A stretch of DNA of 41,361 nt, from NCBI GenBank assembly GCA_034660735.1, contig JAYEJQ010000056.1:1-41361 (forward strand), read 5' to 3'. The position numbers were made by a program, and so were the translations under genes. Source of the DNA: Patescibacteria group bacterium. Its GTDB lineage: Bacteria; Patescibacteriota; Patescibacteriia; JAACEG01. Positions 1 to 41,361 of the stretch are shown here, piece by piece (positions within the stretch are counted from its first letter, which is position 1; each line of letters starts with the position of its first letter). The notes under the pieces were generated by a model. That model was not told the origin of the DNA and did no database searches. It was given only the letters and a program-made list of their open reading frames with translations.

Positions 1-146
1 AAAAGAAAAAAGAAAAAGAGAAGAAAAGGAAAAGTTAAAAAAACTTTTTGAAGGTCTTTTTTAAAAAGTTTTGAATTTATAAATGTTTCTGAAAATTTAT
101 TTAGTACTGGGGTAGGCGTAGTGAAAGCGAGGGTTAATAGCCCGTG

Positions 147-343
147 CCAATGCTTTGCATTGGAAATTTCAAGGACACAAGAAACAAGGACACAAATAAA
201 TTAAAAATTTCAATATCCAAATTTTAAATTGTTTGGAATTTGAGATTTGATTATTGAAATTTATTTGTAATTTGCCACCCTAATTGGTGGTCACCCGCAA
301 GGGTGATATCTTGAAATTTGGAATTTCTGCTGTAAAGCAGTGG
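147..343 (+). repeat. 23S intervening sequence (helix extension) at about E. coli position 650; contains repeat module copy 1 (164-269)
   Basis: Non-rRNA sequence between conserved gagggttaatagcccgtgcc and ggcgtgtcttataaacaagacccgaaacc. It is closed by the pairing gtgcc/ggcgtg. The 5' arm is A/C-rich and the 3' arm G/T-rich. Confidence 0.75.
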
Positions 344-741
344 CGTGTCTTATAAACAAGACCCGAAACCGGGTGATCTAACCATGGCCAGGATGAAGTC
401 CAGCGAAAGCTGTATGGAGGTCCGAACCCACTAGTCGTGCAACACTAGGGGATGAGCTGTGGCTAGCGGTGAAATTCCAATCGAACTCGGTAATAGCTGG
501 TTCTCCTCGAAATAGCTGTAGGGCTAGCCTCGGATAAATTGAAGTATGGGGGTAGAGCACTGAATGGGGCTCGGGGGAGCAATCCTACCGTCTCCAACCA
601 AACTCCGAATACCATATTTTTTACTCCGGGAGTTAGACTGTGGGGGCTAAGCTTCACAGTCAAAAGGGAAACAGCCCAGATCGCCATCTAAGGTCCCTAA
701 ATTTATACTAAGTGTGAAAAGTGGTGAGACAACTCAAACAA

Positions 742-772
<31 letters not shown>

Positions 773-870
773 TAAAGAAAGCGTAACAGCTCACTGGTCA
801 AGTCGTCTTGCGCTAAAAATGTATCGGGGCTAAGTATAATACCGAAGATGCGAGTTGATGCGAAGCATCA

Positions 871-1004
871 GAAATTTCAAAGACACAAGAAACAAGGACG
901 CAAATAAATTAAAAATTTCAATATCCAAATTTTAAATTGTTTGGAATTTGAGATTTGATTATTGAAATTTGTTTGTATCTTGTTGCTTGGAATTTGGAAT
1001 TTCT
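871..1004 (+). repeat. 23S intervening sequence in helix 45 (E. coli ~1170); contains repeat module copy 2 (872-977)
   Basis: Lies between accgaagatgcgag... and ...gcggtagaggagcattctg, the E. coli CACCGAAGCUGCGG...GGGUAGGGGAGCGUUCUG context. 872-977 matches 164-269 with 3 mismatches in 106 nt by eye. Confidence 0.8.
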
Positions 1005-1310
1005 GATGTTTTGCATCAGCGGTAGAGGAGCATTCTGTTTGCGTTGAAGCCATATCGCGAGGTATGGTGGAGCGGATAGAAGAGAGAATGTTGGCATGAG
1101 TAACATAAAGACAGGTGAGAACCCTGTCCACCGTAAGCCTAAGGTTTCCTGGGCAACGTAAATCGACCCAGGGTTAGTCGGTCCTAAGGCGAGTCTAGTG
1201 TAGTGCTAGGGTAGTCGATGGATAAGCTGGTTAATATTCCAGCACCACTTTTAAATGCTAAAAAGATGCGTGGTTTAAAAGATTAAGCATACTATGGTTT
1301 GTGTGTTTTT

Positions 1311-1447
1311 CGTGTCTCACTTTCGTTTGATACGACGTAGAATAACGTAGACTAAACGTAGATTAATGCAGAATAATAATTTATTTCTGCGTAGTTCGGC
1401 GTAAAGTCAACGTAGTTCAGCGCCGTGGCAAGCGGTAGCGAGACGCG
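1311..1447 (+). repeat. Hairpin element H, copy 1 (137 nt), inserted in the 23S domain III variable region
   Basis: cgtgtctc...gagacgcg long imperfect palindrome, near-identical to 2119-2253 and 2511-2647. Confidence 0.85.
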
Positions 1448-1643
1448 GAGAAAAGGCTGCGCTACGGCAAAGCTTATTTAATTAAATAAATTACCTAGAA
1501 AAGTTTTTTTGGCTTCAGTTTAATAGTGTCCGTACTAAAACCGACACAGGTAGGCGAGGCGAGTAGCCTCAGGTGAACGAGAGAACCTTTGTTCAGGAAC
1601 TAGGCAAAACAACGGCCGTAATTTCGAGATAAGGCCTGTCCAG

Positions 1644-1990
1644 CCAATGCTTTGCATTGGAAATTCCAAATCCAAAATCTTAAATCACAAATAAATTCAA
1701 AATTAAAAAATATTGTTATTCCGAACTTAATTCGGAATTTGCCCGATTGCCTTGCATTAATTGAGGCGGGTCTGTCATTACTATTTACTATATTATGATT
1801 AAGATAGATAAAACTTTAAATATTATAGTTTATCTTATTGAGTAGTATTTAGTCGGCGGTAAGCGCAGATCCTGAAACAAGTTCAGGATGACAGGTTTTT
1901 TAAAAAGTTTATAATTAAATATTTGAATTTTAATTATTGTAATTTATTTGGAATTTAGAATTTGTAATTTGGTGCTTCCGATGCAGAGCA
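1644..1990 (+). repeat. Large (~350 nt) 23S intervening sequence at about E. coli 1710-1750, with a nested family-A element
   Basis: Lies between conserved ggccgtaatttcgagataaggc and gactgtttagcaaaaaca. An A/C-rich arm (1663-1712) faces a G/T-rich arm (1900-1975). The 23-nt junction gccaatgctttgcattggaaatt (1643-1665) is identical to 146-168. Confidence 0.75.
1713..1893 (+). mobile_element. Family-A MITE-like palindromic element, copy A1, nested inside the 23S insertion
   Basis: Terminal hairpins ttgttattccgaacttaattcggaat and atcctgaaacaagttcaggatgaca. The internal block tgcccgattgccttgcatta...ggcgg..tctgtca.tac is shared with 38540-38585. The block actatattatgattaagat is shared with 4550-4558 and, inverted, with 5078-5096. 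Confidence 0.7.
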
Positions 1991-2118
1991 GCGGTTTGGA
2001 TCGCAGCTAAAGACCCTGAGTGACTGTTTAGCAAAAACATAGCTCCCTGCTAACTCGCAAGAGGATGTATAGGGGGTGATGCCTGGCCAGTGTCCGAACG
2101 TTAAGGAAGGGGGTTATT

Positions 2119-2253
2119 CGTGCCTCACTATCGTTTGACACGACGCAGAATAAGGCAGACTAAACGCAGACTAATGCAGAATAAATTTATTTTTGCGTAG
2201 TTCGGCGTAAAGTCAGCGTAGTTCAGCGCCGTGGCAAGCGGCAGCGAGGCGCG
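2119..2253 (+). repeat. Hairpin element H, copy 2 (135 nt), inserted in the helix 68 region (E. coli ~1860-1880)
   Basis: cgtgcctc...gaggcgcg. Flanked by conserved gtccgaacgttaaggaaggggg and gaagcgcggatgaacgccggcgataactataa. Confidence 0.85.
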
Positions 2254-2510
2254 GAGAAGCTTCTGACTGAAGCGCGGATGAACGCCGGCGATAACTATAA
2301 TCGTCCTAAGGTAGCGAAATTCCTTGTCGGGTGAGTTCCGACCTGCACGAATGGCATAACAACTTGGGGACTGTCTTAACAAAGGACTCGGTGAAATTGC
2401 AATACGAGTAAAGATGCTCGTTACCCGCGGCTGGACGAAAAGACCCCGTGAAGCTTTACTACAGCTTGATATTGGATTAGGGTTATGCATGTTCAGAATA
2501 GGTGGGAGTT

Positions 2511-2647
2511 CGCGTCTCACTATCGTTTGACACGACGCAGAATAACGTAGACTAAACGCAGACTAATGCAGAATAATAATTTATTTCTGCGTAGTTCGGC
2601 GTAAAGTCAACGTAGTTCAGTGCCGTGGCGAGCGGCAGCGAGACGCG
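2511..2647 (+). repeat. Hairpin element H, copy 3 (137 nt), in the L1-stalk region (E. coli ~2110-2180)
   Basis: cgcgtctc...gagacgcg, between conserved aataggtgggag and gagataccaccc. Confidence 0.85.
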
Positions 2648-2698
2648 GACACTAGTGAGATACCACCCTTGTATATTTTTAATCCTAACCCTGCGCCG

Positions 2699-2838
2699 TT
2701 ATTGGCTACTAAATAAAATTTTTAATTTTTAATTTTGTAATTTTATAAATAATTTTTAATGCTTAAATTTTTTAAAAATAATTTTATTTAAATGTTTAAA
2801 AATTAAAAATTATAAAATTGGAAATTTAGTATTCAATA
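2699..2838 (+). repeat. Extremely AT-rich 23S intervening sequence in the helix 79 region (E. coli ~2200-2225)
   Basis: Lies between cctaaccctgcgccg and ccggtgcgggaacagtatctggtggg. Closing stem ttattggctactaaat / atttagtattcaata. Confidence 0.7.
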
Positions 2839-3127
2839 CCGGTGCGGGAACAGTATCTGGTGGGTAGTTTGACTGGGGCAGTGACCTCCTAAAGAGTAAT
2901 GGAGGTGTTTACAAAGGTTGGCTATTCCGGGATGGAAATCCGGAAGATAGTGCAAACGCATAAGCCAGCTTTACTGCAAGATTTACAAATCGAGCAGTTG
3001 CGAAAGCAGAAGTTAGTGATCCGACCGTTCAATATAGGATGGCGGAAGCTCAACGGATAAAAGCTACTCCGGGGATAACAGGCTAGTCTGGTCCAAGAGT
3101 TCACATCGACGACCAGGTTCGGCACCT

Positions 3128-3973
3128 CAACATATCGGGGCGCCATCTCGAGTAATCGAGTAAATAAATTTGGCTTATAACGGTGGACTCCATAATTAAT
3201 TTAGCCTATAATATATATTAAATATTTAAATATATAAAATTATGGACAATACCGTGGGAAGTCTAACTCAATATCAATTATCAATCATCATTGGTTCAAT
3301 TTTAGGCGATGGATATATTAGGCAAATAAAAGGAAGAAAAGACGCTTTTTTAGAAATCAATCATTCTATAAAAGCTAAAAAATATGTAGACTGGAAATTT
3401 GACGCCTTAAAAAATATATGCAAATCACCGCCAAAACAAAGAATTATTGATGAAAGAAGAACGGCTTATCGTTTTTATACTAAACAACATAGTGAATTAA
3501 GCGCTTTGCTTAAGTTGTTTTATAAAAACAAAAGAAAGATAATACCGTCTTCATTAGTATTAAATCCGCTAATTTTAGCAGTTTGGTTTATGGACGATGG
3601 AAGCAAATCAAGAAAATATGATGTTTATCTTAATACTCAGCAATTTTCATTAAATGACCAAAAAGCACTTCTTAAAAGATTGCGTGATTTAGGACTCAGA
3701 GCAAGGTTAAACAAAGATAAAAAATATTACCGCATACGATTTTTAAAAGAGAGTATTTCTAAATTAAATGAAATTATTTCGCCTTATGTAATAGAGTCTA
3801 TGAAATACAAATTGAGTTATGACCCCGTAGAGACTTGATTTTAAAATCAGAGTTCCGCAAATGCGCGGAGCTAATACGCCAACTCCGTTTATTGATAAAA
3901 ATGGAAGAAGATATAGTCCATGCCATTAGTAATAATGGAAAGTAATTCCGAATTTACGGGATGAAATAGACAG
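3128..3973 (+). mobile_element. Group I intron in 23S rRNA, inserted after the residue equivalent to E. coli U2500 (peptidyl-transferase centre)
   Basis: Joining ...ggttcggcacct (ends 3127) to cgatgtcggctcgtcc (starts 3974) restores the conserved GGCACCUCGAUGUCGGCUC. The 5' exon ends in U and the intron ends in G (gacag). A candidate guide sequence ggggcgcc (3137-3144) can pair with ggcacct, giving a U-G wobble at the splice site. The core-like string gaagatatagtcc is at 3907-3919. An ORF sits in the intron. Confidence 0.8.
3242..3838 (+). CDS. LAGLIDADG homing endonuclease (double-motif, 198 aa), intron-encoded
   Basis: Two LAGLIDADG-type motifs: IIGSILGDGYI near the N-terminus and LAVWFMDDGS at about residue 112. 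Located inside the 23S intron. Confidence 0.85.
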   Translation: MDNTVGSLTQYQLSIIIGSILGDGYIRQIKGRKDAFLEINHSIKAKKYVDWKFDALKNICKSPPKQRIIDERRTAYRFYTKQHSELSALLKLFYKNKRKIIPSSLVLNPLILAVWFMDDGSKSRKYDVYLNTQQFSLNDQKALLKRLRDLGLRARLNKDKKYYRIRFLKESISKLNEIISPYVIESMKYKLSYDPVET

Positions 3974-4041
3974 CGATGTCGGCTCGTCCTATCCTGGGGC
4001 TGAAGAAGGTCCCAAGGGTTTGGCTGTTCGCCAATTAAAAG

Positions 4042-4085
<44 letters not shown>

Positions 4086-4208
4086 CTATCCGCCGTGGGC
4101 GTTGAAATTTGAGAAGGCGCATTCCTAGTACGAGAGGACCGGAATGCATAAACCTCTAGTGCACCAATTGTTCTACCAAGGGCATCGTTGGGTAGCTATG
4201 TTTAGTTT

Positions 4209-4241
<33 letters not shown>

Positions 4242-4498
4242 GTCTTTAAGATTAGATTTCTCAGATCTCCCAGAGACTATGGGATTGATAGGCCGTATGT
4301 GTAAGTTTGGCAACAAATTTAGCAGAGCGGTACTAATAGATCGTTTTTTTCTCCGCGCTTTTCTGTTTGAAAAGTTGTGGAACTATAAGAATGTCCAGTT
4401 TTGGCGCTCGTTAACGCGTTTATAATTTCGGATTTCAGATGTCGGATTTCAGATTTGGAATTTTGAAAATTATTTTTTATATTGATATATAAAAAACA

Positions 4499-4575
4499 TT
4501 GTCATTCTGAATTTATTTCAGAATCTGTGTTTGTAATTCACTATATTATGATTAAGATTAGTAAAATTTTAAATT
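4499..4575 (+). mobile_element. Family-A element, copy A2 (left half only) in the 23S-5S spacer
   Basis: ttgtcattctgaatttatttcagaatctgtg...cactatattatgattaagatt. No matching right terminus. Confidence 0.55.
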
Positions 4576-4687
4576 TATAATTTTAAATTTTAAATCAATT
4601 TTAAATTTTTAAATGACTAAAAATAATTTTTAAAAGATAATTTAAAATTTGTTTATTTTATTTTAATTTCATTTCAAATTAAAAATT
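4567..4687 (+). repeat. AT-rich direct repeat C, copy 1 (upstream of 5S rRNA)
   Basis: ttttaaatttataattttaaattttaaatcaa...ataatttaaaattt.tt.att...tttcatttcaaatt..aaaaatt recurs at 5289-5390. Confidence 0.6.
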
Positions 4688-4729
4688 CCAAATTCAAAAT
4701 CTCAAATTACAAATTTAATTGTTTTTAAT

Positions 4730-4840
4730 GTCTTCGTGATTTTAGCGGAAGGGGTACACCTGATCCCATCCCGAACTCAGAAGTTAAGCCTTTTAGCACC
4801 GATGATACTGCTTTGCGGGAAAGTAGGCCATTGCGGAGAC
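4730..4840 (+). rRNA. rrf: 5S rRNA
   Basis: Contains cctgatcccatcccgaactcagaagttaagcc. Helix I pairs gtcttcgtga with ttgcggagac. Confidence 0.9.
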
Positions 4841-4868
4841 TTTAAAGATAATTAAAACAGATAAAAAT

Positions 4869-4894
4869 AATGGCAATAAAAAGCCATTTTTTTA
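4869..4894 (+). terminator. Putative intrinsic terminator after 5S rRNA
   Basis: Stem aatggc/gccatt with an 8-nt loop, followed by a T7 run. Confidence 0.5.
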
Positions 4895-4983
4895 TTGACT
4901 ATTGAATAAAAATTTTGTAAGATAAAAACATAAATTTGCAATTATCAATTTGACAATTTGACAATCAATTTTTTAAATCTATA

Positions 4984-5131
4984 TTGTCATCCTGAATTTA
5001 TTTCAGGATTTATGTCTGTTATTAGTTGAATATTACTCAGCAAGACAAACTATAATATTTAAAGTTTTAATAATCTTAATCATAATATAGCGAGTAGTAA
5101 TAATAGATCCTGAAATAAATTTAGGATGACA
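4984..5131 (-). mobile_element. Family-A element, copy A3 (complete; interior inverted relative to A1)
   Basis: Termini ttgtcatcctgaatttatttcaggat and atcctgaaataaatttaggatgaca. Flanked by an A/C-rich arm (4928-4972) and a G/T-rich arm (5136-5190). Confidence 0.7.
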
Positions 5132-5197
5132 GTTTTGAAAATTTAATCATTGAAAATTTATTGCAAATTGCCAAATTGGTAATTGAAAATTAAATTT

Positions 5198-5279
5198 GGG
5201 TGGGTACCAAAGCGGTCAAATGGGGCTGACTGTAAATCAGCTGGCTTTGCCTTCGGGGGTTCGAATCCCTCCCTGCCCA
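5198..5279 (+). tRNA. tRNA-Tyr (GTA), long variable arm
   Basis: Manual cloverleaf: acceptor gggtggg/cctgccc, anticodon loop ctgtaaa, T-loop ttcgaat. Collinear with E. coli tRNA-Tyr. No encoded CCA. Confidence 0.85.
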
Positions 5280-5288
5280 CACAAATAA

Positions 5289-5390
5289 TTTTAAATTTAC
5301 AATTTTAAATTTTAAATCAATAATAATTTTTTAAAAAATAATTTAAAATTTATTCATTTAGATTTCATTTCAAATTTCAAATTAAAAATT
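5289..5390 (+). repeat. AT-rich direct repeat C, copy 2 (ends 8 nt before the secG ATG)
   Basis: See 4567-4687. Confidence 0.6.
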
Positions 5391-5397
5391 TATTTAT

Positions 5398-5613
5398 ATG
5401 ATTACTTTTTTAACCATTTTACAATTTATCACAGCCATTTTATTAATTATTGTTGTTTTATTGCAACAGAGAGGAACAGGATTGTCTGGGCTTTTTGGCG
5501 GATCAGGCGATGTGTATAAAACAAAAAGAGGCATTGAAAAAGTTTTATTTACATCTACGATTATTTTAGTAGTTTTGTTTCTCGGTTCAGGATTAGCTAT
5601 TTTAGTATTTTGA
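5398..5613 (+). CDS. secG: Preprotein translocase subunit SecG
   Basis: 71 aa, two TM segments, LLQQRGTGLSGLFGGSG signature. Confidence 0.8.
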   Translation: MITFLTILQFITAILLIIVVLLQQRGTGLSGLFGGSGDVYKTKRGIEKVLFTSTIILVVLFLGSGLAILVF

Positions 5614-5671
5614 AATTATAAAATTATTTTATAATTTTATCCAGTCAGATGATAGAGTAAATGACAAATTT

Positions 5672-7531
5672 ATGTTTGTTGTAAAAATAAAAAATTTTTT
5701 TCAAAAATTATTAAATAAAACTATAGGGAAATTTAGAGGCAAAAAACAGAAAATTCAAAATGATAGCGATTTAGACCAAAAATTAGTATCAAGATTAAAT
5801 AAAACAAAAATCCCTAATTTAATGCAACTACGTCAATTGTCGCAATTTTTGTCTATTAAAGAAAAAAAAATTATTAAAATATTATCTCTGATAATTTTTC
5901 TTTGTTTAATTTTTCAGGCAAGTTATTTTTATTTAACCCACATAAAAATTGTTCCAGCATCAGCTGGCGATTATACAGAAGGCGTAATCGGAAGTCCGCA
6001 ATATATAAACCCTATTTTTTCTTCAGTCAATGATGTTGACGCGGATTTAGCGCAATTAATATTTTCAGGATTGTTAAAATATGATAATATTACAGGAGAA
6101 TTAAAGCCTGATTTATGTAAAAGATATGAGATTAGCGAAGATTTAAAATCTTATACTTTCTTTTTGCGCGATAATTTGTTATGGCAAGATGGGGAGCCGT
6201 TAACGGTTGATGATATTGTTTTTACAGTAGAGTTGATAAAGCATCCAGAAATTGAAAAAAGTCCGCTAAGAGTAAGTTTTATTGGCGTAGATGTTGAAAA
6301 GATTGACGATAAAACAGTTAAATTTATTTTACATGAACCTTATGCTCCGTTTTTATCTATTTTAACTTTCGGCATTTTGCCAAAGCATATTTGGGAAGAA
6401 GTTAATCTTTATAATTTAAATTTAGCTGAGTATAATCTTGAACCTGTAGGCTCTGGCCCGTATAAAGTAAAGACGCGGGTAATTGACAGAAATGGAAACA
6501 TAAAATCTTATGTTTTAACTGTTAATGATGAGTATTATAGTGATAAGCCTTTTATTAAAAATTTAACATTAATTTTCTTTTCAGATTACAATGAAGCGGC
6601 AAACGCGTTAAAAACAAAATCAATTCAAGGATTAAGTTTTCCGCCGATTAACATAGAAGAAGAATTGTCTCTTAAGGGAAGCCTTAATCTGTATCCTCTA
6701 ATTTTACCAAAATATACAGCGATTTTTTTTAATCAAAATCAGAATCAATTTTTAGAAGATAAAAATATAAGAGAAGCGCTGGATTTAGCAATTGATAAAA
6801 ATAAGATTGCGCAAGTTTTAATGAGAGGAATGGCAAAACCGATTAACGGACCGATTTTATTTAATTACAAAGATTACTATCAGGAAATTTCAGAAATTGA
6901 ATTTAATATTGAAAAAAGCAAGGAATTGATAGAAAAGGCAAAATTTAAAAAAGAAGAAAATAGTGAATTTTATAAAAAGAAAATTAATGTTGACGGAGAG
7001 GTAGAAGAACAGGAGCTGTTAATATCTTTAACCTTAATTGATTCGCCGCAAAATATTGAATTAGCTGGGATGATAAAAGATTTTTGGAAAGAGATAGGAG
7101 TTAATACTGAAATTAATTTGTTAGAGATTAGCGAGATTAAAAAAGTGCGAGACGAAAGAAATTATCAAGCGATGCTTTATAGCGAAATTCTCGGATTTGA
7201 CCCAGATCCTTATCCTTTTTGGCATTCTTCGCAAGTTAGTTTTCCTGGATTAAATTTATCTGGATTTAACAATAAAGAGGCTGATAAATTATTAGAAGAC
7301 GCAAGAATTATTATAGACAAAGATATCAGAATAGAAAAATATAAAAAATTTCAGGAACTTTTAAATGAGGAAAAAACAGCGATATTTTTATTTCAGCCGA
7401 TTTACGATTATGTTATTGACAAAAATATAAAAAATGTAAAAATATCTAATATAGTTGTTCCGTCAGACCGTTTTTCCAATATTAATGAATGGTATATTAA
7501 AACAGAACGGCAATTTAGTTGGAAAAATTAA
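5672..7531 (+). CDS. ABC transporter substrate-binding protein, family 5 (peptide/nickel type), N-terminally membrane-anchored
   Basis: 619 aa. TM helix at about residues 70-90. SBP_bac_5-like blocks (GPYKV, FDPDPYPFWHSS). No permease or ATPase gene adjacent. Confidence 0.75.
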   Translation: MFVVKIKNFFQKLLNKTIGKFRGKKQKIQNDSDLDQKLVSRLNKTKIPNLMQLRQLSQFLSIKEKKIIKILSLIIFLCLIFQASYFYLTHIKIVPASAGDYTEGVIGSPQYINPIFSSVNDVDADLAQLIFSGLLKYDNITGELKPDLCKRYEISEDLKSYTFFLRDNLLWQDGEPLTVDDIVFTVELIKHPEIEKSPLRVSFIGVDVEKIDDKTVKFILHEPYAPFLSILTFGILPKHIWEEVNLYNLNLAEYNLEPVGSGPYKVKTRVIDRNGNIKSYVLTVNDEYYSDKPFIKNLTLIFFSDYNEAANALKTKSIQGLSFPPINIEEELSLKGSLNLYPLILPKYTAIFFNQNQNQFLEDKNIREALDLAIDKNKIAQVLMRGMAKPINGPILFNYKDYYQEISEIEFNIEKSKELIEKAKFKKEENSEFYKKKINVDGEVEEQELLISLTLIDSPQNIELAGMIKDFWKEIGVNTEINLLEISEIKKVRDERNYQAMLYSEILGFDPDPYPFWHSSQVSFPGLNLSGFNNKEADKLLEDARIIIDKDIRIEKYKKFQELLNEEKTAIFLFQPIYDYVIDKNIKNVKISNIVVPSDRFSNINEWYIKTERQFSWKN

Positions 7532-7535
7532 TTTT

Positions 7536-7609
7536 GGACGATTAGCTCAGTTGGCTAGAGCGCTTCGTTTACACCGAAGAAGTCGTAGGTTCGAGTCCTA
7601 CATCGTCCA
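7536..7609 (+). tRNA. tRNA-Val (TAC)
   Basis: Manual cloverleaf: ggacgat/atcgtcc acceptor, anticodon loop tttacac, ggttcgagtcc T-arm. Confidence 0.9.
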
Positions 7610-7620
7610 CTTTTTTAATT

Positions 7621-7787
7621 TTTTGAATTACGAAACACAAAAAATTTTGTCATTCTGAGGCGATAGCCGAAGCCACGCCTCGCGGGTGGAAATGATTTTA
7701 AAATAATCTAATTAGCATTAAAGCAGATTTTTCGCTCCCGATGGTCGCTCAGAATGACATGATTTTTGCATTTCGTAATTCAAGGTA
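7621..7787. mobile_element. Family-A related palindromic element, copy A4 (core 7647-7759)
   Basis: ttgtcattctgag...ctcagaatgaca termini. Outer inverted flanks ttttgaattacgaaacacaaaaaa / tttttgcatttcgtaattcaa. The left flank matches the left flank of A5 (20298-20322). Confidence 0.65.
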
Positions 7788-7811
7788 ATTTAAAATTTAA
7801 AATTGATTTTT

Positions 7812-7870
7812 GGGGACGTAGCTCAGTTGGTTAGAGCGCTCCGTAGTCCTACGGAGAGGTCGCCGGTGGT
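7812..7870 (+). pseudogene. Truncated tRNA-Asp-like copy (5' acceptor, D-arm, altered anticodon arm, variable loop, 5' T-stem only)
   Basis: The acceptor/D-arm segment (7812-7838) differs at two acceptor positions, and the variable-loop/5' T-stem segment matches, the tRNA-Asp 23 nt downstream. The anticodon arm is replaced by ctccgtagtcctacggag (7-bp stem, 4-nt loop). The 3' T-stem and 3' acceptor strand are missing. Confidence 0.7.
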
Positions 7871-7893
7871 TTATCATTACAATTTATTTTTAT

Positions 7894-7967
7894 GGGGGCG
7901 TAGCTCAGTTGGTTAGAGCGTCTGCCTGTCACGCAGAAGGTCGCCGGTTCGAGCCCGGTCGTCCCCG
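7894..7967 (+). tRNA. tRNA-Asp (GTC)
   Basis: Manual cloverleaf: gggggcg/cgtcccc, anticodon loop ctgtcac, T-arm gccggttcgagcccggt. Confidence 0.9.
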
Positions 7968-8163
7968 CAAATTAGATTAAAATTTTGTTAAGCAAAAAAT
8001 ACAATTTAATTATTTTGTTTTATGCATAGTTGTAATAAGCATAGGCGTTTTAATAGCGATAAAAAAACCAATAGATATTGAAATTGTTAAAAATAAAAAT
8101 ATTAACTTAAATTAGAATTAAATAATAATAAATATTATTTAATTTTTTTATTGAGCAAAGTAA

Positions 8164-9024
8164 ATGAAAATTTTAATTAATACTTTAGATATTAATATAA
8201 CTGGAATTTGTAATTACGCTTGTGAATATTGTTATGGAGAAAGTGATGATATTGATATGTCTGTTAAAATTTTTAAAAAGATTATTATACTTGGCAAAAT
8301 GTTAGGTGTTGATAATTTAGAATTTTGTGGCGGAGAGCCATTGTTGCATAAAAAATTTGTAGAATTTGTAAAAGAAGCAAAAAAAGCTAATTTTAAATTG
8401 ATACTTAGAACAAATGGTATCTTTATCAAAAAATATGAACAAGTAATTATTGATAATTTTGATTGGGTTGGAATTTCTTTAGATGGTCTTGAAAAAGAAA
8501 ATCATTTTATGAGAAAATGTTCTACTTTATCTTCAAAAGAAAAATTTGATTTACCTATAAATAATATTATTGAACTTAAATCAAAAAATCCATCTTTAAA
8601 AATAATTTTAAATAGTGTTGCGTCTTCGCTTAATTATAGGGAATTAGAAAAATTTTCTAAATATATATTAAAAAATCGTTTACCTATTCATAAATGGAAA
8701 ATATATCAATTTTTGGCAAACAATTATAGATCAATTGATTTTAGACAAAAATATTATTTATCAAATGAAAAATTTGCAAAACTAAAAATAATTTTAGATA
8801 CAAAAAAATTGAAGTCAAATTTAGGAGTTGATGTAATATTCAAAGAAGCTCATGAAAATAATTTAAGTTGTATTATAATTAAGTCAAAAGGAGATATATT
8901 TATAGGAGGCAAAAAAATAATAAATATTAATAAAAATAATTTAAATTTTATAATGAATAAAATTTTAAAAATTTCCGAACTAAATATAGTTATGAATAAT
9001 AAATTAATTACTTATTCTAAATAA
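8164..9024 (+). CDS. Radical SAM protein, viperin-like (candidate prokaryotic viperin)
   Basis: CNYACEYC (CX3CX2C) preceded by INIT. The blocks EFCGGEPLL, LRTNG, GISLDG, KIILNSV and HKWKIYQF are collinear with human viperin blocks NFSGGEPFL, VSNGS, AISCDS, FKINSV, VRWKVFQC (recalled, not computed). The gene is much more AT-rich than its neighbours. Confidence 0.6.
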   Translation: MKILINTLDINITGICNYACEYCYGESDDIDMSVKIFKKIIILGKMLGVDNLEFCGGEPLLHKKFVEFVKEAKKANFKLILRTNGIFIKKYEQVIIDNFDWVGISLDGLEKENHFMRKCSTLSSKEKFDLPINNIIELKSKNPSLKIILNSVASSLNYRELEKFSKYILKNRLPIHKWKIYQFLANNYRSIDFRQKYYLSNEKFAKLKIILDTKKLKSNLGVDVIFKEAHENNLSCIIIKSKGDIFIGGKKIININKNNLNFIMNKILKISELNIVMNNKLITYSK

Positions 9025-9128
9025 TTAGATATATTTTGCGAAAAAAATAATTTGTCAATCGGTTTCCAATATGAGGTGGACTAATACACTTTATTTACAA
9101 ATTAAAAATAAATTGCTATAATTAAAAT

Positions 9129-9301
9129 AGATTTACTGCATAATAAGTTGTGTGGCGAGATTTTTAGATTTTTAGGCAATTTTTAAAAATTTTATAAGTA
9201 TATTTCGTAGTCCTACAGAGGGCGTTGAAAAATTTGACCAAAATATATCTGTCCGCCTTTAGAGGAGAAATCGCAACAGTAAATTATTATGTAATAGTTC
9301 T
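9129..9301 (-). mobile_element. Family-B MITE-like element, full-length copy (inverted relative to 37249-37430)
   Basis: Degenerate TIRs agatttactgcataataa / ttattatgtaatagttct. The interior is collinear with the reverse complement of 37249-37430 (e.g. aaatttgaccaaaatat..ctgtcc.cctttagagg). Carries the hairpin variant ttcgtagtcctacagag (9204-9220). Confidence 0.65.
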
Positions 9302-9368
9302 AACATACTTATAATTTCAGATCTGCATTTTATGTAATATTTTGCATTTTTGAATTTTTTTTAAATTT

Positions 9369-9767
9369 ATGAAAAAGAAAAAAACAATTTCTCATATAGA
9401 TAAAAAAATATTGGAGGAGATTAAAAAATCTTTAGAGGAGAGGCGCGACAAAATTAAAACTGAGTTGGATAAATTTACAAAAGAGGACAAATATGAACAC
9501 GAAAAACACAAGGCTATTTTTCCAGAATTCGGCGATAAAAATGATGAAAATGCTATTGAGATTGCCGCATTCACAGATAATCTTTCAATAGGGAAATCTT
9601 TGGAATATATACTTCGCGACATAGAAGACGCATTACAAAGGATTGAAAAAGGCGTTTATGGAATTTGTAAATATTGCCACGAGCCGATTTCACAAGAGAG
9701 ATTAAAAATCAGACCAGTGTCTTCAGCTTGCGTTAAATGCAAAAAAAAGATAAAAAGGGAAGAATAG
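9369..9767 (+). CDS. DksA/TraR-family C4 zinc-finger protein
   Basis: 132 aa. Coiled-coil N-terminus, then CKYC-x17-CVKC. Confidence 0.75.
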   Translation: MKKKKTISHIDKKILEEIKKSLEERRDKIKTELDKFTKEDKYEHEKHKAIFPEFGDKNDENAIEIAAFTDNLSIGKSLEYILRDIEDALQRIEKGVYGICKYCHEPISQERLKIRPVSSACVKCKKKIKREE

Positions 9768-9837
9768 ATGAATTTTATTAGAGTTTTACAGGGCGGCATT
9801 TCAACCGCTTTGTTTATTGCGGTTATGGTAATTTATA

Positions 9838-9857
9838 AGATTTGCGCGCGCAAGCCT
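9838..9857. repeat. Minimal family-B palindrome (two TIR tips abutted)
   Basis: agatttgcgcgcgcaagcct. The same 20-mer with one change is at 12850-12869. Confidence 0.6.
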
Positions 9858-11263
9858 ATAAAAAAATAAAATTTTATTATAATCATATCAAAATTTCTGT
9901 ACAAAAAATTATAGTTAAATTATTATTAGCAATAATTAAATTGCTGGCATTGATTAAGAATATTTTTGCCTCTATTTTTATTGTTACGATTTATAAAATT
10001 TTGAGCTTTTTATTTAAATTTTTATATAGATCTTGTGGAAGGTTTACTCTTATTAAGTCTTACAAAATTTATAGTTTTATAAAAAAGAATTTGCGGGATA
10101 ATTTTTTTCTGATAAAAAATAAGTTTTTACATATTTTTGGCAGCCGATATATTGTTCATTTTATTATTATAATTATTGCTGGATTAGTTATCACTTCTAA
10201 TACAAAAGCTAATGGAATAAAGGTTGGCGCGACTAAACTAATCGACAATAATTTAATAAGTAAATTAGTCAAAACAGGAGAATTCAAAGATAGCGAGCAG
10301 GTTAATGAATTAATAGAAGAGGATATTGAAATAACAAAGGTTGTAAAAAAAAGAATAGATTCGTATCTTTATGAAAAAAATGAGGCAGTTTCATATCGTC
10401 CGCGGTTAAATATAGCAGAAGAGAATAAAGACTATAATGCTTTATTACAGACAAGCGACACGATTTCAACGCCAAGTATTATAAATACTAAAAAAGCGCC
10501 GCGGCAAAGAACTAAAATTGAATATTACATTGTTCAAGACGGCGATACTGTATTTGATATTGCTAAAAAATATAATATAACAGCCAATACTATTATTTGG
10601 GAAAACAGCCTTAATCGCTATGGATTTATTAAACCCGGACAAAAATTAACGATTTTATCGACAACAGGCATAACATATAAAGTGAAAAAATACGACACAA
10701 TAGGCGGGATAGCTAAAAAATATAATATTAAAGAAAGCGATATAATTAAAGCTAATAATATTACAAGCGTTTCAACTCTACAAATAAATCAAAAATTAGT
10801 CATTCCTGGAGCAAGGCAAGTTTCATCGCCAGTTAGAGTCGCAGTTTCAACTATTTCCAGATATACCAAGTCAGCGGCAGTTAAAAAAACTTCCATTAAA
10901 AGTTCAACAAGGCTACTGTGGCCGGCAAGTTGTCGCGTGATTACCCAATATTATCATTGGGGGCATCATGGATTAGACATCGCGTGTAAGAAAGGAACTC
11001 CAATTTACGCGTCAGAAGATGGAGTTATAAGATCATCTGGTTGGGCGTCTGGTTATGGAAAACGGATTACGATTAATCATGGAAGCGGTATGCGGACTTT
11101 ATACGCGCATTTGACTAAAATTTATGTGAGCTCGGGTCAGGCTGTTAACAGGGGCGACACGATAGGACTAATGGGATCAACTGGATGGTCAACAGGACCG
11201 CATTTGCATTTTGAAGTTATTGCGAATGGCGTTAAAAAAAATCCGTTATCATATATAAAATAA
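9842..11263 (+). CDS. LysM-domain M23 family metallopeptidase, membrane-anchored (start codon uncertain)
   Basis: Two LysM repeats (YIVQDGDTVFDIAKKYNI..., YKVKKYDTIGGIAKKYNI...). M23 motifs HHGLDIA and GPHLHFEV. There is no in-frame ATG in the N-terminal third; the track start is TTG and lies inside the 9838-9857 palindrome. Confidence 0.8.
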   Translation: MRAQAYKKIKFYYNHIKISVQKIIVKLLLAIIKLLALIKNIFASIFIVTIYKILSFLFKFLYRSCGRFTLIKSYKIYSFIKKNLRDNFFLIKNKFLHIFGSRYIVHFIIIIIAGLVITSNTKANGIKVGATKLIDNNLISKLVKTGEFKDSEQVNELIEEDIEITKVVKKRIDSYLYEKNEAVSYRPRLNIAEENKDYNALLQTSDTISTPSIINTKKAPRQRTKIEYYIVQDGDTVFDIAKKYNITANTIIWENSLNRYGFIKPGQKLTILSTTGITYKVKKYDTIGGIAKKYNIKESDIIKANNITSVSTLQINQKLVIPGARQVSSPVRVAVSTISRYTKSAAVKKTSIKSSTRLLWPASCRVITQYYHWGHHGLDIACKKGTPIYASEDGVIRSSGWASGYGKRITINHGSGMRTLYAHLTKIYVSSGQAVNRGDTIGLMGSTGWSTGPHLHFEVIANGVKKNPLSYIK

Positions 11264-11326
11264 CCGCAAAATTTATTATTTGCCAATCGCATTATTTTTT
11301 TGTATAATATACCAAAATGTTACCGA

Positions 11327-11348
11327 ATTGGTTAGCAGTTACATCTTA
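11327..11348 (+). promoter_or_regulatory. Conserved 22-nt motif attggttagcagttacatctta, 5 nt upstream of an ATG
   Basis: Matches 13589-13610 at 21 of 22 positions. Confidence 0.4.
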
Positions 11349-11352
11349 AATT

Positions 11353-12510
11353 ATGAATTACAATAATAATCAAATTCATCCTTACAGAAAAATCGCCTTT
11401 AATTTTTTGTTTATTTCTGTTATTTTAGCAGTTTTAGTTATATATTTTGTATTTTATCAAGTTAAAGTTCATATCACTCCAGCGAAGGAAAAAATAGTTT
11501 CAACATTTTTAATTCAGGTTCAGGAGGACGGGGAAGAGATAATAAGCGAGGGGATTATCAACGGAACGATTGATGAAAAAGAAGCAGAAAGCGAAAGGGA
11601 ATTTTCCGCTTCAGCGGTTAAAGAAAAATTTTTTAGCCAAAACGGAAAAGTTTTTATCATAAACACTGCTGATTTTAATCAGCCGCTTGTCGTAAAAACA
11701 AGGCTGCTTACTGTTGATAATATTCTGTTTAAAATTAAAAATGGAGTTACAGTTCCAGCTGGAGGGGAAGTTGAAGTAGAAGTTTATCCAAGCGATAAAA
11801 ATTTTAACAACGTTATTAAACCATCAAAAATGACAATTCCAGGACTATCATCAAGTTTGCAAGAAAAAATTTACGCTGAAAATAGACAGGATTTAGGAGG
11901 AACAAAAGAAGTAAAAACACTCAGCCAAGAAGATATTGATATTGCTATAGAAACTTTATCAGAAGATTTATATAAACAAATCAAAAGCGAATTTGTTGCT
12001 GCTAATAGCAAGAAAATTAATTTTAATCTATTGGGCAAAATTCCTAAAATTAAAAATGTTGATTTAGAAGAGGTGGTTTTAACAAAAGTTGACAAAAATA
12101 TCGGAGATGAATGCGAAAAATTTAAACTGTTTTTAAAAGCAAAAGTTATGGATATATCTTTTGATGAAAATAAGATTGAAGAATTAGCAAATAAAAAAAT
12201 ATTAGATGACATTCCTGACGACAAAAAATTTATTAAATTAGACAAACGCGATTTTAATTATGTTGTTGAAAAGTATGATCTTAAGAAAAAAATAGCATAT
12301 ATTAAAGTTTATATTTCAGGCGAGATGGCTATTAGCGAAGAGAGCAAGAGATTAGATAAAAGCAAATTCGTCGGAATGTCGTTTATTGAATTAAAAAATT
12401 ATTTAAAGAAATTTCCATCAGTGGAGGATGTTGAAGTATCGTCCGTTGGAAGTTGGTTTAAAACAGTTCCAAATAATAAAAATAAAATTAAAATAATTAT
12501 AAAAAATTAA
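11353..12510 (+). CDS. Hypothetical membrane-anchored protein (one N-terminal TM, large extracytoplasmic part)
   Basis: 385-aa ORF with typical coding composition. TM helix FNFLFISVILAVLVIYFVF. No motif I can name. Confidence 0.6.
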   Translation: MNYNNNQIHPYRKIAFNFLFISVILAVLVIYFVFYQVKVHITPAKEKIVSTFLIQVQEDGEEIISEGIINGTIDEKEAESEREFSASAVKEKFFSQNGKVFIINTADFNQPLVVKTRLLTVDNILFKIKNGVTVPAGGEVEVEVYPSDKNFNNVIKPSKMTIPGLSSSLQEKIYAENRQDLGGTKEVKTLSQEDIDIAIETLSEDLYKQIKSEFVAANSKKINFNLLGKIPKIKNVDLEEVVLTKVDKNIGDECEKFKLFLKAKVMDISFDENKIEELANKKILDDIPDDKKFIKLDKRDFNYVVEKYDLKKKIAYIKVYISGEMAISEESKRLDKSKFVGMSFIELKNYLKKFPSVEDVEVSSVGSWFKTVPNNKNKIKIIIKN

Positions 12511-12514
12511 AATT

Positions 12515-12838
12515 ATGACACAACATTTTAATGAAAAAAATTTTAACGAAGAAGTTATTAAAGCATCTAACAGCAAACCAGTTTTGGTTGATTTTTTCGC
12601 AAGCTGGTGCGGACCGTGCCAGGCACAGTCGCCGACTATTGACGAATTAGCGGAAAGTTTTAAAGAAAAAGCGGTCATTGGCAAACTTGATGTTGGCGAA
12701 TTTAAACAGATAGCCGCCGATTATGGCGTAATGAGCATACCAGCGATTATGATTTTTAAAAACGAAAAAGTCGTTGAAAATTTTGTCGGGCTTCAAACTA
12801 AAGAAATATTAGAAAACGCAGTTAATAAGTATCTGTAA
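12515..12838 (+). CDS. trxA: Thioredoxin
   Basis: 107 aa. WCGPC active site in the standard context. Confidence 0.9.
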   Translation: MTQHFNEKNFNEEVIKASNSKPVLVDFFASWCGPCQAQSPTIDELAESFKEKAVIGKLDVGEFKQIAADYGVMSIPAIMIFKNEKVVENFVGLQTKEILENAVNKYL

Positions 12839-12849
12839 ATTTGACTATT

Positions 12850-12869
12850 AGATTTGCGCGCGCAAGTCT
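12850..12869. repeat. Minimal family-B palindrome
   Basis: agatttgcgcgcgcaagtct, 12 nt after the trxA stop. Confidence 0.6.
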
Positions 12870-13054
12870 ATTCAATATCGTAGATAATATAATATAGACA
12901 ATTATTCAATACAGTAATTTTTCTTTTTTACTCCACCAAAATTTTTGTTTTTCATTTCTTTTATATTACAATAAGGAAGAAAGGCAAAAACTTCAGATAT
13001 ATAGGAACGTTAAATGAAATTTTTATAAACAAACTTTTATATACAAAGTAATTT

Positions 13055-13573
13055 ATGTCTTATATTATGGAGAATTTGCTTTTAATAATTGATATGCAAG
13101 AAGGATTTAGATACCAAGAATCTGAAAAGATATTGCCAAATCTCATGAAACTAAAAGAATCATTCAATGGAAAAATAGTTTTTTCAAAATTTATTAATAA
13201 TAAAGATTCATTATTTGAAAAACAATTAGATTGGACTAAATTTCAAAATAGTAACGATCAAAAACTATTTTCCGAATTACAAGCATCAAACAATATCGAA
13301 ATTCAACATAGTACTTATACTGTGTTAAATGATGAATTAAGGAATTTTATCAAATCAAATAATATTACAAAAGTTTATCTTACGGGAATTTATACTGATG
13401 TTTGCATAGTTAAAACTGCTATGGATTTATTTGATTATAATATTGAAACTTTTGTAATTGAAGATACTTGTAATTCTTTGCATGGGAAAAATAATCATGA
13501 TTCGGCAATTGATAGTCTAAAACATATTCTTGGTAAAAAGCAAATTCTCTTGACTGATGATGTTTGTTTGTAG
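13055..13573 (+). CDS. Isochorismatase-family cysteine hydrolase (nicotinamidase-like)
   Basis: LLIIDMQEGF (Asp), FSKF (Lys) and GIYTDVCI (Cys) are consistent with the family triad. AT-rich gene between long AT-rich spacers. Confidence 0.7.
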   Translation: MSYIMENLLLIIDMQEGFRYQESEKILPNLMKLKESFNGKIVFSKFINNKDSLFEKQLDWTKFQNSNDQKLFSELQASNNIEIQHSTYTVLNDELRNFIKSNNITKVYLTGIYTDVCIVKTAMDLFDYNIETFVIEDTCNSLHGKNNHDSAIDSLKHILGKKQILLTDDVCL

Positions 13574-13588
13574 AAACTCTCCTTCCTT

Positions 13589-13610
13589 ATTGGTTAGCAG
13601 TTACAACTTA
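13589..13610 (+). promoter_or_regulatory. Conserved 22-nt motif attggttagcagttacaactta, upstream of pepA
   Basis: Second copy of the 11327-11348 motif. Followed directly by taatat. Confidence 0.4.
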
Positions 13611-13639
13611 TAATATTAAAAAATATTTAATAAAATTTT

Positions 13640-15091
13640 ATGGAATTTGAATTATTGGACAAAAAAATAGATGAGATTTTCGCGGATTGCGAAGTTGTTT
13701 TCGCGGTTGACAAAAACTTAAAGCATAAATGGATAAAAGATTTGGAATATTTAAAGATGTTAAACTTTAAAGCGGATGCGGAAGAGGCGGTTTTTATCCC
13801 AGACAGAAAAAAGTTATATATTGCTATTGATTCAATGGAACACGATAGCATACGAATTGCTTGCGCTCAAGCAATTAAAATTTTAAAAAAAACTAATTTT
13901 CAATCAGTGAAGATAGGGCTTTACGTCGGAGAAGAATTTAAGGCGGATAATATTAGAGCGATATCAGAGGGGTTTATTTTAGGCGAATATATTTTTGATA
14001 AATTCAGATCAAAAAAAATTAAAAACCCTATAAAAAAAATAATTATTTCATCTGAAGAATACAGCGGAAAATCAGTTGCGGCGAAAATTGCCAAAGAAGA
14101 ATTAAAAACAGGACGAATTTTAGCTAACGCGGTAAATTTTACAAGAGAGATCGCAAATCAGCCGCCAGACGAAATGACGCCGATTCAGATGAGCGAAACA
14201 GCCAAAAAATTAGCCGAAGAGAATAATTTACAATGCGAGATTTACGATGAGAAGTTTTTATTGAAAAATAAAATGAACGTTTTTTTGGCAGTCGGACGTG
14301 GAAGTATAAATCCGTCGCGGCTTATTCATTTAATTTATAAACCGAAAAACGCGAAAAAAAGAATTGCGATTGTCGGCAAAGGAGTTACTTATGACAGTGG
14401 GGGATTAAGCCTAAAGCCGGCTAATTCTATGATAACGATGAAGTCCGACAAAAGCGGAGCGGCGGCAATTTTAGGCACTATGCTTGCTGTTAAAAAATTA
14501 GAGTTACCGATTGAGATTCACGGAATTATCGGCGCTGTTGAAAATATGATCGGCGGAAACGCTTATAAGCCAGACGATATTTTAACTGCTAAAAATGGAA
14601 AAACCATTGAAGTTAAAAATACTGATGCCGAAGGCAGGCTTGTTTTAGCGGATTGCTTGTGCTACGCACAAGAATTTAAGCCAGATTATATTTTAGATTT
14701 TGCCACCTTGACTGGCGCGTGCGTTGTAGCGCTTGGAGAATATACTGTCGGCGTGATGGGATTTAACGCAAAATTAAAAAAAGATATTATGCAAGCGGCA
14801 GATGATAGCGGAGAATTATCAGCCGAGTTGCCGTTTAATAAATATTTGCCAAAATTATTAAAAAGCGAAATCGCCGATATCAACAATTTAAGTTCTTCTA
14901 ATTATGGCGGAGCGATTACCGCTGGACTTTTTTTAAGCGAATTTATCAAGAAAGAAAACAGAGAAAAGTGGGCGCATTTGGATATTGCGGGACCTGCTTA
15001 TGCTGAAAAAGAATGGGGATGTAACCCTTACGGAGCAAGCGGCGCAGGCGTAAAAATGGCAACAAGATGGACAATGAATTTATTGAAATAA
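13640..15091 (+). CDS. pepA: Leucyl aminopeptidase (M17)
   Basis: VGKGVTYDSGGLSLKP and NTDAEGRLVLAD signatures. Confidence 0.9.
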   Translation: MEFELLDKKIDEIFADCEVVFAVDKNLKHKWIKDLEYLKMLNFKADAEEAVFIPDRKKLYIAIDSMEHDSIRIACAQAIKILKKTNFQSVKIGLYVGEEFKADNIRAISEGFILGEYIFDKFRSKKIKNPIKKIIISSEEYSGKSVAAKIAKEELKTGRILANAVNFTREIANQPPDEMTPIQMSETAKKLAEENNLQCEIYDEKFLLKNKMNVFLAVGRGSINPSRLIHLIYKPKNAKKRIAIVGKGVTYDSGGLSLKPANSMITMKSDKSGAAAILGTMLAVKKLELPIEIHGIIGAVENMIGGNAYKPDDILTAKNGKTIEVKNTDAEGRLVLADCLCYAQEFKPDYILDFATLTGACVVALGEYTVGVMGFNAKLKKDIMQAADDSGELSAELPFNKYLPKLLKSEIADINNLSSSNYGGAITAGLFLSEFIKKENREKWAHLDIAGPAYAEKEWGCNPYGASGAGVKMATRWTMNLLK

Positions 15092-15174
15092 TTATCTATG
15101 TTTTTTTTGGTGAATATAAAAAAATTGACAGAAATTATTGATTGTTTATAATAAAAATAAAAAACAATAAAAAT

Positions 15175-15645
15175 ATGAAAGCAAAAATACATTTTTACAA
15201 ACGGGATAATATAAATACAGACGAAATTATTCCAGCGCGGTATTTGAATTGCGACAATGAGGCTGAATTAGCAAAACATGCGATGGAGGATATTGACAAA
15301 GATTTTACGCAAAATGTCCAGCAAGGAGATTTTATTATTGCGGGAAAAGATTTTGGATGTGGATCTTCGCGCGAGCACGCTATTTGGGCGCTTCGCGGAG
15401 CAGGCGTAAAAGGCATAATTGCTAAATCTTTTGCGCGAATTTTTTATCGCAATGCGATTAATAACGGTTTTTTAGCAATTGAATGCTCGGAATTAAACGA
15501 TGATTTAAAAACAGGCGATGAGATAGAAGTAAACTTAGAACAAGGATTTTTTACTGTTAACGATAAAAAATACAATTTTTCGCCAATTCCAGAATTTGTG
15601 AAAAAGATTATGGATAAAAAGGGATTGTTAAATACTATTGAATAA
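15175..15645 (+). CDS. leuD: 3-isopropylmalate/(homo)aconitate dehydratase small subunit (short LeuD/HacB type)
   Basis: GCGSSREHA and FYRNAINNG motifs. The ATG at 15175 is preferred over the TTG track start at 15142. Confidence 0.8.
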   Translation: MKAKIHFYKRDNINTDEIIPARYLNCDNEAELAKHAMEDIDKDFTQNVQQGDFIIAGKDFGCGSSREHAIWALRGAGVKGIIAKSFARIFYRNAINNGFLAIECSELNDDLKTGDEIEVNLEQGFFTVNDKKYNFSPIPEFVKKIMDKKGLLNTIE

Positions 15646-15691
15646 AATTTATTTTTTAACAAGTGGTAAAAATTAAATTAATTAACATTTT

Positions 15692-16756
15692 ATGGACAAA
15701 AAAATTTGCGTTATCAATGGTGATGGCATTGGTCCTGAAGTTATGGCTGAAGCCATTAAAGTTTTAAATAATATAGCTAAAAAATACGGACATAATTTTC
15801 AGTATGTTGAAGCGCTGGCTGGCGGAGTCGCATGGGATGAATGCGGAGAGCATCTTCCAGAGAAAACTTTAGAGATTGCCAATGACAGCGATGCGATTCT
15901 GTTCGGATCAATAGGAGGACCTGTTTCAGACCAAGATAAGCCAAAATGGAAAGATTGTGAGAAGAACGCTCTATTGGCAATGAGAAAATATTTTGACCTT
16001 TTTACTAATCTACGTCCATCAACTGTCTTTAAGCCTTTAAAAAATATTTCAGTGCTTAAGCCAGAACTCGTCGGAAACGGTTTTGACATTCTAATTATAC
16101 GCGAGCTCACAGGAGGCATCTATTTTGGCGGACATAAGACCAAAAATGGCGTTGCTGAGGATATTATGAAATATTCCGAAGCAGAAGTTAGACGCGTCGC
16201 GAAAGTAGCATTTGAAGCGGCAATGAAAAGAAAAAAGTTTTTAATCTCCGTTGATAAAGCTAATATTTTAGATTGCTCTGTGCTTTGGAGAAAAGTAGTA
16301 AACGAAGTTGCCGAAGATTATCCGCAAGTTAAACTCCAGCATATGTATGTTGATAACGCGGCAATGCAGCTTGTTAAAAATCCGCAAGAATTTGATGTGA
16401 TTGTCACAGGAAATATGTTTGGAGATATTTTATCAGACCTATCTTCAACTTTCGCGGGATCGCTTGGGTTGCTTGCGTCAGCGTCTTTAAATGAATCTAA
16501 TTTTGGAATGTATGAACCGAGCGGAGGGTCGGCTCCTGATATTGCTGGGAAAGGAATCGCGAATCCTATCGCGCAAATTCTTTCAGTGGCAATGATGCTG
16601 AAATATTCGTTTGGATTAGAAAAAGAATCAGATAATATTGAGCAGGCGGTAATTAAAATTTTAGAACAAGATTATCGCACAGGAGATATTTGGGAGCAAG
16701 GATGCCAAAAAATAGGGACAAAACAGATGGGTGATAAAATCTGCGGGAATATATAG
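15692..16756 (+). CDS. leuB: 3-isopropylmalate dehydrogenase family (beta-decarboxylating dehydrogenase)
   Basis: 354 aa. GDGIGPEV, LIIRELTGGIYFG, NMFGDILSD motifs. Confidence 0.85.
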   Translation: MDKKICVINGDGIGPEVMAEAIKVLNNIAKKYGHNFQYVEALAGGVAWDECGEHLPEKTLEIANDSDAILFGSIGGPVSDQDKPKWKDCEKNALLAMRKYFDLFTNLRPSTVFKPLKNISVLKPELVGNGFDILIIRELTGGIYFGGHKTKNGVAEDIMKYSEAEVRRVAKVAFEAAMKRKKFLISVDKANILDCSVLWRKVVNEVAEDYPQVKLQHMYVDNAAMQLVKNPQEFDVIVTGNMFGDILSDLSSTFAGSLGLLASASLNESNFGMYEPSGGSAPDIAGKGIANPIAQILSVAMMLKYSFGLEKESDNIEQAVIKILEQDYRTGDIWEQGCQKIGTKQMGDKICGNI

Positions 16757-16818
16757 AATCATTTTAACACAATAACATAATAACATTTAAACATTATAAT
16801 CATACTAAGAAAAACAGA

Positions 16819-16857
16819 CACGGCTTTTGCAATATTGCAAAAGCCGTGTTTTATTTT
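16819..16857. terminator. Bidirectional intrinsic terminator between convergent leuB and asd
   Basis: Perfect stem cacggcttttgcaa/ttgcaaaagccgtg, with A-run and T-run flanks. Confidence 0.7.
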
Positions 16858-16884
16858 TAATATATTTAAATATTTTACAAATTA

Positions 16885-17886
16885 TCAATTTATAATTAAT
16901 TCCGCGATTTGGACTACGTTCAGCGCTGCGCCTTTTAAAATCTGATCCCCGCATACGAAAAATTCTAAACCGTTTTTTCCAAAAATCAGACTGTTCCTTA
17001 TTCTGCCAACCTCAACACTGTATTTTCCGCTGGCTGTTAAAGGCATAGGATAAACGCGATTTTTAATGTCATCGCGAATTTGAATTCCGTCCGCGTTTTG
17101 AAAAATATTTTTAATTTTTCGTATATCAACCTTTTTTTCTGTTTCAACTAAAATGCTTTCTGAATGTGCTCGCATTATTGGAACCCTAACACAAGAGCAA
17201 GAGATTTTTATATTTTCATCATTGAATATTTTTTTTATCTCCCAGACAACCTTCATCTCCTCTTTTGTATAGCCATTTTTCTGAAAAACATCAATATGCG
17301 GAATTAAGTTAAAGGCGAGCGAATGCTGAAAAATTTTATTGCCTGTTTTCTCGCCTTTAAGAAATTTTGTTGTTTCAATTTTTAATTCCTCTATACCTTG
17401 TGCTCCAGCCCCGCTTGCGGCCTGATAAGTTGATATAATAATTTTTTTTAATCCATAATTTTTATATATTTGCCATAATGGAATTGAGGCAATAGCTGTT
17501 GTGCAATTTGGGTTTGCGATTAATAACGAATTTTTTACAGCATCTGGATTTATCTCAGGAATAACTAACGGAATATTTTCATCATATCTAAAAGTTGAAG
17601 AATTATCAATCACGATACAATTATTGGAAGTCGCTTTTTTTGCATTAAGTTTTGACCATTCTCCGCCGATCGCAAAAAACGCAATGTCTAATTTATTGTA
17701 ATCAGCGCGATTTGCGTTTCGCAGGATAATTTCGCCGAACTGGGTTTTGATTTTTTGTCCAGCGGATTTTTCAGACGCGTATAAATTTAAAAATTCAATA
17801 GGAAATTTTCGTTCAAATAAAACATTCAAAATTTCCTTTCCAACCATTCCAGTAGCGCCAAAAATTCCAATTTTATATTTTTTCAT
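16885..17886 (-). CDS. asd: Aspartate-semialdehyde dehydrogenase
   Basis: 333 aa. GATGMVG Rossmann N-terminus and NPNCTT active-site Cys context. Confidence 0.9.
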   Translation of the reverse strand: MKKYKIGIFGATGMVGKEILNVLFERKFPIEFLNLYASEKSAGQKIKTQFGEIILRNANRADYNKLDIAFFAIGGEWSKLNAKKATSNNCIVIDNSSTFRYDENIPLVIPEINPDAVKNSLLIANPNCTTAIASIPLWQIYKNYGLKKIIISTYQAASGAGAQGIEELKIETTKFLKGEKTGNKIFQHSLAFNLIPHIDVFQKNGYTKEEMKVVWEIKKIFNDENIKISCSCVRVPIMRAHSESILVETEKKVDIRKIKNIFQNADGIQIRDDIKNRVYPMPLTASGKYSVEVGRIRNSLIFGKNGLEFFVCGDQILKGAALNVVQIAELIIN

Positions 17887-17892
17887 AGTTTT

Positions 17893-19239
17893 TTATTTTA
17901 TAAAAATTTTATGAAAACCGCGCATTACTTTTTTCATTTCGTCGGTTTTAACGATCGCTTCTAACCGTGCGCAATTTTTATATGGAAAAGCGCCAATTTG
18001 CGGATCAGGGCAAATTTTTATCAAAGTGTTATTGAAAGTGCTTACTGTTTTCCAGTCTAAATTTCCAATCAACATAACCATATTTACTGGTGACGCGCTT
18101 ATTTTACAATTTTTCTTTTTTATTTCTTTAATCGCTTTTTTCAAATTTTTATTTCTGCTACCAACAACTATCTGTAAACTATCGCGCGTATTCCGTATTA
18201 AAACCATATTAAGCGCAAGCAAATTTAAAATCTTGCTTATTTCAAAAAGAAATCCGTGCTCATTAATTCCATTACCGCTAACAATTATCATTGCCAGCCC
18301 TTTTTTAAAACCGATGATTTTCGCGCCTTTTTGTTTTGAACTATCCGCTTTTATTAAAGTTTTGTTATTATAATTAATAATTGACGCGACTTCAACGGTT
18401 GTCCGTGTTTTTTCAACATATTGCATAGCTTTATTATGGATAATTTTGCCAGCCTCTTCTGCTTCAATATAACTTAAACAAGATACTGTTTTTGTGTTTT
18501 TAACAATTCTCGGATCGGCAGATAAAACTCCATTGACATCTTTCCATAAAATAATTTTATTGGCTTTTACAGCCGCGCCAACAAAACAGGCAGTCGTGTC
18601 TGTTCCGCCACGTCCCAAAATCGTTGTTCGGTTATTTTTTGTAATTCCAGTAAAACCAGCAATTACTGGAATTGATTTTATATTTTTTAATTTCGCGCGA
18701 ATATTTTTCGCAGAAATTTTATAATCAATATTTGCGTTAAGATAATTGTCGTCCGTAATAATCGGAATATTCTCTGCAAATAATTTTTGCGAGAATAGAT
18801 TACTAGAATTTAAAAATTCAGTAAAAAAAATGGTTGACATTTTTTCGCCATAAGATAAAATTTTATCGCGGAAAATATCCAATGAATTAAATTTGCGTAT
18901 TTTTTGAAAATCAATTTCAAGATTTTTTAACAAATTATCAATTTCAGTAATGGCGATTTGCTGATTTTTTTTATCCATTTTTACGAAGTTAATCATCTTA
19001 ATATGCTTCGTGCGGATTTTTTCAATAGATTTTTTCTCAATTTCTTTATTTTTCTTATATAATAATAGATTTTCTAAAATATCAGTCACGCCATTTAAAG
19101 CTGAAATAACAACAATCGGATAAAATCCGTTTTCAATCTGTTCCTTAATCTGTTTTTTTATTAATAAAATAAATTTTTGCGTAAGAATTCCACCGCCAAA
19201 TTTATTTACTATGATTCTGTTTTGTGTTTTTGTTTTCAT
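17893..19239 (-). CDS. Aspartate kinase
   Basis: VNKFGGG N-terminus, GRGGTDTTA motif, ACT-like C-terminus. The ATG at 19239 is preferred; the track start at 19296 is TTG and would overlap the upstream gene by 50 nt. Confidence 0.8.
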   Translation of the reverse strand: MKTKTQNRIIVNKFGGGILTQKFILLIKKQIKEQIENGFYPIVVISALNGVTDILENLLLYKKNKEIEKKSIEKIRTKHIKMINFVKMDKKNQQIAITEIDNLLKNLEIDFQKIRKFNSLDIFRDKILSYGEKMSTIFFTEFLNSSNLFSQKLFAENIPIITDDNYLNANIDYKISAKNIRAKLKNIKSIPVIAGFTGITKNNRTTILGRGGTDTTACFVGAAVKANKIILWKDVNGVLSADPRIVKNTKTVSCLSYIEAEEAGKIIHNKAMQYVEKTRTTVEVASIINYNNKTLIKADSSKQKGAKIIGFKKGLAMIIVSGNGINEHGFLFEISKILNLLALNMVLIRNTRDSLQIVVGSRNKNLKKAIKEIKKKNCKISASPVNMVMLIGNLDWKTVSTFNNTLIKICPDPQIGAFPYKNCARLEAIVKTDEMKKVMRGFHKIFIK

Positions 19240-19246
19240 AATTTTC

Positions 19247-20254
19247 TTATTTTTCCAAAATAGTCTCTTTAATCTTCTGCCCAAAATGCCTTCCAACTCC
19301 GCGCTCTTGTAAAAATACTAAAATTTTATCGCCCTTTTTTAATTTGACAACGGAAATATATCCGTTGTCTTTTTTGGTTAGGCGGATTGTTTCTGCGTTT
19401 TGCATTATCAAACTTATATTTCTGTTTTCAAATTTTGCTTTAACAATCAGCATCGGTCTTTTTTCAATTTTTACTCGCCCGATAATCGCTTGCTCGGTAT
19501 TTCCTTTGGAATCAATAATTAACGACTTGTCTCCGCTTTTTAATTCAGCGAGGTATTTTGTTTTATCGTTCGGCATTCTAATATAAGCATGCGCGCCGCC
19601 AGCATTTACCCTGAAAGCGCGCGGATCGCAATATGGATTTTCAACATTTTCATTATAAACCAAAAACATAGCGCTTGACGAATCGCCGACCAACATCCCT
19701 TGTCCTGGGTTTAAAATTGACGAAGTATCAATTACAACTCTGTCGCCGATGCCAAGCGCTTCTACGTTTGTAATTTCAGCTTCAACTAATTTTAATTTTT
19801 CGTTTTGCGTTTCTTTAATAAGTCCGCCGACTTTTTTGATTTCATTTAAGTCGCTTGTTTCTAATAAAATTCCGTCCGCGCCAACCTCCATAGTTTCTAA
19901 CGCTAATTTTGCTTCTTTGTAATTTTTAACACATTGAATTATATTTGAAGTTTTAGAAATTAAATTTTCTAATGGAATAATTGTCCATTCTTTATTTTTA
20001 ACAATAATCGGGATTTTACCTTGATATTTAATCGCTTCATCTTCTGATTCTTTTGTTGTTAAAAAAACTTCCGCAACATTTTTATTTATTTTTAAATCTG
20101 CTTTTTCGCTATCGGAAATAATTAAAGTCCGTGATAATTTTTTAATCTCATCAATATTTTCAGGTTGAACATAAATCGCTTCAAATCCGCTTTCAATCGC
20201 TAAAGTAGCCAACTTTTTATCCCAAAAAGGGAGTTTATACCAAAATTTTTTCAT
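19247..20254 (-). CDS. 3-dehydroquinate synthase II (archaeal type)
   Basis: Collinear with my recollection of M. jannaschii MJ1249: WTIIPLENLI, GDRV.IDT, ENPY...R.FRVNAG..HAY, KTKYL.ELK.GD, GRVKIE.RP, QNAETIRL, RHFG..IKETI.EK. Confidence 0.85.
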   Translation of the reverse strand: MKKFWYKLPFWDKKLATLAIESGFEAIYVQPENIDEIKKLSRTLIISDSEKADLKINKNVAEVFLTTKESEDEAIKYQGKIPIIVKNKEWTIIPLENLISKTSNIIQCVKNYKEAKLALETMEVGADGILLETSDLNEIKKVGGLIKETQNEKLKLVEAEITNVEALGIGDRVVIDTSSILNPGQGMLVGDSSSAMFLVYNENVENPYCDPRAFRVNAGGAHAYIRMPNDKTKYLAELKSGDKSLIIDSKGNTEQAIIGRVKIEKRPMLIVKAKFENRNISLIMQNAETIRLTKKDNGYISVVKLKKGDKILVFLQERGVGRHFGQKIKETILEK

Positions 20255-20297
20255 AAATTTTAAAAGTTAAAATAAATATTAAGATATAAAAATATTA

Positions 20298-20484
20298 TTT
20301 TGAATTACAAAACGCAAAAAATATGTCACCCTGAATTTATTTCAGGGTCTGTCATTACTATTCGCTGAATTATAATTGGATGAATAAAATCTAAATTTTT
20401 ATTTTATACTGCTTAAATATAATATAGTAAATAGTAGATACGAATCCTGACCCCGCTGCTCGCGAGCGGCGGGGCAGGATGACA
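20298..20484. mobile_element. Family-A element, copy A5, in the spacer between ADH synthase and DHQ synthase II
   Basis: tgtcaccctgaatttatttcagggtctgtcattac...caggatgaca. The right-end hairpin is replaced by the GC-rich cctgaccccgctgctcgcgagcggcggggcagg. The string aaatattaagatat is present on both sides (20274-20287 and 20527-20540). Confidence 0.65.
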
Positions 20485-20540
20485 ATACTTGAATTAAAAT
20501 TATTTTTTTAGTTATTTAATTATATAAAAATATTAAGATA

Positions 20541-21293
20541 TTATTGCGCGTAAACCGCGCTTCTTATTTTTTTAATCATAGCAGGGACATCGTCGGCTTG
20601 AAAAGCGTTGCGTCCGACTGAAACTCCTGCGGCTCCTACTGAAACACAATCACTAATAGATTTTAGCATTGTTTCTTCGCTTCCTTTTGCTCCGCCAGCG
20701 ATTACAACAGGAATATCAACACCATCGCAGACTTTTTTAAAACTTTTCGCGTCTCCTGTAAATGGAACTTTTACGATATCCGCTCCGAGTTCAAACGCTA
20801 CGCGCGCGGCATGCTTTACTTTTTTCGTGTCTGTATAATTAATAATCTTTCCATCAACTTCATCTCGCGGGTACATCATAGCAAGCAGAGGCAAGCCGAC
20901 TTTTTCGCACTCATAAGAAATTTTTCCTAAATCCGCCAACATTTCAGGCTCGTATCTGTTTCCTAAATTTATATGAACTGAAACTCCTTGCGCGCCCATC
21001 TCTTTTATTTCTTGTGGAGTTGCGATTAAAACTTTTTTTAACACAACGCCCATTCCTGTTGAAGCGGAGCAATGGATAATTGTCGGAAGATCGCCGATAA
21101 CCATTTTGTATTTTTTGTAAATTCCTTTATGGATTACAATCGCGTCAACTCCTCCTTCTTTAACGTTCGCGATAGTTTTTTTTATATCAATTAATCCGTC
21201 AATCGGTCCGTCGCTAACCCCATGATCCATTGGCAGAATAACAGTTCTGCCTTCAGGGCTGATAATTTTGTCCAGCAAATTTTTTTTGTCCAT
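20541..21293 (-). CDS. 2-amino-3,7-dideoxy-D-threo-hept-6-ulosonate (ADH) synthase, class I aldolase DhnA family
   Basis: Collinear with my recollection of MJ0400: PMDHGVS.GPI.GLIDI.KT, AMMYPR, HAAR...ELGADIVK, GAAGV.VGRN.FQ.DDV. Confidence 0.8.
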   Translation of the reverse strand: MDKKNLLDKIISPEGRTVILPMDHGVSDGPIDGLIDIKKTIANVKEGGVDAIVIHKGIYKKYKMVIGDLPTIIHCSASTGMGVVLKKVLIATPQEIKEMGAQGVSVHINLGNRYEPEMLADLGKISYECEKVGLPLLAMMYPRDEVDGKIINYTDTKKVKHAARVAFELGADIVKVPFTGDAKSFKKVCDGVDIPVVIAGGAKGSEETMLKSISDCVSVGAAGVSVGRNAFQADDVPAMIKKIRSAVYAQ

Positions 21294-21858
21294 AAAATTT
21301 ATAATTATATATTAAATTTTGACATATTTTATTTCCTTATTTTTTAACACTCCTTGACAATGGAGAGTCGGGGAGGGTTTTTTAAAAAATTTAACCCCTT
21401 AAATTATCTTTGTCAGGTGGGATTTAATATGAAATATGCTAAAGTTTAGTTATATAAATTAGAAAAACCTCTTAGTGAGGCTTTTGTTTTTTTTAGTTAT
21501 TTTATAAATTAACAATCGCCTCAAATAATAAAATTAAAAAAATAATAAGATACGAAAAAAGAGAAAAATAAATTTTCCCAAATATTAAATACAACTATTT
21601 TTTCTGCTTTAATTAAATTCATTATATATTTTAAATTTTTTGCGACTTTATAATATATTTTACTTCTTATTATATTTTTGTCAAATAATTGATTTTTGTA
21701 AAAGATAGTGCTAATATGTATATAAATTAAAATTTTATATAATAGATTTGCCGCATAATTAATTTCTATCGTGATTTTTTTTCCAAAAAACGGATAAGCA
21801 ATTTTGACCAAATTTTTCAAAAATTTTAACGCCTTCCGAAGCACTTTGGCGGACTTAT

Positions 21859-21930
21859 AAAATTGTTTGAAAAATTTGTCTCACCCCGTAGTCCTACGGG
21901 GCGTCACGAAACTAATTACGCGGCAAGTCT
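21859..21930 (+). mobile_element. Family-B element, right-half copy, ending 12 nt before the ilvB ATG
   Basis: aaaaatttgtctca-ccccgtagtcctacgggg-cgtcacgaaactaattacgcggcaagtct, collinear with 27227-27300 and 37355-37430. Confidence 0.6.
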
Positions 21931-21942
21931 AATTCTTATTTT

Positions 21943-23631
21943 ATGATTGGAGCAGATATTTTGTTAAAATCTTTATTAAAAGAAGGAGTAGAAATAATTT
22001 TTGGCTATCCTGGAGGAGTAACAATTCCATTGTATGACAAACTTAAAAATTATCCGCAGATTAAGCATATTTTAACGCGGCACGAACAGGGTGCCGCTTT
22101 AGCCGCTGACGGATATTTTAGAACTACTGGCAGGGTCGGGGTCTGTCTTGCCACATCAGGACCTGGCGCAACAAATTTAATTACTGGAATTGCTAACGCT
22201 TATATGGATTCTATCGGAATAGTCGCAATTACTTGCCAAGTTTCGAGCGCTCTTATCGGCTCGGACGCTTTTCAAGAAGTTGATATCACGAGAATTACAA
22301 AGCCGATAACCAAGCATAATTATTTTATTGATAATATTAATGATTTGCCTAGTATCGTAAACGAAGCGTTTTATTTGGCGTTAAGCGGACGACCGCGTCC
22401 AGTTCATATTGACATACCAGTAGATATTTTAAAAACCGAAGTTAAAAAATTCAATTATCCGTCAAAGGCAAGTTTGTCAAGTTATAGTTCTTTGCAAAAA
22501 ATTAGCAAGGAAGAAATAAAAAAAACTTGTCAATTGATTGAAAAATCCGAAAGACCTATTGTAATCGCTGGACACGGAATATCAATATCGCAAGCAGAAA
22601 CGGAATTAAAAAAATTTATTGAAAAAACGGATATTCCTGTTGTTACCACTTTGTTGGGAATTGGCTCGCTGTCTGAAAAGCATCCGATGAATTTTGGAAT
22701 GCTTGGAATGCATGGAATGGCTTACGCTAATTATGCCACGCATAATGCTGACTTAATTATTGGAATTGGAACTCGTTTTAGCGATCGCATCACTGGAAAC
22801 ATAAAAGAATTCGCAAAAAACGCAAACGTTATTCATATAGATATTGATCCTGCTGAAATTGGAAAAAATATTTCTGTAAATATTCCGCTTCTCGGAGACT
22901 GTAAAAAAATATTAATGGAACTGAATAAAAAAATTGTTCAGTTGTCGCATAGCGATTGGGTGATGAAAATTAAAGAACGGAAGGAGCAGACAGATTTGCA
23001 AAAAATAAAAAAAAGTTCAAGGATTGATAATAATAAATGCTTAATGGCGCAGGATATTATGCGTGAAATAGATTTACAGACTAAAGGCGAGGCGGTTATT
23101 GTTAGCGATGTAGGACAAAATCAAATGTGGAGCGCGCAATATTTTGAATATACAAAGCCAAACCAGTTTTTAAGCGCTGGCGGGCTTGGTTCGATGGGAT
23201 ACAGTCTGCCTGCTTCCATTGGAGCTAAATTTGGAAATCCAAAATCAGACATTTGGGCAATAATGGGAGATGGCGGTTTTCAGATGAATATGCAGGAGTT
23301 AGGCGTAATTATGGAACATAAATTGCCGATTAAAATTATAATTTTAAATAATGGATATTTAGGAATGGTAAGGCAGTGGCAGGAGATGTTTTTTGAAAAA
23401 AATTACGCCGCGACTAAATTAGCAAATCCAGATTTTATCCAAATCGCTAAATCTTACGGAATTGAAGCTTATCAAATAACTGAATGGATGGATGCTAAAA
23501 GCAAAATAAAAAAAGCCATCAATTCAGACAAGCCGATTTTTCTTGATTTCATAATTGGCGCTGAAGATATTGTTTTGCCTATGATTCCAACAGGGAATAA
23601 CCTAGGTGATATTATTGTTGAAAGGAGTTGA
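21943..23631 (+). CDS. ilvB: Acetolactate synthase large subunit-type ThDP enzyme
   Basis: 562 aa. GYPGG, TRHEQGA, TSGPGATN, GDGGFQMN motifs. No small-subunit gene adjacent. Confidence 0.85.
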   Translation: MIGADILLKSLLKEGVEIIFGYPGGVTIPLYDKLKNYPQIKHILTRHEQGAALAADGYFRTTGRVGVCLATSGPGATNLITGIANAYMDSIGIVAITCQVSSALIGSDAFQEVDITRITKPITKHNYFIDNINDLPSIVNEAFYLALSGRPRPVHIDIPVDILKTEVKKFNYPSKASLSSYSSLQKISKEEIKKTCQLIEKSERPIVIAGHGISISQAETELKKFIEKTDIPVVTTLLGIGSLSEKHPMNFGMLGMHGMAYANYATHNADLIIGIGTRFSDRITGNIKEFAKNANVIHIDIDPAEIGKNISVNIPLLGDCKKILMELNKKIVQLSHSDWVMKIKERKEQTDLQKIKKSSRIDNNKCLMAQDIMREIDLQTKGEAVIVSDVGQNQMWSAQYFEYTKPNQFLSAGGLGSMGYSLPASIGAKFGNPKSDIWAIMGDGGFQMNMQELGVIMEHKLPIKIIILNNGYLGMVRQWQEMFFEKNYAATKLANPDFIQIAKSYGIEAYQITEWMDAKSKIKKAINSDKPIFLDFIIGAEDIVLPMIPTGNNLGDIIVERS

Positions 23632-23635
23632 AAAT

Positions 23636-24592
23636 ATGAAAAATAATTTTTGGCAGGAGATTAAAAAGCCGATTTTAACGTTGGCGCCGATGGCAGGATT
23701 TACCGATAAGTCCTTTCGGCAAACCTGCAAGCAGTTTGGCGCTGATATCTGTTATAGCGAGATGGCAAGCGCGTCAGCTTTATATTTTCAGCCATTAAAA
23801 ACTTTAGAATTAATCCGTTTTGATAAAATTGAAAGGCCTTATATAGTCCAACTGTTTGGAAAAAATCCGCTGCATTTTGCAAAAGCGGTTCGTATTGTAA
23901 CTAAAAAGATTAAACCTGATGGAATTGATATAAATTTTGGCTGCCCAGCAAAAAAAATATTCAAAGAAGGTTCGGGGGTCGCCTTAATGGATGATCCTAA
24001 ATTATCAAGAGAGATTATTAAAACAGTTTGCGTAAACACAGATTTGCCAGTTTCAATTAAAATTCGCTCTAATGGAAAAAAAATAACAGCTGAAAATTTT
24101 GCGCAAAAAATTTGCGATATTCCTATTTCAGCTATTATGATTCATGGAAGAAGTTATCAACAAGGTTTTAGCGGAAAAATTGACACAAAGGCTATAAAAA
24201 ATATTAGAAAGATTTTTTCAGGAATAATTTTAGCCAATGGAGGTATAAATTCGTTGTCGGACGCTCAAGAAATATTAAAAAAAACAGAAGCGGACGGAAT
24301 CGGAATTGCACGCGGAGCGCTTGGCAGACCGTGGATTTTTAAAGAGATTAAAGAGGGGAAAGAAGAGCCGAAAAATATAGATTTAATATTTAAAACAGCA
24401 TTAAAGCATCTGAAATTATGCGAAAAACAAAAAGGCGAGCGCGGGATTATTGAAGCGCGCAAGCACTTGGCTTATTACATAAAAGGATTGCCAAATATTA
24501 AAAAATTTCGTCAAAAATTTATGCAAATTACTGCCTTAAAGGATTTACAAAATGAGATTATTAAGATTAATAATTTTTTGAAATCAAAATAA
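23636..24592 (+). CDS. dus: tRNA-dihydrouridine synthase
   Basis: LAPMAGFTD, DINFGCP, IHGR motifs. The ATG at 23636 follows an aaaggag SD; the track start at 23606 is GTG inside ilvB. Confidence 0.85.
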   Translation: MKNNFWQEIKKPILTLAPMAGFTDKSFRQTCKQFGADICYSEMASASALYFQPLKTLELIRFDKIERPYIVQLFGKNPLHFAKAVRIVTKKIKPDGIDINFGCPAKKIFKEGSGVALMDDPKLSREIIKTVCVNTDLPVSIKIRSNGKKITAENFAQKICDIPISAIMIHGRSYQQGFSGKIDTKAIKNIRKIFSGIILANGGINSLSDAQEILKKTEADGIGIARGALGRPWIFKEIKEGKEEPKNIDLIFKTALKHLKLCEKQKGERGIIEARKHLAYYIKGLPNIKKFRQKFMQITALKDLQNEIIKINNFLKSK

Positions 24593-24601
24593 ACAAATTT
24601 T

Positions 24602-24931
24602 ATGCTTATACAATTCATTATAATTCTATTTTCGCTGTTTGCTATTTCTCGGCTTCAGAGTAAATTAAAAACCAAAGAAATTATTCTTAAAGAATTTTAT
24701 CTTTGGCTTTTATTTTGGGTAATTATTATAATTACTACTCTTTGGTTTAGAAAAACAGATATTATAGCAAAATTTTTTGGCGTTGAAAAAGGCGCGGATT
24801 TAGCTATTTATATTTCTATTATATTTTTATTTTATCTGCTATTTAAATTGATTGTGAAGATTAAGAAAATAGAACGGGACATTACTAAAATTACAAGAGA
24901 GATTGCAATTAAAAATTCAAAAAAGGATTAA
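24602..24931 (+). CDS. Small membrane protein, DUF2304-like
   Basis: 109 aa, three TM segments plus a charged C-terminal helix. Family assignment is from memory. Confidence 0.5.
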   Translation: MLIQFIIILFSLFAISRLQSKLKTKEIILKEFYLWLLFWVIIIITTLWFRKTDIIAKFFGVEKGADLAIYISIIFLFYLLFKLIVKIKKIERDITKITREIAIKNSKKD

Positions 24932-26289
24932 AATATTTCTAACTCAAATAGCCCTTCTTGAATTCCAACTTTACCGACAAAATAAATTTTTTCTCCATTA
25001 AAATTTAACGCAAAATCATTTATCTTTGCTTGATTAGCTAAAATTTGGACATTTTTTTCTTTATAATCAAGATCAGTGATTTTTAATGTTTCCCCAACTT
25101 GAAATAATAGATGCTTAAAATCGCTATACCACACTATCTGTTTGACTTCCTCGCTGTATCTTCCGACAAGATTTTTTTTATTGATTTTAAAATCATAAAT
25201 GTATATTTCATAATCATTATTATACGCTAGACGGTAATCGCCGCCTATTTTTTTGCTCCATGCGATATTAACCGCGTTATCGTTTATAATAATTTTTTTA
25301 GTGTCAATATTTATCACTGTCAATTTTTGCGATTTTTTATCCATAATCGCAAGAAAATTTTCTGGACTATCTTGAAATTTAAAATTAAGCGAATCAAAAT
25401 TTAATAATTTTACAGATTTATTATTTTTGTCTATTTCTGTTAAAATAGTTTTATCGTCTTCAATTGTTAAAATGTATATCACGCCGTTGATAATATCAAA
25501 ATCAAAAAAATCAGGCAATCTATCATTAGCATAAAGTTCGTCTAACTTATAGTTCAGCAAATTAAACCTGTAAATTTTTTTATTGTCATTGAAATAAATA
25601 ATGTAATCGCTTTGCCTGTCCCAAAGCAAGTTTTTTATTTTTATGTTAGGTATTTTTTGCTCCAAGTCAATTATTTTTTGTAGAGCGAAATTATATATAT
25701 AATTTTTATTAAAAGTTTTTACTAAGAGATTTTTATCTTTATTAGAAAGAGTGAGATTGATTAATTGTTCGTTATCACTGATTTTTATATTAGAATAAAT
25801 ATCTGTTAATTCATTATAAATTTTAAAATTAAAATCACTATCATTTTGAATTTGCCGAAAAACTAAAGTTTGATTATTAGGCGAATAAATAAAATTCGCG
25901 AGATGCCCTTGGCGGATTAATGTCGGTATAGCGTTTTTTTTAAATAGAATAATATTTTTAATTATGTTTACTTTTTCGCTATCCACTTTTATTGTTTTTT
26001 CCCATTCTTGGAATCCTTTTTTAGAAATAGAAACAATATATTTACTTGGAGGCAATTCAATAATTTTATAAGATGTTTCTAAAAAATTAGTCGCTGTTTG
26101 AAATTTGCCATTAAGAAAAATTTTAATCTCCTTAGAATCAAACTCCAATAATATTCCGCCAGTCGGCTGAAATTTATTTTTTTTATAGTTATAACTATAG
26201 CCAGCAGAATATAAAAGAATTATTGTTGATAATAATATAAATATAATAATAAAAATTACATATAAAATTCGGCGAAAATTTAAAGACAT
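24928..26289 (-). CDS. Membrane-anchored PEGA-domain / beta-propeller-like protein
   Basis: N-terminal TM. PEGA-like block IFLNGKF...PPSKYIVSISKKGFQEWEKTIKV. Repetitive beta-rich remainder. The ATG at 26289 is preferred over the TTG at 26319. Confidence 0.6.
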   Translation of the reverse strand: MSLNFRRILYVIFIIIFILLSTIILLYSAGYSYNYKKNKFQPTGGILLEFDSKEIKIFLNGKFQTATNFLETSYKIIELPPSKYIVSISKKGFQEWEKTIKVDSEKVNIIKNIILFKKNAIPTLIRQGHLANFIYSPNNQTLVFRQIQNDSDFNFKIYNELTDIYSNIKISDNEQLINLTLSNKDKNLLVKTFNKNYIYNFALQKIIDLEQKIPNIKIKNLLWDRQSDYIIYFNDNKKIYRFNLLNYKLDELYANDRLPDFFDFDIINGVIYILTIEDDKTILTEIDKNNKSVKLLNFDSLNFKFQDSPENFLAIMDKKSQKLTVINIDTKKIIINDNAVNIAWSKKIGGDYRLAYNNDYEIYIYDFKINKKNLVGRYSEEVKQIVWYSDFKHLLFQVGETLKITDLDYKEKNVQILANQAKINDFALNFNGEKIYFVGKVGIQEGLFELEIF

Positions 26290-26331
26290 AATATTAATAA
26301 TGCAAAAATCAAAATTCAAAAATCAAAATAA

Positions 26332-27174
26332 TTAAGAAATTAATTTTAATTTATCGCAAATTTTATCAATAAGCCATTGAGGCGCGGACGCTCCAGCGCT
26401 AACGCCAACCGTTTTGAATTTAGAAAATTTTTTTAAATTTAATTTTTTAACGTTGTTTATAAAAAAAGAATTTTTATTTTTTTGTTTAGCTATTTGAAAT
26501 AATCTTGTTGAATTAGCGCTTTTTTTGTCGCCAACAACAATAATTGCGTCATTCTTTTTAGCTAAATTTTTAATATCTTCCTGTCTATCTTTAGTTGTCT
26601 GGCAGATTGTATTAAATATTTTTAATTTTTTGATTTTTTTTAGTAAAATATCTGCAATTTCCATAAAATTTTTTTGGTTTTGCGTTGTCTGGCTCACAAA
26701 CAACGCATTTTTAAATTTAGAAAAATCAATATTTTGCAAATCTTTAATTTTAGAGATAATAACAGCTTGATAATCACACCAACTGTTGACGCCTTTTATT
26801 TCTTTATGATTTTTATCTCCAAAAATTATTATTTTTTTACCTTGCTTGTAAAATTTATGAACAATTTGCTGCAGTCTATTTACTTTCGGGCAAGTCGTGT
26901 CAATAATATTCAATTTTTTATTTTTAGCTTTAAAAATAATTTTTTTTTCTATTCCGTGAGCGGTTATTATAACAGTTCCTTTTTGAATATTGTTTATAGA
27001 ACTGATTTTTTTAATTCCTAATGATTTTATTTTTTTAACAATTTCTTGATTATGGCATAAGTCACCTAAAATATATATGTCTTCATCGTATTTCCCAACA
27101 TAATCCACAACCGTTTGATATGCCTTTTCAACGCCTTGGCAAAATCCAGCGAATTTACTGATTGTTATTTTCAT
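26332..27174 (-). CDS. ispH: 4-hydroxy-3-methylbut-2-enyl diphosphate reductase
   Basis: 280 aa. GFCQGV, TCPKV, Cys triad spacing, SANS motif. Confidence 0.85.
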   Translation of the reverse strand: MKITISKFAGFCQGVEKAYQTVVDYVGKYDEDIYILGDLCHNQEIVKKIKSLGIKKISSINNIQKGTVIITAHGIEKKIIFKAKNKKLNIIDTTCPKVNRLQQIVHKFYKQGKKIIIFGDKNHKEIKGVNSWCDYQAVIISKIKDLQNIDFSKFKNALFVSQTTQNQKNFMEIADILLKKIKKLKIFNTICQTTKDRQEDIKNLAKKNDAIIVVGDKKSANSTRLFQIAKQKNKNSFFINNVKKLNLKKFSKFKTVGVSAGASAPQWLIDKICDKLKLIS

Positions 27175-27226
27175 AAGTTATTAGATTTGTTATGTAATAA
27201 ATTTCTACTGTAATTTTAATCTTTTT

Positions 27227-27300
27227 GCCAAATTTTTGAAAAAATTTGCCTAACCCCGTAGTCCTACGGGGCGTTACAAAATTTATTACGCGACAAGTCT
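27227..27300 (+). mobile_element. Family-B element, right-half copy, ending 1 nt from the ispG stop codon
   Basis: gccaaatttttgaaaaaatttgcctaa-ccccgtagtcctacgggg-cgttacaaaatttattacgcgacaagtct. Confidence 0.6.
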
Positions 27301-27301
27301 A

Positions 27302-28357
27302 TTAAAATTTATTAAGTTCTTTTATAAATTCATTTAATAATTTTTTTTCTTTGACTTTTTTAATAATTTTTCCCTTTTTGCAAATCAGCCCGCAGTTTTT
27401 TCCGCCAATTACAGCAATATCCGCCTCGCGCGCTTCTCCTGGACCGTTCACAACGCATCCCATTACAGCGATATGTATCGGTTTTTTATAATTGGAAACC
27501 GCCCTCTCTATTTTTTTAGTTAAAGCGATTAAGTCAATTTCTGTCCGTCCGCAAGTCGGACAACTAGTTATTATCGGACCGAAATTTCTCAAATTCAGAG
27601 AGCTAAGTATTTCTTTAGCGACTTTTATCTCTTCTACTGAATCTGCTGTTAAGGATACGCGGATTGTGTCGCCGATTCCTTTATATAAAAGATGCCCGAT
27701 TCCGATCGCGGACATTATTGTTCCGCGAAAAACCGTCCCTGCTTCGGTTATGCCAATATGCAGAGGATAGTCAGATTTCGTGCTTAATAATTTATATGCC
27801 TCTACGGTTCTTTCTATATCTGACGCTTTTAGCGAGACAGCGATGTCTGTAAAATTTAATTTTTCTAAAATATCTATATGCCTAATCGCTGATTCAACCA
27901 TTGCGTGCGCGGTCGCCTTATTTTTATGTTTATTTAGAATATCTTTTTCCAATGATCCAGCGTTAACTCCGATACGAATCGGTATTTTTTTGCTTTGCGC
28001 CGTTTTAACAACCGCGGCAATTTTTTCTTTTGATCCTATGTTTCCTGGATTTATTCTTAATTTATCAACCCCTTGCCTGATCGCTTCTAACGCTAAACCG
28101 CTTGAAAAATGAATATCAGCCACTAATGGAATTTTAATTTTAGCTTTTATCTCGCTTAAATTTTTCGCCGCCGCCATATTGGGAACAGCAACTCTGATAA
28201 TTTCACATCCCGCTTTTTCTAATTTTTTTATCTGTCTAACTGTTTTTATTAAATCAGCAGTATCCGTGTTTGTCATTGATTGAATTGAAATAGGGGAGTT
28301 TCCGCCGATAAATAAATTGCCGACTTTAATTTTTTTTGTTTTTTTTCTATTTTGCAT
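27302..28357 (-). CDS. ispG: 4-hydroxy-3-methylbut-2-en-1-yl diphosphate synthase
   Basis: 351 aa. VQSMTNT-type N-terminus (IQSMTNTDT), SCPTCGR, MGCVVNGPGE. Confidence 0.9.
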   Translation of the reverse strand: MQNRKKTKKIKVGNLFIGGNSPISIQSMTNTDTADLIKTVRQIKKLEKAGCEIIRVAVPNMAAAKNLSEIKAKIKIPLVADIHFSSGLALEAIRQGVDKLRINPGNIGSKEKIAAVVKTAQSKKIPIRIGVNAGSLEKDILNKHKNKATAHAMVESAIRHIDILEKLNFTDIAVSLKASDIERTVEAYKLLSTKSDYPLHIGITEAGTVFRGTIMSAIGIGHLLYKGIGDTIRVSLTADSVEEIKVAKEILSSLNLRNFGPIITSCPTCGRTEIDLIALTKKIERAVSNYKKPIHIAVMGCVVNGPGEAREADIAVIGGKNCGLICKKGKIIKKVKEKKLLNEFIKELNKF

Positions 28358-29603
28358 AAATTTCAGCGCCTAATTTTTTTAGTCTTTTTACGATATTTTC
28401 ATATCCTCGTTCAATTTGGCAGACATTCCCGATAGTTGTAGTTTCTTCTGCTATTAAGCCAGCAAGTAATAATGTCATTCCCGCGCGCAGATCGGGACTG
28501 TCAACGTTTTTTCCAAAAAATTTTGTAGGTCCATTAACAATAACGCGGTGCGGATCGCACATAATAATATTAGCGCCCATTTGGTTTAACTTATCAATAA
28601 AAAATAGCCGTCCTTCAAAAATTGATTCGTGAATTAAACTCGCGCCTTTTGCCTGCGTCATTAATAATGTAAATGGCGCTTGCAAATCTGTCGGGAAACC
28701 AGGGTATTCATGCGTAATTATATCAGTATTTGTAAATTTGCTATTTGGCAAGGTCTTAATAAAATTTTTTCCGATTTCTAATTTTCCGCCAACGTTTTTT
28801 ATCATCAATAAAAAATTTTCTAAATGTGAAGGATCGCAGTCTGAAATTTTTATTTTACTATTTGTTAAAAGCCCCATAACAACAAAAGTTCCAGCCTCTA
28901 TTCTGTCTGGGATAATAGTTGTATTTTTAGCGTTTAATTTTTTTACGCCGTCAATAATAATTACAGATGTTCCAGCTCCTTTAATTTTAGCTCCACAATT
29001 ATTTAGGTGTTCTGCCAAAGCTGAAATTTCAGGCTCTTGCGCCGCATTTTTTAAGATAGTTTTGCCTTGCGCCAAAACAGCCGCCATCATCAAAGTTTCT
29101 GTTCCAGTAACTGAAATCTTTGGAAAGATATAATAACAGCCACAAAGTTTTTTCGCTTTAAAATGATAGCTGTTTTTATACTCTTTAACTTCCGCTCCTA
29201 ATGCTTTAAACCCCTTAATAAATAAATCTATTGGACGTTTCCCAATCATGCATCCGCCTGGATGCGGCAAAATGACTTCGTTGAATCGTGAAAGCATCGG
29301 GCCAGTCAATATAATAGAAGCGCGCAAACTATTGCCTAATTTTTTATCAATTTCAATTTTATCTATCCCATCAGTGGATATTTTTAACTCATTTCTTTCT
29401 GGTTTTTCATGAATACCAGCGCCTAGTTTTTCTAAAATTAAAAGCATTCTTTTAATATCACCAATTTGAGGCATATTGCTGATTTTTGTTTCGCCATTTA
29501 CTAAAACAGATGTGGCTAAAACTTTTAGAGCATGATTTTTAGCGCCCTTGACTTTAATTTCGCCGCTTAATTCGCGGCCTCCTTTAATAATGTATTGTTC
29601 CAT
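28347..29603 (-). CDS. murA: UDP-N-acetylglucosamine 1-carboxyvinyltransferase
   Basis: 418 aa. KVKGAKNHALK N-terminus, active-site loop GGCMIGKRPIDL. Confidence 0.9.
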   Translation of the reverse strand: MEQYIIKGGRELSGEIKVKGAKNHALKVLATSVLVNGETKISNMPQIGDIKRMLLILEKLGAGIHEKPERNELKISTDGIDKIEIDKKLGNSLRASIILTGPMLSRFNEVILPHPGGCMIGKRPIDLFIKGFKALGAEVKEYKNSYHFKAKKLCGCYYIFPKISVTGTETLMMAAVLAQGKTILKNAAQEPEISALAEHLNNCGAKIKGAGTSVIIIDGVKKLNAKNTTIIPDRIEAGTFVVMGLLTNSKIKISDCDPSHLENFLLMIKNVGGKLEIGKNFIKTLPNSKFTNTDIITHEYPGFPTDLQAPFTLLMTQAKGASLIHESIFEGRLFFIDKLNQMGANIIMCDPHRVIVNGPTKFFGKNVDSPDLRAGMTLLLAGLIAEETTTIGNVCQIERGYENIVKRLKKLGAEIYAK

Positions 29604-29695
29604 ATTTTTAAGTTAATATTTATTTACTATTTTATTGTAGTAAAAAAGAGCGAGGTTGTAAAGGAAAAGCAAAAAAGAGCAGATTTTTATTGGTA

Positions 29696-29724
29696 TTGAC
29701 AATTATATTTTATTTTTTTATAAT
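29696..29724 (+). promoter_or_regulatory. Consensus sigma-70-type promoter (TTGACA-17-TATAAT) of the hrcA operon
   Basis: ttgaca at 29696-29701, 17-nt spacer, tataat at 29719-29724. Confidence 0.7.
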
Positions 29725-29728
29725 ATAA

Positions 29729-29755
29729 TTAGCACTCAAATTTAGAGAGTGCTAA
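29729..29755 (+). promoter_or_regulatory. CIRCE operator (HrcA binding site)
   Basis: ttagcactc-aaatttaga-gagtgctaa is a perfect match to TTAGCACTC-N9-GAGTGCTAA, 4 nt after the -10 box. Confidence 0.9.
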
Positions 29756-29795
29756 TATAGACCTGTTAAATATTCAGTATGTCTAAAATAAATTT

Positions 29796-30473
29796 ATGCG
29801 CGATAGACGATTGCGATTATTAAATTATACCGTTAGGAGTTATATAAAAACCGCCAAGCCGATCGGATCTAATTTATTGATGGAGAGATCAGGTATGAGA
29901 ATTTCTTCGGCTACTATCCGCGGCGAGTTATTAGAATTAGAAACTGAGGGTTATCTTTATCAGCCGCATACTTCAGCTGGACGGGTGCCTACGGAAAAAG
30001 GATATAAATTTTGGCTTAAAAATTTTTTCAAAGACAAAGAGTTGAGTGAAAAAAAAAGGTCTATTTTATCAGATGCTAAAAAGCGTTTCAAGCACAACAA
30101 GGAACAGCAGTTAAAGGAAATTGCAAAAATTGCATCAGAATTATCGCGCACCACAGTGATTATCGGATTTGCGCGGAATAATTTTTATTATACAGGCATC
30201 TCCCAGCTTTTTGCACAACCGGAATTTCGCGAATATAATTTAGTTTGCAATATTTCAGAGATAGTGGATTGCCTTGACGAAAAAGCGCCTAAACTTTTTG
30301 ACTTAATCAATAAAGATATGGTAATATTGATAGGCAGTGATAATCCTTTTAGTTCAGATTGCTCAATTGTATCAGTTAATTTTAATAATAATTTATTCAT
30401 TTTATTCGGACCGATAAGAATGAATTACGAAGAAAACGCGGCGATTGTTAAATATTTAAAAAATATAATATAA
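29796..30473 (+). CDS. hrcA: Heat-inducible repressor HrcA (short form, 225 aa)
   Basis: Winged-helix N-terminus with SSATIRGELLELETEGYLYQPHTSAGRVPTEKGY. About 100 aa shorter than the ~340-aa HrcA proteins I recall. Confidence 0.8.
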   Translation: MRDRRLRLLNYTVRSYIKTAKPIGSNLLMERSGMRISSATIRGELLELETEGYLYQPHTSAGRVPTEKGYKFWLKNFFKDKELSEKKRSILSDAKKRFKHNKEQQLKEIAKIASELSRTTVIIGFARNNFYYTGISQLFAQPEFREYNLVCNISEIVDCLDEKAPKLFDLINKDMVILIGSDNPFSSDCSIVSVNFNNNLFILFGPIRMNYEENAAIVKYLKNII

Positions 30474-30475
30474 AT

Positions 30476-30964
30476 ATGAGCGAAGAAAAAAAAGATAAAA
30501 ATATAGATAAAAAAAAGAAAAAAGAGCATAAAGAAGTTAAAGAATTTGAAAGCAGATATAAGCGCGCGCTGGCGGATTATCAAAATTTATTAAGACAAAC
30601 CGCCAAAGAGAAAGAGGAATTTGCTAAATACGCAAATATGAATTTTATAATGGAAATCTTGCCAGTTGTTGATAATTTTAAAATTTCAGTTGAGCACATT
30701 CCTGAAGATCAAAAAGAAGGAGCATGGGTTCAAGGGATAATTTATATTAAAAAACAGTTGTTAGATATTTTAGCGGCAAATGGAATAGAAGAAGTAAAAA
30801 CAATCGGCGAGAAATTCAATCCTGAAATACACGAGGCGGTTGAGGATAAAAACTGTGATAAAAAAAATAAAGAAAACAAAAAAGATATTATAACCAAAGA
30901 AATTTTAAGCGGATATAAAATGAATGGAAAAACAATCAGAGCCGCAAAAGTGATTGTTGATTAA
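30476..30964 (+). CDS. grpE: Nucleotide exchange factor GrpE
   Basis: ALADYQNLLRQ, LPVVDNF, NPEIHEAV motifs. Confidence 0.9.
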   Translation: MSEEKKDKNIDKKKKKEHKEVKEFESRYKRALADYQNLLRQTAKEKEEFAKYANMNFIMEILPVVDNFKISVEHIPEDQKEGAWVQGIIYIKKQLLDILAANGIEEVKTIGEKFNPEIHEAVEDKNCDKKNKENKKDIITKEILSGYKMNGKTIRAAKVIVD

Positions 30965-31030
30965 ATAATCGATTTTTGGCGAATAATTTATCATTTAAAA
31001 AATGAAAATTAGAAGTTAAAAATTAAAAAT

Positions 31031-31459
31031 ATGTCTATTATAAAATGGAGACCTTTATTCGCTGAAGAATTCAGCGATTTCAACAAGGAGTTTGAGGATT
31101 TTGAACTAACTCAAACAAAAAATTTTGTGCCAGCAATTGATGTCTATCAAGACAAAAATAACGTAATTGTTGAAACACCATTGCCAGGCGTTGATCCTGA
31201 AAAAGTTGATATTTCTATTGAAAACGATGTTTTGGTTATTAAAGGCGAAAGCGAGGAAAAAAAGGAAATTGAAGAAAAGAATTATTACCGCAAAGAAGTG
31301 AGAAGTGGAAGTTTTTACAGAACCGTTGCGTTGCCGACTCGCGTTGTTGGAGATAAAGCAGAAGCAAATTACAAAAAAGGAATGTTGAAAATTGTAATTC
31401 CAAAAGCGCAAGAAACAAAGCCAAAGACGATTAAAATCAAGACGACAAGCAAAAAATAA
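31031..31459 (+). CDS. Hsp20/alpha-crystallin small heat-shock protein
   Basis: PAIDVYQDKNNVIVETPLPGV, FYRTVALP, GMLKIVIPK. Confidence 0.85.
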   Translation: MSIIKWRPLFAEEFSDFNKEFEDFELTQTKNFVPAIDVYQDKNNVIVETPLPGVDPEKVDISIENDVLVIKGESEEKKEIEEKNYYRKEVRSGSFYRTVALPTRVVGDKAEANYKKGMLKIVIPKAQETKPKTIKIKTTSKK

Positions 31460-31531
31460 TTTAATTGCTGGTTTTTAGCGGTTAATTTTTTAACCGCTAA
31501 ATGCGGGGGATTAAAAAAATTAAAATTTTTT

Positions 31532-31726
31532 ATGAAACAAAATAATAAAACAAAAGAGCAAGCATTTAGAAAATGGTTTGTTGATATGGTTTATGATAAT
31601 ATGGCAATGGAAGATGAGGCTGTTTTAACTAAAAAAGAGATTAGCGACAGAAGTAAAACACAAATGAATAATTTAATAAAAGAAGGAATGCATAAAAAAA
31701 TTATTTTTCCAAAAAAATATGCCTAA
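31532..31726 (+). CDS. Small protein, candidate antitoxin/inhibitor partner of the downstream Fic protein
   Basis: 64 aa. Overlaps the fic start by 8 nt. NLIKEG is a near match to the (S/T)xxxE(G/N) Fic-inhibitory motif. Confidence 0.4.
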   Translation: MKQNNKTKEQAFRKWFVDMVYDNMAMEDEAVLTKKEISDRSKTQMNNLIKEGMHKKIIFPKKYA

Positions 31727-32285
31727 ATCAAAAACACAACCTACTTTTAGAGAAACAAAATTTGGTATTTTACCTATTGTTGAAATAGAAAATAATATCA
31801 CAAATAATTTAATTAGCGTTAGAGTTTATATTTTAAGAAATTATAAAAAATTAAATATTGGAATTAAATTAGCAAAAGATTTGCATTTAAAATTGTCTGG
31901 AAGTTTATTTGATGAAGCTGGAAATTTTAGAAAAAGGCAAGTAGAATTAGGCGAATATGAACCGCCGAGTTATTTTAAAATTTTGGAAATGATGAAAAAT
32001 TGGGAAGCCGATTTTAATGAAAGAAAAAAATTTATTAAAACATCAGACGGTCATATTGAAATATTGGCGTGGATGATGCACAAATTTTTATGGATACATC
32101 CGTTTTTTGATTATAATGGCAGAATCTCTAGATTATTAGGAGAAATATATTTATTGCAAAATAATTTACCGGTTATGAGTTTTATGGGGGTTAAAAGAAA
32201 TGAATTTGCAGAAGCGATGAAATCAATAACTTTTAAAAATAATTTAAGCGGAATTATTAAGATTATTAAAAAGAATTTAAAATAA
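31719..32285 (+). CDS. Fic/DOC family protein
   Basis: HPFFDYNGRISR matches HxFx(D/E)GNGRxxR except for Tyr in place of the first Gly. No internal (S/T)xxxE(G/N) motif found. AT-rich. Confidence 0.75.
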   Translation: MPKSKTQPTFRETKFGILPIVEIENNITNNLISVRVYILRNYKKLNIGIKLAKDLHLKLSGSLFDEAGNFRKRQVELGEYEPPSYFKILEMMKNWEADFNERKKFIKTSDGHIEILAWMMHKFLWIHPFFDYNGRISRLLGEIYLLQNNLPVMSFMGVKRNEFAEAMKSITFKNNLSGIIKIIKKNLK

Positions 32286-32413
32286 TTCAACAGACAATTT
32301 TTAGCAGTTAGTTTTTATTAGTTGTTAAAAATTGTAAATTGAAAATTTACAAAAAGAAAAGAGCATAGTTCCTCAGTCCATGCTCTTGGTTTAAATTTTT
32401 TGGTTTATTTTTT

Positions 32414-32602
32414 TTAAAAAAGACCAAACTTTTCCATGGTCTTTTTTTTACCTCTCCTTTCCCCTATACTGAAAAAAGAGAAAAACCCAGCCCAGACAAT
32501 GCCAAGAATAAAGGCATTATCTGCACACTGATTTTGGAAAAAAATGTAAAAAGCAGATATTCCTAAAAAAAATATTATTGTAAAATAATCAAAAAATTTC
32601 AT
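32414..32602 (-). CDS. Small two-TM membrane protein
   Basis: 62 aa. Strong SD (aaaggaggag) 6-8 nt upstream of the ATG on the minus strand. Confidence 0.5.
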   Translation of the reverse strand: MKFFDYFTIIFFLGISAFYIFFQNQCADNAFILGIVWAGFFSFFSIGERRGKKKTMEKFGLF

Positions 32603-32786
32603 TTCTTCTCCTCCTTTTCAGTTAATTTGAAAATTAAAAATTATTTTGAATAATTTAATATATCATAATTTATAAATAAATCAATAGATATTAAGTAAAA
32701 ATTTTAAATTGCAAAATAATAATTTTGTAATTTAAAATAAATTATTATAAAATAATTGCTTAATAATCTATGAGATAAATAAATTT

Positions 32787-34763
32787 ATGGCAAAAATTTT
32801 AGGTATTGATCTTGGGACTACAAATTCAGCAATGGCGATTGTTGAAGGCGGAAAACCAAAGATTTTAGAAAACAAAGAAGGAAACCGCACTACGCCGTCA
32901 GTCGTGGCAGTTTCAAAAACAGGCGAACGGCTTGTCGGGCAAGTTGCTAAAAGACAGGCGGTTACAAATTCCAAAAATACGATTTTTTCAGTCAAGAGAT
33001 TAATCGGACGCCGTTTTGAAGACGAGACAATTCAAGATGACATAAAAATGGTGCCGTATAAAATAGAGAAAGCGGGAGAAGGAGTCAAGGTAAAAATGCA
33101 GGATAAAGAACATACGCCCCAAGAAATTTCTGCGATAATTTTACAGAAATTAAAAGCAGATGCAGAGGAAAAATTAGGAGAAAAAATAGAAGAGGTTGTA
33201 ATAACCGTTCCAGCATATTTTGACGACGCTCAGAGACAGGCGACAAAAGACGCTGGCGAAATAGCCGGGTTGAAAGTAAAAAGAATAATCAATGAACCGA
33301 CTGCGGCCGCGTTGGCTTACGGTTTTGATAAAAACAAAGGCGAACAAGTAGTTGTCTATGATTTAGGAGGCGGAACTTTTGATGTCTCGGTTCTTGATAT
33401 TGGCGATGATACAGTTGAAGTAAAATCCACTCATGGAGACACTCATTTAGGAGGAGATGATTTTGATCAAAGAATTATAACTTGGATTATTGATGAATTT
33501 AAAAAAGATCAAGGAATTGATTTAAGCAACGATCAATTAGCGTTGCAAAGATTAAAAGAATCCGCTGAAAAAGCAAAACACGAACTTTCAACAACAACGG
33601 AAACAGAGATCAATCAGCCGTTTATCACAACAGACGACTCAGGACCAAAGCATTTAGTGATAAAAATGACAAGAGCGAAATTAGAGGAGATTGTTGGCGA
33701 TTTAGTTGAAAAGACTTTAGAGCCTTGTAAGAAATCTTTAGAGGATGCGAAATTAAAAGTTAGCGATATTGAGCAGGTAATTTTAGTAGGAGGAATGACA
33801 AGGATGCCTTTGATTCAACAAACAGTTGAAAAATTTTTTAATAAAAAGCCGAATATTACCGTAAATCCAGACGAGGTCGTGGCTTTGGGCGCGGCTGTGC
33901 AAGCGGGAGTTTTACAAGGCGATGTAAAAGATGTTTTACTGCTTGATGTTACGCCGTTGACTTTGGGGATTGAAACATTAGGCGGAGTTTCTACGCCATT
34001 GATTGAAAAGAACACAACAATTCCAACTTCTAAAAGCCAAATTTTTTCAACAGCCGCTGACGGACAAACATCAGTTGAAATAAATGTTTCGCAAGGCGAA
34101 CGATCAATGATGACGGATAATAAAAGTTTAGGAAGGTTTATTCTTTCTGGAATTCCGCCATCACCGCGCGGCGTACCTCAGGTAGAAGTAAGTTTTGATA
34201 TTGACGCGAACGGAATTTTAAATGTTAAAGCAAAAGACAAGGCAAGCGGAAAAGAGCAATCAATTACCATTACAGCTTCATCAGGGCTTTCAAAAGAGGA
34301 AATAGAAAAAATGAAAAAAGACGCGGAAGCGCACGCCGATGACGATAAGAAAAAACGAGAAGAAACGGAAATTAAAAATGGCGCGGATTCGGCTGTTTTT
34401 CAAACCGAGAAAACACTAAAAGAGATGGGCGACAAAGTAAAACCTGAAATTAAAAAAGAGATTGACGAAAAATTAGAAGCATTGAAAAAAGTAAAAGACG
34501 GAACCGATTTTGAAGCGACAAAAAAAGCAATGGAAGATTTGACCAATTCAGTGACGAAAATCGGCGCGGAAATGTATAAAGACCAGCAAGCGCAATCAGG
34601 AATGCCAGGAGCTGAGCAAGCGGGAAAACAGGCTGGGGAAGAAAAGAAAAAAGAACCAGTTGAAGGAGAATATGAAGATGTAAATAAAGACAAAAAAGAA
34701 AACAGCGATAAAAAAGACGAGGAAAAGAAAGATGGTGAAAAGAAAGACGGTGAAAAGAAATAA
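32787..34763 (+). CDS. dnaK: Chaperone DnaK (Hsp70) with a K/E/D-rich C-terminal tail
   Basis: [28 protein letters not shown] signatures. Confidence 0.97.
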
Positions 34764-34776
34764 AACTGATTATGTT

Positions 34777-34802
34777 ATTGCCCGTATGAAAATACGGGCA
34801 AT
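34777..34802 (+). terminator. Hairpin after dnaK (possible attenuating terminator)
   Basis: attgcccgtat-gaaa-atacgggcaat. The T-run is displaced (gttagttttttt). Confidence 0.45.
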
Positions 34803-34967
34803 AGATTTAGTTAGTTTTTTTAAGAGATAAATTATGAAATGTTATTCTAAATCAACTGAAATTGTTACAAAATGTAACGGTTTAAAAATGATAGCGCCTG
34901 TGCGCGGAGGTTATAAAAAATTAAGATAAAAATTTAAAATAGTTTAAAATAATTAAATATAAATTTT

Positions 34968-35270
34968 ATGGACAACAAACAACCGCAGCCAAAACAAGGG
35001 CAGCAGCAAATTAAAATCGCTGACAATATTCCCGGCGCGGAATACAGTAATTTGGCGAATATCAGCCATAATAAAGAAGAATTTCAGATTGTTTTTGCTA
35101 ATGTTATGCCACCGTCAGGCAGAGTAGTTGGAAAGATTATCGCTACGCCAGGACATTTTAAAAGGATTATCGCGGCAATGAAAGATAATTTAAAAAAGTA
35201 TGAAGAAAAATTCGGCGAAGTAAAGGAAGCCGCAAATTTAGGCGAAAAAGAAATTGGTTTTAAAAATTAA
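34968..35270 (+). CDS. DUF3467-like protein
   Basis: 100 aa. YSNLANISHNKEEFQIVF...ATPGHFKRIIAAMKDNLKKYEEKFG resembles the DUF3467 pattern as I recall it. Confidence 0.55.
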   Translation: MDNKQPQPKQGQQQIKIADNIPGAEYSNLANISHNKEEFQIVFANVMPPSGRVVGKIIATPGHFKRIIAAMKDNLKKYEEKFGEVKEAANLGEKEIGFKN

Positions 35271-35278
35271 TAAATTTT

Positions 35279-36370
35279 ATGCAAAAAGATTATTATAATA
35301 TATTAGGGGTTAATAAAAGTTCATCAGCTGACGAAATTAAAAAAGCTTTTCGGAAATTAGCGCACAAGTATCATCCAGACAAAAAAGGCGGGGACGAGAC
35401 AAAATTTAAAGAGATAAACGAGGCTTACCAAGTTTTATCAAATCCGCAAAAAAAACAGCAATACGACCAATTCGGACAGACGTTTGACCAAACTCAGGCA
35501 GGCGGAGAAGGATTTAGCGGGTTTGACGATTTTAGCGGATTTTCTGGATTTAATTCTGGATTTAGTTCAGGCGGCGGTGTTGAGTTTGATTTGGGGGATA
35601 TTTTAGGCGATTTTTTCGGAGGCGGAAGAAAAACAGGAAGGGCTGCGAGAGGCAGAGATATTCAAGCAGATATAACTATAGAATTTTTAGAGATGATAAC
35701 TGGCGCGGAAAAAGAGATTGAGATTTTTAAAAATTCGGTTTGCGATAACTGCGGCGGGACAGGCGATGATCCTAAAAGTGAACAAAAAATTTGTTCAACC
35801 TGTAACGGGAAAGGCGAGATAAAAAAAATGCGTCAGACAATGTTCGGATCCATGGCAACATCCGCGATCTGCCCAGACTGTAATGGAGAAGGAAAAATTG
35901 CCTCAAAAAAATGCGAGGTTTGCAAAGGTACCGGCGTTATAAAAGAGAAAGAAAAAATTAAAATCAAAATTCCAATGGGAATAAACGAAGGGGAAAGCAT
36001 AAGAATATCTGGAAAAGGCGAAGCAATCAAAAAAGGCGCGGCAGGCGATTTATATATAGTTATTCATATTAGACAAGGTACTGAATTTTTAAGAGTTGGC
36101 GATGATATCAATACAGTGAAGCTGATAAAATTAACGCAGGCTATTTTGGGCGATAAAATAGAAGTTGACACTCCCGAAGGAAAGGTTAAGTTAAAAATTC
36201 CAGAAGGGATAGAATCAGGAACTGAATTTCGCTTGAGAGGAAAGGGAATTCCGCATTTAAGAGGTTTTGGAAGAGGCGATTTAATAATTAAAATCATAAT
36301 AACAATTCCAAAACGGCTCACGCGAGCGCAGAAAAAAATAATAAAAGAATTAGAAAAAGAAGGATTATAA
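35279..36370 (+). CDS. dnaJ: Co-chaperone DnaJ
   Basis: J domain with HPD (KYHPDKK), G/F region, four CxxCxGxG zinc-finger repeats. Confidence 0.95.
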   Translation: MQKDYYNILGVNKSSSADEIKKAFRKLAHKYHPDKKGGDETKFKEINEAYQVLSNPQKKQQYDQFGQTFDQTQAGGEGFSGFDDFSGFSGFNSGFSSGGGVEFDLGDILGDFFGGGRKTGRAARGRDIQADITIEFLEMITGAEKEIEIFKNSVCDNCGGTGDDPKSEQKICSTCNGKGEIKKMRQTMFGSMATSAICPDCNGEGKIASKKCEVCKGTGVIKEKEKIKIKIPMGINEGESIRISGKGEAIKKGAAGDLYIVIHIRQGTEFLRVGDDINTVKLIKLTQAILGDKIEVDTPEGKVKLKIPEGIESGTEFRLRGKGIPHLRGFGRGDLIIKIIITIPKRLTRAQKKIIKELEKEGL

Positions 36371-36536
36371 GTAAATTGACATATTTTTTATCTGTGATAA
36401 TCTTTAATTGTAAGTTTAATAATCAATCATATTCTCAAGGATAAACTCCTCCCTATAATAGGGCAATAGAGAATAGAAGTTGTTTTTTTATTATTTAATT
36501 TTTTGAATATAAAAAAATAAAAAAAGGAGAAAATTT

Positions 36537-37250
36537 ATGACAAAAATACCAGACACTTTAAAGATGTTAAAAGCAGGGTTGCATTTCGGGCATCGCTCCT
36601 CAAAATGGCATCCTAAAATGAAACCTTATATCTTTACAACTCGTAATGATATACACATCATTGATTTAGAAAAAACAAGAAAGGCGCTAAAAAATGCCTG
36701 TGAATTTATTGAAGATTTATCAGCAAAAGACGGTGTTATCCTATTTTTAGGAAGCAAGCCACAGATTAAAGAGTTAGTAAGAAAAAAAGCGATAGAAGCG
36801 AATTCTCCATCTGTTGTAGATCGCTGGCTTGGCGGAACCATTACTAATTTCTTTATTATTTCTCAAGTTATAAATAAATATAACAATCTAAAAAAAGAGA
36901 AGGAGGATGGCGGATGGGACGAAAAATATACTAAAAAAGAACAGGTTGTATTAAGAAAAGAAGTAGAAAGGCTTGAAAAAAAAGTCGGGGGAATAAAAAA
37001 TTTAAAAAAAATCCCTGACGCTATTTTTATAATTGACTGCAAGAACGAAAAAACAGCTTTAAACGAAGCAAAATTAAAAAAAGTCCCTGTTATCGCTTTA
37101 TGTGATACAAACATCAATCCAGATGGCATTGATTATGTAATTCCAGGAAATGACGATTCCATTAAAGGCATAGAGATGATTTTGGGTTTAGTGGTTGAAG
37201 CTATTAAAAATGGGCGGAATAAACCTATTAATCAAAAAAATAATAAATAG
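36537..37250 (+). CDS. rpsB: 30S ribosomal protein S2
   Basis: LKAGLHFGH, IHIIDL motifs. Strong SD aaaggag. Confidence 0.92.
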   Translation: MTKIPDTLKMLKAGLHFGHRSSKWHPKMKPYIFTTRNDIHIIDLEKTRKALKNACEFIEDLSAKDGVILFLGSKPQIKELVRKKAIEANSPSVVDRWLGGTITNFFIISQVINKYNNLKKEKEDGGWDEKYTKKEQVVLRKEVERLEKKVGGIKNLKKIPDAIFIIDCKNEKTALNEAKLKKVPVIALCDTNINPDGIDYVIPGNDDSIKGIEMILGLVVEAIKNGRNKPINQKNNK

Positions 37251-37430
37251 ACTTGTCGCATAATAACTTTTTACTGCGATTTTCCCTCCAAAGGAGGACA
37301 GGCATATTTTGGTCAAATTTTTTATCCACCCTATCGCGAGAAGGGGGATGAAATATTTGCCTCAAAATCTGAAAATCTCGCGGAATTTATCCCGTATTCG
37401 CTACGGGGAAATTTATTATGCGACAGGTCT
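37249..37430 (+). mobile_element. Family-B MITE-like element, full-length reference copy (182 bp, 18-bp TIRs)
   Basis: agacttgtcgcataataa ... ttattatgcgacaggtct (17/18 inverted match). Internal hairpins ccct-atcgcgaga-aggg and cccgta-ttcgc-tacggg. The first two bases are the AG of the rpsB TAG stop codon. Confidence 0.75.
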
Positions 37431-37454
37431 AATAATTTTATTTCAAATAAATTT

Positions 37455-38228
37455 ATGATGGAAAAAATTAAAAAATTAAGAGGAATCACTGGCGCTGGTA
37501 TTGTTGATTGCAAAAGCGCGCTTAGCGAAGCAGAAGGAGATATTGATAAAGCCGTTGATTATTTAAGAAAAAAAGGCGCGATTAAAGCGGCCAAAAAAGC
37601 AGATCGCGAAACAAATGAAGGCTTAACCGCCATAGCTATGTCTGATGATAATAAAAAAGCCAGTATAATTAAGATTTACTGCGAAACTGATTTTGTGGCG
37701 CGAAATGAAGATTTTATCAATTTTGTAAAAGATATTGCCGAACGCGGTTTATCAGAAAGCGCGGAAGAATATTTTAATGGCAAGAAAGAAGAAATGATTT
37801 TAAAAATCGGAGAAAATATAACTTTCGGCGAAAGCAAAATAATAGAAGGCGAATATCTTGCCTCTTATATTCATTCAAATAAAAAAGTCGCGAGTGTTGT
37901 TAGTTTTAATAAAACCATAGACGAAGCAACAGCAAAAGATATCGCGATGCAGGTTGTAGCGATGAATCCGTCTTTTATAAGTCCTGACGAAGTTCCAGAA
38001 AGCGAGAAAGAAAAAGAAAAAGAGATTTATCGCGAGCAACTATTGAAACAAGGAAAACCAGAAAATATAATTGACAATATTTTAATCGGAAAAATCAATA
38101 AATACTGCGAGGAGATCTGCCTATTAAAACAGCCTTTTATTAAAGACGACAAAAAAATAGTTGAGCAGATTTTAAAAGAAGCAGACGTTGACGCTAAAAT
38201 CGTTAAGTTCATAAAATGCGAGTTGTAA
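37455..38228 (+). CDS. tsf: Elongation factor Ts
   Basis: KLRGITGAGIVDCKSAL N-terminal UBA-like domain; CETDFVARNEDF. Confidence 0.92.
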   Translation: MMEKIKKLRGITGAGIVDCKSALSEAEGDIDKAVDYLRKKGAIKAAKKADRETNEGLTAIAMSDDNKKASIIKIYCETDFVARNEDFINFVKDIAERGLSESAEEYFNGKKEEMILKIGENITFGESKIIEGEYLASYIHSNKKVASVVSFNKTIDEATAKDIAMQVVAMNPSFISPDEVPESEKEKEKEIYREQLLKQGKPENIIDNILIGKINKYCEEICLLKQPFIKDDKKIVEQILKEADVDAKIVKFIKCEL

Positions 38229-38238
38229 AATTAAAATT

Positions 38239-38511
38239 ATGAAAAAATCATTAAAATTATTTAAAAATTTTTTTGGTGAAATTATATTGACAATCGGAAC
38301 AGGAATATTTTTTTATAATATTTTTAATTTTTCTAATAAAATACAGTGTGAAAAGGCTGGTTCAATTGGTAGAAATAGAGCAGGCAATGAGTTAGCAGAC
38401 AATTTAGATTGTGTAGTGGCGTATCATTATAATTCGGATGTTTTATTATTAATTTCTATTGGAGTAATGCTAATTGTTGCTGGAATTTTAATAATTAGAA
38501 ACAAAAAATAA
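38239..38511 (+). CDS. Small two-TM membrane protein
   Basis: 90 aa with hydrophobic N- and C-terminal segments. No recognisable family. Confidence 0.4.
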   Translation: MKKSLKLFKNFFGEIILTIGTGIFFYNIFNFSNKIQCEKAGSIGRNRAGNELADNLDCVVAYHYNSDVLLLISIGVMLIVAGILIIRNKK

Positions 38512-38514
38512 AAA

Positions 38515-38610
38515 TTGTCATCCTGAATTTAGTTCAGGACCTGCCCGATTGCCTTGCATTAAGGCGGACTGGTCTGTCACTACTTATCGCTAAATTATAA
38601 TCAAATTATT
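38515..38610 (+). mobile_element. Family-A element, copy A6 (left half)
   Basis: ttgtcatcctgaatttagttcaggacctgcccgattgccttgcattaaggcggactggtctgtcactac. Shares its interior with A1 (1741-1790). Confidence 0.6.
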
Positions 38611-38646
38611 AAATATTGATTTTATAATTTTGTAAATTTTAAAAAT

Positions 38647-38871
38647 ATGAAAAGTTCATTTTTCACAATATATATTGAACAAGACGAAGATGGAACATTT
38701 ATCGGATCTATCCCGTCTATCCCAAGTTGCTACGCGCAAGGAGAGACACAAGAAGAAATGCTTAAAAATTTACGGCAAGTCTTTAGACTTTGCGTTAGAA
38801 ATACAAATTTTTTAGAATCACCCAAGACTAAATTTATTGGAATACAAAATTTAAAATTATCGTATGCCTAA
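38647..38871 (+). CDS. hicB: HicB-family antitoxin (short, N-terminal domain only)
   Basis: 74 aa. FTIYIEQDEDGTFIGSIPSIPSCYAQGETQEEMLKNLRQ is the typical HicB/UPF0150 fold pattern. 8-nt overlap with hicA. Confidence 0.7.
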   Translation: MKSSFFTIYIEQDEDGTFIGSIPSIPSCYAQGETQEEMLKNLRQVFRLCVRNTNFLESPKTKFIGIQNLKLSYA

Positions 38872-39097
38872 ACTTATTCCGATTAAATTTAAAAGGTTTG
38901 TTAAAATTCTTAATAAACTTGGGTTTTCAAAACGCGACGCGGAAGGATCACATATATTTTTTAAACATTTAGACGGACGGACAACAGTCGTTCCAAATTG
39001 TAAAAAAGACATAAGCAAAGGGCTTCTTAAAAAAATATTAAATGACATTAAATTATCTGTTGAAGAATATGAAAAATTAAGAAGAAAAAATATATAA
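38864..39097 (+). CDS. hicA: HicA-family mRNA interferase toxin
   Basis: 77 aa. FVKILNKLGF...GSHIFFKH..GRTTVVPN..KDISKGLLKKILNDI pattern. Confidence 0.75.
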   Translation: MPKLIPIKFKRFVKILNKLGFSKRDAEGSHIFFKHLDGRTTVVPNCKKDISKGLLKKILNDIKLSVEEYEKLRRKNI

Positions 39098-39102
39098 TTT
39101 TT

Positions 39103-39807
39103 ATGAAATATAAACGAGTGCTTTTAAAAATTTCAGGCGAGATGTTCGCAGGTAAAAAAGATACTGGTATTGATTTTGATGCTGTTAAAATTGTCGCGCG
39201 AGAAATAGCCGCAATTCGTAAATTAGGCGCTCAAGTTGCTATAGTTGTCGGCGGAGGAAATATTTTTCGCGGACGATTTGTAAGAGATAAAGAAATTGAC
39301 AGAGCGACAGCGGATTATATGGGGATGGTTTCAACGATGCCGAACGCGCTTGCGTTGCAAGGAATTTTAGAGAGAGAAGAAAAAATTGACACAAGAGTTC
39401 AATCAGCAATTACAATGATGGAAGTTTCAGAACCGTATATTCGCCGTCGCGGAATCAGGCATTTAGAAAAAAATAGAGTTATTATTTTAGCATGCGGATC
39501 TGGTAATCCATATTTTACAACAGATACAGCTGCGTCTTTAAGAGCGTTGGAATTACGATGTGATGTTATTTTAAAAATAACAAAAGTTGACGGAGTTTAT
39601 TCATCTGATCCTGAAAAAAATAAAAAAGCGAAAAAATTTAGCAAACTTTCATTTAAACAAGCATTATTAAAAAATCTGCGAATAATGGACTTGACTGCTT
39701 TTACTCTTTGTATGGATAATAACCTGCCAATTTTAGTTTTTAAATTTGACAGCAACAACCTAAAAAAAGTTATTCAAGGGGAAAAAATCGGGACATTAAT
39801 TTATTAA
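39103..39807 (+). CDS. pyrH: UMP kinase
   Basis: KRVLLKISGE, VVGGGNIFRG, YFTTDTAA, KVDGVYS.DP motifs. Confidence 0.93.
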   Translation: MKYKRVLLKISGEMFAGKKDTGIDFDAVKIVAREIAAIRKLGAQVAIVVGGGNIFRGRFVRDKEIDRATADYMGMVSTMPNALALQGILEREEKIDTRVQSAITMMEVSEPYIRRRGIRHLEKNRVIILACGSGNPYFTTDTAASLRALELRCDVILKITKVDGVYSSDPEKNKKAKKFSKLSFKQALLKNLRIMDLTAFTLCMDNNLPILVFKFDSNNLKKVIQGEKIGTLIY

Positions 39808-39882
39808 AATATTTAAACATTCTAACAGTTAAACATCTTAACATTTTTTAAATTTTTTGTTATCGTGTTAATATGATATTAT

Positions 39883-40677
39883 ATGCAAATCGCCGAAGTT
39901 CAATTTTACCCATGGGATAAAGTCTATGATTTTAATATAGGCAACAACAATGTTATTATTAAAGATAAAGTTATAGTGCAAACGGAAATAGGAATAGAGA
40001 TTGGGGAAATTAAAAATATTAAAAATATAGATGAGAGTTTAATGGATATTGGCAGAATTAAAACAATTCTAAGAAAAGCCAATAAAATTGATCGGCAAAA
40101 AGCGGATGAAAAACAAAAAAAAGCAAAAGAAGCGATAAAATATTGCAAACAAATTGCTGAGGAATACAATTTACCGATCAAAATAGTATGCGCGTATCTT
40201 TCTTTTGATAATAGCCGCCTTCTTTTCGTGTTTACGGCCGAAGGCAGAATTGATTTTCGCGAATTAGTTAAAAAATTGACTAAGCATTTTCAAAAATCTA
40301 TTAGAATGCAGCAGATTGGAACAAGAGACGAGGCGAGAACGGCTGGCGGATTAGGTTTTTGCGGAAGAGAATTTTGCTGTATGAGGATGCTTAAAAAGAT
40401 TGATAATATTCATTCGGATTTATTAAGATTGCAGCAATTAGAAAATAAAGCGTCAGAGAGGGTATCTGGATGCTGTGGCAGATTGTTGTGTTGCTTATCT
40501 TATGAACAGAAAGCGTATGAAAAATGTTTAAAGGGTATGCCAAAAATAGGAGATATTGTAAAATATGAAAGAAAAAAGATGACAGTCGTAGGAACGCAAA
40601 TTTTAAACAGAATAGTCAAAATTAAAGACAGTGAAAAAAACATTATTGCGGTTCCTGTTGACAAAATTCAGCAATAA
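39883..40677 (+). CDS. PSP1 domain protein (YaaT/RicT-like)
   Basis: 264 aa. IRMQQIGTRDEAR and Cys-rich GFCGREFCC...SGCCGRLLCCLSYE. Confidence 0.8.
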   Translation: MQIAEVQFYPWDKVYDFNIGNNNVIIKDKVIVQTEIGIEIGEIKNIKNIDESLMDIGRIKTILRKANKIDRQKADEKQKKAKEAIKYCKQIAEEYNLPIKIVCAYLSFDNSRLLFVFTAEGRIDFRELVKKLTKHFQKSIRMQQIGTRDEARTAGGLGFCGREFCCMRMLKKIDNIHSDLLRLQQLENKASERVSGCCGRLLCCLSYEQKAYEKCLKGMPKIGDIVKYERKKMTVVGTQILNRIVKIKDSEKNIIAVPVDKIQQ

Positions 40678-40701
40678 TCTAAGATTATTAAATAAGTTTA
40701 T

Positions 40702-40777
40702 TCTGAGATAGCTCAATTGGTAGAGCAACTGGCTGTTAACCAGTAGGTTGTGGGTTCGAGTCCCACTCTCAGAGCCA
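40702..40777 (+). tRNA. tRNA-Asn (GTT), CCA encoded
   Basis: Manual cloverleaf: tctgaga/tctcaga, anticodon loop ctgttaa, gtgggttcgagtcccac, then g-cca. Confidence 0.9.
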
Positions 40778-40827
40778 AATAATTTTTAATTAAGGGATTG
40801 CGCTTAGTGGCAGCCCGAAATATTTAT

Positions 40828-40950
40828 ATGGCAAAAAGAAGCACTGGGATTGGGAATAGAAAAAAATCTCATTCTCATAAAACAGCAAAACGACTTGAAA
40901 TTAAGCGGCTTATGCTTGAAGAAAAGGCTAATAAAAAAAATCGTAAATAA
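40828..40950 (+). CDS. Possible small basic protein (40 aa)
   Basis: Hand-translated MAKRSTGIGNRKKSHSHKTAKRLEIKRLMLEEKANKKNRK. Below the ORF-track cut-off. No family recognised. Confidence 0.25.
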   Translation: MAKRSTGIGNRKKSHSHKTAKRLEIKRLMLEEKANKKNRK

Positions 40951-41152
40951 AATTTTACAACAATAAAAAAATAACTCTTTTAATAGGGTTATTTTTTATT
41001 TATAATAAAAAATATCATAATACTTGCGTAAAAGAGTTAATTTTATTAGAATAAATAAAAAATTCTTTTGTACTCATCTTGTATATTTTCTTGATTTTTT
41101 GCTTAAAAAGAGTAAGATAGGGGTATAATTTAAGTTTTTAATTTTTTGTCCA

Positions 41153-41361
41153 ATGAGCAATTTTATAACTAATGGTAAAACAGACAATTTAAAAAACCGT
41201 TTAGTAGAACTTATTTCTAAAAGCGAGGAGCTGAAATTTTTAGTCGGCTTTTTTTATTTTTCCGGAATTACTGAATTGTATTCATCTTTAAAGGAAAAAG
41301 AAGGAGATATAAAATTAAGAATATTGGTTGGACTTGAGGTAGATAATCTTCTTTCTGGAAT
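41153..41361 (+). CDS. N-terminus of a large protein, read as PLD-like / helicase-associated from memory only (truncated by the window end)
   Basis: MSNFITNGKTDNLKNRLVELISKSEELKFLVGFFYFSGITELYSSLKEKEGDIKLRILVGLEV. This pattern resembles N-terminal PLD-like domains fused to SNF2/DEAD helicases as I recall them. No catalytic motif is visible in the 69 codons present. Confidence 0.45.
   Translation, partial: MSNFITNGKTDNLKNRLVELISKSEELKFLVGFFYFSGITELYSSLKEKEGDIKLRILVGLEVDNLLSG

Follow-up and report, generated by a model that had tools for sequence, protein, structure and literature searches.

How does one bacterial 23S rRNA gene come to carry the same long hairpin in three different helices, and do these hairpins stay in the mature rRNA or are they cut out of its precursor? 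The question is raised by a stretch of 41,361 nt (contig JAYEJQ010000056.1, assembly GCA_034660735.1), which is referred to as the window throughout. The host is an uncultured, Parcubacteria-type Patescibacterium (CPR) with a single 23S gene; its genome presumably measures about 1 Mb, as is typical of CPR genomes, such that approximately 4% of it (41 kb) is visible here. A chloroplast origin, suggested by AT-rich inserts in combination with a LAGLIDADG ORF, was excluded by genes of bacterial type and by relatives among the Patescibacteria.

The 3' four-fifths of the 23S rRNA gene occupy positions 1 to 4356 on the forward strand (Rfam LSU_rRNA_bacteria, 1566 bits, the match lacking the first ~550 positions of the model), and the 5S rRNA is located 3' of it at 4732-4839. 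The conserved 23S blocks correspond to E. coli 668-2765, and the first base of the window falls within an AT-rich insertion of the gene. The visible part of the 23S gene contains at least nine insertions, and at least five insertions in the gene are AT-rich, among them those at 146-345, 853-1020, 1636-2022, and 2700-2842. An 11-mer, AAATTCCAAAT, has six exact matches in the window, all in the rRNA operon; they map to the H45 and H63 insertions, an insertion near E. coli 655, and a stem flanking the 23S-5S spacer.

Three insertions in this gene are copies of one hairpin, located on the forward strand at 1309-1449 (copy 1), 2117-2255 (copy 2), and 2509-2649 (copy 3). They measure 139-141 nt each, share a direct orientation, and are about 91-94% identical. 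A first-pass annotation, made from the letters of the window, had noticed the three copies inside the one gene; their ends, however, lie 2 nt further out on each side than it had claimed. Its estimate of about ten differences between copies 1 and 3 agrees with the 9 substitutions that we counted; copies 2 and 3 differ by 9 substitutions plus a 2-nt indel, owing to a loop deletion in copy 2, and copies 1 and 2 by 12 plus the indel. Altogether, 17 alignment columns vary among the three. Two cores of 21-22 nt have exactly three matches each, where 100 shuffles give an expectation of 0.00. Compared with the consensus, copy 3 carries three private changes and the other two copies six each; copy 3 is probably the ancestral copy.

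Every copy folds into a single hairpin of 57 bp, with MFE values of -61.5 (copy 1, z -8.1), -66.7 (copy 2), and -68.9 kcal/mol (copy 3), and z-scores ranging from -7.9 to -9.3; each is able to fold locally into a rod of ~57 bp that projects from a helix tip. The longest uninterrupted helix comprises 10 bp, and in the duplex drawing conserved A-rich 1x1 mismatches interrupt the rod about every 5 bp. Its base consists of a 5' basal module, CGYGTCTCACTATCGTTTGACACG (2511-2534; also at 1311-1334 and 2119-2142), which pairs with a 3' basal module, CGTGGCRAGCGGCAGCGAGACGCGGA (2624-2649; also at 1424-1449 and 2230-2255). The distal 5' arm (2535-2576; also at 1335-1376 and 2143-2185) is built from about four tandem units of 10-11 nt (ACGYAGAMTAA), as had been proposed for units of roughly 10 nt; Tandem Repeats Finder reports a period of 10-11 and 3-4.1 copies, and complementary units build the 3' arm. 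The G+C content amounts to 44-50% in the hairpins, 47.7% in the 23S core, 11-31% in the other insertions, 19% in the 23S-5S spacer, and 31% in the genome.

The hairpins reveal neither coding capacity nor a known RNA class. Each of the six reading frames is either interrupted or short, and a chimeric query made from all six found no match among 5.8 billion proteins. No Rfam family matches the hairpin at gathering score, and at E <= 10 just a chance miRNA match appears; group I and group II intron models match neither at gathering score nor at E <= 10. A reduced identity to locus L010 just upstream, considered as a co-conversion tract beside an intron, merely reflects a variable helix.

Between the copies, two pairs are doubly compensated: 2123:2249 is C:G in copy 2 and T:A in copies 1 and 3, a covariation already noted in the first reading, and 2156:2216 is C:G in copy 2 and T:A at the equivalent 1348:1410 and 2548:2610. 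Eight more variable pairs carry one-sided changes and keep their pairing via G-U, G-C, or A-U. The sole broken pair is 2154:2218, in copy 2. The 15 substitutions break this one pair, where random placement breaks 6.1 +/- 1.8 (P(<=1) = 0.002); at pair 14:128, two changes turn one mismatch into another. In folding energy, the observed copies did not differ significantly from randomly mutated ones (P = 0.14), and the shuffle control for covariation, which is weak with three sequences, attained the observed value in 54 of 500 shuffles. Each copy contains 8-11 G-U pairs, which on the opposite strand become A-C mismatches, and the covariance model built from the copies scores 152-163 bits on the forward strand versus 64-74 bits on the reverse strand. 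The substitutions since divergence of the copies have kept the pairing in the rRNA sense, and on that strand only. Such G-U-rich, one-strand pairing argues for selection on RNA rather than on DNA, although the dominance of C-to-T changes among the one-sided substitutions could in part reflect transcription-linked deamination instead of selection.

The helices involved were assigned by Infernal alignment to the bacterial LSU model and by the empty sites of an insertion-free relative, L090. Copy 1 aligns on the long domain III hairpin at E. coli ~1471-1523, which we take to be H58, and replaces this helix; L090 has at this site a native helix of ~55 nt with a GGCAAAUCC loop, which is missing from the window. 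Copy 2 caps the apical loop of H68, where the 4-nt loop of the model has become a 135-nt insert and the native GC-GCAA-GC tip is replaced; the corresponding tip reads GGGGT-GCAA-GCTCT in L090 and GGUUAGCGCAAGCGAAGC in E. coli. The basal stem of copy 3 aligns to H78 in the L1 stalk, with H76 kept, at a position that holds just a C-UUCG-G stub in relatives. These placements bear out the domain III, H68, and L1-stalk locations given before. Relative to E. coli and the Rfam model the inserts amount to 135-141 nt, and the 23S core aligns normally on both sides of every copy. If kept in the ribosome, the three rods would lie on the L1-stalk side of the 50S subunit. A 'GGUUA...GAAGC' base shared among H68 insertions was discarded as a sign of homology, being native H68 sequence that is present in E. 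coli.

Outside this gene, copies of the hairpin were searched for at several levels. With filters off, the covariance model detected no further copy in the window, 37 kb of which is non-rRNA sequence, in agreement with the first-pass annotation. The model also had no match in 84 related loci (1.26 Mb). The distal 3' arm is the part of the element that varies between lineages; an exact 20-mer taken from it had no match in 185,579 GTDB species-representative genomes, which included the two closest MAGs (DAOWHA01 and JAGLTA01). A degenerate distal-arm 20-mer returned seven JGI metagenome and two IMG/VR matches of ~20 nt, which are chance matches and none of which fits the covariance model. The basal module had no match in IMG/VR, and blastn against plasmids and phages returned none. 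A spurious 130-aa ORF on the reverse strand (2128-2520), lying over the rRNA, retrieved many CPR 23S fragments with empty sites or other insertions; the hairpin peptide occurs in none of them, and an anchor-plus-module peptide query gave no match. Exact-protein look-ups for the source contig yielded a single Logan contig of 2.3 kb that contains no rRNA, and no contig derived from transcripts of the organism was found; the organism is present in Logan run SRR26901925. Within this scope, the previous proposal of an RNA-structured insertion confined to rRNA, be it an excised intervening sequence or a retained expansion segment, is supported: the copies all lie in the 23S gene in sense orientation, and their pairing is kept on that strand alone. 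Its rRNA specificity is shown for the 41 kb of the window.

A relationship to another lineage was found at the base of the hairpin. At the same H78 position, the 23S of a distant Patescibacterium, locus L092 (JGI 3300008020), contains CGTGTCTCACTATCGTTCGACACG, which is identical to the 5' basal module in 23 of 24 positions; the L092 contig ends within its insertion, leaving the 3' arm unseen. Patescibacteria 23S genes display a graded series at the H78 site, from C-UUCG-G over GUUCGAC-GCAA-GUCGGAC and a 70-nt hairpin to the 141 nt found here. The 23S of L090 is closer to that of the window than is the 23S of L092, and yet the element is missing from L090. Such a patchy distribution would be expected of a transferable element.

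Our overall best explanation, held tentatively and with slightly less than even confidence, is that a single structured rRNA extension, which originated at H78 and was copied within the gene, gave rise to the three hairpins as paralogues. The 24-nt basal module at the same H78 position in L092 argues for growth in place at H78 followed by within-gene copying. The extension would have arisen at the H78 position in a clade that lost the normal H78 and retains a small stub; loss of H78 is documented in Parcubacteria (PMC9297842). Inverted duplication and slippage of the 10-11 nt units would have lengthened the rod; growth of this type agrees with the tandem units of the arms and with an independent hairpin at H68 of L092, which is made of tandem units of 7-8 nt. 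The whole 141-nt hairpin would then have been copied at the DNA level to the apex of H68 and over H58. We suspect that template switching or gene conversion was guided by short UCG/CG(G)A homologies. The 3' basal module terminates in CGGA, as do the unrelated H68/H78 hairpins of L091, L092, L095, and L096. In an essential 23S gene, helix tips would be the only survivable landings. Given the base shared with L092 at H78, the element is probably not foreign.

A generic palindromic repeat of the MITE or REP type, dispersed genome-wide and moved by a transposase in trans, could also have inserted into the rRNA gene on three occasions by chance. In favour of this, the element is a palindrome with several copies and a patchy occurrence across lineages, ~4% of the ~1 Mb genome is visible, and the genome does possess a real dispersed palindromic family, with ends TGTCATYCTGAA...TTCAGRATGACA, members of which are found within the 23S gene, in its H63 insertion, as well as in spacers between genes. 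The hairpin itself, however, has no copy in the 37 kb of non-rRNA sequence, its three copies share one orientation, and no target-site duplication is visible at their flanks. The exact 20-mer is absent from the 185,579 genomes, no copy was found in plasmids or phages, and the IMG/VR module scan was empty. Furthermore, its G-U-rich pairing is functional on one strand only, and its basal module is common to a native-looking hairpin at the H78 position. Abundant intergenic copies in both orientations, named in the first-pass annotation as the finding that would speak for a generic repeat, were seen neither in the window nor in the relatives. We regard this origin as improbable. More improbable by far is an assembly artefact, by which a repeat was collapsed or misjoined into the rRNA gene. 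rRNA genes and repeats are hard to assemble, and in the closest relatives the contigs end within the 23S gene, but the copies can be told apart at 17 alignment columns, with compensatory changes peculiar to individual copies, each sits exactly at a helix apex with the flanking rRNA helices intact, and inserted hairpins occur at these H68 and H78 sites in other Patescibacteria contigs, too.

The fate of the hairpins is more finely balanced. Each copy is predicted to be transcribed within pre-23S. In a classical intervening sequence (IVS), RNase III would cut the hairpins from pre-23S and the ends would not be religated; the origin and the within-gene copying could be the same as proposed above. 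With the AT-rich insertions cut as well, the 23S rRNA would be split into roughly 8-9 pieces, which the helices around the cuts would keep together. In size and form the hairpins match what defines an IVS, namely an extra stem of 100-200 nt on a helix of the 23S (PMC8708148). CPR insertions are missing from transcripts according to the statement in PMC9297842 that summarises Brown et al. 2015, short CPR insertions were earlier suggested to be RNase III-processed IVSs (PMC9297842, PMC11270868), and rnc/RNase III is kept in CPR genomes (PMC12641178). The sporadic occurrence among relatives resembles that of IVSs. Conserved pairing fits an IVS equally well, since a harmless removable insert needs a self-contained, stable hairpin. 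On the other hand, the copies occupy H58, H68, and H78 and not the classical helices 25 and 45, a typical rather than strictly defining feature of IVSs. In G+C content they resemble mature rRNA, unlike the remaining inserts and the spacers of the operon, which are AT-rich, and the AAATTCCAAAT motif that AT-rich inserts share with the spacer stem is missing from them. Their helix runs reach 10 bp at most, with conserved mismatches in between, whereas 28 contiguous pairs form the base of the H45 insertion in this gene; RNase III is known, however, to tolerate mismatched stems. Excision would moreover leave pieces of 94 nt, 253 nt, and ~50 nt between 2023 and 2699, an extreme fragmentation for a bacterium. 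Excision by RNase III is a serious contender, but we place it somewhat below even. We slightly prefer retention in the mature 23S rRNA as bacterial expansion segments, to which we give an even chance. The hints, which are indirect and mutually correlated, are the core-like G+C content, the helix runs of at most 10 bp, and the missing motif; pairing conserved over the whole length and a basal module conserved across lineages may point in the same direction.

A stronger form of the retention reading is doubtful. In it, a self-propagating module confined to rRNA would have replaced the lost head of the L1 stalk (H78), would be retained, and would then have been copied to H68 and H58. If true, a minimal CPR ribosome would display three identical rods of ~57 bp with an estimated length of ~160 Å and A-rich mismatches at regular intervals, on which one protein might dock in triplicate. 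It would also constitute direct evidence that expansion segments spread by helix-to-helix copying, beyond growth in place.

Several known systems share features with these hairpins. Insertions are carried by 82% of CPR 23S genes, and the short ORF-less ones form a recognised, though uncharacterised, class (Tsurumaki et al. 2024, PMC11270868). Thus, the general phenomenon is already known, and the earlier remark that no equivalent described family was known has to be narrowed to the multi-copy form, of which we found no report. The hairpins agree with the definition of a CPR insertion (at least 100 nt, absent from E. coli at the position; Tsurumaki 2024), and, like the short insertions of the class, each is below 200 nt, contains neither an ORF nor a group I/II core, and is located at the apex of a stem-loop. 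In contrast, we found no report of one insertion in several helices of a gene, and none of a tandem-unit architecture or a conserved base; the published account of the class gives its frequent sites only in figures. 23S IVSs excised by RNase III are known from Salmonella, Campylobacter, Coxiella, and Leptospira (PMC8708148, PMC4990558, PMC2801512), and they have long been suspected of being mobile or of stemming from transposon remnants. Their stems are classically long and nearly perfect, the cleaved stem of the Coxiella IVS comprising 28 bp (PMC4990558). The hairpins resemble IVSs in that an extra stem takes the place of a helix tip, in their inverted-repeat ends, and in their sporadic distribution, and differ in having three paralogous copies at three other helices and an rRNA-core G+C content in a genome of 31% G+C.

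With expansion segments the hairpins share the outgrowth from helix tips on the subunit surface, an intact core, a conserved base with a variable distal part, and arms made of short repeats. Expansion segments occur in eukaryotes and Asgard archaea, H78, H63, H79, H25, and H45 being among the eukaryotic sites, and retained extensions are known in bacteria, e.g., mycobacterial H54a. Arms composed of short repeats are reportedly explained by the 'compensatory slippage' model of Hancock and Dover. To our knowledge, expansion segments are thought to grow in place, and copying between helices lies outside the standard picture. Palindromic selfish elements within functional genes, such as the Rickettsia palindromic elements, the GC clusters of yeast mitochondria, and the double-hairpin elements in mitochondrial rRNA genes of Allomyces, are comparable in that palindromes of 100-150 nt occupy structurally tolerated positions of an essential gene in several copies. 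Such families count tens to hundreds of copies genome-wide, whereas here three copies occur in one rRNA gene and one orientation, with a base apparently derived from a native helix.

The locus touches two long-standing questions, namely how rRNAs acquire helices and whether bacterial intervening sequences move. With one extension present in three helices at roughly 6-10% divergence, transfer between helices becomes directly visible, and the probable source site can be recognised by the homologous base that another lineage carries at H78. Since one sequence is common to all three sites, one experiment with a probe or with mapped reads could discriminate between retention and excision of short CPR insertions; the same experiment bears on whether a ribosome without the L1-stalk head rebuilt something there. 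If the hairpins are merely excised, they add modestly to the known set of CPR rRNA insertions.

Three copies of a single hairpin, 139-141 nt long, lie on the plus strand within one 23S rRNA gene (copies 1 to 3 at 1309-1449, 2117-2255 and 2509-2649), and differ pairwise by 9-12 substitutions and one 2-nt loop indel. Two core motifs occur exactly three times each, where none is expected. A covariance model of the three copies, searched without filters against the complete window, recovers these three alone, scoring 152-163 bits on the plus strand and 64-74 bits on the minus strand. The first-pass annotation had described a three-copy element without a further copy in the window, and both points proved correct. 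So did its account of about four arm units of roughly 10 nt, as Tandem Repeats Finder divides the 5' arm into about four repeats of ACGYAGAMTAA, each 10-11 nt long. Every copy folds into one 57-bp hairpin with a free energy of -61.5 to -68.9 kcal/mol and z scores around -8 to -9. In the duplex drawing, a 10-bp stem base (UUCGYGYCUC / GAGRCGCGGA) is followed by helical segments of 2-7 bp between 1x1 mismatches, which nearly always carry A on the 5' strand (A-C, A-G, A-A) and are identical across all three copies. At 14:128, both sides changed in copy 1 (A-C to U-U) and the position is still mismatched, a single case which hints that the mismatches themselves are conserved. Each copy contains 8-11 G-U pairs, which would give A-C on the opposite strand.

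The alignment of the copies has 17 variable columns. Two-sided changes are found at two pairs, 7:135 and 40:102 (U-A versus C-G), both in copy 2; eight one-sided changes keep the pairing, and one pair is broken. Scattering as many transitions and as many transversions as observed at random over the consensus, used here in place of the ancestor, breaks 6.1 +/- 1.8 pairs; only 0.2% of trials break one pair or none. Read on the sense strand, C-to-T changes make up 7 of 13 transitions, and transcription-linked deamination could favour them. A shuffle control for covariation, weak with three sequences only, gave 54/500, and an energy-based test for constraint was not significant (P = 0.14). The firmest evidence for constraint on the RNA is the two double changes, of which that at 7:135 is the compensatory covariation proposed earlier.

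Infernal alignments and comparison with L090, an insertion-free Patescibacteria 23S, agree with the sites originally assigned, i.e., domain III, helix 68 and the L1 stalk (H77/78 space). Copy 1 substitutes for a long domain III hairpin, presumably H58, that is kept in L090 and E. coli with its conserved GGCAAAUCC loop. Copy 2 stands in for the helix 68 tip GC-GCAA-GC: the sequence there is GGUUAGCGCAAGCGAAGC in E. coli, GGGGU-GCAA-GCUCU in L090 and GGGGGUUA-hairpin-GAAGCUUCU in the window. Copy 3 occupies the place of helix 78 in the L1 stalk, where H76 and the 3' strand returning to it are retained, while the 5' side of H77 and the entire H78 are missing. At this position L090 and two further Patescibacteria loci, L097 and L098, carry only a (C)C-UUCG-G(G) stub, consistent with the H78 loss published for Parcubacteria, for which lineage-specific loss of uL1 is reported too (PMC9297842).

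The bacterial LSU rRNA model of Rfam matches 188-4356 with 1566 bits, the first ~550 model positions being absent, and 5S rRNA follows at 4732-4839. In blastn against E. coli rrlH, conserved 23S blocks are split by large inserts. Guided by Infernal alignments and L090, we count at least nine insertions in the visible part of the gene, amounting to about half of its length: the three hairpins, 1 to about 107 (partial), 146-345, 853-1020 (H45), 1636-2022 (H63), 2700-2842 (H79), and 3129-3973 at about E. coli 2500. A second repeated family is AT-rich and comprises 150-274 (insertion near E. coli ~655) and 858-982 (H45), with 92% identity over 125 nt. Both copies fold as long hairpins, and the H45 copy has a base of 28 contiguous bp, resembling a classical RNase III IVS stem. 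The H79 insertion (143 nt, 11% G+C) consists of AATTTTT-type repeats. The 845-nt insertion at 3129-3973 contains an ORF (3242-3838) for a single-domain LAGLIDADG_2 endonuclease (Pfam E 2.7e-42); a group I or II intron core was undetected in it, even at E <= 1. The closest relatives of the window, L010 (MAG DAOWHA010000064) and L011 (JAGLTA010000008), are contigs that both terminate within the 23S gene. L010 begins at window-equivalent 3009, contains an exact empty site for this insertion with identical flanks, and shows 99.6% identity downstream of the intron site.

Insertions are reported in 82% of CPR 23S genes, with a maximum of 16 per gene, and short ORF-less non-intron ones are called uncharacterised (PMC11270868). 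The literature searched holds no account of one such insertion as paralogous copies across different helices, in line with the initial remark that no equivalent family was known to have been described. The hairpin does not qualify as a group I or group II intron nor, within the visible sequence, as a dispersed MITE or REP. Its structure suits an IVS as well as an expansion segment; the sole criterion separating the two is presence in mature rRNA. The original proposal of a structured rRNA insertion, either excised or retained, is supported.

From sequence features, we would give an even chance to the hairpins staying in the ribosome, on arguments that are indirect and mutually correlated. Their G+C content (44-50%) resembles that of the 23S core (47.7%) and differs from all other insertions (11-31%), the 23S-5S spacer having 19% and the genome 31%. 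Age is not the cause of this difference, since the AT-rich copies are similarly diverged. The longest helix run in the hairpins is 10 bp, versus 28 bp in the H45 insert, whose base is like the Coxiella IVS stem cleaved by RNase III (PMC4990558). The motif AAATTCCAAAT is common to AT-rich inserts and the 23S-5S spacer stem but not present in the three hairpins, and excision of all inserts would leave pieces down to about 50, 94 and 253 nt. Excision as an IVS is nevertheless quite possible, if short of an even chance: the hairpins look like a textbook IVS (PMC8708148), RNase III IVS identity has been proposed for short CPR insertions (PMC11270868), rnc is kept in CPR genomes (PMC12641178), and PMC9297842 cites CPR insertions as missing from transcripts. 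Any other outcome appears improbable.

AAATTCCAAAT (other strand TTGGAATTT) has six sites, in the rRNA operon only: 316-326, 992-1002, 1661-1671, 1946-1956, 4453-4463 and 4683-4693. They map to three insertions (H45, H63 and the one near E. coli 655) and to the stem 4432-4467 / 4679-4714 around the 23S-5S spacer. It also occurs within the H78 insertion of L092 (JGI 3300008020), near the contig end, and may be a shared processing-stem signal.

No further copy of the hairpin turned up in GTDB species genomes (exact 20-mer of the distal 3' arm), JGI metagenomes and IMG/VR (degenerate 20-mer), 84 related loci (covariance model), plasmids and phages (blastn), or protein searches. Among Patescibacteria 23S fragments, retrieved via spurious ORFs, the H68 tips of L091, L092, L095 and L097 carry unrelated hairpins of 100-148 nt; in that of L092, tandem units of 7-8 nt make up the arms and mismatches recur regularly, an architecture matching the window hairpin. 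Elements at the H78 position grade from C-UUCG-G (L090, L098) through GUUCGAC-GCAA-GUCGGAC (L096) and a 70-nt hairpin in L095 (UCCGCCCAG...CUGGGCGGA) to the 141 nt of the window. In L092 this position reads CGTGTCTCACTATCGTTCGACACG, with 23/24 identity to the consensus 5' base of the window hairpin; beyond this 24-nt module the interior is wholly divergent, and then the contig ends. The window has U-A at one pair of the module for which L092 has C-G; in L092, the module bases are able to fold alone into a 7-bp hairpin. The consensus is most nearly matched by copy 3. Judging from these comparisons, we read the copy at the H78 position as the probable original, grown from a small native stub, and those at H58 and H68 as secondary; the whole hairpin would then have been copied to both sites. 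Alternatively, a transferable element directed to the H78 site may have this module as its conserved end, given that the 23S of L090 is nearer to the window than that of L092, yet lacks the module. AT-rich unrelated hairpins occur at both H68 and H78 in L095 (ENA ERZ27247709 k141_1125238, reverse strand), at about 3900-4043 (~144 nt) and about 4295-4369 (~70 nt) in reverse-complement coordinates, with the shared terminus GCGGACAA.

The other 36 kb of the window hold close-set bacterial housekeeping and biosynthetic genes, and four tRNA genes were found in the window. A solute-binding protein directly 3' of the rRNA has 82-86% identity to proteins of two 'Parcubacteria/bacterium' MAGs, and all 80 related loci belong to MAGs of Patescibacteria type, some of them recorded under other names; thus, the host is a CPR bacterium. 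Biosynthesis encoded at 15142-29603 is richer than usual in CPR genomes, comprising LeuD/LeuB-like proteins, aspartokinase, aspartate-semialdehyde dehydrogenase, an archaeal-type 3-dehydroquinate synthase II with a DeoC-family aldolase, EPSP synthase, an acetolactate-synthase-like TPP enzyme, and IspG/IspH. Between tRNA-Val and tRNA-Asp, 7799-7880 resembles a tRNA 5' half (GGGGACGTAGCTCAGTTGGTTAGAGCGCTCCGTAGTCCTACGGAG...); it received no call by ARAGORN or Rfam and could be a pseudogene or an interrupted tRNA gene.

A dispersed palindromic family with ends TGTCATYCTGAA...TTCAGRATGACA has copies at 1705-1900, 4492-4585, 4977-5136, 20316-20377, 38507-38634, and probably 7640-7770. One is nested in the H63 insertion, and the rest are intergenic and occur in either orientation; the one located between tRNA-Val and tRNA-Asp has a weak, sub-threshold Rfam match to Wolbachia sRNA 46 (E 0.099). 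A 72-nt intergenic repeat (21860-21931 and 27230-27301, 86% identity), recurrent in several intergenic regions, carries a hairpin, CCCCGTAGTCCTACGGGG, together with the motif ...GCGRCAAGTCTA; related inverted pairs lie at 9228-9302 / 37248-37322 and 37227-37270 / 37409-37452.

Follow-up and report, generated by a model that had tools for sequence, protein, structure and literature searches.

A REP-type hairpin dimer apparently nested in an IVS-like hairpin at helix H63 of a Patescibacteria 23S rRNA gene

The two layers of the H63 insertion

The 23S rRNA gene of a Patescibacteria group bacterium carries a 346-nt insertion in helix H63, which we interpret, with moderate confidence, as a hairpin-in-hairpin extension in two layers: a REP dimer nested in an IVS-like hairpin, having entered at the DNA level and likely to be excised from the transcript by RNase III. 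The first layer (1648-1712 with 1894-1993) is a long, A-U/G-U-rich stem of an IVS-like family that was probably the first to occupy H63. The second (1713-1893) is a REP dimer that most likely entered the tip of the hairpin already present by a DNA-level event. The tip of H63 is exposed at the large-subunit surface, which may be why a dimer is tolerated there.

The DNA analysed here (the window) is a 41,361-bp contig of this metagenome-assembled genome (MAG), which is Parcubacteria-like, with a GC content of 20-43%. The DnaK and LeuB proteins encoded here are identical to MEA2065272.1 and MEA2065255.1, and identical genes are present in the Logan assembly of SRR26901925. The window starts inside the 23S gene (Rfam LSU match 188-4356, 1566 bits), within another 23S insertion, and 3' of the 23S come the 5S gene (4732-4839), tRNA genes, of which there are four, and housekeeping genes of the usual kinds. 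The 23S gene has many insertions, the one in H63 being one of several, and those of the window resolve into at least three hairpin families plus the REP dimer. Its features are as follows; helix names are approximate, except H45 and H63.

145-345, + strand: second copy of the A/C-G/T hairpin family, at a domain II site, with a nested module (274-310) in its 3' arm
853-1018, + strand: third copy of the A/C-G/T hairpin family, replacing H45
1309-1449, 2118-2258 and 2509-2649: three copies of a 141-nt hairpin
1637-1647, + strand: native, reduced H63 stem, 5' strand (local alignment to Rfam LSU, model positions about 1746-1757)
1644-1660: basal clamp hairpin CCAATGCtttGCATTGG, starting just 5' of the A/C-rich arm, inside the native-stem part
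1648-1712, + strand: A/C-rich 5' arm of the IVS-like hairpin, pairing with 1894-1993 in the minimum-energy fold
1714-1738, + strand: left REP hairpin, with TGTT tag, 8-bp stem ATTCCGAA, 5-nt loop CTTAA and TTCGGAAT
1739-1770, + strand: 32-nt extra block ttgcccgattgccttgcattaattgaggcggg, which forms a small hairpin module and is shared only by the H63 and 38516 copies
1771-1868, + strand: conserved, imperfectly palindromic REP-dimer spacer, beginning tctgtcattactatttactatattatgattaagat
1869-1893, - strand: right REP hairpin, reading TGTC ATCCTGAA cttgt TTCAGGAT ctg on the minus strand (0 mismatches)
1894-1993, + strand: G/T-rich 3' arm of the IVS-like hairpin (minimum-energy fold, alignment)
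1994-2003, + strand: native H63 stem, 3' strand (local alignment to Rfam LSU)
about 2700-2840: AT-rich insert
about 3129-3973: group I-type intron with a LAGLIDADG_2 ORF

In the local alignment to the Rfam LSU model, the insertion comprises 346 nt (about 1648-1993 of the window) where the model has 12 positions. It falls in the loop of the hairpin directly after H62, which we take to be H63 from its conserved flanks, judged against E. coli 23S. Folded as RNA, positions 1630-2005 form a single long hairpin (-115.5 kcal/mol, z = -7.9; none of 100 shuffles was as stable) with two layers, an outer stem in which 1648-1712 pairs with 1894-1993 and, at its tip, the inner REP dimer (1713-1893, 181 nt). 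As in an IVS, the insertion is an extended stem-loop at the tip of a variable helix and is sporadic among relatives. Searches of 1645-1995 returned no Rfam family at E values up to 1, save a chance snoRNA fragment, and the group I and group II intron models were unmatched.

By alignment and predicted structure, the A/C-rich and G/T-rich arms form a hairpin family of their own, similar to rRNA IVSs and distinct from the REP dimer. With the H63 dimer removed, six hairpins could be aligned, namely the H63, H45 and domain II members of the window and three in the 23S gene of a related metagenomic contig, L133, where one lies at about 356-520 and the others occupy H45 and H63. Their consensus structure has 52 pairs, 15 of which have changes on both sides. 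A small GC-rich hairpin (CCAATGC/GCATTGG, GATGC/GCATC or CCGTGC/GCACGG) clamps each base in all members, and after the clamp come GGAAATTYCAA, the A/C-rich arm, the tip and the G/T-rich arm, in that order. The 5' arm at 1648-1712 has homologues in the 5' arms of the other two copies (145-273 and 853-930) and in L133, and the domain II copy matches 858-982 at 92% identity over 125 nt. Hairpin copies within a genome are 73-86% identical, compared with 52% for copies at the same site in different genomes, which indicates spread or homogenisation within the genome. The H63 arms of L133 are only about 52% identical to those of the window over the whole alignment, and local BLAST matches of 78-86% fall mostly on the H45 copy of L133. 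The tip of the L133 H63 member is a small GC hairpin (ctgcc-tacc-ggcag) and REP is absent. The family hairpin thus occupies H63 in L133 without REP, which makes it probable that the dimer was inserted secondarily, nested in the hairpin, and that the order of the two events was hairpin, then dimer.

Terminal hairpins and copies of the dimer

The hairpins at the two ends of the dimer can be assigned, from their sequence features, to the CGTC-tagged REP superfamily, as TGTC-tagged members. CGTC REPs have an unpaired 4-nt tag (CGTC, with the variants TGTC and CCTC), an 8-bp stem beginning A-T, a loop of 4-5 nt and a short unpaired tail with the consensus CCA (Di Nocera, De Gregorio and Rocco 2013, BMC Genomics 14:522, PMC3733652). 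They occur predominantly as head-to-head dimers with the tags outside and conserved, structured spacers of 20-100 bp, heterodimers are common, insertions inside genes are known, and families number from tens to thousands of units per genome (PMC3733652). The superfamily includes Neisseria dRS3 and Rickettsia RPE-4 and RPE-6 and was reported from five phyla, CPR/Patescibacteria not being among these; a dedicated or linked transposase is not known (PMC3733652).

Eight hairpin units were found in the 41-kb window. Allowing up to three mismatches, TGTCATCCTGAAnnnnnTTCAGGAT has six matches (1869-1893 on the minus strand, 4500-4524 plus, 4985-5009 plus, 5107-5131 minus, 20324-20348 plus and 38516-38540 plus), against 0.00 expected and none in shuffled controls, and a looser scan added two variant hairpins (1714-1738 and 20444-20484). 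The tag is TGTC in seven of the eight and TGTT in one. All stems have 8 bp with A as first base (ATCCTGAA, ATTCTGAA and ATTCCGAA, plus one, ACCCTGAA, with C-G at the second position), as in the superfamily. The loop has 5 nt in seven units, and that of the eighth holds a nested 24-nt hairpin. Tails in the window are CTG, CTA, TTA and TTG; those of 139 matches elsewhere include CTC (44), CTA (26) and the superfamily consensus CCA (15). Two double changes, both compensatory, separate the left hairpin of the H63 element (ATTCCGAA/TTCGGAAT) from its right hairpin (ATCCTGAA/TTCAGGAT), which makes this element a heterodimer.

The same hairpin type is widespread. We scanned one genome per bacterial and archaeal species (596 Gb) with the pattern TGTCAYYCTGAA-N3-8-TTCAGRRT and obtained matches at 120 or more genome loci in a wide range of phyla, those listed including Bacteroidota, several proteobacterial classes, Melainabacteria, Treponema, Nitrospirota, Chloroflexota, Elusimicrobiota and many CPR lineages. 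By a rough estimate, a pattern this short could yield on the order of 100 chance matches in 596 Gb. Features that the pattern leaves free are nevertheless strongly non-random: the free stem positions YY/RR are complementary in 127 of the 139 listed matches (25% expected), the loop has 5 nt in 136 although six lengths were allowed, four loop sequences cover 103, and a C follows in 123. Variant hairpins with different yet complementary stems (ATGCTGAA, ATTCCGAA, ATTCCGGG and ATTCCCGC) adjoin listed matches. A full-text literature search for the hairpin sequence as a literal string found no instance. The copies in the window extend CGTC-type REPs to Patescibacteria.

The outward position of the TGTC tags, together with the conserved spacer (an imperfect palindrome) between the hairpins, makes the element as a whole a head-to-head REP dimer resembling a REPIN. 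Outside the 23S gene, the window has the following copies.

4500 to about 4560, + strand: truncated copy between the 23S and 5S genes, with the left REP and the first part of the dimer spacer; a full dimer occupies the same place in L195
4985-5131, - strand: full head-to-head dimer between the 5S and tRNA-Tyr genes, in the opposite orientation to the H63 copy; L195 has none in this spacer
20324-20484, + strand: full dimer between minus-strand DHQS and DeoC-like aldolase genes; the L195 site is empty
38516 to about 38605, + strand: truncated copy lying just upstream of a hicB/hicA pair, with the left REP, the extra block and the first part of the spacer

Full dimers thus number three in the window, with one more in each of two relatives, L195 and L104. 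Four of them were aligned as full copies (H63 1713-1893, 4985-5131 inverted, 20324-20484 and 728-875 of L104), together with the two truncated copies, both left halves. The L104 copy, at a non-rRNA site in another Parcubacteria MAG (JAGLTA01), matches window copies at E = 1e-40 and 4e-27, the latter being the H63 copy (75.7% identity over 169 nt). The dimer spacer measures about 97 nt, rising to 130 nt where the extra block is present, and was found only in the window, L104 and L195, that is in a Parcubacteria lineage, unlike the pan-bacterial hairpin. Spacer region 1771-1868 of the H63 copy is 76% identical to 4524-4585. Internal block tgcccgattgccttgcatta occurs only at 1740 and 38542, and block actatattatgattaagat at 1787, 4540 and 5073 (minus strand), both far above chance; the latter is degenerate in the 20324 and 38516 copies. 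E-value searches of the spacers matched no Rfam family.

The original prediction had placed one repeat family in both the 23S insertion and the intergenic spacers, and the terminal-pattern matches and the alignment confirm this. The architecture that it described for 1713-1893 is indeed shared with spacer copies, the limits of which are now 4985-5131, 20324-20484 and 38516 to about 38605. Its three spacer copies are real, but the list omitted the 23S-5S copy at 4500 to about 4560, and the copy at 38516 is only a truncated left half. The inversion that it noted is also real but concerns the 4985-5131 copy as a whole, not its interior: 1771-1868 is 84% complementary to 5029-5110 (82 nt), and the dimer is itself an imperfect palindrome. 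Chance similarity of AT-rich sequence, which it had named as the alternative, is refuted by the L104 match at E = 1e-40 and by shuffled controls, which gave 0 matches. Its MITE reading of the terminal hairpins did not survive: they are not the private ends of a lineage-specific element but TGTC REPs with at least 120 loci across many phyla. Nor did one element make the whole rRNA insertion, as it had implied, the arms being another family that occupies H63 in L133 without the dimer.

Smaller hairpins or blocks are repeatedly nested within these structures. They comprise a 24-nt GC hairpin (20451-20474) in the right-REP loop of the 20324-20484 copy, the 32-nt extra block immediately after the left REP in two copies, another TGTCA...TGACA element inside the centre of the L195 dimer, and the module at 274-310 in the 3' arm of the domain II hairpin. 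Such recurrent nesting in hairpin tips suggests an insertion or template-switch process that prefers exposed hairpin loops.

The sense strand of every rRNA insertion gives the more stable RNA fold, rich in G-U pairs; the H63 dimer reaches -51.1 kcal/mol on the rRNA-sense strand, where it has 12 such pairs, and -36.7 kcal/mol with one on the opposite strand. This asymmetry is suggestive for the rRNA copies, but we do not take it as proof of selection at the RNA level, since the 20324 copy, located between minus-strand genes, has the same G-U bias, so that the asymmetry may be inherited or compositional rather than selected.

Filled and empty sites among relatives

Presence and absence at the orthologous 23S site, a comparison raised in the original prediction, could be read from 73 related 23S loci found in a metagenome scan with a 21-nt H62 sequence. 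The distance from the end of H62 to GACTGTTTA is 37-43 nt in 62 of the 73, corresponding to a minimal H63 with a tetraloop. Ten loci have other, mostly unrelated H63 inserts of roughly 80-290 nt, and only that of L133 resembles the insert of the window, which exceeds all others in length (H62 to GACTGTTTA, 385 nt). None of the 73 related loci has a hairpin with a TGTC or CGTC tag within its 23S, and among the 120 REP matches listed none overlapped a 23S or 5S gene. With inserts in several relatives and REP in none, the tip of H63 is a recurrent insertion site in the group at which REP is rare.

The closest comparison is provided by L195 (GCA_030641665.1, 16.3 kb), which is syntenic with the window, the 3' part of the 23S being 99.6% identical and the genes 80-85%. 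Its DHQS-DeoC spacer is about 30-45 nt long and lacks the dimer, compared with 278 nt including the 20324-20484 dimer in the window; the additional DNA at this site (about 250 nt) exceeds the 161-nt dimer. Its 5S-tRNA-Tyr spacer also lacks the dimer and has a small-ORF cassette in its place, and its 23S-5S spacer contains a complete dimer (600-845) of which the window retains only the left half. Lacking the dimer in two orthologous spacers and having a full one where the window is truncated, L195 demonstrates that the REP dimer is gained or lost at the DNA level between close relatives. L195 is also without the LAGLIDADG intron. As L195 begins at the position equivalent to 3009 of the window, downstream of H63, the order of hairpin first and dimer second rests on the more distant L133. 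Searches through the spurious ORFs in the 23S yielded no closer relative spanning H63: homologues of ORF 2128-2520 led only to the more distant 23S genes L198 and L199, and a close homologue of ORF 463-687 was not found.

Signs of a mobilising enzyme were sought in the same material. The genes of the window include no transposase and no Y1/RAYT gene, as the original prediction had stated for transposases, and no protein family recurs within 8 kb of the 120 listed REP loci. An expected association with small GIY-YIG nuclease genes was rejected: among ORFs within 150 nt of the 139 hairpins and ORFs of at least 90 aa in the 120 listed loci, only generic ABC ATPases and response regulators recur. 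Comparison with L195 revealed no evident target-site duplication at 4985-5131 or 20324-20484, where the AT-rich flanks have diverged, which blurs both comparisons and the exact insertion boundaries. A 14-nt direct repeat, aaatattaagatat, which brackets the 20324 copy at a distance of about 35-45 nt, was also considered as a target-site duplication and discarded, having no counterpart in the empty L195 site. Of the DNA-level acquisition by transposition proposed in the original prediction, the gain or loss at the DNA level therefore stands, on the evidence of L195, but transposition is unsupported, with no target-site duplication resolved at the two sites compared and no transposase in the window.

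Origin, RNA fate and known systems

Three other accounts of how the insertion arose have to be weighed. The whole of it might have been created by a single non-autonomous MITE, mobilised by a transposase of the IS200/IS605 or another type encoded elsewhere. The 25-nt ends of the dimer are indeed inverted copies of each other, like the terminal inverted repeats of a classical MITE, several copies exist, their presence varies between relatives, and hairpin ends suit single-strand HUH transposases, which recognise such structures. We nevertheless regard this account as very doubtful. The outer arms belong to another family and are present at H63 of L133 without the element, the search of the two sites compared with L195 and that of the window and of the 8 kb around the 120 listed REP loci came up empty as described, and the termini are of a pan-bacterial REP type without a known dedicated transposase. 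An IS200/IS605- or RAYT-type partner fits poorly in particular, because the tag is TGTC and not GTAG, no Y1 gene was seen and the ends are inverted repeats, which IS200/IS605 ends are not; this part of the original prediction finds no support. Ectopic recombination or gene conversion among hairpin modules of the rRNA operon, moving dimer and arms together into H63, is unlikely but has more to recommend it. Part of the A/C-rich arm (1656-1692) is 86% identical to an arm (4678-4714) that flanks a spacer copy, hairpins resemble each other more within the genome than at the same site across genomes, the module at 274-310 recurs in the L195 23S-5S spacer, and the right flank of the 4985 copy recurs upstream of the L195 5S gene. 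The arms, however, run A/C-G/T in H63 and G/T-A/C in the 23S-5S spacer, an arrangement for which simple conversion cannot account, and the copies at arm-free sites (20324 and L104) need a different route. An assembly artefact, in which a repeat-induced chimera placed a spacer copy into the 23S of this contig, is extremely improbable. The contig does come from a metagenome assembly, starts inside another 23S insertion and contains multi-copy repeats, and the spurious ORFs at 1652-1798 (overlapping the insertion) and 2128-2520 (nearby) have no record in an independent assembly. Against this, the sequences flanking the dimer pair with each other as arms of a single hairpin, and beyond them the 23S runs on correctly in both directions, so a chimera would need two precise joins; moreover, the H63 copy is distinct (extra block, variant left hairpin, 74-84% identity to the other copies) and is a copy of no other locus in the window.

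As to the RNA, the transcribed 346 nt would fold into one rod, for which two fates can be envisaged. Most likely RNase III would cut the rod out, as in classical bacterial IVSs, to leave a fragmented 23S; alternatively, the rod may be kept as an inert expansion. The window contains no RNase III gene. A further possibility is that the mature 23S retains the 346 nt; these would then correspond, in a bacterium, to eukaryotic ES27L and might have their own function. Eukaryotic ES27L also grows from H63. In favour of retention are the very stable, strand-specific fold with its G-U pairs, the compensatory changes in the left REP, and a 23S core that is intact (1566 bits) and almost identical in L195. 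Retention is still decidedly unlikely, as H63 is minimal in most relatives, in which a conserved function there is accordingly not needed, and long, near-perfect double-stranded RNA such as this rod is what RNase III naturally cuts. In addition, CPR rRNA insertions are removed from transcripts, according to the introduction of a paper citing Brown et al., and a survey of 2024 describes ORF-less, non-intron insertions in CPR 23S genes as common and suspects them to be RNase III-processed IVSs (Tsurumaki 2024, PMC11270868). Together with the analogy to bacterial IVSs, these reports make excision the likelier outcome. A broader and equally doubtful proposal would be that CPR rRNA insertions grow by repeated insertion of selfish hairpins into earlier tips, that an activity targeting hairpin loops spreads TGTC/CGTC REPs, and that the 346-nt rod stays in the mature ribosome; if true, the rod would be a bacterial expansion segment at the ES27L site, made of mobile palindromes.

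The favoured reading, a REP dimer nested in an IVS-like hairpin, is a new setting for known selfish hairpin DNA and involves no new class of element or enzyme. CGTC REPs, REP dimers, IVSs and palindromic repeats in structured RNA genes have all been described; new are the finding that Patescibacteria have REPs of this type, a REP dimer in an rRNA gene, and the recognition of CPR 23S insertions as repeated hairpin families able to carry REPs. Insertions occur in 82% of CPR 23S genes in the 2024 survey, which covers 348 such genes and leaves the ORF-less non-intron ones uncharacterised (PMC11270868). The present case shows that some of these belong to repeated hairpin families and that pan-bacterial REPs can lodge in them, which joins three separate topics, namely rRNA intervening sequences, REP/REPIN-type repeats and rRNA expansion. 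The survey's insertions come from the same organism group and are likewise non-intron, ORF-less, located on stem-loop tops and suspected to be IVSs; in the sections consulted they are not analysed as repeat families, which are resolved in the window. With filled and empty sites in close relatives and repeated landing in hairpin tips, these genomes offer a natural system for studying hairpin insertion.

Compared with CGTC REPs in general, the dimer has the same 4-nt tag, 8-bp stem starting A-T, 5-nt loop, short tail, head-to-head arrangement and heterodimeric make-up, also without a linked transposase in the window. It differs in its long, lineage-specific spacer (97-130 nt), its CTG or CTA tail instead of CCA, and its Patescibacteria host. 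Its location inside a 23S gene is without parallel among the 120 listed REP loci, the 73 related 23S genes and the literature searched. REPINs are similar in that two inverted REPs flank a spacer, form one long hairpin and are present or absent as a unit; REPINs and RAYT-associated REPs have a GTAG tag and a RAYT gene, whereas the dimer is tagged TGTC and the window showed neither a RAYT nor any other Y1 gene.

The H63 insertion likewise resembles the RNase III-excised 23S IVSs of Salmonella, Campylobacter, Leptospira and Coxiella, being a long stem in place of a variable-helix loop with a sporadic distribution, and the gene shares a classical IVS site with them through the arm-family member in H45. 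In the IVS literature consulted, the classical sites cited are H45 and H25; H63 is not among them, and the insertion further differs in that its family occurs three times in one gene and carries a nested REP dimer. Palindromic repeats are tolerated in structured RNA genes as well as in spacers in Rickettsia, where they sit in tmRNA and RNase P RNA genes (Ogata 2002, reviewed in PMC2229807). Two Rickettsia families, RPE-4 and RPE-6, are CGTC superfamily members like the present hairpins (PMC3733652). The dimer of the window differs from the Rickettsia elements in phylum and in the RNA gene concerned, and it is nested in a probably pre-existing rRNA insertion, not in native RNA.

Hairpin families within the 23S rRNA gene

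Hairpins with A/C-rich and G/T-rich arms, resembling an rRNA intervening sequence (IVS-like), occupy several helices per genome in both the window and L133, a related metagenomic 23S contig. Copies resemble others in their own genome more closely (86%) than they resemble the copy at the same site in the other genome (52–64%), which is suggestive of spread within each genome or of gene conversion. A third family of hairpins, 141 nt long and more GC-rich, is also spreading through the rRNA gene: the window has three copies of it, 84–95% identical, inserted at three distinct 23S sites. Judged by eye, one copy lies in the domain III region, one at a hairpin tip close to H66–67 and one in the reduced L1-stalk region; related sequences are present in the 23S genes of three other loci (L154, L124 and L188).

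IVS-like hairpins within 23S
Window 145-345: copy
Window 853-1018: copy
L133 356-520: copy
L133 1745-1906: copy
L133 2440-2645: copy

141-nt hairpins within 23S
Window 1309-1449: copy
Window 2118-2258: copy
Window 2509-2649: copy

By appearance, the L1-stalk rRNA (H76–78) of the window (2500–2660) has an inserted hairpin in its place, and a strong reduction is apparent in L133 (3030–3065). Parcubacteria lineages without ribosomal protein uL1 have been reported, and a reduced or replaced L1 stalk would fit with these. The contig itself opens within a further insertion into domain II of the 23S, rich in purines and in AT (1–106), recognisable 23S sequence beginning only at about 107; this is probably an assembly break in a repeat.

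A group I-type intron and spacer cassettes

The conserved GGCACCTC/GATGTCGGCTC region of 23S domain V is split in the window by a group I-type intron, which is missing in the close, syntenic relative L195 (GCA_030641665.1) despite 99.6% identity of the flanking 23S, so its gain or loss was recent. In L195, a small cassette missing from the window occurs twice in the rRNA-operon spacers, each copy comprising a common leader (aatcaataattgtgttgg...aggaggaaaaaaatg), an ORF of 69–70 aa and a common tail (ccaacacagttatggatt).

Intron and cassettes
Window 3129-3973: group I-type intron
Window 3242-3838: LAGLIDADG_2 homing endonuclease ORF of the intron
L195 855-1200: small cassette
L195 1628-1960: small cassette

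Intergenic elements and nested modules

Another MITE-like family, ~185 nt long and without relation to the first (head-to-head dimers of REP hairpins), occupies gene spacers: the one upstream of ilvB and those separating rpsB from tsf and ispG from ispH. Its ends are formed by 19-nt inverted TAGACYTGYCGCRTAATWA (five matches versus 0.01 expected), and its internal hairpin is CCCCGTAGtcCTACGGGG. Larger hairpins recurrently carry small hairpin modules nested in their loops or arms, and the tips look like favoured landing sites.

Second MITE-like family
Window 21743-21931: copy
Window 37248-37431: copy
Window 27210-27301: partial copy
Window 9228-9302: partial copy

Nested modules
Window 20451-20474: GC hairpin in REP loop
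Window 1739-1770: 32-nt block directly after left REP
Window 38541-38572: 32-nt block directly after left REP
Window 274-310: module in arm of IVS-like hairpin
L195 667-772: element in L195 REP dimer

Within 38516–39097, a truncated REP copy stops ~40 nt ahead of a hicB/hicA toxin-antitoxin pair, assigned by Pfam HicB-like and HicA; the right half of the REP dimer at 38516, which is missing, may have been displaced by this cassette.

Follow-up and report, generated by a model that had tools for sequence, protein, structure and literature searches.

The window, by which we mean the whole stretch of 41,361 nucleotides analysed here from a Patescibacteria group bacterium, carries on its forward strand a radical SAM (rSAM) gene with a viperin-like product of 286 aa (8164..9024), assigned from its open reading frame, from Pfam, NCBIfam and PADLOC profiles, and from an AF2 model searched with Foldseek. 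Is this gene a viperin, and if not, what might it make? Prokaryotic viperins (pVips) produce 3′-deoxy-3′,4′-didehydro-NTP (ddh-NTP) chain terminators and act in anti-phage defence, and a first-pass annotation of the locus had read the gene as a horizontally acquired antiviral viperin. In the protein record (MEA2065247.1, from a Patescibacteria MAG), the NCBI annotation is solely ‘radical SAM protein’.

The rSAM gene and its surroundings

The translation of 8164..9024 contains, from N- to C-terminus, INITGICNYACEYCYG, EFCGGEPLL, LRTNG, GISLDG, KIILNSV and HKWKIYQF, so that all motifs quoted in the first-pass annotation are present and in the same order. The Pfam Radical_SAM model (PF04055) matches at 56.6 bits (cutoff 29.5), and C16, C20 and C23 are in place, which makes the protein a member of the superfamily. 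Translation and alignment locate the codons of the [4Fe-4S]/SAM cluster motif C16-x3-C20-x2-C23 (CNYACEYC) at 8209..8232 on the + strand. Given the Radical_SAM match above cutoff and approximately 68 full-length homologues, 8164..9024 is a real gene. The AF2 model of the 286-aa protein has a pLDDT of 94.

The upstream neighbour is a tRNA-Asp (GTC) on the + strand (7894..7968), with the rSAM start 195 bp further on, and a tRNA-Val lies at 7536-7610. Other genes neighbouring it in the window encode an SBP_bac_5 protein, a DksA/TraR protein, a LysM-M23 peptidase, a thioredoxin, an isochorismatase and amino-acid biosynthesis enzymes. No nucleotide kinase or defence gene was found in approximately 10 kb around the rSAM gene, in agreement with the earlier remark that no kinase partner is visible, and beside it there are no PHP or PRTase neighbours and no evident precursor-peptide gene.

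The GC content of the rSAM gene is 0.199, and its GC3 of 0.101 is the lowest among the 33 window ORFs (mean 0.27, z = -3.5), bearing out the view that the gene is more AT-rich than its neighbours. The same had been said of both flanking spacers, which holds less well. The upstream spacer (7969..8163), which has no ORF or Rfam match, does have a GC of 0.154, but values of 0.15-0.16 are also seen in other spacers between genes; the downstream spacer (9025..9368), with a promoter-like site (9094-9122) and a MITE-like dispersed repeat (approximately 9130-9310), is with a GC of 0.247 ordinary for local intergenic DNA. An Rfam search of both spacers returned nothing credible, with no riboswitch or other ncRNA detected, and no terminator-like site was found at the locus. 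Instead of recent transfer, low GC3 may also be a consequence of weak expression or selection.

The gene had also been described as part of an islet bounded by the tRNA cluster and the dispersed repeat (‘family-B element’). Both are real, but the repeat, with further copies at 21845-21942, 27175-27301 and 37225-37460, also occurs between housekeeping genes and marks no island border. Neither a repeat of the tRNA-Asp 3′ end elsewhere in the window nor an att-like direct repeat was found, and an integrase-type island is therefore not supported. As the genes flanking rSAM include no integrase and no other mobility gene either, the islet is compositional only.

Kinship with viperin and delimitation of a separate family

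By profile comparison and predicted fold, viperin is the nearest known family of the window protein. The NCBIfam viperin equivalog NF038283 was the top NCBIfam model for the window protein and for 51/51 tested members of the family delimited below (best E 3.9e-30 among the 51). Two PADLOC pVip profiles matched the window protein at E 3.9e-30 and 4e-29; PDLC02903 (E 3.9e-30, 103 bits) covers model positions 4-242 of 257, a match read independently of PADLOC's thresholds and system rule. Aligning the family with true viperins in hhalign gave a probability of 99.9 and an E of 5e-32. With the AF2 model as query, Foldseek ranked mouse viperin first, with a TM of approximately 0.73 over nearly the full length. 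The best matches (6Q2P, 5VSL, 7N7H and 9DFN) are mouse, Nematostella and Trichoderma viperins, aligned over 282-307 columns with a query-normalised TM of 0.72-0.77 and a target-normalised TM of 0.72-0.80. The predicted model shows the viperin fold, in which a C-terminal extension closes the partial (beta-alpha)6 barrel. The HMMs of both collections, hhalign and the predicted fold, including the C-terminal extension, thus all agree on viperin kinship. The first-pass annotation had staked its reading on no other rSAM subfamily matching better while the C-terminal extension failed to match; neither was seen.

We also considered RiPP/SPASM maturase, MoaA, QueE/activase and tungsten-cofactor maturase as identities, but their scores and coverage, together with domains that the window protein lacks, led us to reject them. 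MoaA (GTP 3′,8-cyclase) is the usual viperin outgroup, likewise has an rSAM core acting on a nucleoside triphosphate, and supplies the NCBIfam matches that rank next after viperin and the tungsten-cofactor maturase. At 58-65 bits, the MoaA matches stay well below their cutoffs of 231-325 and cover residues 5-175 only, and the window protein, which has neither Mob_synth_C (PF06463) nor a second cluster, falls outside MoaA. The nucleoside-modifying rSAM enzymes BlsE (7VOB) and AbmM (8WM2), whose substrates are cytosine nucleosides or nucleotides, were the top single-sequence or profile matches in the PDB through their N-terminal core, but with approximately 100-160 residues aligned, a TM of 0.56-0.63 and an rmsd of 5.8-8.2 Å they are weaker matches than viperin.

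Viperin and pVip proteins (RSAD2; NF038283, TIGR04278; PADLOC pVip) share many features with the window protein and its relatives. Both groups have the rSAM core (CxxxCxxC, GGEP, S/T-N-G, SxD), a length of approximately 280-290 aa, a barrel that the C-terminal extension closes, the Trp-Lys on beta-6, a Gly in the next hairpin and a C-terminal basic-x3-Tyr clamp. Both are also sporadic and mobile in distribution, and VakA-like thymidylate-kinase-like partners accompany some relatives of the window gene. The viperin identity proposed earlier therefore stands as regards nearest family and fold, but the window protein is not a viperin strictly speaking: with 93.3 bits against NF038283 it reaches half the curated 180-bit cutoff, which four true pVips clear at 255-287 bits.

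The relatives form a group of their own, here called family X, with approximately 68-70 proteins. We defined it by a score of at least 300 bits on a family HMM together with the invariant residues D9, T13, R82-T-N-G, S105xDG, N113xxMR117, W178-K179, F183, R189, C236, G243 and N-K280xxT-Y284; the window protein has all of these and scores 356 bits (scored as an identical protein, the L102 ORF). On the family HMM, members score at least 309 bits and everything else at most 144 bits. True viperins score 150-340 bits on a viperin HMM and only 53-120 bits on the family HMM. Members come from Patescibacteria, Micrarchaeia, Methylomarinum and Oscillospiraceae, a rare and patchy distribution. At least 3 family matches were found in the representative genomes of 185,579 species (Parcubacteria, Methylomarinum, Micrarchaeia), 13 family clusters among 1.84 billion representatives clustered at 50% identity, and only four family loci in JGI metagenomes. 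Viral contigs in IMG/VR contained no member (the best match, 26% identical, belonged to other rSAM families), and neither did PLSDB plasmids, whose only matches were canonical viperins of cyanobacteria (24-26% identity). Related loci were searched with a 12-sequence family alignment. On balance, we lean towards the window gene being a predicted functional member of this discrete, rare and so far uncharacterised viperin-like rSAM family.

The window gene is probably an accessory gene and, as first proposed, horizontally acquired. In addition to its GC3 and the patchy taxonomy, the GC of the family gene is below that of the surrounding locus in 13/13 loci checked, a 73%-identical homologue has no gene order in common with the window, and the cassette of Methylomarinum (L017) is flanked by transposases.

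A rewired viperin active site

Active-site residues were compared in a joint MAFFT alignment of 96 viperins and 51 family members, using human viperin numbering from a reference sequence that matches the PDB mouse viperin at E 1e-189. Residue roles were taken from conservation in this alignment, published statements and general background on viperin, and equivalences from sequence and profile alignments rather than 3D superposition. All 51 family members and all 96 viperins have the cluster cysteines of CxxxCxxC. Viperin Y301, a Tyr in 96/96 viperins, corresponds to C236 in 51/51 family members. In the window this is a TGT codon (8869..8871, + strand), whose Cys both hhalign and the joint alignment place opposite the active-site Tyr of viperin (Y301 in human, Y302 in mouse). 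Across the family, C16, C20, C23 and C236 are the only invariant cysteines. Viperin N76 is replaced by D9 and R346 by K280, each in 51/51 family members, whereas W245-K246 is retained, as is Y350 (Y284).

The codons of K280-L-I-T283-Y284 (9001..9015, + strand) encode an invariant C-terminal K-x-x-T-Y that aligns with viperin R346-x-x-x-Y350, a clamp match that comes from MAFFT only, the last 40 residues being left unaligned by hhalign. In viperin, the R346/Y350 clamp holds the terminal phosphate (bioRxiv 10.64898/2026.09.10.750538). The terminal Trp of viperins is absent from family X. Residues K119, K219, N221 and E292, all invariant in 96/96 viperins, are not conserved in the family, nor are H78 and H283. 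From the tested viperin set of N76, H78, K119, K219, N221, R244, K246, E292, Y301, R346 and Y350, only K246 and Y350 are kept. A check of the NTP-binding Lys/Asn/Arg positions, suggested with the first reading, therefore goes against it at K119, K219 and N221, with an invariant Cys in place of the catalytic Tyr. Judged by these alignments, the window protein is not a canonical viperin, and with viperin residues altered and a sub-cutoff score, ddh-NTP production and an antiviral role are not established.

Gene neighbourhoods and candidate function

The neighbourhoods of relatives are richer than that of the window gene. A PRTase-rSAM-thymidylate-kinase-like cassette occurs at L186 and at Methylomarinum L017 (PRTases 54% and kinases 36% identical), with the PRTase gene overlapping the rSAM gene in both. 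The kinases of L017 and L010 match PADLOC VakA at 3e-11 and 2.5e-8, respectively. L010 carries TMK, NadE, Y_phosphatase3, rSAM and a ThyA/Ham1 fusion adjoining a CBASS system; a plasmid-like contig (L268) has rSAM, PfkB, NUDIX and an NB-ARC STAND protein; L098 has rSAM, a methyltransferase and NUDIX; and at L001 a MazG-like gene lies downstream of rSAM. As for a viperin-like location in a defence island, often with a nucleotide kinase, relatives adjoin VakA-like kinases, CBASS, a STAND protein and transposases, whereas the window gene has no kinase or defence gene in approximately 10 kb. At the CPR/DPANN loci L008, L096 and L099, as in the window, the rSAM gene stands alone amid housekeeping genes, with no defence, kinase or mobility gene near.

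The PRTase cassettes recall Ophion, a phage defence system of an rSAM (OpnA), a PHP protein (OpnB) and a PRTase (OpnC), in which OpnA is viperin-related, phylogenetically distinct and detected with an HMM threshold of 500 (bioRxiv 10.1101/2025.09.30.679545). The likeness lies in the two family X loci whose PRTase gene overlaps rSAM, with OpnA compared by description only. However, family X cassettes carry a thymidylate-kinase-like gene in place of the PHP phosphoesterase, and the window gene is partnerless. The 500-bit threshold suggests that OpnA is a different and probably larger protein.

For family X enzymes we infer both substrate and product. In the proposed mechanism, a reduced [4Fe-4S] cluster would cleave SAM to a 5′-deoxyadenosyl radical, which would take a sugar hydrogen from a phosphorylated nucleoside held by K179, R82, R117, R189 and the K280/Y284 clamp. 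Cys236, in place of Tyr, may then finish the reaction via hydrogen-atom or electron transfer. If Cys236 rather than Tyr completes the reaction, the product would probably be a modified nucleotide other than the ddh-NTP of viperin, an epimerised or deoxygenated nucleotide being one possibility. In the Patescibacteria genome of the window, the enzyme would act on the cell's nucleotide pool without partners. By analogy with viperin, and from the cassettes of relatives (PRTase, VakA-like kinase, NUDIX, MazG, Ham1, phosphatases), the likeliest product of the family X enzyme is a nucleotide analogue with toxic or antiviral action. A defensive role for the window gene is plausible.

There are other possible explanations for these observations. 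One possible hypothesis is that the window protein is a bona fide divergent pVip, converting CTP, UTP or GTP to ddh-NTP in single-gene anti-phage defence. The top ranks of the viperin models in NCBIfam and PADLOC and of the viperin fold in Foldseek agree with it, as do the retained WK and C-terminal basic-xxx-Tyr clamp and the VakA-like kinases beside relatives. We nevertheless regard it as quite unlikely in view of the sub-cutoff score, the clean split of the two groups by HMM scores, the loss or replacement of K119, K219, N221 and E292, the change of Tyr301 to Cys and the mere ‘radical SAM protein’ of the NCBI pipeline. It is unlikely that the protein is a tailoring enzyme whose substrate is a nucleotide sugar or nucleoside-type natural product and whose pathway leads to a cell-surface glycan or secondary metabolite, with no antiviral function. 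Glycan-type neighbourhoods at three loci would fit it: L014 has Methyltransf_21, rSAM and an rSAM-SPASM gene amid glycosyltransferases and UDP-glucose dehydrogenase, the operon at L264 encodes UDPG dehydrogenase, GLF, GT2 and an AMP-binding enzyme, and L004 has an APH kinase, rSAM and a methyltransferase with glycosyltransferases adjoining. Relatives with GT2, UDP-glucose dehydrogenase, GLF and SPASM rSAM could point to a nucleotide-sugar substrate, and the nucleoside-modifying BlsE and AbmM are among the PDB sequence matches. However, the solitary CPR/DPANN copies have no such partners, the PRTase-rSAM-kinase cassette and the NUDIX, MazG and Ham1 partners indicate free nucleotides, and both L264 and L010 lie on mobile elements with CBASS, WYL and Macro genes nearby.

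A housekeeping rSAM for tRNA/rRNA modification or cofactor maturation, with tRNA adjacency arising by chance, is very unlikely. The adjoining tRNA genes, the translation and RNA-modification genes near two copies (TruD, Nop and eRF1 at L008, ribosomal proteins at L099) and the second-rank MoaA and tungsten-cofactor maturase matches are consistent with it. Against this, those matches are far under their cutoffs and limited to the N-terminal core, the family is as rare as the cluster and genome counts above indicate, composition looks foreign at every locus checked and gene order is not conserved. It is hardly credible that the protein is a SPASM/twitch-type peptide (RiPP) maturase: its N-terminal 120 residues match CteB, SkfB and anSME well in PDB profile and fold searches, but there is no SPASM (PF13186) or twitch domain match, three of its four invariant cysteines belong to the SAM cluster, target-normalised TM is 0.46-0.57 to SPASM enzymes versus 0.72-0.80 to viperins, and no precursor-peptide gene is evident alongside.

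Going beyond membership of family X, we tentatively propose, as something possible though far from probable, that the family is a new class of single-gene antiviral nucleotide-analogue synthases on a Cys-for-Tyr viperin scaffold, with a product other than ddh-NTP. If true, these enzymes would be spread widely at low frequency among CPR bacteria, DPANN archaea and the mobile elements that other bacteria carry. Their product would be, for instance, an epimerised nucleotide of arabino or xylo type or a 3′-deoxy nucleotide, with a dedicated PRTase and kinase for supply where present.

Viperin is among the few immune effectors found all the way from bacteria to humans, and the chain terminators it makes are natural antivirals. 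A separate, clean-cut family on the viperin scaffold would imply chemistry beyond ddh-nucleotides, as suggested by the Tyr-to-Cys swap, the re-wired phosphate-binding pocket and the family's own PRTase/kinase cassettes, and possibly new natural nucleotide analogues. For annotation, it is a warning that low-threshold matches (PADLOC pVip, E 1e-30) may tag genes as ‘viperin’ despite the absence of the defining residues. For Patescibacteria and DPANN, organisms with poorly known immunity, family X offers a candidate single-gene defence.

The radical SAM gene and its surroundings

The interval singled out by the first-pass annotation holds a single long ORF, 8164..9024 (+), whose 286-aa translation contains all the quoted motifs in the same order. 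This is a genuine, intact gene of outlying composition: its GC is 0.199 and its GC3 0.101, the lowest GC3 among the 33 ORFs of the window (mean 0.27, z = -3.5). The protein scores 56.6 bits on Pfam Radical_SAM (threshold 29.5) and is identical to MEA2065247.1 (41,361-bp contig), annotated as ‘MAG: radical SAM protein [Patescibacteria group bacterium]’. Closely upstream lie tRNA-Val (7536-7610) and tRNA-Asp (7894-7968), and ORF, tRNA and composition analyses together bear out the earlier observation of ORF, motifs, tRNA neighbours and AT-richness of the gene. The accompanying description of an AT-rich islet holds for the gene and less well for its flanks: the upstream spacer (GC 0.154) is very AT-rich yet inside the range of the window’s other spacers, some of which equal it, and the downstream spacer (0.247) is ordinary. 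A second copy of the tRNA-Asp 3′ end, a flanking integrase and a terminator-like site were each looked for and not found. The neighbours are housekeeping genes, encoding an SBP_bac_5 protein, DksA/TraR, LysM-M23, thioredoxin, isochorismatase, M17 peptidase, LeuD, LeuB, Asd, aspartokinase and DHQS-II, among others; as had been noted, no nucleotide kinase is found among the annotated neighbours. The segment 15142-23631 encodes LeuD, LeuB, Asd, aspartokinase and acetolactate synthase, together with an archaeal-type 3-dehydroquinate synthase II and a DeoC-family aldolase, a larger amino-acid biosynthetic set than one would predict from so strongly reduced a genome as that of a Patescibacteria member.

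The window is also rich in repeats. A repeat copy is indeed present at the proposed downstream border of the islet (~9130-9310, in the spacer 3′ of the gene), but the remaining copies of this MITE-like intergenic family (21845-21942, 27175-27301, 37225-37460) sit between housekeeping genes, which weakens its reading as a border. The family has terminal inverted repeats near TAGACTTGTCGCATAATAA, an internal hairpin CCCCGTAGTCCTACGGGG and two sizes, long (~190-230 nt) and short (~100 nt). The strongest sigma-70-like match in the region (9094-9122, TTTACA-17-TATAAT with TG upstream, 11/12) lies in the same spacer, upstream of the repeat and of the dksA/traR-type gene. Between tRNA-Val and tRNA-Asp is a truncated tRNA-like fragment (7806-7868) with an acceptor 5′ strand, D-arm, anticodon-like hairpin and the start of a T-arm, called by neither ARAGORN nor Rfam. 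Its hairpin CTCCGTAGTCCTACGGAG has a core, CGTAGTCCTAC, shared with the dispersed repeat family (4 matches in the window versus 0.1 expected). A second dispersed family, palindromic with core TGTCATYCTGA...TCAGRATGACA, has a copy at ~7625-7785 between tRNA-Val and the fragment, and related pieces at 1705-1802, 4492-4553, 4977-5038, 5078-5136, 20316-20377 and 38507-38604. The 23S rRNA at the window start (188-4356) is 4,169 nt long where the model has 2,925 nt, owing to large insertions, one of which contains a LAGLIDADG_2 homing-endonuclease ORF (3242-3838, E 2.7e-42), as is typical of candidate-phyla-radiation bacteria. The inserted regions also carry a ~150-nt module three times (1300-1452, 2108-2258, 2500-2652; 84-95% identical).

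Viperin as closest known relative

By sequence and by fold, viperin is the closest known relative of the protein, as first proposed. In NCBIfam the top-scoring model is NF038283, ‘viperin family antiviral radical SAM protein’, and the PADLOC pVip models match at E 3.9e-30 and 4e-29. AlphaFold2, run on an alignment of 51 sequences, gave a high-confidence model (pLDDT 94.3, pTM 0.92). When this model was compared with the PDB, mouse viperin (6Q2P, 5VSL) and the viperin-like enzymes of Nematostella and Trichoderma ranked first, with TM 0.72-0.77 (query-normalised) and 0.72-0.80 (target-normalised) over 282-307 alignment columns at 18-20% identity. SPASM enzymes come next; their E-values are close to these, yet TM normalised on the target is just 0.46-0.57. 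Neither finding named beforehand as a refutation is seen: the best-matching family is viperin, and the fold match takes in the C-terminal extension.

Viperin in the strict sense is a different matter. The protein reaches 93.3 bits on NF038283, where the curated cutoff is 180, and the match ends at model position 245/281. About 68 full-length homologues (267-301 aa, E < 1e-30) form only 13 clusters at 50% identity (1.84 billion representatives), and we refer to them as family X. A viperin model is the best for 51/51 members tested, none beating E 3.9e-30, whereas four proteins resembling human viperin from the same searches score 255-287 bits and cover the whole model. Profile-profile comparison of family X with true viperins confirms that the two are homologous (probability 99.9, E 5e-32), over residues 6-245 only. 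When the ORFs of 268 fetched loci were scored with HMMs of both groups, family-X scores were bimodal (members at least 309, all others at most 144), and true viperins reached 150-340 on their own HMM and just 53-120 on that of family X.

Aligning 96 true viperins together with 51 family-X members in MAFFT locates the differences (human viperin numbering). N76 (96/96 viperins) is D9 in 51/51 members, and H78 (0.98) is variable. At the NTP-binding Lys/Asn/Arg positions, earlier proposed as a check, the outcome is unfavourable to viperin identity: K119 (0.98) is variable, K219 (1.00) becomes I/L and N221 (1.00) becomes Ala, while R244 (1.00) is K/R in two thirds. The conserved G192-R193 corresponds to R117, shifted one column earlier; W245-K246 and G308, conserved in viperins, persist as invariant W178-K179 and as G243; H283 and E292, likewise conserved in viperins, are not conserved in family X. 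Y301 (96/96) is replaced by C236 (51/51), R346 (96/96) by K280 (51/51), the conserved Y350 is retained as Y284 (51/51), and the terminal W352, also conserved in viperins, is absent. In viperin, a part in proton-coupled electron transfer is attributed to a conserved active-site Tyr (PMC8124187), and the terminal phosphate is clamped by R346 together with Y350, whose double mutation abolishes ddh-NTP formation (bioRxiv 10.64898/2026.09.10.750538). K220, N222 and K247 (mouse numbering) line a CTP-centred site according to a docking study, which is weak evidence (PMC11970327), and base selection is attributed to beta-8 loop residues (bioRxiv 10.1101/2023.09.13.557418). Read against these roles, the alignment shows family X retaining the scaffold together with the beta-6 Lys and C-terminal clamp, alongside invariant basic residues of its own (R82, R117, R189, K280) and a Cys where viperins have Tyr. 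In radical SAM enzymes such as epimerases and spore photoproduct lyase, an active-site Cys often donates the hydrogen atom, and it is therefore plausible that the radical reaction of family X ends otherwise than viperin’s. Family X is thus a discrete group that falls short of the viperin score cutoff and residue pattern and has an active-site signature of its own.

Proteins P0115-P0248 make up a wider, large cloud of viperin-like radical SAM proteins, ~280 aa long and scoring 90-130 bits with the viperin model. They show several distinct active-site signatures, e.g. D..R-K-G..K..Y and D-N..R-T-R-R-K; canonical viperins are just one clade of this radiation. At the N76 column the cloud, too, carries Asp, and it mostly keeps the Tyr, with Cys in about 10/109.

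Distribution and genomic contexts of the family

Family X moves between distant lineages and repeatedly accompanies nucleotide-metabolising genes. Its spread is patchy (Patescibacteria/Parcubacteria, Micrarchaeia, Methylomarinum, Oscillospiraceae and metagenome contigs), no members were found in IMG/VR or PLSDB, and the gene is lower in GC than the rest of its locus in 13/13 loci examined (0.23 versus 0.42 in L001, 0.38 versus 0.59 in L008). Lone copies amid housekeeping genes occur in the window, L008 (Micrarchaeia), L096 and L099. In L186 (5046-6928), a low-GC metagenome contig, and L017 (Methylomarinum, 7207-9430), where transposases flank the cassette, the gene forms a conserved trio with overlapping PRTase and thymidylate-kinase-like genes (PRTases 54% and kinases 36% identical between the two); this arrangement resembles a candidate defence or nucleotide-analogue system. 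L010 (1-11400) combines a TMK-like kinase, a NadE-like amidotransferase gene, Y_phosphatase3, the radical SAM gene and a ThyA/Ham1 fusion, adjoining FtsK and a few kb from CBASS (SMODS plus S_4TM). The L017 and L010 kinases match the PADLOC viperin-associated kinase VakA (3e-11 and 2.5e-8). The long L264 operon (1095-12617), seen on 23 contigs, encodes UDPG dehydrogenase, Y_phosphatase3, an AAA_18 kinase/GLF fusion, GT2, the radical SAM protein, an AMP-binding enzyme and TMK, on an element that also carries WYL and Macro genes and either a serine recombinase or a Rep gene. The Y_phosphatase3 common to L010 and L264 is 59% identical. Other companions are PfkB, NUDIX and an NB-ARC/TPR STAND protein (L268, plasmid-like), Fic, a methyltransferase and NUDIX (L098), an APH kinase and a methyltransferase (L004), and an upstream SNase with a downstream MazG-like gene (L001, Parcubacteria). 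L100, whose protein is 73% identical, has a convergent NTP_transf_2 gene and no gene order in common with the window.

Possible function

The original proposal of a horizontally acquired antiviral viperin stands in part: the gene is viperin-like and was probably acquired horizontally, but calling it a viperin, and antiviral, overreaches. The closest precedent is OpnA, the viperin-related protein of the Ophion system, whose partners in defence against jumbo phages are a PRTase and a PHP protein (bioRxiv 10.1101/2025.09.30.679545). Several less probable readings compete. A divergent true viperin would share the fold and best profile, and has to be set against the clean separation of the HMM scores. 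A nucleotide-sugar or natural-product tailoring enzyme would suit the glycan-like contexts of some relatives (L014, L264). A housekeeping RNA or cofactor enzyme and a RiPP maturase are further rivals.

We favor a nucleotide-modifying enzyme related to, and distinct from, viperin. Its substrate would be a phosphorylated nucleoside, Cys236 would assume the role of the viperin Tyr, and with Cys in that place the product would probably be other than ddh-NTP. Such a product would probably serve as a toxic or antiviral nucleotide analogue, and in this Patescibacteria genome the enzyme would act alone on the cellular nucleotide pool.

Follow-up and report, generated by a model that had tools for sequence, protein, structure and literature searches.

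Family B, a set of short non-coding repeats dispersed through an 816-kb, 31.5% GC genome of the candidate-phyla-radiation type, is very probably a MITE family with ends of the IS5-family (PIF/Harbinger-like) kind, which duplicates 3 bp of target on insertion and is moved in trans. The window, the whole stretch of 41,361 nucleotides that was analysed, is one contig of this source genome. The copies of family B are repeated, bounded by TIRs and flanked by 3-bp duplications, they are polymorphic for insertion among related genomes, and their ends are common to autonomous insertion sequences (ISs). The proposal of the first-pass annotation, made from the letters of the window, that these sequences form a non-autonomous element family is thus supported. 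As a whole the family is ordinary for a MITE, with a mildly novel member in the form of a 20-bp nano-element. In the literature searched, MITEs were not found for CPR/Patescibacteria, and the family provides a checkable annotation for a kind of repeat that breaks assemblies and confuses the calling of gene starts and stops in ultra-small genomes of this type. It also connects a MITE of bacteria with the IS5/PIF-Harbinger lineage, the source of the plant elements Tourist and mPing.

Copy number and architecture

The genome-wide inventory that had been suggested as a check, done with nhmmer and TIR pairing, gave about 22 full, hairpin-forming copies, which measure 116-187 nt, have the ends AGACTTGTCGCATAATAA and are spread over 17 contigs, together with shorter derivatives and solo ends. 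The exact TIR 18-mer matches 21 times in the 816 kb, and the family lies well above chance expectation. The TIRs measure 18-20 bp. Left and right ends of the same element differ on average by 1.8 mismatches and co-vary (1.8 against 2.8; 7 of 20,000 permutations). According to their alignment, the copies are modular and fall into size classes of 140, 159, 163 and 182 nt, in which a 140-nt core is combined with optional hairpin modules of 19-23 nt; the whole is near-palindromic and has no conserved ORF. The core is predicted to fold as RNA into one long hairpin (-62.3 kcal/mol, z -12.3). The modules M1, M4 and H3 were considered as independent mobile hairpins and discarded, as they are confined to family B copies, bar one tRNA-like fragment. 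An Rfam scan placed no RNA family on any element; in the window it found rRNA and tRNAs alone.

Decay products of varied size, including derivatives of 22, 34 and 51 nt, are present in the source genome, and the elements could be fossils. The identity between nearest neighbours, which reaches 98.6%, argues against this and points to recent activity. Within the taxonomic family, six of seven genomes contain family B, with 13-34 matches in the relatives, and it is essentially missing from the 33 other families sampled; a 54-nt copy occurs in a Magasanikbacteria genome.

Copies in the window

The window contains the full copies and 20-bp palindromes listed in Table 1. The full copy between rpsB and tsf and the inverted, more degenerate one upstream of the DksA-like gene had been described correctly in the first-pass annotation, the former with its TIRs, and both 20-bp palindromes are present where it had placed them. 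Two further elements had been read as right-half copies (21859-21930 and 27227-27300); the CCCCGTAGTCCTACGGGG hairpin noted on them is indeed present, at 21884-21901 and 27254-27271, but each belongs to a full element with two ends. The first of these has the left end AGATTTGCCGCATAATTA and a variant central segment, and the second is predicted to fold as RNA at -35 kcal/mol (z -6.2). The degenerate minus-strand copy carries a variant of module M1 at 9248-9267.

Table 1. Family B elements located in the window
Feature	Position	Strand	Remarks
Degenerate full copy, 173 nt	9129..9301	-	nhmmer minus strand 9130-9297, E 1.4e-15
20-bp mini-palindrome AGATTTGCGCGCGCAAGCCT	9838..9857		ATA on both flanks; between DksA-like gene and M23 peptidase gene
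20-bp mini-palindrome AGATTTGCGCGCGCAAGTCT	12850..12869		ATT on both flanks; 11 nt past thioredoxin stop codon
Full divergent copy, 187 nt	21744..21930	+	ends AGATTTGCCGC...GCGGCAAGTCT; nhmmer model positions 1-140, E 4.8e-17
Full shortened copy, 118 nt	27183..27300	+	central GC hairpin gone; left end degenerate AGATTTGTTATGTAATAA; nhmmer E 3.8e-17
Full MITE, 182 nt	37249..37430	+	140-nt core + both optional hairpin modules; nhmmer E 7e-38

Target-site duplications and empty sites

Direct repeats of 3 bp, mostly AAT or ATT, border the family B elements and are identical in 23 of 29, a value reached in none of 20,000 permutations. The middle base of the flanks is equal in 27 of the 29 elements, where 13.2 would be expected (again with no permutation in 20,000 as high), and in all six of the 29 have imperfect 3-nt flanks. 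The length of the repeat is fixed at 3 bp, and no element shows one of 4 nt. Family B would insert at A-N-T targets in AT-rich DNA, copying 3 bp. This duplication had been missed in the first-pass annotation, which had proposed a search for such repeats. In the window, AAT is duplicated around the rpsB-tsf copy (37246-37248 and 37431-37433) and the copy upstream of ilvB, ATT flanks the copy between ispG and ispH, and the degenerate copy has AAT on one side and AAC on the other.

The comparison with orthologous intergenic regions revealed empty sites in genomes of the same genus. Across the source genome these cover four full-copy sites and three sites of the short palindromes, and five of them lie in the window: rpsB-tsf, ispG-ispH, the dksA leader, the palindrome at 9838 and the region upstream of ilvB. 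At rpsB-tsf the element is missing from two relatives, G001 and G002, and the 19-nt spacer reconstructed by removing it equals the spacer of G002. The same two genomes are empty upstream of ilvB, where they read aaaaatAATttttattttATG, and in the dksA leader. Between ispG and ispH, G002, G005 and G006 have no insertion, G001 retains an 18-nt end remnant (a solo end), and a different hairpin element is present in G003.

Autonomous insertion sequences with the same ends

Four genomes from the same class contain ISs of 1,021-1,055 bp with the ends AGAC(T/C)TGTTGC; two show AAT or ATT duplications. These ISs encode a single ORF of 300-309 aa with a DDE_Tnp_4 (PF13359) and an HTH_Tnp_4 (PF13613) domain, for which Pfam gave 1.2e-23 and 1.3e-11, respectively, on a transposase located between such ends. 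In one genome (G050, identical to G307) this IS and the same MITE family are co-resident. Outside the class, a 1,003-bp IS on pNPUN02 of Nostoc punctiforme has the ends AGACTTGTCGGGAAATAA and an AAT duplication, and in a Fibrobacterota genome the end of an IS matches that genome's own 97-nt MITE. The terminal 11-16 nt of the MITE and of these ISs are identical or near-identical (AGACTTGT(C/T)GC). Past about 16 nt no similarity of the MITE to the ISs was found, so that the MITE did not arise from them by simple deletion.

The motif ..CTTGTTG.. in these ends appears to resemble the end consensus of Tourist and of the IS5 family. Within the IS5 family, duplications of 2-4 bp characterise the subgroups ISL2, IS1031 and IS427 (ISfinder). 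The transposases described here score 63-67 bits, below the NCBIfam IS5 cut-off of 140, so that any assignment to an IS5 subgroup is provisional. An IS5-family transposase of the DDE_Tnp_4 plus HTH_Tnp_4 type, which corresponds in bacteria to the PIF/Harbinger of eukaryotes with its MITEs Tourist and mPing, would recognise the 18-20 bp TIRs. Supplied from elsewhere, this enzyme would insert family B in trans at A-N-T sites and thereby duplicate 3 bp.

The search for a cognate transposase, another of the checks proposed earlier, thus identified its family in related genomes of the class. In the source assembly and the seven family relatives, searches with PF01609, PF13359, a protein query and local tblastn returned no DDE_Tnp_4 or DDE_Tnp_1 transposase with AGACTTGTCGC ends, although at 94% completeness of the source MAG this does not prove absence. 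In this genome, mobilisation would take place in trans. TIR hits paired at 250-5,000 bp in the source genome correspond to adjacent separate MITEs alone, with no full-length IS among them. Two candidates were set aside: a 509-aa PF01609 transposase in G006, the sole PF01609 match across the taxonomic family, has unrelated ends, and a 1.3-kb putative IS at a Melainabacteria locus proved to be an ABC transporter beside a 40-nt mini copy.

The 18-20 bp palindromes

Five mini-palindromes exist in the source genome, the two of the window and three elsewhere that the earlier annotation of the window had missed, and all five carry 3-bp flanking repeats. Each consists of two overlapping 11-nt end cores (AGAYTTGC-GCG) and its own 3-bp duplication. 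G001 and G002 lack the one at 9838 in their orthologous spacers, which read ttttATAgcataaaatttt, and congeners likewise lack the palindrome at the sites on contigs C12 and C53; all three testable sites are plainly empty, never holding a full copy. At the two other sites, downstream of trxA and, on C71, upstream of the palindrome, relatives are not syntenic. Among 251 genomes of the class, the source genome alone has several mini copies, and none occurs in the seven family relatives. Look-alike short palindromes of other genomes have no direct-repeat flanks (0 of 29), and a scan of metagenome contigs with the 20-mer returned a single GC-rich chance match and nothing else.

Two readings of these palindromes have to be weighed. 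It is tentatively suggested that the palindrome AGAYTTGCGCGCGCAARTCT of 18-20 bp constitutes a transposable unit, a 'nano-MITE' made of two overlapping 11-nt cores that an IS5/Harbinger-type transposase may have inserted at least four times in one species. To our knowledge, there is no precedent for a transposase that needs no more than about 11 bp at each end. The other reading, which is somewhat less probable, holds that the palindromes are immobile, being either excision footprints or the outcome of a hairpin-stimulated deletion of a long palindrome that spared just the two end cores and the 3-bp duplication made at insertion. Long palindromes are unstable, derivatives of other sizes exist (those of 22, 34 and 51 nt described above, one of 18 nt in G001 and the 54-nt Magasanikbacteria copy), the outer 8 bp of the palindromes, including an AGAT/AGAC asymmetry, are those of the 21744-type copy, and a retained duplication is what deletion in situ predicts.

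However, the five palindromes are nearly identical, whereas the remaining decay products each differ from one another, and their central GCGC cannot be derived by a single deletion from any full copy or from the TIR variants observed. The emptiness of all three testable sites in congeners means, moreover, that the footprint reading requires an insertion followed by a stereotyped loss at every site in one lineage, and the relatives, in spite of their own family matches, do not have such a product. We therefore tentatively prefer to see the palindromes as tiny MITEs that were mobilised, and not as excision footprints. The palindromes most likely had a single origin and would then have been mobilised several times, moving as units, within the source species. 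If this is true, the nano-MITE lies far below the size of any described MITE and about 11 bp per end would suffice for this transposase family in vivo; a truly mobile 20-bp version would represent the minimal substrate of the family and possibly a very small insertion tag.

The palindrome at 9838 had also been said to cover the only candidate start of the M23 peptidase gene. It does include TTG 9842, which is the earliest canonical start in the maximal M23 ORF, but three further in-frame TTGs follow (9941, 9950 and 10001). In M23 orthologues from the same genus the N-terminus (NHIKIS...) is conserved, the palindrome is missing, and a stop codon lies immediately ahead.

Placement at gene boundaries

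Every copy lies between genes, near a start or a stop, with gene context taken from a crude longest-ORF heuristic. The distances given in the first-pass annotation are correct: the junction of T and AG at the 37249 copy makes the rpsB stop codon, the AG of TAG coming from the element, whose other end lies 24 nt before the tsf ATG; the copy in the spacer of the minus-strand genes ispG and ispH leaves 1 nt to the ispG stop (and 8 nt to the ispH ATG); and the 21744 copy stops 12 nt short of the ilvB ATG. What had appeared striking in this placement follows from the A-N-T target, from stop regeneration and from the shortness of the ancestral spacers. Ancestral spacers in this compact genome measure 6-19 nt, so that any tolerated insertion adjoins a gene, and an insertion that splits TAA after its T rebuilds the stop through the T-AG junction and is tolerated. 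Besides rpsB, an L,D-transpeptidase-like gene (C12:17935) and two more ORFs have had their stop codons regenerated in this manner. This placement rule, combining the A-N-T target with the T-AG junction, may apply across the whole IS group.

It is very improbable that the elements resemble one another because they, or the short palindromes at least, serve the host as regulatory sites (operators, intrinsic terminators or attenuators). Their position near starts and stops would fit such a role, as would the very stable hairpin predicted for a transcribed element, the single weak terminator-like hairpin in one optional module of the rpsB-tsf copy, and the location of the 9129 copy in the 5' leader of the DksA-like gene, directly after the -10 box of a TTTACA-N17-TATAAT promoter. 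Nevertheless, orthologous sites in the same genus are empty, the copies bear 3-bp duplications, transposase-bearing ISs have the same ends, and the copies do not keep a constant position with respect to promoters or genes. In tandem spacers orientation shows no bias (8 in the same and 6 in the opposite direction), and no outward-facing consensus promoter was found at the element ends. The promoter or terminator function that had been suggested for the outward-facing ends consequently finds no support, and the case that would have spoken against a mobile family, namely a regulatory palindrome that is conserved and never varies in presence or absence, is excluded. Single copies may have been exapted, yet this would not be the origin of the family.

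Relation to known elements

Family B shares with the plant Tourist/mPing elements of the PIF/Harbinger group its short non-coding make-up, TIRs, 3-bp AT-rich duplication and proximity to genes. Tourist/mPing are moved in trans by a DDE_Tnp_4-type transposase, and the same probably holds for family B. It differs in its prokaryotic host, in its A-N-T (AAT/ATT) target instead of TWA and in being an almost complete palindrome. In addition, the bacterial ISs found here have one ORF, whereas PIF/Harbinger requires a second, Myb-like protein. Those DDE_Tnp_4 ISs, in the same class and on pNPUN02, make the same 3-bp AAT/ATT duplication as the MITE, which itself lacks coding capacity.

The classical bacterial MITEs include Correia (Neisseria), RUP (Streptococcus pneumoniae), ERIC and Nezha (cyanobacteria) (reviewed in PMC3184786 and PMC10969869). 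Like family B, they measure 100-190 nt, have TIRs, form stable hairpins, lie between genes, are co-transcribed with adjacent genes and occupy sites that are filled or empty in related genomes. In the literature searched, none of the four has been reported from candidate-phyla-radiation bacteria, and none has an amplified 20-bp member, unlike family B. In spite of the cyanobacterial link, Nezha was rejected as the identity of family B, as its direct repeat is of about 10 bp (PMC6042816) and not 3 bp.

Correia and RUP duplicate TA, in contrast with the 3 bp of family B, and the least probable of the explanations considered, a Correia/RUP-type MITE with the element proper GACTTG...CAAGTC and an IS630/Tc1-mariner-type transposase, can draw on the T to the left and A to the right of every copy, readable as TA-GAC...GTC-TA, but does not predict that the base outside the TA co-varies (AAT with AAT, ATT with ATT, AGT with AGT; ATG or ATC in cyanobacteria), is contradicted by the match of the middle base in 27 of 29 elements, fails to give the reconstructed rpsB-tsf spacer the length found in G002, which the 3-bp model alone does, and conflicts with transposases between such ends that are DDE_Tnp_4 and not DDE_3.

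Finally, the intergenic, GC-containing palindromes of REP/BIME (RAYT) systems, at 20-40 nt, are comparable in size to the mini-palindromes. REPs have neither target-site duplications nor TIR-defined ends and depend on a Y1 (IS200-like) enzyme, whereas the mini-palindromes carry 3-bp duplications and the outer 8 bp of the MITE.

Structure and distribution of family B

Family B is a genuine family of MITEs of the IS5/Harbinger type, ordinary in its biological kind and apparently undescribed so far for this bacterial group. The first-pass annotation had read it as a non-autonomous mobile element, and this reading is borne out by its TIRs, a 3-bp target-site duplication, empty sites in relatives and ends shared with transposase-bearing insertion sequences (ISs). 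The sequences quoted there are all present at their coordinates, and its gene identities stand on checking (see the table). In the source genome (815,712 bp in 77 contigs, of which the window is C56 in full; 31.5% GC, 85% coding according to crude ORF calls), the exact 18-mer AGACTTGTCGCATAATAA occurs 21 times, and the genome-wide inventory, made by pairing plus- and minus-strand TIR matches, holds 21-22 complete elements of 116-187 nt, which a profile search extends by fragments at contig ends and about twelve solo ends. The two supposed right-half copies are in fact full copies, with left ends at 21744 (AGATTTGCCGCATAATTA) and 27183 (degenerate), and the profile covers model positions 1-140 in both.

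Oriented copies share an alignable core of 140 nt, which folds as a single long hairpin (-62.3 kcal/mol, z -12.3), and their size classes (140, 159, 163 and 182 nt) derive from four variable blocks. They are a hairpin module of 19 nt, a central block with a GC-rich hairpin (CATCCCCCTTCTCGCGAGAGGGGGGATG) or AT-rich sequence in its place, a block with either CAAAATCTGAAAATCT or the CCCCGTAGTCCTACGGGG hairpin, and a hairpin module of 23 nt. The optional modules are confined to family-B copies, save for one tRNA-like fragment. This truncated copy (7812-7870) adjoins tRNA-Asp and carries CTCCGTAGTCCTACGGAG at the anticodon-arm position, two mismatches away from the hairpin of some family-B copies, of which it is the sole non-MITE occurrence. 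Pairwise identity among copies has a median of 87% and reaches 98.6% between nearest neighbours; young and old copies coexist in the genome. Since three contig ends stop within copies (C71:35123-35248, C74:1-126 and C57:2-183), the repeat is one cause of assembly fragmentation. Elsewhere in the window, the 23S rRNA match (188-4356) spans 4,169 nt versus a 2,925-nt model, so the gene has about 1.2 kb of insertions, including three direct repeats of about 150 nt (1300-1452, 2108-2258 and 2500-2652).

Positions of genes, repeats and related elements (in the window unless a contig or locus is named)
Feature	Position or locus	Remarks
rpsB	36537-37250	
tsf	37455-38228	
ispG	27302-28357	minus strand
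ispH	26332-27174	minus strand
ilvB	21943-23631	
DksA-like gene	9369-9767	
M23 peptidase	9842-11263	
thioredoxin	12515-12838	
Mini-palindrome	C12:3564	flanks AAT
Mini-palindrome	C53:3811	18 nt; flanks ATT
Mini-palindrome	9838	flanks ATA
Mini-palindrome	12850	flanks ATT
Mini-palindrome	C71:11681	flanks AAT
TGTCATCCTGAATTTATTTCAGGATGACA-hairpin repeats	1705-1802, 4492-4622, 4977-5138, 20316-20377, 38507-38604	
Unrelated-interior MITE, shared ends	L038	Xenococcus; duplication ATG
Unrelated-interior MITE, shared ends	L064	Trichodesmium; duplication ATC
Unrelated-interior MITE, shared ends	L042, L066, L087, L088, L092, L101, L108	Fibrobacterota MAG; 97 nt, at least 7 copies
Unrelated-interior MITE, shared ends	L060	Methanobacteriota MAG

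Target-site duplication and empty sites

A direct repeat of 3 nt borders every element; it is AAT or ATT in most cases and AGT in one. The flanks are identical in 23 of 29 elements, their middle base agrees in 27 of 29, where 13.2 would be expected (0 of 20,000 permutations came as high), and the repeat reaches 4 nt in none of the 29. A TA duplication is ruled out by the agreement of the variable middle base across the 3-nt flanks, and the flank logo is suggestive of the context T-ANT-A.

Orthologous regions were compared in two same-genus (G001 and G002) and three same-family genomes. The rpsB-tsf site, the dksA leader and the site upstream of ilvB are empty in both congeners, and removal of the element and one AAT from rpsB-tsf leaves aaaTAA and a 19-nt spacer, the length found in G002. 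The ispG-ispH site is empty in G002 and in two same-family genomes (G005 and G006), and in G001 it retains an 18-nt end remnant sharing the unusual ATTACAYAACA variant. The spacer of the third same-family genome (G003, L018) holds a hairpin element other than family B, at the same position. It is related to a second repeat family with core hairpin TGTCATCCTGAATTTATTTCAGGATGACA, presumably family A of the first-pass annotation. Family B is found in six of the seven genomes of the same taxonomic family and is essentially absent from the 33 other families sampled; a TIR scan of genome contigs also detects it in several genomes of the candidate phyla radiation (CPR). Among genomes with the repeat, the closest carry the labels Patescibacteria, Falkowbacteria, Moranbacteria and Magasanikbacteria; given these labels and the large 23S rRNA insertions, the source genome is treated as of CPR type.

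Candidate autonomous partners

In four other groups, the same scan revealed MITEs that are unrelated to the family and share its ends and the 3-bp length of its duplications. That AGACTTGTTGC ends are common to MITEs with unrelated interiors in distant phyla points to a widely transferred IS group; for the bins, contamination is an alternative. One IS end of the Fibrobacterota genome nearly matches the end of that genome's own MITE and is followed by a transposase with DDE_Tnp_4 (1.2e-23) and HTH_Tnp_4 domains. Within the window's class, 9 of 301 genomes match PF13359, and the class yields four complete ISs (1,021-1,055 bp) with AGAC(T/C)TGTTGC termini and a single ORF of 300-309 aa, two of them with AAT or ATT duplications; one genome with such an IS also carries family B. 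Their transposases match the NCBIfam 'IS5 family transposase' model below its cut-off and have homologues of about 44% identity on cyanobacterial plasmids, of which that of Nostoc punctiforme pNPUN02 is a 1,003-bp IS that has an AAT duplication and terminates in AGACTTGTCGGGAAATAA. IS5 is a recognised relative of PIF/Harbinger, and 3 bp is also the length duplicated by canonical Harbinger elements (PMC12730594, PMC3673617). The search for a cognate transposase yielded DDE_Tnp_4 ISs with the same ends in class genomes and none in the source assembly or its seven family relatives, which is not proof of absence, because multi-copy ISs often drop out of bins.

Placement at gene boundaries

The positions at gene boundaries, described as striking in the first-pass annotation, are confirmed and have a neat explanation. 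The ancestral spacers are so short (about 19 nt in rpsB-tsf and about 6 nt in ispG-ispH) that an inserted element must touch both genes. Moreover, as the last base of the duplication is T and the element begins with AG, each junction reads TAG, and insertion into a target overlapping the T of a TAA stop rebuilds the stop codon. An L,D-transpeptidase-like gene on C12, two other ORFs and rpsB have stops rebuilt in this way, and no recognisable gene (crude ORF calls) is interrupted by any copy. The promoter or terminator function proposed for the ends found no support: consensus scans of the elements find no outward promoters and one weak terminator-like hairpin, which belongs to an optional module in the copy between rpsB and tsf, and orientation relative to the genes in tandem spacers is the same in eight cases versus opposite in six. 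A regulatory role of the family is therefore unsupported; individual copies may have regulatory effects, for example that at 9129 in the dksA leader, immediately downstream of the -10 box in a promoter reading TTTACA-N17-TATAAT.

Mini-palindromes

Five mini-palindromes, four of 20 nt and one of 18 nt, lie in the source genome, all intergenic. Each half corresponds to TIR positions 1-12 of the GCC subfamily less one base, and the halves overlap centrally. The simplest explanation of five near-identical copies at fresh sites is a single origin and subsequent transposition, and transposition of a 20-bp element, if true, would be the mildly novel part of the family-B story. Repeated insertion and stereotyped loss is a possible alternative; the other short derivatives (22, 34 and 51 nt) are all unlike one another, and at the three comparable mini sites the congeners have neither palindrome nor full element. 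Mini-palindromes are absent from all seven relatives, short AGAYTTG...CAARTCT palindromes are near background in 251 class genomes (at most three per genome), and none of 29 examined in other genomes has direct-repeat flanks. The spacer of the C53 mini-palindrome was struck independently in two species, G001 having its own full copy about 75 nt from that position (L226 and L228); the G001 assembly is broken by this copy, between the end of its C94 and the start of its C9.

The mini-palindrome at 9838 had been held to cover the only candidate start of the M23 peptidase. It does contain TTG 9842, where the maximal ORF has its first canonical start codon, but in-frame TTGs also occur at 9941, 9950 and 10001. 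In the congeners, the protein has a conserved NHIKIS... N-terminus (9884-9950 in the window) closely preceded by a stop codon, and no ATG, GTG or TTG lies between this stop and the first hydrophobic helix (L019 and L020), so the ancestral start must be elsewhere. The sequences suggest a non-canonical codon (ATC, ATT or ATA) or a later start; at most, the mini-palindrome created an upstream extension. A 33-codon ORF (MNFIRVLQGGISTALFIAVMVIYKICARKPIKK, 9768-9869), whose ATG overlaps the dksA stop, reads through the mini-palindrome. It looks like a relic N-terminus, given that its ATG is ATA in both congeners and that other genera have a longer membrane-protein gene after dksA.

Follow-up and report, generated by a model that had tools for sequence, protein, structure and literature searches.

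What does a member of the Patescibacteria (CPR), a group commonly portrayed as incapable of amino-acid synthesis, do with an aspartate kinase and an aspartate-semialdehyde dehydrogenase, and why do their genes (ask and asd) stand directly behind those of an aldolase and a 3-dehydroquinate (DHQ) synthase II? The locus that raises this question lies in the window, i.e., the whole stretch of 41,361 nucleotides that was analysed, which is the largest contig of a Patescibacteria MAG of 0.82 Mb (93.9% complete, 0.66% contamination). Since this genome consists of 77 contigs, any gene absence reported here has to be taken as probabilistic. The answer that we hold to be very probable is that the module forms the entry to aromatic amino-acid biosynthesis, with a leader-attenuator, aroA', aroB', ask and asd in one CPR operon.

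The comparison was made with CPR relatives collected by a one-protein query of genome contigs, which returns CPR loci only (L016 to L027 were compared, and L015 and L013 were also among the loci seen), and with distant labelled relatives of DHQ synthase II taken from cluster look-ups. Gene content was compared in four CPR genomes (G401, G402, G439 and G205), with G199 added for type I DAHP synthase.

The four genes and their products

The four genes are encoded on the minus strand in the order ADH-synthase-type aldolase, DHQ synthase II, aspartate kinase and asd, separated by gaps of 286 nt (20255..20540), 7 nt (19246..19240) and 6 nt (17892..17887). The shared direction, the order and the gap lengths given in the preliminary description were all recovered from the sequence, with coordinates exact to the base.

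The first gene, aroA' (20541..21293, minus strand), encodes a class I aldolase of the DhnA/DeoC family (250 aa, PF01791). It scores 270.7 bits against the ADH synthase subfamily model NF005556 (cut-off 241) and 276.8 against the equivalog model TIGR01949, slightly below the cut-off of 299.45, and its orthologue in G205 is above the cut-offs of both (352.9 and 322.3). Its best match among solved structures is the M. jannaschii ADH synthase MJ0400, with 215.6 bits, versus 119.2 for the class I fructose-bisphosphate aldolase (FBA) of T. tenax and 91 for LsrF, and it reaches 136 against the archaeal FBA model, whose cut-off is 430; the earlier assignment to the ADH synthases and not to the FBAs is thereby upheld. 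The residues Asp23, Tyr141 and Lys175 align with Asp33, Tyr153 and Lys184 of MJ0400, to which Morar and co-workers (2007) reportedly assigned the roles of catalytic Asp and Tyr and of Schiff-base lysine in the DhnA fold. Because these residues are common to FBA, they indicate an active aldolase and are silent on its substrate.

Could the enzyme then be a glycolytic class I FBA, or a bifunctional one that provides the keto-sugar donor as well as ADH? The shared catalytic residues would allow it, neither a class II FBA nor a methylglyoxal synthase was found in the genome, and Samland and co-workers (2008) reportedly described FBP aldolase activity for MJ0400 itself. Nevertheless, we regard this as improbable, given the scores against MJ0400 and the T. 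tenax enzyme, the pairing of the aldolase with DHQ synthase II in every locus compared, and the presence on contig C30 of a second, distant DhnA-type aldolase, detected by profile search (NF005321, 459.7 against a cut-off of 420), which is the likelier glycolytic enzyme; the aldolase of the module may yet be bifunctional. A tblastn search of the whole genome (E <= 1e-3) returned no paralogue of the aldolase, a negative that reflects the sensitivity limit of that search, since the profile search did find the C30 protein; the same search returned no paralogues of ask, asd or DHQ synthase II, ask and asd being single-copy. As an ADH synthase, the aldolase would condense L-aspartate semialdehyde with DKFP to give ADH.

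The second gene, aroB' (19247..20254, minus strand), encodes a DHQ synthase II of 335 aa that matches PF01959 with 378.2 bits over residues 3-335 (model positions 2-344 of 344) and NF002627 with 416.5 (cut-off 392); no solved structure was found for it. Enzymes of the GriI/GriH type belong to the same two families as the aldolase and DHQ synthase II and use aspartate semialdehyde as a substrate. The pair might then have a different product, i.e., a secondary metabolite such as 3-amino-4-hydroxybenzoate, made as by GriI/GriH or BagB/BagC of Streptomyces, with ask and asd as suppliers. Weak matches to the corresponding models (NF041223 and NF041224 were tested) do exist, but they amount to 159.4 bits for the aldolase against BagB_FevI (cut-off 500) and 134.1 for DHQ synthase II against BagC_FevH (cut-off 750), while the aldolase exceeds the cut-off of the ADH synthase model NF005556 and DHQ synthase II that of NF002627. 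Moreover, the full pathway from DHQ to chorismate is present with no other source of DHQ found, the pair is co-operonic in relatives with aroD/E/K/A/C, and the leader described below is rich in Phe/Tyr codons, all of which makes a secondary metabolite hardly credible.

The third gene (17893..19239, minus strand) encodes an aspartate kinase of 448 aa, of the long class (M. jannaschii / E. coli LysC-like), with 227.1 bits against TIGR00657 (cut-off 208.7); its best PDB matches are aspartokinases, headed by that of M. jannaschii (3C1M). The true start is the ATG at 19239, and a 467-aa ORF with a TTG start that overlaps the DHQ synthase II gene was discarded as an artefact of ORF listing. The C-terminal ~160 residues gave no match to Pfam ACT up to E = 1, and the orthologue in L023 gave a weak one (E = 4e-4); the regulatory ACT region has probably diverged. 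The last gene, asd (16885..17886, minus strand), encodes a dehydrogenase of 333 aa of the bacterial type, with both domains matched (PF01118 and PF02774) and scores of 382.1 against the equivalog TIGR01296 (asd_B, cut-off 324.2) and 401.4 against NF011456 (cut-off 223); in most CPR copies of the module, asd is instead of the archaeal/eukaryal type (asd_EA). A strong two-way terminator hairpin of 14-16 pairs (16818..16849, minus strand), located by a terminator scan and common to the convergent leuB, closes the operon.

Conservation of the module and its insertions

The order aldolase, DHQ synthase II, ask, asd is kept in 10 of the 13 Patescibacteria loci found with DHQ synthase II, and an eleventh (L015) ends inside the aldolase. 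In L022, L023 and L027 the module runs straight on into aroA-aroK-aroE-aroD-aroC. The four-gene arrangement thus recurs widely in CPR when its synteny is checked, as had been proposed, and an order shared by so many loci is not due to chance.

The copy in the window carries two insertions with respect to its closest relative, L016. One of ~144 nt lies between the attenuator and the start of the aldolase (21303..21446, minus strand, by alignment with L016); it was considered as a member of a repeat family, and gave low-complexity matches only. The other fills the 286-nt gap between aroA' and aroB' (20255..20540, minus strand), where L016 has a spacer of ~40-45 nt without repeat. The preliminary description had placed an element there, and it proved to be a dispersed, MITE-like hairpin repeat; a blastn comparison with the whole genome returned 86 HSPs for its pair of hairpin modules. 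The terminator scan marks a terminator-like hairpin inside it (20348..20328) that could break the co-transcription of aroA' and aroB', which makes the single operon less certain for this copy. Nonetheless, a single operon of aroA', aroB', ask and asd behind the leader-attenuator is the most likely reading, with co-transcription of this copy as a prediction, and our confidence in the explanation as a whole is high.

Leader region and predicted attenuation

Upstream of aroA' there is a leader peptide ORF of 33 codons (21521..21622, minus strand), MNLIKAEKIVVFNIWENLFFSFFVSYYFFNFII, in which 11 of the 33 codons are Phe, Tyr or Trp. A promoter-like site of the sigma-70 type, TTGACA-16 nt-TAAAAT (21657..21684, minus strand), lies ~35 nt upstream of it and is the best minus-strand match of the region (11 of 12 positions, by consensus match alone). 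Behind the leader ORF the terminator scan located a hairpin resembling an intrinsic terminator, AAAAGCCUCACUAAGAGGUUUUU, with a U-rich tail (21463..21485, minus strand; -8.9 kcal/mol). L016 has a nearly identical leader ORF and keeps the hairpin, and leader and hairpin are nearly invariant between the two loci while the coding DNA differs. Each of the ten relatives examined has, ahead of its aldolase gene, a leader ORF with runs of Phe/Tyr codons followed by an analogous hairpin and U-run, despite unrelated sequence. Short ORFs this rich in aromatic codons number eight in the whole genome, the leader among them; those on C73, C53 and C41 were considered as further leaders and rejected, for they either overlap coding regions or lie antisense to them, and no aro gene follows.

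The MFE fold of the region includes a predicted antiterminator (21476..21523, minus strand), in which UGAGGC and UUGUU pair with GCCUCA and AACAA. The arm UGAGGC consists of the stop codon of the leader and 3 further nt, GCCUC is common to the stem of the terminator, so that the two hairpins would exclude each other, and the structure folds alone at -11.1 kcal/mol. This antiterminator is one predicted fold, the alignable relative (L016) being too similar to show covariation, and the leader region as a whole folds with no unusual stability (z = -1.1). The operon is apparently Phe/Tyr-sensing, and ribosome-mediated attenuation most likely sets its expression: with charged Phe-, Tyr- and Trp-tRNAs, a ribosome at the leader stop codon would mask the antiterminator arm and the terminator would fold, whereas a ribosome stalled in the run of aromatic codons would let the antiterminator form and transcription read through.

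Pathway content and probable dedicated supply

Neither type I nor type II DAHP synthase nor AroB was found in the 93.9%-complete genome, and DHQ synthase II is the sole route to DHQ found in it. Type I DAHP synthase was also missing from G401, G402, G439, G205 and G199. The enzymes downstream of DHQ are present: AroD, AroE and AroK are fused in one protein of 633 aa encoded outside the module, and aroA, aroC, PheA, TyrA, TrpA and a TrpE-like gene were found. Both expectations of the preliminary description, i.e., missing canonical entry enzymes and present AroD/E/K/A/C, are thus borne out. A gene of the EPSP synthase family within the window (28347-29603) was considered as aroA and identified as MurA. 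Taken together, aspartate kinase and the dehydrogenase would convert aspartate to L-aspartate semialdehyde; the aldolase would join it to a keto-sugar phosphate, which in M. jannaschii is DKFP, and so form ADH; DHQ synthase II would turn ADH into DHQ; the fusion protein, AroA and AroC would lead from DHQ to chorismate; and PheA, TyrA and the products of the trp genes would make Phe, Tyr and Trp from it.

But do ask and asd really belong to this pathway? They might serve ordinary housekeeping, i.e., the synthesis of Lys/DAP, Thr and Met from aspartate, and neighbour aroA' and aroB' by accident: ask and asd are universal among free-living bacteria, the asd of the window is of the ordinary bacterial type, and the genome is incomplete. 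However, DapA and homoserine dehydrogenase (Hom) were not found in this 93.9%-complete genome, nor in the four other module-bearing CPR genomes compared (G401, G402, G439 and G205), one of which is 99% complete in 3 contigs. Within the phylum, the asd family is infrequent and goes together with DHQ synthase II (16 of 401 genomes of the phylum sample, including all 4 with DHQ synthase II), the gene order is kept across distant CPR lineages, embedded in aro operons, and a leader of aromatic codons precedes the module. An accidental neighbourhood is accordingly very improbable. With both drains of the semialdehyde (Lys/DAP and Thr/Met) missing and the aldolase as their only visible consumer, ask and asd would serve the aromatic pathway alone, and the dedicated supply that had been suggested from the locus gains support from the lack of DapA, Hom and paralogues.

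The keto-sugar donor

The preliminary description had seen no source of the keto-sugar in the window, and indeed none is encoded there; one candidate is the DhnA-type aldolase on contig C30. Neither methylglyoxal synthase nor a recognised DKFP route was found in the 93.9%-complete genome, nor was a class II FBA. These absences invite the further idea that ask and asd survive in these CPR lineages only for aromatics while the aldolase uses a donor not derived from methylglyoxal, or makes its own. We consider this rather unlikely; if true, it would mean a variant entry chemistry into the shikimate pathway, undescribed so far.

Origin and significance

The module is patchy, present in 4 of the 401 genomes of the phylum sample and, within the host's family, in this genus alone. 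The DHQ synthases II of CPR group in a single clade, to which the closest labelled sequences come from bacteria (Poribacteria, Delftia, Halothiobacillaceae and Lindowbacteria) and not from archaea, and the GC content of the module region equals that of the genome. The horizontal acquisition proposed earlier therefore stands in part: the patchy spread and the archaeal/eukaryal type of asd in most CPR copies speak for it, while the bacterial neighbours and the genome-like GC content qualify it. Taken together, the evidence fits a module that was acquired long ago and then spread or was lost within CPR, with no sign of a fresh archaeal transfer.

The genus appears to keep a complete capacity from aspartate to Phe, Tyr and Trp in 0.8 Mb. 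Since neither of the other two branches of aspartate metabolism was found, ask and asd may be regarded as genes of the aromatic pathway, and under their predicted aromatic-sensing leader they provide an exceptionally clear natural example of a dedicated precursor supply. For the metabolic reconstruction of CPR this matters, as automated pipelines would score ask and asd as an "incomplete Lys/Thr pathway". The case also bears on where bacteria with aroA' and aroB' obtain their keto-sugar substrate, and the compact four-gene cassette would lend itself to use in E. coli aro mutants.

Comparison with known systems

In the literature searched, no paper was found that links DKFP, ADH synthase or DHQ synthase II with CPR or Patescibacteria. 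Nevertheless, pathway and layout are already known in kind, and the knowledge of the pathway itself is unchanged. The route from DKFP and aspartate semialdehyde to DHQ was described in M. jannaschii (MJ0400 and MJ1249; White 2004, as cited in PMC1173090) and in Methanococcus maripaludis (Porat 2006, as cited in PMC9885046). The module shares with it both enzyme families, the absence of DAHP synthase and AroB and the conserved Asp, Tyr and Lys, and differs in its bacterial CPR host, in the joining of ask and asd to the operon and in its DHQ synthase II, which belongs to a short subfamily (~330 aa) whose labelled members are bacterial. A bacterial precedent is the Desulfovibrio operon, which begins, as in the window, with an attenuator, aroA' and aroB' (BMC Biol 2005, PMC1173090); it lacks ask and asd and continues into Phe/Tyr/Trp genes, whereas here ask and asd follow and the later genes lie on other contigs.

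Precursor supply that is co-operonic with the consuming aldolase is known from archaea, with the orders ask-asd-aldolase-DHQ synthase II-aroD-aroE-aroK-aroA in Marsarchaeota, ask-aldolase-DHQ synthase II-aroD in Bathyarchaeia and asd-aldolase-DHQ synthase II in Freyarchaeum; ask genes in aromatic contexts were reportedly treated by Lo and co-workers (2009). However, ask and asd come first there and last in CPR, the archaeal operon kinases are shorter (400-418 aa), their alignment with the kinase of the window (31-33% identity) starting only at its residue ~125-144, and the window's asd is of the bacterial type. The other CPR loci (L016 to L027) share the gene order, the Phe/Tyr-rich leader with its terminator and the absence of the canonical entry enzymes; in comparison with them, the operon of the window is cut to four genes, carries the two insertions (~144 nt and the dispersed repeat), has an asd of the asd_B type and leaves aroD, aroE and aroK to the fusion gene elsewhere.

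Genomic context and identity of the four genes

The window is the largest contig (C56) of a 77-contig assembly of 815,712 bp (31.5% G+C, completeness 93.9%, contamination 0.66%). The close relatives of its 3-dehydroquinate synthase II (DHQS II) from named genomes are all Patescibacteria MAGs (Parcubacteria, Paceibacterota, Moraniibacteriota, Roizmanbacteria and Gracilibacteria), and genomes in the phylum sample are small (0.7-2.1 Mb), so that the host is a CPR bacterium. The observation from which the preliminary description started is confirmed: on the minus strand, an aldolase of the DhnA/DeoC family (250 aa, 21293..20541), DHQS II (335 aa, 20254..19247), aspartate kinase (448 aa, 19239..17893) and asd (333 aa, 17886..16885) follow each other in the order described, separated by 286, 7 and 6 nt, and a strong two-way terminator (16849..16818) ends the unit against the convergent leuB. 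The kinase starts with the ATG at 19239, which yields the 7-nt gap; a 467-aa ORF starting with TTG overlaps the DHQS II gene and was discarded as an artefact. The operon is flanked by leuD-leuB (convergent, 15142-16756) and ilvB (divergent, 21943-23631), as it is in L016, the closest relative among the compared loci, and in L015; leuC is not adjacent to leuD, which has pepA upstream, and ilvB is not followed by ilvN. Together with these flanks, the operon may form a small island of biosynthetic genes within this CPR genome. Elsewhere in the window, a Fic-domain gene lies between hsp20 and dnaK (31719-32285), and the rRNA region at the window start contains a LAGLIDADG homing-endonuclease ORF (3242-3838), of a kind typical of CPR rRNA introns.

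Regarding the enzymes themselves, DHQS II scores above the cut-off of the equivalog model NF002627 (416.5 > 392) and aligns over the entire length of the Pfam model. Against the subfamily model for ADH synthases, the aldolase reaches 270.7 bits, above the cut-off of 241; with TIGR01949 it stays narrowly below the cut-off (276.8 vs 299.45). Among solved structures, it scores higher against ADH synthase than against fructose-bisphosphate aldolase (FBA), the alternative foreseen in the preliminary description: it matches the Methanocaldococcus jannaschii ADH synthase MJ0400 with 215.6 bits, the class I FBA of T. tenax with 119.2 and LsrF with 91; its Asp23, Tyr141 and Lys175 align with Asp33, Tyr153 and Lys184 of MJ0400. 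The other identity considered, the BagB/BagC pair of 3,4-AHBA synthesis, is unlikely, with model scores far under the cut-offs. The window asd is of the bacterial asd_B type (382.1 > 324.2), and the kinase lies above the TIGR00657 cut-off, being closest to the long M. jannaschii/plant/E. coli class; no match to the Pfam ACT domain appeared at up to E = 1 in its C-terminal ~160 residues.

Aromatic pathway and aspartate semialdehyde supply

Neither type I nor type II DAHP synthase was found in the window's genome (a 93.9% complete MAG), nor were AroB and type II dehydroquinase. Enzymes for steps beyond DHQ were found: type I dehydroquinase, shikimate dehydrogenase and shikimate kinase are fused into a single AroD-AroE-AroK protein of 633 aa (contig C10, 21356-23257, minus strand), AroA and AroC are both encoded on C61, prephenate dehydratase on C68, prephenate dehydrogenase on C8, TrpA on C31 and a TrpE-like protein on C71 (TIGR01820, 445 bits, under the cut-off). 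The complete aromatic pathway thus has no visible entry apart from the aldolase/DHQS II pair. L018 carries the same AroD-AroE-AroK fusion, 56% identical along its entire length, and most other CPR loci carry aroD, aroE and aroK as three separate genes. Between aroA and aroC lies a gene whose 449-aa product contains the Fic motif HPFTDGNGR (C61, 1541-2890, minus strand).

Similarly, DapA and homoserine dehydrogenase (Hom) were not found in this genome, which has no paralogues of ask, asd or DHQS II, leaving no visible user of aspartate semialdehyde other than the aldolase. This supports the reading that ask and asd are dedicated to aromatic supply. Since absence from a MAG is probabilistic, the searches were repeated in other CPR genomes bearing DHQS II: DapA and Hom were not found in two genomes of the same genus (G401 and G402), one of the same class (G439) and G205 (99% complete, 3 contigs), and type I DAHP synthase was found neither in these four nor in G199, a single closed contig. 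Of 401 genomes sampled from the phylum, 4 have DHQS II and 16 have the asd family above its cut-off, the latter including all 4 with DHQS II.

As for the keto-sugar partner of the semialdehyde, the preliminary description had pointed to DKFP-forming aldolases as something to look for, and a single candidate was obtained: neither class II FBA nor an MGS domain was found in the window's genome, and a second, distant DhnA-type aldolase (NF005321, 459.7 > 420) is encoded on C30, where pilC and a phosphohexomutase gene are its neighbours. This protein is likely the glycolytic aldolase and, by analogy with MJ1585, the only candidate found for forming DKFP. White and Xu reportedly presented MJ1585 as the DKFP-forming enzyme in 2006.

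Synteny across CPR and replacement of asd

The order aldolase-DHQS II-ask-asd, on one strand, recurs in 10 of the 13 CPR loci found with DHQS II, the exceptions being L015 (broken off inside the aldolase), L017 (no nearby asd) and L025 (DHQS II alone). This conservation makes the module a conserved CPR operon. In L022, L023 and L027 the block continues directly into aroA-aroK-aroE-aroD-aroC, and in L018 and L021 (the latter from G205) aro genes lie upstream of it; the window copy is a trimmed module whose later pathway genes have become dispersed. Its asd_B type is common only to L015 and L016 (80-82% identity) and to one Gracilibacteria locus (50%), where the gene (L026, 9372-10367) is open only under genetic code 25, with 19 in-frame TGA codons under table 11. 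Of the other copies, the two run against family models, L013 (also from G205) and L023, are of the asd_EA type, and asd in the remaining loci is only 25-27% identical to that of the window. At this position of the operon, one class of the enzyme has thus been replaced by another, which argues that selection retains the semialdehyde supply within the operon. Two further arrangements were noticed: a second, partial asd 3' end in L015 (4141-4458; residues 229-333, 83% identity), ~600 nt downstream of the intact gene, and, in the G205 operon, a 798-aa ORF with no Pfam match that separates ask from asd (L013, 4889-7285).

A predicted attenuator and two insertions

Upstream of the aldolase, the best promoter-like site of its type on the strand (TTGACA-16-TAAAAT, 21684..21657) precedes a leader ORF of 33 codons (21622..21521), MNLIKAEKIVVFNIWENLFFSFFVSYYFFNFII, with 11 aromatic residues, and a terminator hairpin (21485..21463, -8.9 kcal/mol), AAAAGCCUCACUAAGAGGUUUUU, followed by a U-rich tail. 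The 5' half of this terminator is the same GCCUC used by a predicted antiterminator (-11.1 kcal/mol), in which UGAGGC (the leader stop and the next three bases) and UUGUU would pair with GCCUCA/AACAA. A ribosome at the leader stop codon would mask the antiterminator arm, and one stalled in the F/Y/W run would leave it free. Such a leader-peptide arrangement is the classical attenuator design. Between the window and L016, leader and hairpin are nearly invariant, whereas the neighbouring coding DNA has diverged; all 10 relatives examined possess a leader ORF with an F/Y run (MKFGQIWFSYFYFYFTLK... and MNILNITSPAVNFYFYFFTKT are examples) and, ~45-90 nt after it and before the aldolase, a hairpin with a U-run, these sequences being unrelated. 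Only 8 equally aromatic-rich short ORFs exist in the whole genome, and the others inspected were antisense or overlapping artefacts. Taken as a whole, the leader region folds with unremarkable stability (z = -1.1). We infer that the operon is probably controlled by ribosome-mediated attenuation.

Compared with L016, ~144 extra nt (~21446..21303) separate the attenuator from the aldolase ATG. They include inverted repeats, which are imperfect, and, on the other strand, a terminator-like hairpin (21350-21375); no clear repeat family was found for this insertion (21303-21446). Another ~240-250 extra nt lie between the aldolase and DHQS II and consist of two hairpin modules with 86 HSPs genome-wide, in agreement with the repeat ("family-A") element that had been placed in the 286-nt gap. 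Due to a terminator-like hairpin inside this element, on the operon strand (20348..20328), co-transcription across it is only putative. The local peculiarities of this genome are a trimmed four-gene operon, a replaced asd class, two insertions and the tri-functional AroDEK fusion.

Origin and comparison with known systems

The work that established the route from DKFP and aspartate semialdehyde is that of White 2004 on M. jannaschii (as cited in PMC1173090) and of Porat 2006 on M. maripaludis (as cited in PMC9885046). In Desulfovibrio, Song et al. (2005, PMC1173090) describe an operon in which an attenuator precedes aroA' and aroB'; it lacks ask and asd and runs on into genes for Phe, Tyr and Trp. 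Our literature search found no paper linking it to CPR. As for ask genes in aromatic contexts, these are said to be treated by Lo et al. in 2009 (MMBR 73:594).

The proposal that the cassette was acquired horizontally is only partly supported. In its favour is a patchy distribution: DHQS II and chorismate synthase are present in both other species of the genus (2/2) and in none of the five genomes from the family's other genera, and DHQS II in 1 of 50 genomes from the rest of the class, a pattern compatible with transfer inside CPR or with massive loss. It is qualified by the G+C of the region, which equals that of the genome and thus gives no sign of a recent event, the bacterial nature of the nearest labelled DHQS II and the different make-up of archaeal operons. 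A FastTree tree was built from 150 DHQS II sequences, combining representatives at 50% identity with the named CPR sequences. In it, CPR form one clade (support 94), with Poribacteria and Delftia next outward, followed by Halothiobacillaceae and Lindowbacteria, all within a 35-row clade (97); Methanobacterium and Freyarchaeota occupy neighbouring clades, and more distant are Marsarchaeota, Bathyarchaeia and plants. With only 20 clusters labelled, this placement is indicative. Nuclear genomes of yam (Dioscorea) have annotated DHQS II homologues of 364-405 aa (cluster P0218).

Unlike CPR, Delftia and Lindowbacteria have the aldolase-DHQS II pair with no ask/asd beside it, and Poribacteria have DHQS II alone, likewise without adjacent ask/asd. 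In Delftia sp. Cs1-4 (L030, CP002735.1:2701939-2716949) the pair forms a trio with shikimate dehydrogenase, neighboured by MFS transporters, an IclR regulator and a second shikimate-dehydrogenase-like gene. This setting suggests that the pair serves another purpose there, perhaps in catabolism or secondary metabolism; the canonical pathway is presumably present in this bacterium. Archaeal operons do couple supply genes to the pathway as in CPR, but place them first: ask-asd-aldolase-DHQS II-aroD-E-K-A in Marsarchaeota, ask-aldolase-DHQS II-aroD in Bathyarchaeia and asd-aldolase-DHQS II in Freyarchaeum. Their kinase also belongs to a shorter class, whose alignment with the window kinase begins only at residue ~125-144 of the latter. 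To judge from gene order and kinase class, an archaeal operon imported in one piece would not fit, and the CPR module looks separately assembled on the same idea as that of archaea.
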